DNA from: Eledone cirrhosa
Taxonomy: Eukaryota
Length of the DNA: 64,000 nucleotides
Direction of reading: 5' to 3'
Assembly: GCA_964016885.1 (NCBI GenBank)
Contig: OZ024744.1
Coordinates: 5,952,001 to 6,016,000 of the forward strand
Shown piece after piece: positions 1 to 64,000 of this stretch (within the stretch, counting starts at the first letter, position 1; every line of letters begins with the position of its first letter). A model generated the notes under the pieces. The model did not search any database. It was not told where the DNA came from and worked only from the letters and a program-made list of their open reading frames with translations. The position numbers were made by a program, and so were the translations under genes.

Positions 1-644
1 AGAATACTAAATCACATATTTATTTTTACTGTAGTGATATAGATTTTTGATCGGTATTCATAGTGTTTGAAACAAATTGTCTGTCATTAAAAATATATGT
101 ATTCATAAATAAATCATTGTTATTCTCTCCAGCCTTATATATATGCAGAAGCGCAATAACAGCAAACACATATAAACACACACTAGTAAACTAAGATATA
201 ATACAATAACCAAAACACAGTCACCCAAACGCGAACACACACCAAACACTATACACACACGCAAACGCATGCGCAGAGAAGACAAAATAAATAAATAAAT
301 AAATAAACAGATAAAATAAAAATGGACTAGACATACAATACAACAGCGGGAACATCATAGTACCACTGACAATGTTGCAGATGTGCAACGAAAGAACTTC
401 GTTAGATTATATATGTGTTTATATCTATATTATATCTGTATTTTTGACTGTTGGTCAGTCAATGGTAAACATTGAGGACGTAATGAATTAACTGTGCAGA
501 TATAAAAGATACAGAAGCGAAAACCAACCAAACAGTGAGTGTGTTCTGTTACTAATTATGGCAATATTAATACAACAAAATGACCCTCCCCACATATAAC
601 AATATTTATATATATATATCATATCTTGCTATTTATATCTATCC

Positions 645-861
645 ATCTTGGTATCTTAATCTTAGGTTGTTCTGCGCATTTCGGTGTATCGAACAGTAAG
701 TACTCGCCAACGGTCACGATCAGCAGAGGCTTTTCCACGTCAGTGCCAAGTGATGCTGGATGCCATCAGGTCTTCTAGGAACGTTCGTCGCCAGGTGATC
801 CTGGGCAACCCCGCCTCTATTTGCCGCCAGGTGGTGTCCAGTTCTTCGCTGTTTTCGAGTG
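645..861 (-). mobile_element. 5'-truncated 3' end of an RTE-clade-like LINE (decayed)
   Basis: Manual minus-strand translation across a stop and a frameshift gives AKNWTPPGGK*RRG..RITWRRTFLEDL...ITW..ADRDRWRVL...R-TT*. This matches the typical RTE C-terminus (W.P.GKRRRGRP..TWRR...DL...W...A.DR..WR). It is followed by a short (TAAGAT)-type tail. Confidence 0.55.
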
Positions 862-3094
862 TTTATCTCGAACCAGCAGTGCCCCCACCACCCCACCCCC
901 CCACCTCGGTAGCACTGCCAAACTGGGGATTTTTGGAAATTATCCATTGTCCCCGGCTCGAAAGTCCTCCGGAACAGACTGGTAAGTTCGACTTCGTCGA
1001 GAGTGTAAGTTCCACTGACCACATTTCCCGCCCTGTAGATGGCAGTGAGTGCCTGGCAACATTCCAGATGCTAGTCATCCAGTCTCGGTCTCTTCTTTGC
1101 GCAGGATTGCAGTTGAGTCGAAGAAACGAACTGCGGAAAGACTCGTCTGACAAACGGCGACCACACCTGTTCACCGTTTAGGCAGAATATCTGGAGATGC
1201 AACAGCCTCAGCGCGTGTCTGCGCATCATTAGCCATGGTGTTCCCAGCCGTCCACGTAGAGGGTGCTGGCAGCAGATGGACTGCCTCACCAGTGGAACCT
1301 AACCCCTCCACAAGAATTTGAAGAGGAACCGCTCCAAGATGGCGATGCGCGAACGGGGGCAAGGGACGACGGTCAGACGGTAGTAGATGACGGACGCGAT
1401 GTAGGTGTTCGCCACCTCCGCCCGACCTTTCTGTGATAGCTTTCTCCCAGCCCATTTCTGGGAGAGACTGGCTACCCTGCCCGTCACCTCGTCTCAATTC
1501 TTATCCACCTGGAGGTCTGGCCTTAACCAAACCCTTAGCAACTTTACCGGTCCGTCCGTCCAGCGCCTAACGACGCTGTTGGACGGCATGGACTTGCCTG
1601 TCCATGTGCCGAGTTGCAAGCCCACCGACTTTCCCGGGTTAAGTTTTGCTCCCGCCAACCTTTCATATTCCTCCAATAAGTTGCGGACCACCTCGATTTC
1701 TAAGTTGTCCGACACCATCACGGTGATATCGTTCGCATAAGCCGACACAGCCTTTCCGCGTCCCGGATCGAGCGGGATGCCCTGCAACAGCTCCAGCTTC
1801 CGCAGTAAAGGCTCGAGTGTCAATACGTACAGAAGGGAGGAGAGAGGGCACCCTTGACAGACCGATCGGGAGACCTGAAACGGTTCCGAGAGGTGGCCAT
1901 TAATTTTGACCGCCGAACAGGTGCCGCTGTGCATTGCAGCGATCCAGCTTCTGAAGACGGGGCCGAAGCCAGCCGCCTTGAGGACAGCCTCCAGGTACCG
2001 ATGGTCGACCCTATCGAATGCTTTCGACTGATCTAAATTGAATAGATCCCCACCGAAGCCAGGTTTACACCCAACCCTCTCTATGATGTATCGCTTTAGG
2101 TGAAGGCTATCGTGTATGGACCTGGTTGGGATTGCGCAACTTTGCACCTCCCCAACCAAATCCCCGACGACAAGCGCTAACCTCTTCGCTAAAACCCTGG
2201 CCAAAATCTTAAACTCTGTGTTAGCAGAGTTATGGGCCTGAAATTGTCTAATGTATCCCTCTTGTTCTCGTCTTTCCTTATTAGCGTCACTACGCCCCGG
2301 CTCACAGAACAGAGAATACTCCCGTTTTGGTGCCAGTTGCAGTAGAGGGCTTCGAGGAGATTGGAGAACATGTCCGGCATATTTACGTAAAGCTCGTAGA
2401 GCAGACCATCAAATCGCCTCATGCAGCCGACAAGGGAATCCTGAATCTCGGCTGAAGTAATCGGCCTTTCGCAGCGCCCAGCGACGGCTGTCGAGAGTTG
2501 CGGCAAGCCATAGAGGTAGGGACTGAGGTCCGCCACCACCTTTGACCCGCCACTTCCCCCGAACAATCGAGCAAAATGTTGGCGAAAGGCCTCACACATC
2601 CGCTTGGAATCCCTCAACTCGTGTCCATCTCGGTCCGTCATAGACCGAATCGTGGTTTTATTACCACGCTGCGCCTCTGCCACGCGGGCCCATCGAACAG
2701 CTTTGGTTCCCTCGTTTCTCAGAGCACGCGCCTTAACTCTGACAATGCAACCTTCGTGTTTCGCATTGAAGAAATGGTCTAATGCCATTCTCGCCGCTAG
2801 CACATCAGTTGCAATGCCACTACCAATAGCCTCGTCTAAATTATCTACCAACACCCCCTCCTTTCTATTTTTCTCTAACGCTACTTCTTTGCTAAACTCT
2901 ATCGACATTACTCTAATCTCTCTTTTGAGAGCCCCCCACCATCTATTGTTGACGACTCCCCCTGTCAACTTTTTCTTAACAAAATTGTTGACCTGGTCCC
3001 TGTAAGCCTTACGTGCCGGAAATGACATTTTCAGCTTCCAGTAACCAGGTCCTAAGCTACGCGTCTTATCCAGGTCAACCATACAGATCACAAA
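862..3094 (-). pseudogene. T1 ORF2 remnant (end of EN/linker plus RT), frameshifted; APE domain deleted
   Basis: Pieces are ORF-track 2189..3178 (FVIC..GPGYWKL..), 1494..2204, 1299..1487, 1071..1289 and 720..1022 (..WQCYRG..). The degenerate catalytic motif reads YAND. Confidence 0.9.
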
Positions 3095-4414
3095 CTGGTT
3101 TATGTTTTTATTGATGTGTGTATTTTTGGGGGTAGGGGGCATTTGACAACTTTCCTCGTTTCCACCCTGGCTGGTCAATGTTGGTGGTGGTCTTTCTATT
3201 GGTGTTGTTGTTGGTAGTTTTGCCGGTGGTGGTGTTAGTTGTGGGCCTTGCCCCGGCGTCGGCAGCAGTGGAGCCCTTCAACCCCTTGCATCTTTCATCA
3301 GTTGATGGCAGAAGGCTCGCAAATGTGTTTTTTCCCCCACAAACAAAACAATGCGGCCATTAGCCCTCGGTCATTATATGAATGACCGTCCCATTCTGAA
3401 GGCGGATGTGGTCCGGGATTGTCTTCACATTCTCAGGCCTTATCTGGAGAAGGATCTCCAGGTCAACCCCGGAACAGTCCTCTCTGGTCGTTCTGGTAAC
3501 TTCTATAGGGACGGTATCCGTCCCCTCCACAATCACACATCCCAGAAGCCACCACATGTCAAGTCCTGGTGGGATTCTGGGAATGCGGAGAGGGGCCGTT
3601 CTTTTTCCCATGTGGGAGGGGTACATTATGACCTTGCTGGTTTTGCAAGGAGTCATGGCGTATTTCATAGCGAGGGCTTCTGACTTGAAGATCACCGAAA
3701 TGGTGCCGTACTGTCTGCCACTCGCTATGTATTCGGTGTCTTCTCTGATGCACCTCAGCGCGACTTCGACATCTGCTTGTGGAATTAAAGCCGCCCTTTT
3801 GGTTTGTGCTGAGATGCATCTATAATGCACCGTTCTGCGCTCCACTGCCTCAATAGCTTCTACTGGGACAGTTAAGTTGGCCCAAGTTTGCTCTTGCTTG
3901 ATGAGCTTCCAGGTCTGGGCCAACTTTTCATCTATGTTTGAGAGGTCCATGTTGAAGCATGGCCTCTTTTTTGCTGCTGCCGCAGCGAAAGTGATGTTCT
4001 TGTTGTCGTTGATCTTGTTGGTGTTGGAGGTGTTGTTGTTGTTGTCGTTGTTCTTGTTGGTGTTGTTGTTATCACTGTCGCTGTTATCATTGTTGTCTTT
4101 GGTGCCACCGTTGTTCTCGGTGCAGTTGGTATTGTTGATGTTGATGTTGTCGCTATTTGTTTTCATGTTAGTGGTGTTGATATTGTTGTATTTGTTTTGT
4201 TTTTTTTGTTATCTGTATTTTCGTTGTCACTGTTTAGGTCATTTTATTCAAAATTAGAGTTCTCAGTGTTGTTATCATTGCTGTCTTTGTTTACCTTGTT
4301 TGTGGTGGTGTTTGTGTTATCAATTTGTGTTAATTTCGCCGTAGCGCTCCTCTCAACCTTCACGTTGTTGTCGCACGACAGCAGACATATCGCTGGGGAG
4401 CGTGGATCAACCAT
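3095..4414 (-). pseudogene. T1 ORF1 (gag-like) remnant with Asn-rich N-terminus and zinc knuckle
   Basis: ATG at 4414 (MVDPRSP..). ORF 3360..4166 is homologous to ORF1 of T2/T3 (GRQYGTISVIF, LQNGTVIHIMTEG). A CFVCGGKKH knuckle follows across a lesion. Confidence 0.75.
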
Positions 4415-4619
4415 GTTTTTGTTTTTTTCGATAATTTTTTTAAATGTAAAAGCGTTCAAATATTTGGGCCAAAAGGCCCAAATATTATTATTTCCCCTTC
4501 GCAGGGCAAAGTCCAAGGGCTTATATCCATCACACAACAACAAAGAATTCAATAAATAAGTGTTGACAGGTAAATAAATAAACTTACGAGACCGAGTAAA
4601 AAGACGTCTGTTCAGACTC

Positions 4620-4637
4620 AATAATAATAATAATAAT
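4620..4637 (+). repeat. (AAT)6 target microsatellite between the T1 5' end and the T2 3' end
   Basis: Read directly. Confidence 0.95.
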
Positions 4638-4926
4638 TTTTTTATTGGCCACAAGGGCTGACATCAAGAAAAACGTTACAGACGGTACAGGACGGTACGA
4701 GATGGGTTTTGTGCGTGTAAAGATTTTTATTATTTATATAAAAAAGAAAAAAAAAACATAAAACATATATATATATAAACAATACAAATGAAAATTGAAA
4801 CAATGAAAAATTCCCCAATAGGGGGGAAACCTCCGAGGGTTACTCATGGCGAAAACCACACAAAAGACCACGGCCACCCTGACCACCAGGGCAAGTGCCC
4901 TCTCTCAATTTTTACCATTTCTCAAA

Positions 4927-7900
4927 CTACAGACGTATATTCAGAGTGGTTCCGTTTACTCGGACCATTCTCGCTACATTCACCCACCTTTCAACAAACT
5001 TGCTAGAAGGCAGCACTTGCCTCTCCACCCTGATTTTCCTCGTCAAGTGAAACTTGAAAAAGTTAATTAGGGATTCGCCAAAGAGGAAAGTGTCTGTCTT
5101 TAACCCTTTCAACCTTGTCCGCCACACAATCTCTTCGGCGAGACCATCTGCACAATGGACTCAGTCGACAACCGGATCAGTCCCACACGTGACAGCAACT
5201 GTTCGACATAGATCCACAAGTCAGCAATGCTCGGGCACTGAACGAGAGCGTGCACGACGGTTTCGTCGCTCTGCGCGCATCTCGGACAGGCTCGGCTGAC
5301 GGCACTTCCGTGCCTGTAGAGCTTATCTCTAACCGGCAGCGCTCCCCGGTAGCACGGCTAGGCCAGGGATTTTTGGAAGATATCCATAGGCCCTGGGCTG
5401 AAAGTTCTCCGGAAGAGAGCAAAAAGCTGATCTTCTTCGACGCCCAGGATCTCTCCGAGAAGGTCGTCGCTCTTCCCCTCCACTAGTCCTCTATAGAACG
5501 CCGAGGTGGATGTTCCACCGATACTGGTGCCCAGCTGGCAGAGGGCCATGAGCGCCTGGAGATATTCCAGTTTCCAAGCGCTATCCCTCGGTCTTTTCCT
5601 GTCCCAGGACTGCAGTTGGGTCAAGGAGACGAGCTGTGGGAAAACGTGCCTGGCGAACGGCGACCACACCTGTTCACCGTCAAGGAAGCACCGGAGATGT
5701 CGCAGCCTCAGCGCATGTTTGCGCATCATCAGCCATGGCATCCCCAGTCCTCCACGCAACGGGTGTTGACAGCAGATGGATGCTCTGACCATTGGAGCGC
5801 GTCCCTTCCACAAAAAGCGGAAGAGGAGGCGCTCCATTTTGGTGAGAGTTGGGCCGGGTTAAGGGACGACGGTGAGGCGGTAGCAGATGACGGATGCGAT
5901 GTACGCATTCGCCACTTCCGCCCGGCCTTTCAGGGACAGCTTCCTCTCGGCCCATTTCTGGGTGAGGGAGGCCACCCTGCTCGTCATCTCGTTCCAGTTT
6001 TTCTCCATCTGGAGGTCTCGTCCGAACCAGACCGCGAGCAATTTAACCGGTCCGTCCGTCCAACTCCCCACGACGCTGTCAGACGGCCTGTACTTGCCTC
6101 TCCTGGTGCCGAGCTGCAAGCCCACCGACTTTTCCTGGTTTATCTTTGCTCTTGTCACTGCTTCGTATTCCTTGCAAGCGGTGCCAAGCATCTGGACGTG
6201 TCTGGTGCTCGACACCACCACGGTGACGTCGTCGGCGTAAGCCGACTCGGATATCCCTTATCCTAGTTCGCGTGGGACGCCCCTCATCGCCCCCAGTTTG
6301 TGCAGTAACGGCTCGATAGCCAATACGTACAAGAGGGACGAGAGGGGGACAAGCCGGGTGGTCTGAGCGCATGATGCTGAACGGCTGCGACAGGTGACCG
6401 TTCACCCTCACAACTGAGCAGATGTCGCTGTACATCGCAGCGATCCAACCCCTGAAAGCGGACCCGAAACCGACCACCTCGAGGACCGCCGCCAGGTACC
6501 GATGGTCGACCTTATCGAATGCTTTGGATTGATCCAAGTTGATCAGGGTCCCACCCGTGCCAGATTCCTTAAACACCCTCTCTATGATGTATCGCATGAA
6601 GTGGAGGTTGTCGTGTATGGTTTGTCCGGAATGGCGCATATCTATGCCTCTCCCACCAGACCCTTGACGACAAGCACCGACCTCGTTGCTAACACCTTGG
6701 CCAAAATCTTGAACTCTGCGTTTAGCAGGGTTATGGGTCTGAAGTTATCAATAACATCCCCCTTTTTCGGGTCTTTTCTCAGCAGCGCCACTGCTCCCCG
6801 GCTCACAAAACTGGGCATGCTCCCGTTCTGCTGCCAGTTGTAGTAGACGACTGCTAAGAGATCACCGAACAAGTCTGGCATAAATGCATAAAGCTCGTAG
6901 GGCAGACCATCCAAACCTGGCGATTTACCCCTCGTGCAGCTAGCCATCGCTTCCCGTATTTCACCGGTTGTTATTGTCTTTTCGCAACACTGTGCTGCGG
7001 TCGTCGAGAGCAGAGGCAGTCCATCGAGGTATGCACTGAAGTCCATACCCGATCCGGCCCGCTGTTACTGCAAAGTGCTGCTGAAAAGCTTCCAACATCT
7101 GCTCGGGTTCAAGCAACACGCGCCCGTTTTGATCAGACAAAGACCGAATTGTGGCTTTGTTGCCACGTCGCGCCTCTGCCACCCGGGCCCATTGGACGGC
7201 TTTTGTCCCCTCGTGTTTCAGAGCACGCGCTCTAGCTCTGACAGCGGATCCTTCGTGTTTTGCGTTGAAGAATTGGTCGAGTGCCAATCCCGCCGCAAGC
7301 ACGTCGGTTGCGATGCCTGTCCTAAACGCCTCTTCTAGCTTTCTGACTAGCTCTCCCTCTACTCTATTTTCCTCTATCACTACTCCTTTGCTAAACCTAA
7401 TCGACTCTACTTTAATTGCCCTTTTCAGGGCGAACCACCACCTGTTGTTGACGACCGCTCCTGTCAACGCCCAATTAACTAATACGCTAATCCGGTCTCT
7501 GTAGGCTTTGTGCGCCGGGAAAGACGTGTTCAGCTTCCAGTAACCAGGCCCTTGTCTATGAAGTCTGTCTATGTCGATCTCACAGATCACAAATTTGTGG
7601 TCTGTGTAGTCGACTATTTTAAATTGTGGACAACTTATACTAGCCTTATCTAGTTCTCTGCAGAATACCCTATCTAGGTACGATCTGGATGACGCGATGC
7701 GGTTTGTCCATGTCCACATTGGCACATTCGGGTGATCCAGTCGATACCTGTCAGACAGTTCAAAACGTCTGAGCAGGTTGGTGAGGCTCTTGCACCCTCC
7801 TCCCCTATCCACTAGCCCCACACAATCCCAGCGTGCATCCAAGATACCGTTCCAGTCGCCCACTAACACTAAAGAGCGGGACGTTCCAAGAAAGATCTCT

Positions 7901-8277
7901 AGACGTCGAAAGAAATCTGGCCGTCCTGTCCCTGTCGAGGTATAGACGGCTACTAGCCTGAAAGCGTTGCCTTCGTTGCCGCTTACGTCCAGTACCACCG
8001 ACTTACCTTCTGGGTCCAGGAAGATGGTCCGTATGGCGAGACCCAAGCCTTTCCGAAACAACACAGCTACTCCGCCCCCCGCTCCCGGACGGCTCGGAGA
8101 TGCATACACCTCGTAACCGTCGAAGATCGGTGCGAAAGCCTGCGTTTCAGAGATTCTCGTCTCGCTTATGGCCACCACATCTATGTTTAGTGACCTGAGG
8201 TCTTTAAGCAAGTGACCCTGCTTCCAAACCGAGCTCAAGCCACGCACGTTTCCACTTCCGATCCTGAAAACGGCCAT
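4927..8277 (-). pseudogene. T2 ORF2 (APE endonuclease, RT, C-terminal Cys motif), multiply frameshifted
   Basis: The likely true start is MAVFRIGSGNVRG at 8277. Fragments 6961..8313, 6642..7046, 6079..6639, 5859..6221, 5358..5837 and 4927..5127 are colinear with the T3 ORF2. Confidence 0.92.
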
Positions 8278-8310
8278 GTTGGGTGAGGAACGGGGCAAGT
8301 GAGAAAGAAT

Positions 8311-10412
8311 CACTTACCTTGATCGTCTGGTGAAGGGACCGTTGAATCGTCCCTTCGGCTGGTTGTCGGCTCTTCTGTGAGTATATCCGAATATACTCTC
8401 CGGTTGAGTGTCCCTCCTAGGTCTCTGAAATCACCAACTGCGTTGGGGAATTTCTTTTTGAAGTTTGCTTATTGTGTCTGTGATATTCTTACCACTCTTA
8501 TGTTCGTTGGTGTTTTGATTGGTGCTGGTATTATGTAGTCGTGCTGTGAAATGTCTGTGTGTTCAATTATGTAAGTCATTAGTTTCTTGTTGTGTGTATT
8601 TATTGCTGTGCATTTCTTTTGCTGGGGGTGGGGTGTGGTTTTGCTATTTTCTTGTCGTTTCTGGGTGTGTGTGTTTTGTTGTTGTGTTTGCGATGTTGGT
8701 GCTTGTGGTGGGGGTGTTGAAGGTGTTGTTGTTTACGGTGGGGCTGCCGCCGGTGGTGATGGTGGTGCTAGTGTGGGTGGTGATGGTGTTGGTGGTGTTG
8801 CTGATGTAAGTCTCTTTGCAGTAGCCTTCACCCTTTTTTCCTTTCTTCCCTCCCTTTTCGAAGGCGACGTTGCGCTTCTTCTGAGTGTGTGCCTTCTTGC
8901 GACCTTTTGCCCTCTCCCACCTCACACTCCATATCTGATTCTGTGAGGTCGGGGAGGGGTACCAGCTCCACTCTTTCACTTGTTGTTGTTGGTGATGTTT
9001 GCAGTGGAGTCTCTGTTGCAGCTGCATTTGGTATTACTGTTGTTGTTGTTAATACTTCCACTGCTGCTGCTGTTTTTGATTTCCGTGGCGTGGGTGTGGG
9101 TGCCACGGACCTATCGTTCCTGGTTGCCGCTTGTCCTGTTGCTGATAGCCGTGGAGCCGGTTTCGGAAGGAGGGGGGGGTTTCTCCTTTCTCAGGGTCTT
9201 CTCGTTGCAGAAGGCCCTGAGGTGAGTCTTCGATCCAGAGCGAAAGCATTTCGGGCGTTTACCCTCAACACTTATGGGCAGTTGAGTGCCGTTATCGAAG
9301 TCTATCACATCCGGGATAGCTTCGATGCACTCCTGGTTGGTTTGGATTAACATCTCAATGGAGGTGCCGACCCAATCTTCTCTTACTTTTTTCTGTACTT
9401 GCAGTACAGTTGTTTTGTCCTCGATTCCGACGAGGACAGACGCGGCCAGCCAAGAAGGGGCCATCCCTGGGGGGGGGGGGCGTGGGTCAGTTTGACCCTC
9501 ACAATTTTTTGCCCGCAGTAGGAGGACACCAACACCATTTCCTCGCTCCTTAGGGTCACTAAGGATTGAGCCTTTGCCTCCTGGGGTGTGACAAAAAGCA
9601 CGTCTACGGTGGCATATTTCTTGCCTCGGGTGATGTGCGTTTTCCGCTGCCACACAGACCCTAAGGCTTTTTTGTATTTGAGCCTCTGTGGCTCTTTCAA
9701 CCCTACGGGATTTTGTGCTTACTGTACGGTACGTGACCGTACAGTGCTGTTGGGTTTCAAAAAATGTTTCGGCTGCCTTGCAGATTGTTCGGTGTCCGGT
9801 TTTCGTCACCATCTTCTTCGCTTCATCTAATTCCTCATTTGTTATGAGGATGGTTTCCAGGTTCTTTGCGATACCTGCAAAGGAGATTGGTTTTTCTTTG
9901 CTTCTGTTGTTGTTGTTGTTGTCGTCAGAGCTGCTGTTACTTTTGTTGTTGCTGCAGGTACTACGACTACTGCCGTCGCCGCTGTTGCTGTGTTTGTTGT
10001 TGTTGTTGGTGCTGCTGCTGTTGTTGTTGCTGTTGCTGCTAATGCTGCTGTTGTTTATGCTGCTGCTGATGCTGTTGCGGCTGCTACTGTTGTTTTCATT
10101 GTCTCTGTTGCTGCTGTTGCTGCTGTTATTACGGCTGCTACTGCTATTATTCCTGACGTCAGACGAATGAAATGGGTTTTCATATTTCCCGCACACCTTT
10201 TTCGTCGTTGTCGTCGTCGTCGTGGAGAAATCTTGCACGCTTTGCACGTGATTTTTCTTTTCTGTCGTCGCTTGCGAAAGAGAAGGGAGGGAGAGAGACA
10301 CATTTAAAGAAGGGAGGGAGAGAGACAATCTTCTCTCTGCTGTAGTGACGATTGAGGAAGAAGAAGACGGAATGAGTGGGAGTGACCTATGAAAATTCTT
10401 TTTCGTAGCCAT
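8311..10412 (-). pseudogene. T2 ORF1 (gag-like), frameshifted
   Basis: ATG at 10412 (MATKKN..), then a Ser/Asn microsatellite-derived tract, KPISFAGIAK, RKTHITRGKKYATVDVLF and a degenerate knuckle CFRSGSKTHLRAFC. Confidence 0.85.
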
Positions 10413-10628
10413 GTTTTTTTTTTTGTTTAAAATAAATATTGGGCACAAAACTCCAATAAGCGGTTATTTAACCCCGAAAAGCCAAATAACGGGCAGAAAG
10501 ACCCCTCTCACGAGGAGGAGGGTGTTTTTGTCTACAAGTTGGTTAAAGTTTTAAACAATTTACAATTGTTATAGCGGTCAAAATTTACAATACCTTACAG
10601 AGCCGAGCCTCCGTCAACCATAGCATTC

Positions 10629-10672
<44 letters not shown>

Positions 10673-10697
10673 GAAGAAGAAGAAGAAGAAGAAGAAG
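10629..10697 (+). repeat. Compound microsatellite (AAT)14(AAG)9
   Basis: Read directly. Confidence 0.95.
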
Positions 10698-10901
10698 GAA
10701 GGGAAGAAGACGCACGAGGTGGTAGAACGTCACGAAATTGCTCCCGTAAGTTTTTTGATTTTTAACATATTTAAATCAATTGTGAAAGAACAATTCTTAG
10801 CACAAATGTTGCATAAAGGCACCGAATGAGGTCCCATAAAGTTTCGGATCCATATTATATTGTTGTATCGCTCAAATATTCAATTTTGTATTATATATTT
10901 T

Positions 10902-13900
10902 GTATTCAAAAAAAGAAAATGGTTATAAATGGAACAAAACACCCTCTGTCTACACTATATAGAACAGCGGCAATTTCAATTTCACCAACACCAGAAACTT
11001 GATACACTACCTATCCCATCACACTAAATATAATGGCAACTTCACCAGCATCATAATAATAATTACTATTATTATTGTCTCAAATTTAAAAAAATGTTTA
11101 ATTCAAATTTTACGGGAATATGTCAACACAAAATATAATGAAAATATATATTAAACATACGAACACAAACTCATAGATACTATATCAGTAACCACAACAC
11201 CACCGCTGCCACCACCCCACCACATCCATCATCGCCGCCACCACTCATTCAATGCTACTGACACTATTCCCCTGTTAACTTGAGATAGAAAAGGGAAGGT
11301 GGCGGTAGCACTAGACAAGAGAGAGGCTAGCAAAAGATATAAATAGATTGACTTGGTGACCTTGCCACGGACAAACGTCTACATCAACAATTATGGGACT
11401 GCAGGCTCACCCCTTCCTCACCAACAATATAAAAAGCCCCGGCACCACCACCGACATAGCCAGCAGCAATAACAGCCAACTACAACAAAAAGTATATTAT
11501 ATTATTGTAATGCACTGGGTGATTGCTGGCCTTGTGCCTGGAGTGGAGACAATTATTAATAATTTCATTCTTAAGCCACGCAATGCTCACATTAAGGAAC
11601 CACTCATGATAATAACAATTAAAAAAAAACAACAAAAAGAAAACCGCGTGACCAAGAAATACCGGGATGGCGGCCGGCGGGGAATAGCCATGTCTCTAGG
11701 GGAGAACGACCCCTCTAGTCTTGGTTGACACTCGTTCTAGAAGTGGTAACACGAAATGATTACCCCTTGGCGGATAAGGATAAAACGCGACAAAATAAAG
11801 TAGATGTCTAATGATGAAATCTCATACCGGATCGGCCGTCACCCGGGTAAAAAAGGGCCGCGTCCCTCAGAGAGGAACCAGACTGGGGTCGAAAAATCAG
11901 CTAATGGTTCAAACCTTCCCATCACTTCGGAGTTGGAGACCTCCCATAACCGGAATACTCCTACTGTTGGCCCTCTATGCTCACCACCAAGAAATCCAAA
12001 GAAAAAGAGAGAAAAATGGTCAAGGGAAGATAATAAAGAAGTCCTTGAGGCTTTCTACACTGCCATGTACTACCCATCAAATACATCGAATACAGAACAG
12101 ACATATATCAACTGGAAAAAGAAACATCCCGAAAACAGAGGCTATATTGATAGTAACAAACTAGCCAATATACGAAGAAATATTGTAAGAAAAAAGTTAC
12201 TAACTGATATAGAAATTGATCAGATCAAGCTAGTAGCACAAAGTCAGCGAAGGGAAAATGAAGCATGTGTCAGTGAAAACGAAGTAAACTGTAACACTTC
12301 GAATCCCAGGGTTGGGGCGGAATCACTGGCAACAGAACAAATTAAAGAAAGGAGCGAAAAAGTGGAGGGAGTGCATGCTCAGGATGAAACTCCAAATGAA
12401 AATAATGAGATCGTAAATGATAAAGAAATGAATGAGAATGAACTTGCCAACTTGAAGGATGAAATTATGATCGAATGGATGAAAATGAAAGAATCTGACA
12501 TGGGGGAACGAGACACCCTCCCTAAGATCCAGAACTCCAAACAGAACCAAAAGATAATACACCAGACTAACATAATTCTCAAAAACATTATCATCACAAA
12601 CAAACTAAACATTACTGACTTAAATCATCTCTATTATGCATCGGCTAAAGTCACCACTCACTTATGTGGAGTGAAGATGAAAAAACAAAGGAATTCCCAC
12701 AAGAAATCTACTTGGCAAGATAACATCAATCGCCAAATAAACCTTCTCCGATCTGACATAGAAATTTTAACAAACTATAAAGTAGGTGAACATGTTAAAC
12801 AAACTAAACTTAGAAAATTGAAAAAAAAGTACAGTATAAGATCAACATGTGACATAGACATGCTGATAGAAACAATCAAGCAAAAAGTGTCGGCCAAAGC
12901 TGCTCGTATAAGGCGCTTTGAAAAACGATCTAGATTCTATAAGGACAATAATATGTTCAAAAACAACCAAAGAAACTTCTACAGAAAAATTGGTAAGTCA
13001 ACAATAACTGCTAAATCAATACCACCCTAGGAGGAAGTGCAAGAATTCTGGGAAAAGATCTGGGCCGAAGAAAAAGTTCATAACATACATGCCCCATGGA
13101 TAGACAGACAAATGAAAGAAACAGCTCACCTTGAAGAACAAACATGGGAAAATATAACAGTTGAACAGCTGCGCTTGGCTCTAAGAAAAACCAGCAAATG
13201 GAAATCCCCAGGAAAAGACAAAATACAAAACTTTTGGATAAATGCATTCACAGAGTCTCATGAGCTGTTAGCCCAACTTTACAATGAAATAGTTAAGGAG
13301 CCAGAAAAGATACCATCATGGCTAGTTAACGGCATTACATTCCTGCTACTGAAGAATGATGAGACAAACAATCCCAAAAATTACAGACCGATAACCTGCT
13401 TGACCACAATGTATAAAATTTTAACATCAGTCCTAACTGAATACACATATGACCACCTGATAACAAATGACCTATTTCCCATTGAGCAGAAAGGGTGTAA
13501 ACGAGGCTCATATGGCTGTAAGGATCAGCTTCTGGTTAACAAAATGATACTGGAAGATTGTCATAATAGACACAAAAATCTATCGATTGCTTGGATAGAT
13601 TATAAAAAAGCATTTGATAGTTTGCCACACAGTTGGATTGAAAAATGTTTAGAGATTTTCAAAATATCCCCCGTTGTCAGGAGGTTTTTGTCATTCAGTA
13701 TGAGGACATGGAGAACGACACTCCTTTTGAATAGTGAAACAAAATCACTGGAAGCTGGAGAAGTTAACATTAATTGTGGAATTTTTCAGGGTTACTCTTT
13801 ATCACCGCTTTTATTCTGCATCGCACTTATACCATTAAGTAAAATGCTCAATGAAACAAAACATGGATATAGAGTCTATGACAAAACCATTAATCACCTG

Positions 13901-15594
13901 TTCTACATGGATGACCTGAAACTATTTGCAAAAAATGATGAACAATTGCAAGGACTATTATCCACTGTGAAGCAGTTCAGTGATGACATTAAAATGGAGT
14001 TTGGACTGGATAAATTCGCCAAAGCAACGTTCACCAGGGGAAAGCTACTGAAGAGTTCAGACATTAATCTTGATCGGGAGAACGTGATAAGAGAGCTTGA
14101 TCAAGAACAAACTTACAAATATCTAGGTGTTTGTGAAGGAGACGGAATCAAGCACTCGACAATGAGGGAAAGGATAAGGAAGGAATGTTACCGCAGAGTC
14201 AGAGCAATCTTAAGAACGGAATTGAATGCAAGGAATAGGATCGATGCCATAAACACGCTTGCCATACCAGTAGTAACCTACAGTTACAATGTCATCAACT
14301 GGTCAAGCACAGAGATCCGTAGGCTCGATACAAAAATCCGAAAATTCTTAACCATGCACAGAATGCATCACCCTAAGGCAGACATAGATAGAATATATCT
14401 CCCTAGGAAAGAAGGAGGACGTGGGTTAATCCAGTTAGACATTGCGTTGAAAACTGCAACAATTGGATTATCCACATATCTAAGGGAATCACATGATTGG
14501 ATGATCAAACTCGTTTTGAAACACGAAAGCACCAAAAGATCATATTCCATTACAAAAGATGCACAAAGATACAGTAATGGACTACAAATTTCAGAAGTCC
14601 CATTTACTGCTGAAATGGAAAACACAGAAAAAGCAAAGCAGGTAAAAGTAACTGCAAAGAAAGAACTGCTACAGAAACTGGCTAAGAAATGGCAAGAAAA
14701 GCCTCTGTATGGAAAATACCCAGAGCGAGCTAACAATCCTGATGTTGACAAAACTTTAACCCATCAGTGGTTGGCATCCTCTGGACTGAAATCGGAGACT
14801 GAAGGACTGATTATATCCGCACAAGATTAGTGTCTGCCAACAAAAAATTACCAAGCCAACATAATAAAAAATGGGTGCAGCCCATTATGCCGTGTATGCA
14901 AAAAACAACCAGAGACCATTGACCATATAATTTCAATGTGCAGTCCTATAGCTCCAACCGAATACCTAAACAGGCATGACAGAGCTGCACAATACATACA
15001 TTGGATAATGTGTAAGCATTTTGACCTGCCCCATCAAAAGAATTGTTGGGAACATCAACCACCTCCCATACTTGAAAAAGATCACATCTCAATCTTGTGG
15101 AACTTTAGCATCCAAACAGACCGAAAATTAGATGCAAATAGACCTGATATAATATTGAAGGACTTTCAAAGGAGGGTATGCCTGCTAATTGATATGTCTG
15201 TTCCAATAGACAAGAATGTATCTATAAAAACATTTGAAAAATTGAGCAAGTATAAGGACCTGGAGATAGAAATTGGAAAAATGTGGAAATTGAGAACTAA
15301 AACAATACCAGTGGTTGTAGGCGCTCTGGGAATGATACCTAAGGGGTCTAACGACTACTTATCGCAAATCCCAGGAAACCCGCGTATAGGAGAAATACAA
15401 AAGATAGTATTAATGGGAACTGCCCATATACTAAGGAAGATCCTGTCAATATAAGTACATCACAAGTCTAAACACTAAAGATGCATGTGTGAATATGTAT
15501 GTTCTTTCTTGAACATGGCGGACCTTGTTGTCTCTTGAGGTCACTGGTTGTGACTTGGTGGTAACTCGTATAAACATAAAGCAAGATAAATGCA
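10902..15594 (+). mobile_element. R4/Dong-clade RLE non-LTR retrotransposon, family A (copy RA1). The 5' end may extend to about 10698.
   Basis: Single long ORF with RT and a C-terminal CCHC plus PD-(D/E)xK endonuclease. The 3' end runs into (AAT)9. Homologous to 26197-30940 from position 10902 on. Confidence 0.93.
11804..15454 (+). pseudogene. RA1 polyprotein (about 1216 codons in one frame, two premature TAG stops)
   Basis: ORF-track pieces 11804..13030, 13037..14830 and 14936..15454 share one frame. Motifs: KWSREDNKEVLEAFY, WKSPGKD, YRPITCL, DYKKAFDS, HLFYMDDLKLF, CRVC..ETIDHIISMC, RHD, RPDII..LIDMSVP, KLSKY. Confidence 0.93.
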
Positions 15595-15621
15595 AATAAT
15601 AATAATAATAATAATAATAAT
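15595..15621 (+). repeat. (AAT)9 shared by the RA1 3' end and the T3 3' end (tail-to-tail)
   Basis: Read directly. Confidence 0.95.
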
Positions 15622-15864
15622 GTTTTCTTTATTAACCACAAGGGTTCACATAAAGTAGACATTAAGGACAGTACAGGACAATACAGGACGGTACAAATGA
15701 GCATTTCTGCGTGTAAAAAAACAGAGGTTGAAATAAAATAACAAAGAAAAATTCCCCAATAGGGGGGAGACTTCCAAGGGACATTTGTGGAGAAAGCCCA
15801 TTAAAAGACCACAGTGGCCCTGACCACCAGGGCAAGTGCACTCTCCCAGTTTTCCACCTTTAAT

Positions 15865-18800
15865 TTACAGACACATACTCAGAGAAGGCCCATTCATTCG
15901 GGCCATACTTGCTTCTCTCACCCATCTTTCAACAAAATGCTGGGAAGAGAGCACTTCCCTCTCTACCCTGATTTTCCTTTTCAAATGAAATTTGAAAAAG
16001 TTAATCAGGGCATCACCGAAGAGGTAAGTGCTCGTCTTCAGCCCTTTCAAACGTGTCCACCATACTATCTCTTTCGCCATGGCCACCAGACAGATAAAAA
16101 CTGCCTGCCCTTCCAGGCTAAAGGAAGGGGGCGGGGCAATCCTCACGATGGACTCAGCTGATAGCTGGATCCGTCCTACACGTGACAGCAGGTGTTCGAC
16201 ATAAACCCACAAGTCAGCAATGCTCGGACACTGGACGAGTGCGTGCAGGACGGTTTCGTCGCCCTGCGCGCATCTCGGACATGCCCGGCTGACGGCACCT
16301 CCATGCCTGTAGAGTTTATCCCGAACTGGCAAAGCTCCTCGGTAGCACTGCCAGGCCAGGGATTTCTGGAAGTGGTCCATAGGCCCCGGCCCGAAAGTCC
16401 TTCCGAAGAGATTGGCTAGTTGATTTTCGTCGACGCCTAGAGTTTCTCCAAGTACGTCGTCGCTCTTCCCCTCCACTAATCCCCTATAGAACGCCAAGGT
16501 GGAGTTTCCACCGATCACATTGCCCGATTGGTCGAGGGCTGTGAGCGCCAGAAGACATTCCAGTCTCCAAGCGCTCCCTCTCGGTCTTCGCTTGACCCAG
16601 GACTGCAGCTCCGTCAAGGAGACGAGCTGGGGAAAAACGTGTCTTGCAAACGGCGACCACACCTGATCACCGTCGAGGAAGAGGTGGAGATGTCGTAGCC
16701 TGAGCGCGTGTCTGCGCATCATCAGCCACGGCATGCCCAGCCCTCCACGTAGCGGGTGTTGACAGCAGATGGACCGCCTGACCATCGGAGCGCGTCCCTT
16801 CCACAAGAAGCGAAAGAGCAAACGCTCCAGCGCAGTCAGGCGGGGCTTAGGACAAGGTACGACGGTCAGGCGGTAGTAGATGACGGATGCGATGTACGCA
16901 TTCGCCACCTCCGCTCGACCTTTCAGGGATAGCTTCCTCTCGGCCCATTTCTGGGTGAGAGAAGCCACCCTGCTCGTCACCTCGTCCCAGTTTTTGTCCG
17001 TCTGGAGGTCTGGACCGAACCAGACCCCTAGCAATTTAACCGGTTCGTCCGTCCAGCGCCCGACGACGCTGTTGGACGGCATGGACCTGCCTCTCCAGGT
17101 GCCGAGCTGCAGGCCCACTGACTGTTCTTGGTTGATCATTGCTCCTGTCACCGCTTCGTATTCTCTTAGTGTAGTGCCGATCGCCTCGATGTGTTTGGCG
17201 TTTGACACCACTACGGTGAGATCGTCGGTATATGCTGACACGGATCTTCCGCATCCTAGTTCGCGCGGGACCCCCCTCAACGTCTCCAGTTTGTGCAGTA
17301 ATGGCTCGAGAGTCAATACGTACAATAGGGACGAGAGGGGACATCCTTGGCGGACCGAGCGCATGATGTTGAACGGTTCCGAAAGGTGACCGTTCACTCT
17401 CACTACAGAGCAGATGTCGCTGTGCATGGCAGCGATCCAGCCTCTGAAGACTGGCCCAAAGCCAGCCGCCCTCAGGACTGCCGTTAGGTAACGATGGTCG
17501 ACCCTATCGAAGTCTTTCGACTGATCTAAATTGATCAAAGACCCACCCGTGCCAGGTTCCCTAGCTACCCTCTCTACGATGTATCGCATGAGGTGGAGGT
17601 TGTCGTGGATGGATCTGTCGGGAATGGCGCATGTCTGTGCCTCTTCCACCAGACCACCAACGACAAGCGCCAACCTCTTTGCTAGCACCTTGGCCAAAAT
17701 CTTGAACTCTGTGTTTAGCAGAGTTATGGGCCTAAAATTATCTATGTTATCCCCCTTGTTCGGATCCTTTCTCAGCAGCGCCACCGCTCCTCGGCTCACA
17801 GAGCTGGGAATTCTCCCATTCTGTTGCCAGTTGCAGTAGACGTCCGCCAAGAGGCCTCCGAACAAGTTTGGCATTTGTACGTAAAGTTCATAGGGCAGAC
17901 CATCCAAACCAGGCGATTTACCCCTTGTGCAACTAGTCATTGCATCCCGTACTTCAGCGGTTGTTATCGGCTTTTCGCAACACTCCGCCTCAGTGGCCGA
18001 AAGCCGCGGCAGTCCGTCGAGGTAGACACTAAAGTCCATCCCTCGATCCGGCCCGCCACTGCCCCCGAACAGTTGAGCGAAGTGTCGCTGAAAAGCTTCA
18101 CACATTTGCCCGGGATCGAGTAGCATGCGCCCGTCGTGGTCCACCAAAGACCGGATCGTGGCTTTGTTGCCACGACGCGCCTCCGCCACTCGGGCCCATT
18201 GAACGGCTTTCGTCCCCTCGTGTCTGAGAGCACGCACCCTAGCTCTGACAACGCAGCCTTCGTGCTTTGCATTGAAGAATTGGTCAAGGGCCAATTTCGC
18301 CGCAAGTACGTCGGTCGCGATGCCTTTGCTAAGCGCCTCATCTAATTTTCTAACTAATTCTCCCTCTGCTCTATTTTTCTCTATTGCTAAAGTCTTACTA
18401 AACCTAATGGACTCTATTCTAATTGCTCTTTTCAGAGCAAACCACCACTTGTTGTTGACGATGGCCCCCGTCAACGCCCGCTTAACTAGTTCGCTAATCC
18501 GGTCTCTGTAGGCCTTGCGCGCTGGTAAGGACGCGTTTAGCTTCCAGTAGCCGGGTCCTCGTCTATGATGCCTATCTAAGTCAAGCACACAGATCACGAA
18601 TTTGTGGTCCGTGTAGCTGACTATCTTGAATTGTGGACAGCCTATGCTAGACCTATCTATTTCCCTACAAAATACTCTATCTAGATATGATCTGGATGAA
18701 CCTATGCGATTAGTCCAAGTCCACATTGGTACATTCGGGAAATCCATTCGGTACCTGTCAGACAGTTCAAAACGTCTGAGCAGGTTGGTGAGACTCTTGC

Positions 18801-19284
18801 ACCCTTCTTCCCTATCCACTAATCCCACACAATCCCAGCGTGCATCTAAGATCCCGTTCCAGTCGCCCACTAACACTAAAGACCGGGACGTTCCAAGAAA
18901 GGTCTCCAGACGCCGGAAGAAATCAGGCCGCCCTGCTCCTGTCGGGGCATAGACGGCGACTAACCTGAAAGCTTGCCCGTCTCCGCTGGTCACGTCCAGC
19001 ACCACCAACTTACCTTCTGGGTCCAGGAAGATGGCCCGTATGGCAAGATCCAAACCTCTCCGAAAAAGCACAGCAACTCCTCCCCCCGATCCCGGACGGC
19101 TGGGAGATGCGTACACATCGTAGCCGCCGAAGATCGGTGCGAAAGCCTGTGCTTCGGAGATTCTGGTCTCGCTGATGGCCACTACATCTATGTTTAGTGA
19201 CCTGAGGTCGTTGAGCAGGTGGCCCTGCTTCCATGACGACCCCAAGCCACGCGCATTTATTGTGCCTATTCTGAGTGCGGTCAT
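15865..19284 (-). CDS. ORF2 polyprotein, 1139 aa: APE endonuclease, reverse transcriptase, C-terminal CxxC...H...C motif
   Basis: Motifs: TINARG, ISETR, VYAP, VGDWN, YLDR, TDHK; KSPGLDG, FRPITLLN, RQGCPLS, YTDD (YADD variant); CPRC..ETVLHALVQC. Confidence 0.93.
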   Translation of the reverse strand: MTALRIGTINARGLGSSWKQGHLLNDLRSLNIDVVAISETRISEAQAFAPIFGGYDVYASPSRPGSGGGVAVLFRRGLDLAIRAIFLDPEGKLVVLDVTSGDGQAFRLVAVYAPTGAGRPDFFRRLETFLGTSRSLVLVGDWNGILDARWDCVGLVDREEGCKSLTNLLRRFELSDRYRMDFPNVPMWTWTNRIGSSRSYLDRVFCREIDRSSIGCPQFKIVSYTDHKFVICVLDLDRHHRRGPGYWKLNASLPARKAYRDRISELVKRALTGAIVNNKWWFALKRAIRIESIRFSKTLAIEKNRAEGELVRKLDEALSKGIATDVLAAKLALDQFFNAKHEGCVVRARVRALRHEGTKAVQWARVAEARRGNKATIRSLVDHDGRMLLDPGQMCEAFQRHFAQLFGGSGGPDRGMDFSVYLDGLPRLSATEAECCEKPITTAEVRDAMTSCTRGKSPGLDGLPYELYVQMPNLFGGLLADVYCNWQQNGRIPSSVSRGAVALLRKDPNKGDNIDNFRPITLLNTEFKILAKVLAKRLALVVGGLVEEAQTCAIPDRSIHDNLHLMRYIVERVAREPGTGGSLINLDQSKDFDRVDHRYLTAVLRAAGFGPVFRGWIAAMHSDICSVVRVNGHLSEPFNIMRSVRQGCPLSSLLYVLTLEPLLHKLETLRGVPRELGCGRSVSAYTDDLTVVVSNAKHIEAIGTTLREYEAVTGAMINQEQSVGLQLGTWRGRSMPSNSVVGRWTDEPVKLLGVWFGPDLQTDKNWDEVTSRVASLTQKWAERKLSLKGRAEVANAYIASVIYYRLTVVPCPKPRLTALERLLFRFLWKGRAPMVRRSICCQHPLRGGLGMPWLMMRRHALRLRHLHLFLDGDQVWSPFARHVFPQLVSLTELQSWVKRRPRGSAWRLECLLALTALDQSGNVIGGNSTLAFYRGLVEGKSDDVLGETLGVDENQLANLFGRTFGPGPMDHFQKSLAWQCYRGALPVRDKLYRHGGAVSRACPRCAQGDETVLHALVQCPSIADLWVYVEHLLSRVGRIQLSAESIVRIAPPPSFSLEGQAVFICLVAMAKEIVWWTRLKGLKTSTYLFGDALINFFKFHLKRKIRVEREVLSSQHFVERWVREASMARMNGPSLSMCL

Positions 19285-19318
19285 GTTGAAAAGGAGTGGA
19301 AAAGATGGGAAAGACCAC

Positions 19319-21305
19319 TTACCTTACTTCTCGTAGGGGAAGGACGGCTTTTCCATCCTTTTCACTGCTTGTGGCCTCCTCAGGAAGGATGTCCTTATAA
19401 ATCCTCCTGGAGAGTGCTTGTCGGAAGTCTCCGATGTCTTTGGGGAATTTTTGTTTTAGTGTCATGTACGTTTTCTGTGTGATGCGAGTGATTTGTATGT
19501 GTGGAGGTGGTGTGAATTTTGGGGTTGTTGTGTAGTCTTTTTCTGTGATGCTGGTGTTGTGTTGGATGTAGTGTAATAATTGCTTGTTGTTCAAATTTAA
19601 TGCTGTGTAGTGTGTATCGTTTTGGTTGTTTTGTTTTGTTTGCGTTTGTTGTGGGTTTGTTTCTGTTTCGCATTTTGGTGACTTTTGTGGTGTAGGTGAT
19701 GGTGGTGTTGGAGTTAATGATGGTGATGGTGTTGGTGTTTGGGTTGATGGGGTTGGTGATGCTGGTGTGGATGGTGGCATATCTGTCCTAACTTTTTTGT
19801 TTCTTAGTTTATTTGTTTCCCTCTGTATTTTGTTTTTGGAGGGGGAAGGAAGAGAATTTTTTCTTTTTTGGTTTCTTTTTTTTTTTCCGGATATCGTTTC
19901 CCACTCCTCGTCATCACAATCTGTCTCCAGTTGTGATAGGCCGGGGAGTGGAAAATCCTCCACAGCCGTTAGTTTTGGTTGTGGTGTGGTGGATGGTGTA
20001 GGCGCTGGTGCTAGTTCTGAAGCGTTGGGTGGTGGTGGTGTTGGTTTTGCTGGTGGTGGTAGTGGTGTTGGTTTTGCTACTGTTGCTGGGGTTGTTGCTG
20101 TTATAGTTGCTTCTGTTGTTGCTGCTACAGTTGTTGCTGCCATCTCTACTACTGGTGGTGTTGATGGTTGTGTCACTGGGGTGGGTAGGAGAGGTGGCCT
20201 CAACCTTTTAGCCTGAGGGCAGAAAGCCCTTAGGTGGGTTCCTTCACCACAAACGACACACCTAGGTCTTCTGCCCTCGACAATTACCGTGAGGTGGCTG
20301 CCGTCAGTGAGGTCTATTACCTCTGGGATCTCCTCAATGCTTTTTTGGTCTGCTTGGATCAGGAGCTCCATCCCAGATCCGGACCAGTTTTCCTGCTTTT
20401 CTTTTGCTATTGTTATTATTTTCGTGTTGGCCTCGATGCCGGCGAGGACAGCCGCTATTAGCCAGGGAATTTCGATGGCCGGTGGAACGTGGGTCACCCT
20501 GATCTTTACGAGTCTCTGGCCACAATAGCTTGGGACGAGTGTGAAGTCGTCACTTTTTAATGGGGCCACGGAGTGTTCTCTAGCCTCCTCTGGTGTTTCA
20601 AAGAACACATCCACGGTTCCATACTTTTGCCCACGTCTGATGTGGGTTTTTCTTGCCCACACATGTCCCAAAGCTTTTTGGATTTGGGACTCGGATGCCC
20701 GTTCCACTCGGCGCGATTTTACATTTATTTTTCTATACGACACGGTGCATAGGCGCCGATGCTCCATTTTATTAGGTGGGGGGGGGGTGAGGCTTACCCT
20801 GTACCCATCTTTCTTTACCATTTGTTTGGCATTTTCTAAATCTTCTTGAGTTACGGTAAATGCTTCGAATTGTTTTGCTACTCTGGCGAAACTGAGGGGG
20901 GGGGTTTATAATGTCATTGTTGTTGTTGTTGCTATCGTTAATATTAATTTTAGTTTCAGTTGTGGTGGTGACGTCAGTCGTCTTTGGTGGGGAAGAGTCC
21001 ATTTTGATTGATTTCATTTCGACATCACGAGTTAATTTATTTTTTTCTTCTTTTGTTTCTGTTGTCGCGGTGGTGATGGTGGTGGTGGTTGTCGCGGTGG
21101 TGGTGGTGGTGGAGGCTTTAACACCTGCAGTCATTGGTAATGGCGGGAAATGAATGTCTGCCTGAGACAAATTTAAAATATTGCTACTGCTTATATTTTT
21201 TTTTGTGTTGGCAAACGTAGTAACATTTACAATGGTGGTGTCGGTGTGAGGTGTTATTTTGTGAGGAAGACTTTCAGCTGCTTCGTGCAGAGGTGAAGTA
21301 GCCAT
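19319..21305 (-). pseudogene. T3 ORF1 (gag-like, CCHC knuckle, Pro/Thr-rich region), split by one frameshift at a homopolymer near 20900
   Basis: ORFs 20772..21305 and 19319..20821. Shifting frame at the C-run restores SFARVAKQFEAFTVTQEDLENAKQMV, matching T2 SFAGIAKNLETILITNEELDEAKKMV. Knuckle CVVCGEGTHLRAFC. Confidence 0.85.
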
Positions 21306-21514
21306 TTTTTTTCAAAGAAATTTTTTGATAATAATAAAAGTTAAAATTTTGGGCACAAGGCCCCAATCTTTTTAGGTGTCCTTTTCGGAAAACAATGTAT
21401 GTGTGCTTATAAACAGTTAACAATAAAATTTTCCATAAATGGCAATTTTTAAACAAACGGAAATAACAAACCTTTGCGGAGCTCACGATAATACGATTTC
21501 CTACGTAGGTCGCC

Positions 21515-21553
<39 letters not shown>
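21515..21553 (+). repeat. (AAT)13 between the T3 5' end and R4 family B (head-to-head)
   Basis: Read directly. Confidence 0.95.
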
Positions 21554-21659
21554 TGTGCAAAGTAAACAATTTACCACATTCTGAGAAATGGTATGAGCAT
21601 AGGCCAGAGGCGGTGATGGAGAACAATCAGGTGAAGGTGCTGTGGGATTTTAGGATACA
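21554..21659 (+). mobile_element. Internal RLE-region fragment of R4 family B fused to the 5' end of RB1
   Basis: Encodes CKVNNLPHSEKWYEHRPEAVMENNQVKVLWDFRIQ and is nearly identical to about 25641-25746. Confidence 0.9.
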
Positions 21660-24600
21660 AAACAACAAAACCAAAGCAGCACAGCAACAACAGCAAAAAA
21701 TGAGAAAAACAAACAGAGAAAAACAAAAACAAAAAAAAACCCCCCAAAACGTAAAGAAAATAAGAATGAAGAGAGAAGCAGGCGGACGGACAGAGAAGAG
21801 GGGGGAAAAAGTAAAACTTAAAAAACAAAAACTAAGTCAGACATTCGAACACTACATTACAATGAAACTTATGCTTATTCATTTTTGGGGCCCTTTCTGC
21901 CTGTGTGTTTGTTTGTTTATGTGTGTTCGTATACAGCGTGGTGATAATGCCACACAAGGGCCAAGTGGAATGGCGGATCCACAGATGGCTATGTAACCAT
22001 ACATTCGCCAATCCTCGATAAGAGTGTTTAAATATCGAACATAAACAGTTCGAATAACGGTGAAATGGAGACTAGAACGTCATGTGACAGACTCTCACCC
22101 AACAGGTGCCCCCTGGCTCAGCAGCAGGAACCTGACTGTCAACCAAATACTGCTGATGTTGGAGGAAAGAGAAGAAGGAAAGGGGCCAGAACCAACTGGA
22201 CGAAAGAATTGAATAGAACTGTTATGCAATGTTACCTGAAAAGTAACCCCAAGGAGAGGGGCTACAGGAGATGGATGCATAATATCTGGAACGAGATTGG
22301 TTTATTTAAATTAGATGAACAAAAATTGGCCGGGCAGGCTCGGGTAATAAGAACTAATGGGTGGATAAGCGAGCTGGAACTGGAGGAACTGAGCAGAGAG
22401 AATGGCTTGGAGATGGCGGGTGTAGTATGCCAGACAAGCGAGCCAGTGGGAAATGAAGGTGAAGAGGTCCTGAGAACGGAGGAACCACCCGAAGCAGACA
22501 ATGATCTGAATACTGAGATAAATAATACCTGGAACAGAGATACGGCCACTGAGGAGATGAATGCTGACGGGCTAGGACAAGATTCGGTTGACATTCTAAA
22601 TTTAGTGGTAGATGAATTGAACAATGATAGTGGGAGACCTATGAACCTAAGATTTCTAGACAGGAAAAAGTTAAAAGAAACAACAGCTAAGGTAAACAAA
22701 GTCATCCCATACCTTGAGGCGAGGAGCCTTCACCAGTGCAACAATATCCTCAAAGCAACAGCAAATACGGTGAGGAAACTACTTGGTATAAAAGCGAGAG
22801 GAAACAACAGACAAGAAAGAGCAGAGCCATGGTGGAAGAAGCGACTGAGTGGGCAAATCGGGGAAATGAGAAATGACATAGGAAAGCTTGAGTCACTACT
22901 GAATGGGACACTAAAAAACATAGGCACTAAAAATAGACTGGAAATAAAATACAAAACTAGGAGGAAAAAGCTAAATATTATCATAGAGGAACTGAAGCAA
23001 CGCATTGTAGCAAAGAGTGCAAAAATCAGGCGATACGAGAACAGAGTCAGTCAGTATAAACAGAACCGCATGTTCGACAACAACCAGAAGATGCTGTTTG
23101 GACAGCTTGAGGGGAAAGAAAGAGGCAACGACTTGATCCCTGGGGCGGAGCAAACTAAAACATTCTGGAGAGGAATATGGGAGCAGGATGTTAGACATAA
23201 TGTCCAGGCAGGGTGGATTGAGACAGTACAGAGGGAGATCGGTGAGCAGGCACAACAACAGACTGATTTGAGTATCACAGTTGAAACTCTTAAGGGGCAG
23301 ACCAAAAAACTAACCAACTGGAAATCACCTGGCCCAGATGGTGTGCAGGGGTATTGGATTAAACATTTAACATCCCTCCACCCGACTGACGGCCATGTTC
23401 AATGACTGCTTGGTGTCGGGTGAGGTACCAGAGTGGTTGACAAAAGGTACCACAGTTCTGATAATGAAAGACCGAATCAAGGGTAATGATGTTACCAACT
23501 ATAGACCTATCACATGTCTGTCCGTAATGTGGAAACTGTTGACGAGCATTGTGTCTGAGGAAATCTACCATCACCTCCACACAAACAACTTGTTACCGGA
23601 CGAACAGAAAGGATGCCGAAAGAAGTCACGTGGTACAAAGGACCAGTTACTTATTGATAAGATGGTAATGGGGAATTGCAGAAGGAGACACACTGATCTT
23701 GCCATGGGATGTATAGACTACAGAAAGGCATTTGACATGGTGCCTCATTCTTGGATCACCAAAAGCCTAGAGATCTTCAGGGTGGCAGATAACATCAGAC
23801 AGTTGCTGGGCAGGAGTATGGGGTCCTGGGAGACAGAGTTGACATCAACTGGAGTATCCTTGGGAAGCGTGAAGATCAAGAGAGGTATCTTCCAGGGAGA
23901 TAGCCTGTCCCCTCTATTGTTTGTCCTTGCCCTGATGCCCTTGACCATCATGCTGCGAAAAGTGAGAGCAGGATACAAGTTGGGAAGGGGAGAGCTTACC
24001 ATCAATCACCTCCTCTTCATGGACGATCTTAAGCTCTTCGAGAAAAGTGAGAAGGAGTTGGATGTGCTTGTTGACACTGTCCGTATTTTCAGCAGTGATA
24101 TATGTATGCAGTTTGGTATTGGTAAATGTGGAGTCATTGTGATGAGGAGGGGTAAATTGAGCAGAAGCAACGGAATCCTGGTGAGATGATAAAGGAATTT
24201 GATACTGACGAATACAAGTATTTGCGTGTTCTGGAGGCTGATGACATCAAGAACAAAAAAATGAAGGAATTGATAAGATCTGAATACATTCGGAGAATAA
24301 GGAGCGTATTAAAGTCACATCTGAACAGTAGGAATGCCATAAGTGCAGTAAATTCCCGAGCTGTGTATATTATTAGGTACAGTGCGGGAATTCTGAGATG
24401 GAATGTTGCTGAACAAAAAGAAATGGATAGGAAGACTAAGAAGCTATTGACTATCTACAACATGTTCCACAAAAGGAGTGATGTCGATAGACTCTACTTA
24501 AGGAGAACTGAAGGTGGAAGAGGTCTTATCAGCATAGAGGACTGTGTTCAGATGGAGAAAAACAACCTACACAAATACGTGACTGATAGTAGGGAGCCAA

Positions 24601-25511
24601 TGCTCAGAATTGTACTGGAAAATAGACCAGGGGATATCCAAGGAGGAAATAACAACAAGGAGAAACAGCAACCTTCATGAAAACTCCCTTCATACTACCT
24701 TCTTTGAGAAAACTGAATTCATAAATCCACAGACATGGAACTGGTTGAAAAGAGGAGACCTTAAAAAGGCTATAGAAGGAATGTTAATGGCTGCGCAGGA
24801 GCAGGCCCTCAAAACGAAGTGGTTGAAACACCATATTTACAAGGAGGAGGCTAGCCCACTGTGCAGGATCTGTGGAGAGAGAGAGGAGACTGTGGCTCAC
24901 ATTGTATCCGAGTGTAAGCACCTAGCCCAGACTCACTATAAGGGCTGGAGAGATGATGTGATGGGCAGGGTGATCCACTGGCATCTATGCAAAGTAAACA
25001 ATTTACCACATTCTGAGAAGTGGTATGAGCATAAGCCAGAGTCGGTGATAGAAAACGATCACGTGAAGGTGCTATGGGATTTTAGGATACAGACGGACAA
25101 GAAACTGGAACACAATAGACCTGACCTGGTCGCTTTGGACAAGGGAAAAAGATCGTGTCTGATTGTGGATGTGGCCTGCCCATTTGACACGAGAGTGCAA
25201 GAGAAGGAGAGGGAGAAAATTAAACGATACCAGGACTTAAAGTGGGAGGTAAAAAGGATTTGGAACTGCCATGAGGTCAAAGTGGTCCCGATTGTCATAG
25301 GCGCACTAGGTACTATCTCAAAGAGTTTCCAAGGATGATTAAAGAAAATTGGCCCCTTCACGCTTTTTGGAACGCTTCAAAAGACATGCTTGCTGGGAAC
25401 AGCAAGAACCCTCCGATACGTCATGAATATCTGAGGCTGCAGGTAGTGGCTTGATATTCATTTCAACAAACTTTCCAGTTAACTAACATCAATGACTGAG
25501 ACTCAAAGAAC
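21660..25511 (+). mobile_element. R4/Dong-clade RLE element, family B (copy RB1), near full length, decayed
   Basis: A-rich 5' region, ORF from 22065, and a 3' end running into (AAT)15. Confidence 0.92.
22065..25434 (+). pseudogene. RB1 polyprotein (RT, CCHC, RLE) with frameshifts, deletions and a stop
   Basis: Fragments 22065..23405, 23395..24189, 24186..24680 and 24610..25338. Motifs: [73 protein letters not shown]. Confidence 0.92.

Positions 25512-25557
<46 letters not shown>
25512..25557 (+). repeat. (AAT)15
   Basis: Read directly. Confidence 0.95.
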
Positions 25558-26163
25558 GGTGTCCGAGTGTAAACACCTAGCCCAGACCCACTATAAGGGC
25601 TGGAGACACGATGTGATGGGCAGGGTGATCCACTGGCACCTGTGCAAAGTAAACAATCTACCACATTCTGAGAAATGGTATGAGCATAGGCCAGAGGCGG
25701 TGATGGAGAACAGTCAGGTGAAGGTGCTGTGGGATTTTAGGATACAGACGGACAAAAAACTGGAACACAATAGACCTGACCTGGTGGTTGTGGACAAAGA
25801 AAAAAGATCGTGCCTGATTGTGGATGTGGCCTGCCTGTTCGACACGAGAGTGCAAGAGAAGGAGAGGGAGAAAATTAACCGATACCAGGACCTAAAGTGG
25901 GAGGTGAAAAGGATTTGGAACTGCCATGAAGTCAAAGTGATCCCGATTGTCATAGGCGCACTGGGGACTATCTCCAAAGGTTTCCAGGGATGGTTAAAGA
26001 AAATCGGCCCCTTCACGCTTTTTGGAACGCTTCAAAAGGCATGCTTGCTTGGAACGGCAAGAACCCTCCGATACGTCCTGAATATCTGAAGCTGCAGGTG
26101 GTGGCTTGATATTCAATCCAACGGACTTTCCAGTTAACCAACATCAATGACTGAGATTCAAGG
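25558..26163 (+). mobile_element. 5'-truncated R4 family B copy (RB2): RLE domain plus 3' UTR only
   Basis: ORF 25559..26089 (RHD, RPDLV..VDVAC, KINRYQDL) is paralogous to the RB1 3' end. Flanked by AAT tracts. Confidence 0.92.
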
Positions 26164-26196
26164 AATAACAATAACAATAATAATAATAATAATAAT
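26164..26196 (+). repeat. (AAT)n tract with two AAC variants (11 units)
   Basis: Read directly. Confidence 0.9.
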
Positions 26197-29100
26197 GTAT
26201 TCAAAAAAAGAAAATGGTTATAAATGGAAGAAAACACCCTCTGTCTACACTATATAGAACAGCCAAATAACAGCAATTTCACCAACACCAGAAACTTGAT
26301 ACACCACCTATCCCATCACACTAAATATAACAGCCAGATAACGGCAATTTCACCACCACCACCATCAATCCCGGCATGATAATAATAATTACTATTATTA
26401 TTGTCTCAAATTTTAACAAAATGTTTAATTCCAATTTTACGGGAATATGTCAACACAATATATATTAAACAAACGAACACAAACTCATAGATACTACATA
26501 TCACAAAACCCAGTAACCACAACGCCACCGCCGCCACCACCCCATCCATCATCTTGCTACCACTATCCCATCGCCGCCGCCACCACTCCTTCATTGCTAC
26601 CACCACTATTCCCCTGTTAACTTGAGAGAGAAAGGGGAAGGTGGCGGTATCACTAGACAAGGGAGAGGCTAGCAAAAGATATAAATAGATTGACTTAGTG
26701 ACCTGGCCACCGGCCAAACGTCAACATCAACAAATATGGGACTGCTGGCTCACCACTTCCTCACCAACAATATAAAAAGCCCCGGCACCACCACCGACAT
26801 AGCCAACAACAATAACAGCCAACTACAACAAAAAGTATATTATATTATTGTAATGCACTGGGTGATTGCTGGCCTTGTGCCTGGAGTGGAGACAATTATT
26901 AATAATTTCATTCTTAAGCCACGCAATGCTCACATTAAGGAACCACTCATGATAATAACAATTTAAAAAAAAAACAACGAAAAGAAAACCCCGTGACCAA
27001 GAAATACCGGGATGGCGGCCGGCGGGGAATAGCCGTGTCTCTAGGGGAGGACGACCCCTCTAGTCTTGGTTGACACTCGTTCTAGAAGTGGTAACACGAA
27101 ATGATTACCCCTTGGCGGATAAGGATAAAACGCGACAAAATAAAGTAGATGTCTAATGATGAAATCTCATACCGGATCGGCCGTCACCCGGGTAAAAAAG
27201 GGCCGCGTCCCCCAGAGAGGAACCAGACTGGGGTCGAAAAATCAGCTAATGGTTCAAACCTTCCCATCACTTCGGAGCTGGAGACCTCCCATAACCGGAA
27301 TACTCCTACTGTTGGGCCTCCATGCTCACCACCAAGAAATCCAAAGAAAAAGAGAGAAAAATGGTCAAGGGAAGATAATAAAGAAGTCCTTGAGGCTTTC
27401 TACACTGCCATGTACTACCCATCAAATACATCGAATACAGAACAGACATATATCAACTGGAAAAAGAAACATCCCGAAAACAGAGGCTATATTGACAGTA
27501 ACAAACTAGCCAATATACGAAGAAATATTGTAAGAAAAAAGTTACTAACTGATATAGAAATTGATCAGATCAAGCTATTAGCACAAAGTCAGCGAAGGGG
27601 AAATGAAACATGTGTCAGTGAAAACGAGGTAAACTGTAACACTTCGAACCCCAGGGTTGGGGCGGAATCACTGGCAACAGAACAAATTAAAGAAAGGATC
27701 GAAAAAGTGGAGGGAGTGCATGCTCAGGATGAAACTCCAAATGAAAATAATGAGATCGTAAATGATAAAGAAATGAATTAGAATGAACTTGCCAACTTGA
27801 AGGATGAAATTATGATCGAATGGATGAAAATGAAAGAATCTGACATGGGGCAACGAGAAACCCTCCCTAATTCCAGAACTCCAAACAGAACCAAAAGATA
27901 ATACACAAGACTAACATAATTCTCAAAAACATTATCATCACAAACAAACTAAACATTACTGATTTAAATCATCTCTATTATGCATCGGCTAAAGTCACCA
28001 CTCACTTATGTGGAGTGAAGATGAAAAAACAAAAGAATTCCCACAAGAAATCTACTTGGCAAGAGAACATCAATCGCCAAACAAACCTTCTCCGATCTGA
28101 CAGAAATTTTAACAAACTATAAAGTAGGTGAACATGTTAAATAAACTAAACTTAGAAAATTGAAAAAAAAGTACAGTATAAAATCAACATGTGACATAGA
28201 CATGCTGATAGAAATAATCAAGCAAAAAGTGTCGGCCAAAGCTGCTCGTATAAGGCGCTTTGAAAAACGATCTAGATTCTATAAGGACAATAATATGTTC
28301 AAAAACAACCAAAGAAACTTCTACAGAAAAATTGGTAAGTCAACAATAACTGCTAAATCAATACCACCCAAGGAGGAAGTGCAAGAATTCTGGGAAAAGA
28401 TCTGGGCCGAAGAAAAAGTTCATAACATACATGCCCCATGGATAGACAGACAAATGAAAGAAACAGCTCACCTTGAAGAACAAACATGGGAAAATATAAC
28501 AGTTGAACAGCTGCGCTTGGCTCTAAGAAAAACCAGCAAATGGAAATCCCCAGGAAAAGACAAAATACAAAACTTTTGGATAAATGCATTCACAGAGTCT
28601 CATGAGCTGTTAGCCCAACTTTACAATGAAATAGTTAAGGAGCCAGAAAAGATACCATCATGGCTAGTTAACGGCATTACATTCCTGCTTCCGAAGAATG
28701 ATGAGACAAACAATCCCAAAAATTACAGACCGATAACCTGCTTGACCACAATGTATAAAATTTTAACATCAGTCCTAACTGAATACACATATGACCACCT
28801 GATAACAAATGACCTATTTCCCATTGAGCGGAAAGGGTGTAAACGAGGCTCATATGGCTGTAAGGATCAGCTTCTGGTTAACAAAATGATACTGGAAGAT
28901 TGTCATAATAGACACAAAAATCTATCGATTGCTTGGATAGATTATAAAAAAGCATTCGATAGTTTGCCACACAGTTGGATTGAAAAATGTTTAGAGATTT
29001 TCAAAATATCCCCCGTTGTCAGGAGGTTTTTGTCATTCAGTATGAAGACATGGAAAACGACACTCCTTTTGAATAGTGAAACAAAATCACTGGAAGCTGG

Positions 29101-30940
29101 AGAAGTTAATATTAATTGTGGAATTTTTCAGGGTGACTCTTTATCACCGCTTTTATTCTGCATCGTACTTATACCATTAAGTAAAATGCTCAATGAAACA
29201 AAACATGGATATAACGTCTATGACAAAACCATTAATCACCTGTTCTACATGGATGACCTGAAACTATTTGCAAAAAATGATGAACAATTGCAAGGGCTAT
29301 TATCGACTGTGGAGCAGTTCAGTGATGACATTAAAATGGAGTTTGGACTAGATAAATGCGCCAAAGCAACGTTCACCAGAGGAAAGCTGCTGAAGAGTTC
29401 AGACATTAATGTTGATCGGGGGAACGTGATAAGAGAACTGGATCAAGAAAAAACTTACAAATATCTAGGTGTTTGTGAAGGAGACGGAATCAAGCACTCG
29501 ACAATGAGGGAAAGGATAAGGAAGGAATGTTACCGCAGAGTAAGAGCAATCTTAAGAACGGAATTGAATGCAAGGAATAGGATCGATGCCATAAACACGC
29601 TTGCCATACCAGTAGTAACCTACAGTTACAATGTCATCAACTGGTCAAGCACAGAGATCCGTAGGCTCGATACAAAAATTCGAAAATTCTTAACCATGCA
29701 CAGAATGCATCACCCTAAGGCAGATATAGATAAATATATCTCCCTAGGAAAGAAGGAGGACGTGGGTTAATCCAGTTAGATATTGAGTTGAAAACTGCAA
29801 CAATTGGATTATCTACATATCTAAGGGAATCACATGATTGGATGATCAAACTCGTTTTGAAACACGAAAGCATCAAAAGATCATACTCCATTAAAAAAGA
29901 TGCACAAAGATACAGTAATGGATTACAAATTTCAGAAGTCCCATTTACTGCTGAAATGGAAAACACGGAAAAAGCAAAGCAGGTAAAAGTAACTGCAAAG
30001 AAAGAACTGCTACAGAAACTGGCTAAGAAATGGCAAGAAAAGCCTCTGTATGGAAAATACCCAGAAAGAGCTAACAATCCTGATGTTGACAAAACTTTAA
30101 CCCATCAGTGGTTGGCATCCTCTGGACTGAAATCGGAGACTGAAGGACTGATTATATCAGCACAAGATCAGTGTCTGCCAACAAAAAATTACCAAGCCAA
30201 CATAATAAAAAATGGATGCAACCGATTATGCCGTGTATGTAAAAAACAACCAGAGACCATTGACCATATAATTTCAATGTGCAGTCCTATAGCTCCAACC
30301 GAATACCCAAACAGGCACGACAGAGCTGCACAATACATACATTGGATAATGTGTAAGCATTTTGACCTGCCCCATCAAAAGAATTGGTGGGAGCATCAAC
30401 CACCTTCCATACTTGAAAAAGATCATATCTCAATCTTGTGGAACTTTAGCATCCAAACAGACCGATAAATAGATGCAAATAGACCTGATATAATATTGAA
30501 GGACTTTAAAAAGAGGGTATGCCTGCTAATTGATATGTCCGTTCCAATAGACAAGAATGTATCTATAAAAACATTTGAAAAATTGAGCAAGTATAAAGAC
30601 CCGGAGATAGAAATTGGAAAAATGTGGAAATTGATAACTAAAACAATACCAGTGGTTATAGGCGCTCTGGGAATGATACGTAAGGGGTCTAATGATTACT
30701 TATCGCAAATCCCAGGAAACCCGCGTATAGGAGAAATACAAAAGATAGTACTAATGGGAACTGCCCATATACTAAGGAAGATTCTGTCAATATAAGTACA
30801 TCACAAGTCTAAACACTAAAGATGCATGTGTGTGTATGTATGTTCTTTCTTGAACATGGCGGACCTTGTTGTCTCTTGAGGTCACTGGTTGTGACTTGGT
30901 GATAACTCGTATGAACATAAAGCAAGATAAATGCCACTGT
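26197..30940 (+). mobile_element. R4/Dong family A, second copy (RA2)
   Basis: High identity by eye to 10902-15594. AAT tracts at both ends. Confidence 0.93.
27149..30795 (+). pseudogene. RA2 polyprotein with several stops and frameshifts
   Basis: Fragments 27149..27781, 28160..29770, 29788..30468 and 30496..30795. The lesions differ from those in RA1. Confidence 0.92.
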
Positions 30941-30961
30941 AATAATAATAATAATAATAAT
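30941..30961 (+). repeat. (AAT)7
   Basis: Read directly. Confidence 0.95.
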
Positions 30962-31790
30962 GCTTTCTTTATTAACGACAAGGGTTTACATAAAGTAGAC
31001 ATTAAAGACAGTACAGGACAATACAGGACAATACATGGGCATTTCTGCGTGTAAAAAAAACAAAAAACAGGATGTAACAAAAAATAACTATGAAAAATTC
31101 CCCAATAGGGGGAGACTTCCGAGGGACATTTGTGGAGAAAGACCATTAAAAGGCCACAGTGACCCTGACCACCAGGGCAAGTGCCCTCTCCCAGTTTTCC
31201 ACCTATAATTTACAGACACATACTCAGAGTAGGCCCATTCACTCGGGCCATTCTTGCCTCTCTCACCCATCTTTCAACAAAAAGCTGGGAAGAGAGTACT
31301 TCCCCCTCTACCCTGATTTTCCTTTTCAAATGAAATTTGAAAAAGTTAATCAGGGCATCACCGAAGAGGTAAGTGCTCGTCTTCAGCCCTTTCAAACGTG
31401 TCCACCATATTATCTCTTTCGCCATGGCCACCAGACAGATAAAAACTGCCTGCCCTTCCGGGCTAAAGGAGGAGGGTGGGGCAATCCTCACGATGGACTC
31501 AGATGATAGCCGGATCCGTCCTACACGTGACAGCAGGTGTTCGACATAAACCCACAAGTCAGCAATACTCGGACACTGGACGAGTGCGTGCAGGATGGTT
31601 TCGTCGCCCTATGCGCATCTCGGACATGCCCGGCTGACGGCACCTCCATGCCTGTAGAGTTTATCCCGAACTGGCAAAGCTCCTCGGTAGCACTGCCAGG
31701 CCAGAGATTTCTGGAAGTTGTCCATAGCCCCTGGCCCGAAAGTTCTTCCGAAGAGATTGGTTAGTTGATTTTCGTCGACGCCTAGAGTTT
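30962..31790 (-). mobile_element. 5'-truncated Tx1 family 3 copy (T3b): ORF2 C-terminus plus 3' UTR
   Basis: Homologous to 15622-16446. ORF 31210..31557 matches the ORF2 C-terminus. Confidence 0.92.
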
Positions 31791-32273
31791 GGAAAATATA
31801 TCACTATAGTGTGTGTGTTTGTGACAGCTCACACCTATGCAGGTTTAGCTGGCCTCCTCCAAGGTATATCTCGTTAGAGGTGTCTTGTGTAATTTAATGA
31901 TAGGGACCTCACTCCCTATCATCTCATTTCTACAGCTGAGTAAACTGGAGCAATGTGAAATAAAGTGTCTTGCTCAAGGAAACAACACATCACCCGGTCT
32001 GAGAATTTAACTCACAACCTTTCGATTGCAAGATATCACTATAGCATCATCATTTATTTCATTATATATATTTCAAGGATAGTTATAAACCTCATGAGGT
32101 TAACTTAAAATCGGCATGTCATTTTAAGTTGACCGCATGAGTTGTATTTTATGGGTATGTCCCCATCTTATACATCAAATATTGTATTTTATCTGATGAA
32201 AGTATACTATAAATTAGTATCCTTGAAATATATATAATGAAATAAATTAGGATGCTATAGTGATATATTTTCC
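31791..32273. mobile_element. AT-rich fold-back/MITE-like element whose left arm is interrupted by a SINE
   Basis: GGAAAATATATCACTATAG (31791) plus 32045-32090 is the reverse complement of about 32219-32273. Central inverted repeat CATGAGGTTAACTTAAAAT..ATTTTAAGTTGACCGCATG. Confidence 0.7.
31810..32032 (-). mobile_element. 5'-truncated tRNA-derived SINE with (CA)n tail and 12-bp TSD
   Basis: TSD ATATCACTATAG at 31798-31809 and 32033-32044. The minus strand has a degenerate B-box then TTCCTTGAGCAAGACACTTTATT (CORE-like central motif). Confidence 0.8.
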
Positions 32274-32385
32274 ATTTATTACTATTATTATCATAATACT
32301 CCAGATAAAGTTCACTGTCGAGTGCTTCGTATCTGTTATGAACATAACTCTGGTGAATACTTATCAACAAAGCATATAACTCTTT

Positions 32386-32388
<3 letters not shown>

Positions 32389-32450
<62 letters not shown>
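32389..32450. repeat. (TA)n microsatellite
   Basis: Read directly. Confidence 0.95.
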
Positions 32451-32451
<1 letters not shown>

Positions 32452-32520
32452 CGTGTGGTAAGGAACCAGGTGGACCATAACGCACCAAAGTACTCAATAC
32501 TTGGGGTAGTAGAGTGGGTA

Positions 32521-32633
32521 ATAGGAACCAGTAAGACCCCGACGGCTGAGCTCAAGCCGTTTCGACGGCTAATTCAGAATTGCGAATTAGCCGTCGAAAC
32601 GGCTTGAGCTCAGCCGTCGGGGTTTTACTGGTT

Positions 32634-32638
<5 letters not shown>
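32521..32638. repeat. Near-perfect GC-rich palindrome (55-bp arms, 8-nt loop, one mismatch)
   Basis: ATAGGAACCAGTAAGACCCCGACGGCT...AATTC agaattgc GAATT...AGCCGTCGGGGTTTTACTGGTTCCTAT. Confidence 0.95.

Positions 32639-32684
<46 letters not shown>
32636..32684. repeat. (TA)n microsatellite
   Basis: Read directly. Confidence 0.95.
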
Positions 32685-32687
<3 letters not shown>

Positions 32688-32724
32688 TGTAATTTGAGTT
32701 ATTCGAATATTAATAATTGTTTCT

Positions 32725-32812
32725 ACGTTAGGCACAAGGCCAGCAATTACCCAGTGCATTACTGGTACTTTATTTTATCGACCCCGTAATGATGAAAGGC
32801 AAAGTTAACCTT
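32725..32812 (-). mobile_element. Decayed SINE fragment (Nin-domain-like)
   Basis: ACTGGTACTTTATTTTATCGACCCCG..ATGAAAGGCAAAGT resembles a widespread mollusc SINE core (from memory). A related piece lies near 34958. Confidence 0.5.
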
Positions 32813-33387
32813 GAATAATAACATTCGATTCGTTTGCAATTATGCAAACAACCCTTAATTTTATAGCCATGTCAGTAGAATGAACCCTTCATCCTTGCTC
32901 TTGTGTTGGCATGGGAACAGAACTGCAGACACTAATGTTTCTGGGTATCACCCTTCATCAGTACAGCTCACTGTTCACCTTACAAACTGTCAGAGCTAGT
33001 GAAAATATATGCTATTTTCAAAAATACACAGTGACTGATCGGCCTGATTTGCATATTAGAAGACTGACTGATCTGTCAGATCTGCATAATAGCAGATCCA
33101 CTGATTAGCCAGATTTACATATTAGCAGACTGACCAGTCAGTTTCCTGTATACGAGCGATAAATGGCCGGCTTTGCCAAATTCAAATAACCATTTCTCAA
33201 CCGATTTTGATGATTTTTTTTCCAATATGCTCCAAATTTACCAACGATGGTCAACGTGTAATAAACTTTGCCAAATATTTCCTGCTTCTATGAAAAACAT
33301 CGATAAAGCTAAATATATGCTGTAACCCTCTCTTACACGCTTAACCCCTCTCTCTACTACCCTCAAAAATTGAACTTTCATACATAT

Positions 33388-64000: not shown

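Follow-up and report, generated by a model that had tools for sequence, protein, structure and literature searches.

Tx1-type and R4/Dong-type LINEs share AAT microsatellites in opposite orientations in Eledone cirrhosa

Within a 64,000-nucleotide stretch of the Eledone cirrhosa genome (contig OZ024744.1, positions 5,952,001 to 6,016,000; hereafter the window), positions 862 to 31790 hold eight LINE copies and one small fragment, drawn from five families and linked by seven AAT tracts. The array opens with T1 (862-4619, minus strand), a Tx1-type LINE (RVT_1, E 9e-19) with an intact 5' end (ATT|G), a deleted nuclease region and a lost 3' end; at 862 it adjoins a LINE fragment that we take, from its translation, to be RTE-like. 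An (AAT)6 tract (4620-4637) joins the 5' end of T1 to the 3' end of T2 (4638-10628, minus strand), a full-length Tx1-type LINE whose ORF2 is broken by frameshifts (Exo_endo_phos, E 4e-15). The 5' ends of T2 and RA1 are separated by a compound repeat (10629-10697) of (AAT)14, ending at 10670, followed by an (AAG)9 run at 10671-10697. RA1 (10698-15594, plus strand) is a full-length R4/Dong-type LINE with a single ORF (11804-15454) containing two in-frame stops (RVT_1, E 2.5e-28), and through an (AAT)9 tract (15595-15621) it meets, tail to tail, T3 (15622-21514, minus strand). T3 is a young full-length Tx1-type LINE with an open ORF2 (15865-19284) encoding an APE-RT-zinc finger protein and an ORF1 that is frameshifted in this copy.

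Upstream of the T3 5' end, an (AAT)13 tract (21515-21553) leads into an internal RB fragment of about 105 nt (21554-21659, plus strand), which is 92-95% identical to RB1 and RB2 and is joined without a tract to the truncated 5' end of RB1; a template jump during reverse transcription is the likely cause of this fusion. RB1 (about 21660-25511, plus strand) is a near full-length R4/Dong-type LINE with a frameshifted ORF (RVT_1, E 1.4e-23) and the RPD..D..K motif. Its 3' end is linked by an (AAT)15 tract (25512-25556) to RB2 (25557-26163, plus strand), a 5'-truncated RB copy that starts in the tract and whose nearest other copy is 99.3% identical. An AAT tract including two AAC units (26164-26196) then separates the RB2 3' end from RA2 (26197-30940, plus strand), which lacks the first 200 nt or so of RA, starts in the tract and is 97.5% identical to RA1 over its body. 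Finally, an (AAT)7 tract (30941-30961) connects RA2 tail to tail with T4 (30962-31789, minus strand), an older 3' piece of the T3 family that is 93.5% identical to T3 and finds its best match elsewhere at 96%. The 5' break of T4 at 31789 adjoins a terminal inverted repeat, not a tract; it belongs to a MITE-like element (31790-32274) with perfect 20-nt terminal inverted repeats (31790-31809 and 32255-32274) that bounds the array and is not a member of it.

A preliminary description of this DNA had listed the same seven tracts, with every Tx1 copy on the minus strand, every R4 copy on the plus strand and (ATT)n|G at the 5' ends of T1, T2 and T3, all of which is borne out. Its statement that Tx1 3' ends read AATAAA..(ATT)n holds for T2, T3 and T4; T1 has lost that end. 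The proposed origin of the array in a single (AAT)n microsatellite is plausible, but neither outer edge of the array carries an AAT tract.

The two LINE types differ in coding capacity. The minus-strand copies (T1-T4) carry ORFs with APE and RT domains, in part with a zinc finger, and the plus-strand copies carry RT together with CCHC and RPD..D..K motifs. In T3, ORF2 matches Exo_endo_phos, RVT_1 and zf-RVT above the curated Pfam cut-offs, and an upstream ORF1 gives a two-ORF layout. The same protein aligns with human L1 ORF2p over residues 4-855 (E 1.5e-51), R2 proteins reaching only 1e-19; its listed solved relatives include no R1Bm or TRAS1 wild-type entry. The T families are presumably Tx1, judging by their motifs and target specificity. 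Protein searches returned 58 relatives, almost none of which bears a name, with no named Tx1 sequence among them. Kojima's measure of target specificity in Tx1, as given in PMC4494074, is one flank type in more than 20% of copies; the T families exceed that share, with a common flank at 90/90 5' ends, 60/60 3' ends and 19/38 truncated ends.

The R4-type elements have a single ORF with RT (RVT_1), and the solved relatives of RA1 are R2 proteins only. What we take to be the CxxC..H..C, RHD and RPD..D..K motifs can be read in both RA1 and RB1. The (TAA)n target is found at 60/60 3' ends and 47/57 truncated 5' ends of RA and RB. R4/Dong-clade elements are described as having an N-terminal divergent Myb/SANT domain (PMC7998251) and a 5' HDV-like ribozyme (PMC3774820). 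The N-terminal part of RA1 gave no Pfam match, and two non-exhaustive searches for the ribozyme gave no Rfam match in positions 1-33000 and no hit to a single strict descriptor in seven 5' regions. Contigs from four sequencing runs cover parts of both elements; the repeat junctions are absent from them, and the metagenome contigs yielded no relatives with flanks.

Beyond the window, flanks were counted at the best 30 of 40 scored matches, out of 473-2076 candidates per query, a choice that over-represents young copies. The preliminary description had held the Tx1 families to be (ATT)n-specific, a view that would fail if most copies lacked (ATT)n at their 5' flank. Among three Tx1-type families of 30 full-length copies each, including three from the window itself, at least (ATT)3 lies upstream within 30 nt of the 5' end in 90/90 (T1 family alone, 30/30), and the junction is exactly ATT|G in 87/90. 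In-phase ATT units are likewise found at the 3' ends of 30/30 T3 and 30/30 T2 loci. Background was set with 600 kb of control DNA taken at even spacing: of 170,280 positions sampled there, 542 (0.32%) had (ATT)3 within a 45-nt window. Against this background, 19 of 38 5'-truncated Tx1-type copies start at an (ATT) tract (p 1e-37). Since truncated copies also start in a tract, the tract is a target and not a tail. These counts, together with the absence of any opposite-orientation junction, support the claimed specificity.

For the R4-type families, AAT units follow the 3' end in 30/30 RA and 30/30 RB loci (best-30 loci), the shortest run being two units, and 47 of 57 5'-truncated copies start at a tract (p 2e-107 against the 0.32% background). 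The share of truncated copies without (ATT)3 where the 5' boundary was called is thus 19/38 for Tx1 vs 10/57 for R4 (Fisher p 0.001). Some of these Tx1 copies have two units or have suffered later breakage, and the boundaries of diverged copies are imprecise; even so, Tx1 specificity may be weaker than that of R4.

Orientation follows the same rule throughout the genome. Across 274 distinct tracts at 180 loci, 371 LINE junctions were collected, 174 of Tx1 that all read ATT and 197 of R4 that all read AAT. Random orientation within AAT tracts, the other outcome that would have counted against the preliminary description, has not a single instance among the 371. Junctions without a query flag number 61 for Tx1 and 143 for R4, of which at least 54 and at least 137 are left once unflagged queries are removed. 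Tx1/R4 pairs lie tail to tail at 25 of the 274 tracts. Arrays obeying the same orientation rule occur at C4:350.71-350.78 Mb, C1:37.17-37.20 Mb, C1:255.49 Mb and C28:5.62 Mb, and LINE trains reach 30-70 kb and are spread genome-wide. The array is real but not special, being one of many in this genome. In the 600 kb of control DNA, five of six tracts of at least 10 units adjoin these LINEs and the sixth adjoins a SINE.

Taken together, the array most likely, with a probability of about 0.8, consists of LINEs that inserted separately into AAT tracts and now form a train, in which Tx1 always reads ATT and R4 always reads AAT because the nuclease of each clade nicks a different strand. The APE of the Tx1-type ORF2 would cut the AAT strand at a T|A step and use that strand as primer; the ATT strand would be the one cut by the RLE of the R4-type protein. 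Target-primed reverse transcription implies the priming strands named in the preliminary description, AAT for Tx1 and ATT for R4. Cleavage of the second strand further along the repeat would duplicate some six units, and R4 would add repeat units copied off its own RNA tail, so that one tract could become two usable tracts. With long AAT tracts scarce and mostly occupied, new copies would land beside old ones and arrays would grow from inside. We infer that the strand is set by the nuclease rather than by annealing of the RNA end or by chromatin; in related systems, swapping the nuclease is reported to switch the target between TRAS1 and SART1, and the TRAS1 nuclease to nick at T|A (PMC7265360).

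Target duplications are readable in 1/32 truncated copies and in 0/14 full-length copies with both flanks, the low yield being due to perfect repeats that mask them. In the one readable case, the copy L193, a 19-nt interrupted tract is duplicated at both flanks and begins right at the element 3' end. Three full-length copies picked for their interrupted 3' tracts (L319, L321 and L323) lack the interruptions on the 5' side, where the tract is long and perfect, and these flanks are at odds with plain target duplication. Such flanks lend some weight to an account in which it is mainly the RNA that sets target and orientation: transcript repeats read through from the donor (AUU for Tx1, AAU for R4) would anneal to the strand cut by a loosely specific nuclease, and the junction would be finished by 5' repeats templated by the RNA. 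Annealing of RNA to target has been described for SART1 and RTE (PMC7265360, PMC6007223). Tx1 ends also show an in-phase near-unit (ATC) ahead of the tract, and the same AAC interruption recurs in the tails of 8/30 RB copies, so that part of the tail derives from the RNA. As the main determinant, RNA is nonetheless unlikely, since truncated copies cannot bring 5' repeats from the RNA and yet start in tracts, the L193 duplication starts flush with the element end and leaves no room for an added tail, and the split between ATT and ATCT families, whose 3' termini are nearly alike, tracks a difference in the nuclease loop. Nuclease and RNA mechanisms can also act together.

Duplication of a few insertions, segmental or in tandem, would explain why 10901-16445 resembles 26196-31790, the two being 95.2% identical over 5.6 kb across RA, tract and T3/T4, and it may contribute at the C4 array, where eight units are 98.4-99.9% alike. 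For the window it is largely refuted and very improbable: the halves diverge unevenly (RA 97.5%, T 93.5%), and RA1 and T3 have relatives of 99.3% and 99.6% elsewhere, as T4 has at 96%. In addition, the pairs RA1/RA2 and T3/T4 bear different family-wide 3' end variants, and pairings of an RA 3' end with a T3-family 3' end recur in 3/30 T3 loci; the copies are independent. Equally remote is a passive pile-up of elements in a neutral AT-rich region with the tracts as 3' tails only. Many LINEs do end in microsatellite-like tails, as noted in PMC6007223, but this reading is ruled out by the 5' flank counts, with tracts at truncated 5' ends as well as at all 90 full ones, and it leaves the fixed phase and the lack of any orientation exception without a cause.

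The same genome holds sister Tx1 families whose 3' termini differ hardly at all and are followed by (ATCT)2 or more in 20/30 copies, (AT)4 or more in 6/30, other sequence in 4/30 and (ATT)3 in 0/30. As the repeat differs behind so similar a terminus, it follows the family. A quick tree, whose rows are all without names, places the (ATCT)n families inside the ATT families; the two groups share about 66% identity in ORF2, with many frames open, and differ at a hairpin loop of the nuclease. Sister families in (ATCT)n, nested in ATT families and with a different nuclease loop, are new here. The literature searched describes no (ATT)n- or (ATCT)n-specific Tx1 family; Repbase Reports and published Tx1 target tables fell outside the search, and an earlier description is possible. 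A broader scenario, offered tentatively, is that this lineage holds a young radiation of Tx1 nucleases that read microsatellites and that went from (ATT)n to (ATCT)n by an alteration at the tip of a hairpin loop probing the DNA (xNRI(G/A)SSR to xNRSGxSR). Their machinery might also mobilise a very abundant SINE, the duplications of which begin with ATTA and would seed ATT tracts, in which case SINE, Tx1 and Dong could form a self-feeding landing-site system.

How microsatellites are targeted is called poorly understood in a review (PMC3812793), and the gain and change of sequence specificity in LINE APE nucleases is an open question. Closely related young families with different targets and a candidate loop difference allow a direct loop-swap test. 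Target saturation would explain the dense LINE trains of this genome, whose AAT markers are often element ends, and tail-to-tail Tx1/R4 pairs could give antisense read-through between the clades.

Among known systems, Dong of Bombyx mori and Dong-like R4 elements are, like RA and RB, RLE-type single-ORF LINEs in (TAA)n, a target reported from insects, molluscs and cnidarians (PMC7998251, PMC3812793), and in octopus Dong-R4 is described as abundant, with recent activity (PMC13282606). RA and RB seem to be ordinary Dong-like members, with nothing found to set them apart. Kibi, Koshi and crocodilian Tx1 elements resemble the T families as APE-type, two-ORF and microsatellite-specific LINEs (PMC4494074), a likeness drawn from target and ORF layout. 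Those vertebrate families are reported from (TC)n, (TTC)n, (TTCC)n and (TTTC)n, whereas in the present invertebrate the repeats are (ATT)n and (ATCT)n/(AT)n. SaTar elements of guayule and rice also build non-nested multimeric arrays of unrelated elements via microsatellite targeting, but they are described as non-autonomous Mutator-like DNA transposons rather than LINEs (PMC5907723). The two ideas of the preliminary description, that elements face opposite ways within one repeat and that APE and RLE nucleases use one target, each have a published precedent of their own. TRAS1 and SART1, of the R1 clade in Bombyx telomeres, are two families inserted in opposite directions in one simple repeat (PMC7265360), yet both are APE-type and telomere-confined, whereas the microsatellites used jointly here by an APE clade and an RLE clade are dispersed. 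Keno (Tx1, APE) and Utopia (RLE) have unrelated nucleases that converge on a U2 snRNA gene target (PMC4640811); they use the same site within a gene and have identical 3' flanks, whereas the elements described here take opposite strands of a repeat, and the repeat outlasts every insertion.

The window covers C28:5952001-6016000 of a 3.0-Gb animal genome. Its array consists of eight LINE copies parted by seven AAT tracts, and the strand arrangement reported in the preliminary description holds in the window sequence. The Tx1-type copies T1 (862-4619), T2 (4638-10628), T3 (15622-21514) and T4 (30962-31789) all lie on the minus strand, and the R4/Dong-type copies RA1 (10698-15594), RB1 (about 21660-25511, with a short RB fragment joined to it), RB2 (25557-26163) and RA2 (26197-30940), which have a single ORF, all lie on the plus strand. 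Growth of the whole array within one microsatellite is plausible, the seven internal tracts being in place. At the margins, T1 has lost its 3' end and T4, lacking its 5' part, stops at a MITE-like inverted repeat, so that neither outer edge carries a tract. By domain search, the open ORF2 of T3 (1139 residues) combines an APE nuclease, a reverse transcriptase (RT) and a zinc finger, and its nearest solved structure is human L1 ORF2p (E 1.5e-51). Elements of the RA1/RB1 type encode an RT, a CCHC finger and an RPD..D..K motif, with R2 proteins as the sole solved relatives. Both clade labels are putative and are to be read as "-type" designations. The only named close match in the protein search was a short one to an Octopus sinensis protein; among molluscs, R4-Dong is known almost only from cephalopods, according to an excerpt of PMC10294476.

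Several other features lie in and around the array. Directly past the broken 3' end of T1 is a minus-strand 3' fragment (640-861) of what we take to be an RTE-like LINE. The MITE-like element (31790-32274) has 20-nt terminal inverted repeats, and its left arm holds an insertion of about 225 nt with a 12-15-nt duplication. Farther along are a 54-nt minisatellite of about seven copies (33388-33755) and, at 36092-64000 and onward through C28:6016001-6026000 (locus L281), a degenerate array of (CACCAA)n that extends over 38 kb or more. This array has a higher-order repeat structure, and very long frames free of stops run along each of its strands; it may be either a satellite or a mucin-like Pro/Thr exon. 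Runs of (AAG)n often extend AAT tracts beside these LINEs, at 10671-10697 and at loci L144, L164, L167, L172 and L176 of the same genome. The 5' ends of the T1 family and of R4 have in common GCTC(C/T)CGTAAGT, 25-50 nt from the start (4583-4595, minus; 10740-10752, plus), which contains the splice-donor-like GTAAGT. The exact motif was not found in 600 kb of control DNA, and its presence in both clades could reflect either convergence or exchange of 5' ends.

For each genome query, 40 scored matches were listed and the best 30 fetched with flanks. Among these best 30 of 40, (ATT)3 lies within 30 nt of the full-length 5' end in 90/90 copies of T1, T2 and T3, three of them the window's own, and the exact junction ATT|G occurs at 87 of the 90. 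ATT units follow the 3' ends of T3 (30/30) and T2 (30/30), 60/60 together, and AAT units those of RA (30/30) and RB (30/30). Neither of two outcomes that would have counted against (ATT)n specificity was seen in the sampled copies: a lack of (ATT)n at most Tx1 5' flanks, or random orientation within AAT tracts. 5'-truncated copies bear on the question of target or tail, since they cannot carry upstream sequence and yet still start at tracts (19/38 for Tx1, 47/57 for R4), which argues that the tract is a target. The background, measured on control DNA sampled at even intervals and totalling 600 kb, is 0.32% of positions with (ATT)3 nearby. These counts uphold the proposed (ATT)n specificity of Tx1. 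The tract share among truncated copies is lower for Tx1 than for R4 (p 0.001); some of the truncated Tx1 copies lacking a tract were broken later or have imprecise boundaries, and weaker Tx1 specificity may account for others.

The first 180 loci contain 274 distinct tracts, at which all Tx1 junctions read ATT (174/174) and all R4 junctions read AAT (197/197), with none in the opposite orientation. Junctions not flagged as the query junction number 61 for Tx1 and 143 for R4, or at least 54 and at least 137 after removal of possible unflagged queries. Under target-primed reverse transcription, which is established for LINEs, the fixed orientation means priming of Tx1 off the AAT strand and of R4 off the ATT strand, as suggested in the preliminary description. 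The flanks, phase and strand of the insertions are read directly from the copies, and from them we infer the nick positions. The Tx1 APE nuclease would nick the AAT strand at T|A, giving C|ATT as the 3' junction; the 5' junction ATT|G would come from a second T|A nick, this one in the ATT strand. One of 32 truncated copies inspected (L193) has a duplicated 19-nt interrupted tract beginning at the element's last base, which fits a target duplication of about six units with no added tail. Against a plain duplication model stand three full-length copies picked for interrupted 3' tracts, whose 5' tracts are long and perfect with the interruption absent; slippage, later mutation or RNA-copied 5' repeats could each create this mismatch. 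R4 tails are partly RNA-derived, since one AAC unit is common to 8/30 RB copies (best 30 of 40).

The two halves of the window match at 95%. Their origin by duplication was rejected because RA1, T3 and T4 have closer relatives elsewhere than between the pairs: RA1 has a 99.3% relative elsewhere versus 97.5% to RA2, T3 a 99.6% relative versus 93.5% to T4, and the best match of T4 (96%) is on another contig. Judged from sampled copies, T3, RA1 and RB2 look younger than the broken copies at the outer ends, the pattern that growth of the array from within predicts. Four further regions, chosen for clustered matches, hold similar trains. One of these trains (L271-L277, C4:350714001-350784000) strings 11 or more Tx1 copies head to tail along about 66 kb, eight of them 98.4-99.9% alike, so that local duplication may supplement sequential insertion there. 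Eight copies of the train are chimeras of a T2-type 5' half and a T3-type ORF2, seven having frames of 1195-1204 codons; one unit of the train is another ATT family with first base G. In the 600 kb of control DNA, 5/6 tracts of at least 10 units already adjoin these LINEs. Among the 150 best-scoring nuclease matches, a manual count places about 40 inside a full 1152-codon frame, so the T3 family is young and can probably still move.

Control DNA (600 kb) also held diverged Tx1 relatives with different flanks. With one as query, the 3' flanks of 30 copies were (ATCT)2+ in 20, (AT)4+ in six, other in four and (ATT)3 in none, against an (ATCT)2 background of 0.16%. At the 5' boundary, (TATC)n was present in 11/20 longer stretches; the remainder had none or a boundary that could not be placed. 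These sister Tx1-type families (L287-L316, L367-L386; ORF2 open in L367 and L386) are inserted in (ATCT)n/(AT)n instead of (ATT)n, and ORF2 identity between the ATCT relative and T3 is about 66%. In a 34-row RT tree built by a quick method, the ATCT families make up one clade (SH-aLRT 99), which groups with T1-like ATT families (SH-aLRT 99), T3- and T2-like rows falling outside; this position within the ATT families suggests that the ATCT target is derived. The Tx1 hairpin loop aligning with L1 T192-S202 reads xNRI(G/A)SSR in ATT families and xNRSG(T/S/I/Q)SR in ATCT families, and the L1 loop has a role in target selection (PMC1950540, excerpt). The loop difference is a lead to the target switch, as further residues differ and kin share residues. 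Flanking duplications at the ATCT-family copies L293 and L308 are unusually long (50-100 nt).

An abundant tRNA-like SINE (L105, L216-L270; window 32718-32811, and 11480-11570 in the RA 5' UTR), of which the 600 kb of control DNA contain 72 matches, may be a partner of Tx1. Its terminal 30 nt resemble the Tx1 3' end, ATTA follows its 3' end in 31/35, an exact 9-18-nt duplication lies upstream in 15/35, and its target duplications start with ATTA. All 32 SINE junctions at tracts are in Tx1 orientation. This SINE may be mobilised by the Tx1 lineage, seeding new targets.

Overall, the preliminary observation is confirmed with small corrections and its interpretation is supported. As far as excerpts of the cited papers go, Dong in (TAA)n is already known, molluscs included (PMC3812793, PMC7998251), as are Tx1 families specific for (TC)n, (TTC)n, (TTCC)n and (TTTC)n (PMC4494074) and arrays of SaTar elements on microsatellites (PMC5907723). 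Excerpts of octopus repeat papers report both clades without target analysis (PMC13282606, PMC8967140, PMC9115989), and the word "target" is absent from that of PMC13282606. Among the papers that the literature searches brought up, none described an (ATT)n- or (ATCT)n-specific Tx1. What appears new is the targeting of (ATT)n and (ATCT)n by Tx1, the first of them a repeat that Dong also enters from the opposite strand, together with a recent Tx1 target switch open to direct test. The arrangement resembles TRAS1 and SART1, two families whose insertions in a single repeat face opposite ways (PMC7265360, excerpt), and, in placing APE and RLE nucleases on a common target, Keno and Utopia, which use one site (PMC4640811, excerpt).

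Follow-up and report, generated by a model that had tools for sequence, protein, structure and literature searches.

Retrotransposon T3, found in the window (the whole 64,000-nt stretch of Eledone cirrhosa DNA analyzed), carries a perfect 5′ splice-site motif at the end of its ORF1, and comparison with related families strongly supports RNA-level selection on this donor (first intron base 19322). Our best reading, to which we give about an even chance, is a copia-like spliced mRNA encoding ORF1 only, with an acceptor whose position would be mobile. The position of the candidate acceptor varies among families. ORF2 as a facultative intron, proposed in the earlier note, therefore survives only with a family-specific acceptor: the conserved donor stood, while the fixed acceptor did not. 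The exact 3616-nt junction from 19322 to 15707 is unproven and appears rather doubtful.

Element Structure and Classification

The features analyzed are listed in Table 1. In this copy of T3, a frameshift near C-runs at 20905–20772 splits the reading frame of ORF1, whose stop codon TAA (19321–19319) falls within the donor motif. The RT motif of ORF2 was YTDD. A Pfam search with T3 ORF1 gave no match, and an Rfam search with the T3 copy found no family. An apparent ORF1–ORF2 join near 3095 in the window copy of T1 proved to be an internal deletion; other T1 copies were intact there.

Table 1. Positions of the retrotransposon features in the window.
Feature	Position	Strand	Remarks
T3, full-length L1/Tx1-type non-LTR retrotransposon	15596..21514	minus	inserted in (ATT)n
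(ATT)n tail of T3	15596–15621		
T3 ORF1	19319..21305	minus	CX2CX4HX4C knuckle, Pro/Thr-rich linker (translation)
45-nt ORF1 end segment after CAG	19323..19367	minus	T3-derived part of family X begins exactly here
T3 donor D1, AAG/GTAAGTG	19316..19325	minus	first intron base 19322
Inter-ORF spacer 3′ of donor, pyrimidine-rich	19285..19315	minus	present in all 7 aligned host families
T3 ORF2, 1139 aa	15865..19284	minus	APE endonuclease, RT, zf-RVT
Second perfect AG/GTAAGT within ORF2 coding sequence	19010..19016	minus	first intron base 19013; internal control
T3 ORF2 stop region	15858..15870	minus	CTG TAA and weak AAG ending at 15858
U-rich tract and CAG candidate acceptor	15707..15770	minus	intron end 15707; T3/X lineage only
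AATAAA poly(A) signal of T3	15628..15633	minus	
T2 donor AAG/GTAAGTG	8311..8320	minus	phase 1; exon side is the exact end of the T2-derived part of family X
T2 3′ UTR	4658..4929	minus	candidate acceptors: TAG at ORF2 stop (4927), CAG (4658) 11 nt before AATAAA
Candidate acceptor in T3b, a 5′-truncated copy	31045..31060	minus	same CAG candidate acceptor

ORF2 encodes an N-terminal APE endonuclease (PF03372), RT (PF00078), and a C-terminal zinc motif (PF13966), the domain set of the L1 group; its closest solved structure was human L1 ORF2p (E 1.5e-51, versus 1e-19 for R2). A separate upstream ORF1, a 3′ poly(A) signal, and a simple-repeat tail, also characters of the L1 group, were present. ORF1 with a CCHC zinc knuckle is a feature of the Tx1 clade, and the knuckle CX2CX4HX4C was found in the ORF1 translations of T3 and family A. 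The target-sequence preference of Tx1 elements was evident as well: (ATT)n adjoined all three T3 5′ ends reached (20 copies drawn) and all 15 3′ ends found, and T4, T6, and T7 had (TATC)n tails. The RT tree was composed of unnamed sequences, and the assignment to the Tx1 clade is provisional. A search of viral contigs returned no relatives.

Donor Site at the End of ORF1

The motif AAG/GTAAGTG lies at 19325–19316 in T3 and at 8320–8311 in T2, exactly where the earlier note had placed it. Splice sites were ranked simply, by counting matches and pyrimidines; the T3 donor matched at 9/9 positions and was joint best among 293 GT sites in T3. Its exact 18-mer was present in 1088 genomic copies. A donor was located 25–46 nt upstream of the ORF2 ATG in all eight related host families sampled in the genome, whose EN domains are 57–77% identical to that of T3. 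Positions −2A, −1G, +1G, +2T, +5G, and +6T were invariant in the seven aligned families, +3 was A or G, +4 was variable, and the flanks had diverged. The variants (GTAAGT, GTAGGT, GTGAGT, and GTATGT) represent only variation of the 5′ splice-site type.

The donor was also well kept within families: GTAAGT was found in 24 of the 25 T2 copies read (30 drawn), and the site was preserved in 25 of 27 T1 copies having the ORF2 start, 25/25 copies of T4, and 8/9 T6 copies with an intact −1G. Family A, a 40% identical family of another host found in host-like contigs of a public MAG, had AAG/GTAAGT in 77/77 contexts (the loci overlap, and copies were counted more than once); there the donor is 10 nt before the ORF2 ATG and the ORF1 stop is upstream of it. 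The RNA-level constraint suspected earlier from T2 and T3 is strongly supported, across eight host families and family A. Exceptions were family B, which has no D1, a decayed copy (L463) with A at +1, and the biggest subfamily of X, with the donor weakened to ACG/GTAAGT. Among distant L1/Tx1 relatives (24–32% identity; 80 loci returned), none of the 41 with a start region scored above 7/9 for a donor.

The donor is in phase 2 in T3, T4, T6, and T7, in phase 1 in T1 and T2, and past the stop in family A; therefore, no downstream reading frame is conserved. The ORF1 stop is AG/G TAA in T3 and G/GT AAG TGA in T2, and this difference in frame is shared by T2 family copies, as opposed to being a decay of the window copy. 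The donor exceeds chance expectation: on shuffling of the 60-nt stretch that precedes the ORF2 ATG, the observed donor match was reached in <1/20000 trials for T3, and with a frequency of 0.00005 for T2, 0.00025 for T1, 0.0002 for T6, 0.0009 for family A, 0.0045 for T4, 0.010 for T7, and 0.068 for T5. From zero to two of the 52–57 60-nt windows of ORF2 reached a donor score of at least 8. The second perfect AG/GTAAGT, 271 nt into ORF2 (19013) and overlooked in the earlier note, is limited to the T2/T3 lineage (ten copies scored), so perfect motifs arise in coding sequence as well. A conserved AAG/GTGGGT approximately 57 nt before the ORF2 stop was rejected as a candidate, being accounted for by the E-R-W-V codons.

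Candidate Acceptor Sites

The tract TTTTTACACGCAG ends at 15707, and at 31045 in T3b, as described earlier; its CAG ranked 2/120 among YAG sites downstream of the donor (copy L038), and the candidate acceptor was intact in 7093 genomic copies. Splicing from 19322 to 15707 is predicted to remove 3616 nt and to add RNAHLYRPVLSCTVLNVYFM and a stop codon before the AATAAA (15633), in agreement with the earlier prediction. The site is not general, however. The T2 3′ UTR has CAC where T3 has CAG, and CAG was absent at the equivalent position from all 16 T2-type 3′ ends (14 CAC, 2 AAC; 20 drawn, of which two had no C-terminal match and two, ending in the tail of another family, were left out). The T2 sequence TTTACACGCAC was read correctly in the earlier note, but not its derivation from CAG by decay, and T2 lacks an AG at this position, a finding that the earlier note had named as refuting its proposal and that does so for this position. 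No AG was found at the equivalent position in T1, T4, T6, and T7 either. The candidate acceptor at 15707 and the predicted 20-aa extension are specific to T3.

Six other host families (6/7 families) had CTG TAG at the ORF2 stop, a weaker site of moderate rank and a candidate ancestral acceptor; T3 alone among the host families lacked this TAG, and it alone carried the 3′ UTR CAG. The ORF2-stop site ranked 1/97 in T4, 2/113 in T7, 7/124 in T6, 9/125 in T2b, 15/95 in T2, and 14/124 in T1; T5 was omitted from the ranking since its locus contained two 3′ ends. Some of the pyrimidines of this site belong to coding sequence; of 66 conserved Leu columns, 8 had an invariant codon. In families A and B, a second donor past the ORF2 stop was accompanied by a 3′ UTR TAG acceptor, which was pyrimidine-rich and ranked 3/119 and 1/118, respectively.

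Search for Spliced Retrocopies, and Assembled Contigs

Retroposed copies with ORF1 joined to the 3′ tail, proposed as a check in the earlier note, were not found: 0/~1091 in T3 (junctions with a next exon starting G-N-A would escape detection), 0/873 in T4 (24 deviants read), none among 7 deviants of T1 (total uncounted) and 19 of X, and none in T2, for which 88 G copies and 32 further deviants were covered. Of the 98 non-CAG sites at the acceptor, 51 were read, including all 22 AAG sites, and none was linked to ORF1. Deviants L031–L033, L214, L344, L347, L508, L517, L528, and L537 proved to result from point mutation, inversion, or small deletion and were rejected as splice products. In two copies, L585 and L590, an (ATT)n run is followed by element sequence beginning at the 15707 acceptor; these copies are probably 5′ truncations, in a number expected by chance.

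In contigs of run X4 (kind of data unstated), none of the five joints listed was at 19323, 15706, or 15858; six of 82 loose ends were listed, and contigs cannot prove absence. Depth in X4 dropped approximately sixfold upstream of 15870 (5504 to 909), with no such step in X1. This step was not counted as evidence: RNA levels cannot be read from contig depth, and 3′ UTRs common to several families or 3′ bias could produce it.

Chimeric Family X

Family X combines the ORF1 of one family with the ORF2 of another and, with approximately 2400 copies, was the most numerous family counted (2398 genomic matches with a non-G base after the T2 exon end). In 30/30 loci read, T2 ORF1 ended at the exact T2 donor and continued into T3 sequence whose first base follows a CAG, 45 nt ahead of the T3 donor. 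In the well-aligned blocks of eight loci profiled, the upstream part was 89–98% T2, the 45-nt segment 82–89% T3, and the part from the T3 donor onward 93–98% T3. Head-to-tail T2-then-T3 pairs are present in the genome (L090, L101). The junction represents one event, and the acceptor used is weak and cryptic. It is what splicing between tandem copies would give, and this suggests, as one sign, real use of the donor.

SVA and LAVA are composite retrotransposons built partly by splicing. Family X resembles them in that a splice junction between neighbouring sequences would have founded a new family; SVA and LAVA are non-autonomous, whereas X has an ORF1 and an ORF2 from two families. That the entire L1/Tx1 lineage has a copia-like switch with ORF2 as an optional intron, and that X was born as a spliced head-to-tail chimera, is possible, somewhat short of an even chance.

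Proposed Mechanism and Alternatives

According to the reading we favor, U1 would bind the donor at the ORF1 end, and part of the RNA would be spliced to an acceptor located where ORF2 ends or farther downstream (for T3, either the 15707 CAG or the AAG at 15858, which is weaker), yielding an ORF1-only mRNA in which the added C-terminal peptide would be incidental. The unspliced RNA would serve as the template for ORF2 and as the substrate for transposition. Splicing would raise the ORF1p:ORF2p ratio, and the spliced RNA would seldom be retrotransposed because no ORF2p would be made in cis. Tx1 proteins are reported as likely to mobilize SINEs in trans (PMC4494074), yet no join to ORF1 was found at the acceptor sites read; this absence, like that of ORF1-to-3′ UTR retrocopies in the copies covered and the variable acceptor position, tells against the reading. 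A host splicing off-switch, suggested earlier, is unlikely because the element itself appears to have preserved the donor over a long divergence.

Major donors of retroviruses have U1 roles in transcript protection, stability, and nuclear retention. U1 snRNP may likewise bind the present site mostly without splicing, protecting the RNA from premature polyadenylation, stabilizing it, or retaining it in the nucleus. Strong conservation of the donor but not of the acceptor position, the absence of processed copies from every family tested, and the fact that a single rare cryptic splicing event would account for family X are all consistent with this explanation; we nevertheless regard it as less likely than the favored reading, of which it is the main rival. 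The donor keeps to the ORF1 stop in nine families, a linkage that would not be required of a generic U1 site, complete donor–acceptor pairs occur in the 3′ UTRs of families A and B, and in T3 the loss of the ORF2-stop TAG goes together with a 3′ UTR CAG.

It is improbable that the motif is non-spliceosomal, i.e., a termination–reinitiation or ORF2 start signal or an inherited stop-codon context, with X formed by template switching. The stop codon does lie within the motif in phase-2 families, supplying part of GTAAGT, GTAGGT, or GTGAGT, perfect donors also occur inside ORF2, and beside the X junction the T2 and T3 sequences have 5 nt of microhomology in common. However, the motif is kept in three frames, including family A with its stop before the motif, its distance to the ATG ranges from 10 to 46 nt, and its variation matches 5′ splice-site degeneracy, while the two-step intermediate predicted by template switching was not found (3 matches, all T-to-C variants of T2). 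Even less probable, and in our opinion hardly tenable, is a mini-intron of approximately 52 nt, from the donor to an AG in ORF2 codon 5 (19271), removing the ORF1 stop and producing an ORF1–ORF2 fusion protein. This AG ranks 3/120 in T3 and the splice would be in frame in T3, T4, T5, and T7, but in T2 and T6 it would not keep the frame, and it is impossible in family A, with its upstream stop and 10-nt spacer; such an RNA would encode RT in cis, yet the junction was found in 0/~1091 T3 copies.

Comparison with Known Systems and Significance

LINEs need ORF1p in large excess over ORF2p; by the accepted route, ORF2 is translated inefficiently from a single bicistronic RNA. As in copia-type elements, a conserved element-encoded donor is located here at the end of the structural ORF. 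According to the accessible text, EVD of Arabidopsis (Ty1/Copia) produces a spliced subgenomic gag RNA, shGAG, shown by RNA data; its intron removes the protease only, and splicing is coupled to premature termination (PMC5580714). Barley BARE1 is described as having separate RNA pools for translation and replication (PMC3735527, accessible part). The likeness, as far as these sources go, is a conserved element-encoded splice proposed to yield structural protein in excess of enzyme; Ty1/Copia, however, are LTR elements with one gag–pol ORF, whereas the present case is a bicistronic LINE that would lose all of ORF2 and is known from sequence alone.

Human L1 belongs to the same L1 group and, in the parts of the papers available, shares spliced RNAs and cis preference: SpORF2 is a spliced RNA (PMC2896524), and spliced RNAs termed SpIREs retrotranspose, SpIRE97/622 making up ~1.8% of full-length insertions (PMC5860796). 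The human donors described there are in the 5′ UTR, and splicing removes the promoter or ORF1; in the present elements the donor, conserved across families, coincides with the end of ORF1, and ORF2 would be removed. SpIREs are described in the same text as evolutionary dead ends (PMC5860796), while family X, a splice-like product of SpIRE-like form (T2 donor joined to T3 post-CAG sequence; one event, weak acceptor), is the most numerous family counted here. Tx1 elements Kibi and Koshi share with ours an APE–RT–zinc ORF2, two ORFs, microsatellite insertion, and head-to-tail clusters; our elements insert in (ATT)n and (TATC)n, and a splice signal at the ORF boundary is not mentioned for Kibi and Koshi in the accessible text (PMC4494074). 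In the literature within reach, which excludes most subscription journals and Repbase reports and includes some papers in part, no such donor was described for Tx1 or other LINEs.

The conserved donor where ORF1 ends suggests that splicing is a second way to solve the ratio problem, one until now shown in LTR elements. From family X it would seem that a successful new family can arise when tandem copies are spliced together and an ORF1 module thereby passes from one family to another. Present in thousands of copies, a strong donor would influence the splicing of host genes too.

Conservation of the Donor at the End of ORF1

Related families, sampled by DNA and degenerate-codon searches, were read in the region upstream of the ORF2 ATG. 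A 5' splice-site motif (the donor) lies 25–46 nt upstream of this ATG in 8/8 L1/Tx1-type LINE families of the host (T1–T8), whose EN domains are 57–77% identical to that of the focal element T3. It reads GTAAGT in T1, T2, T3, T6, and T8, GTAGGT in T4 and T5, GTATGT in one T5 copy, and GTGAGT in T7. In a seven-family alignment, donor positions −2, −1, +1, +2, +5, and +6 were invariant, +3 and +4 showed the variation typical of genuine 5' splice sites, and the flanking sequence was diverged. Shuffle probabilities of the donor match ranged from <1/20000 to 0.068 per family; the families are related, hence these values are not independent.

Donor phase is 2 in T3, T4, T6, and T7 and 1 in T1 and T2. 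In the more distant family A (40% identical), AAG/GTAAGT was found past the ORF1 stop, 10 nt upstream of the ATG, in 77/77 contexts (overlapping loci, copies counted more than once). These differing phases, together with the position beyond the stop in A, argue that the constraint acts on RNA; the downstream frame is not conserved. Judged by sequence comparison, the donor is under selection at the RNA level, which bears out the constraint proposed in the earlier note; all of its coordinates and the predicted 20-aa extension of ORF1 were also correct on re-reading. Exceptions were family B—the sister of A—with no donor and a decayed A-type copy with A at +1. None of the 41 distant relatives with the start region present (starts approximate) scored above 7 of 9 for the donor match.

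T3 has a second perfect donor within ORF2 at 19013; of the copies scored, only those in the T2/T3 lineage carry it. A perfect antisense AG/GTAAGT is located inside the 3' end of ORF2 at 16022 (+) and 31367 (+) of the window.

Genomic Setting and Distant Relatives

The genome holding the window is 3.0 Gb in size, and one named hit spanning 5% of the query makes a cephalopod host probable. The first 32 kb of the window consists of clustered non-LTR retrotransposons that lie within (ATT)n repeats in a nested arrangement. The anatomy of T3 fits membership in Tx1, and human L1 ORF2p was the closest solved structure to its ORF2. The same (ATT)n clusters contain three single-ORF-type RT elements (11804–15454, 22032–26089, and 27149–30468, +), which we take to be probable members of the R4/Dong clade; their RT was confirmed by Pfam, and a PD..D nuclease-like motif is present at the C-terminus. 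A 5.6-kb block—an R4/Dong-like element with a T3-type 3' end—occurs twice (10901–16445 and 26196–31790, 95% identity). In a T1 copy (2189–3277, −), the middle of ORF1 is fused to ORF2 around residue 228 by an internal deletion that other, intact T1 copies lack. The region ~36000–64000 is a ~28 kb satellite whose ACC/ACA/AAC-type triplets produce extended but spurious reading frames of PT, TN, and HQ repeats.

Family A forms tandem arrays on contigs filed under a bacterial MAG. The MAG-filed contigs are made up of LINE copies or include them, in the first MAG as head-to-tail arrays with 6.4–6.9 kb units, and are most likely mis-binned animal host DNA. On one of them, two U1 snRNA genes (L335:2104–2267 and 9029–9205) flank a distant L1/Tx1-like ORF2 (27% identity), an arrangement suggesting that this element targets U1 arrays.

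Coordinates of the LINE features analyzed
Feature	Location	Strand	Details
T3, two-ORF near-intact element	21514–15596	minus	
T3 ORF2, 1139 aa	19284–15865	minus	APE endonuclease, RT, zf-RVT domains
LINE-bearing MAG-filed contigs	L295–L340, L365–L462; L463, L335		contigs CAXXMW0100000xx; L463 and L335 belong to two further MAG records
A/B 3' UTR intron-like unit	L300:7487–7736; L329 3' UTR; L463:5922–6128		donor after ORF2 stop, pyrimidine tract, TAG
Loci of chimeric family X	L465–L494, e.g., G000:C1:1064316–1067335		parental sites at window 8318 (T2) and 19367 (T3)

Candidate Acceptors

The candidate CAG acceptor at 15707 in the T3 3' UTR would close a 3616-nt intron comprising ORF2. It ranked 2/120 among YAG sites downstream of the donor, is intact in 7093 genomic copies, and is fixed in T3; the 15 3' ends found in 20 T3 copies carried CAG in 13 cases and TAG in one, the site being lost in one. 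The earlier note described the decayed T2 copy as one substitution from CAG at the equivalent position, but 0/16 T2-type 3' ends had a 15707-type acceptor. An AG was also absent there from T1, T4, T6, and T7; the sequence kept across families at this spot is TTTAC(A/T)CG. Across the 3' ends compared, the 15707 acceptor is lineage-specific.

CTG TAG closes ORF2 in 6/7 host families, with acceptor ranks of 1/97 in T4, 2/113 in T7, 7/124 in T6, 9/125 and 15/95 in T2, and 14/124 in T1. Support for an acceptor at the ORF2 stop is modest because an invariant Leu codon occurs in 8/66 conserved Leu columns. T3 is the sole host family with TAA at this stop and the sole one with a 3' UTR CAG, which may compensate for the lost TAG. 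In families A and B, every copy read retains a further donor beyond the ORF2 stop, together with a 3' UTR TAG acceptor rich in pyrimidines.

Motifs common to the 3' UTRs of T1–T7 (window ~15770–15628)—GGGGA, TTTAC(A/T)CG, TGTAAAC, TGTCCC, and TGTGG ahead of AATAAA—point to a possible recognition element at the 3' end. The 3' tails are (ATT)n in T1–T3 and (TATC)n in T4, T6, and T7.

Search for ORF1-Only Retrocopies, and Chimeric Family X

Donor exon ends were counted by whole-genome patterns, and the base following each was read. T3 exon ends were followed by G in 1088 cases and by another base in 3, all point mutants; an extra T3 deviant at +3 was an inversion. None of the deviant ends in T4 (24/873) was spliced, and no spliced ORF1-to-3' UTR copies were found among the deviants of T1 (n = 7), X (n = 19), and T2 (n = 32). 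Counts from the acceptor gave 98 non-CAG sites; 51 of these were read, among them all 22 AAG, and none was linked to ORF1. The retroposed copies with ORF1 fused to the 3' tail, suggested in the earlier note as a trace of splicing, were not identified in the counts for T1, T2, T3, T4, and X. Contigs from runs of unspecified type had no joint at the donor or the candidate acceptors, a result neutral on whether splicing occurs.

The T2 exon end was followed by G at 88 places and by another base at 2398. Family X, of ~2400 copies, is a T2/T3 chimera: all 30 loci read (30/30) contain T2 ORF1 up to the exact T2 donor and then T3 sequence whose first base follows a CAG located 45 nt before the T3 donor. 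In 8 profiled loci, identity was 89–98% to T2 before the join (well-aligned blocks) and 93–98% to T3 from the T3 donor onward, and the X ORF2 groups with T3. One extra base restores the T3 frame, and in the largest subfamily the remaining donor is weakened to ACG/GTAAGT. The overlap at the join is AG only, as splicing would leave, and T2-then-T3 tandem pairs were found (L090, L101). A simple crossover would not give the doubled 45-nt homologous segment. A two-step origin—a template switch at 5-nt microhomology and a subsequent 5-nt deletion—is possible; however, its predicted intermediate was not found in the genome. Allowing for the concentration of viable breaks close to the end of ORF1, we estimate the probability of a chance break exactly at the donor at a few percent. 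As read from these loci, X is a donor junction fixed in the genome, but it is one event with a weak acceptor.

Proposed Mechanism

Splicing of part of the RNA from the donor to the end of ORF2 or past it, with ORF1-only mRNA as the product, is the most likely reading, at roughly even confidence; the exact 19322–15707 junction as a real T3 isoform is rather doubtful. Cis preference would make spliced ORF1-only copies rare (PMC5860796), yet Tx1 proteins are reported as probably trans-acting on SINEs (PMC4494074); the absence of such copies therefore weighs moderately against abundant splicing. U1 binding at the donor with little splicing is an unlikely explanation, though one to be taken seriously. 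A non-spliceosomal signal or mere inheritance of the motif, set beside a donor varying at +3 and +4 like real splice sites and kept in differing phases, is improbable, and a mini-intron from the donor making a fusion is very improbable.

A description of such splicing for Tx1 was not found in searches of open-access text. Human L1 donors lie in the 5' UTR and take out the promoter or ORF1 (PMC5860796, PMC2896524), unlike the donor described here. In the proposed scheme, part of the LINE RNA would be spliced, with an acceptor located where ORF2 ends or farther downstream, yielding ORF1-only mRNA, and the unspliced RNA would make ORF2p and serve as the copied RNA. It would work like subgenomic gag splicing of Ty1/Copia (PMC5580714, PMC3735527), but in a bicistronic LINE.
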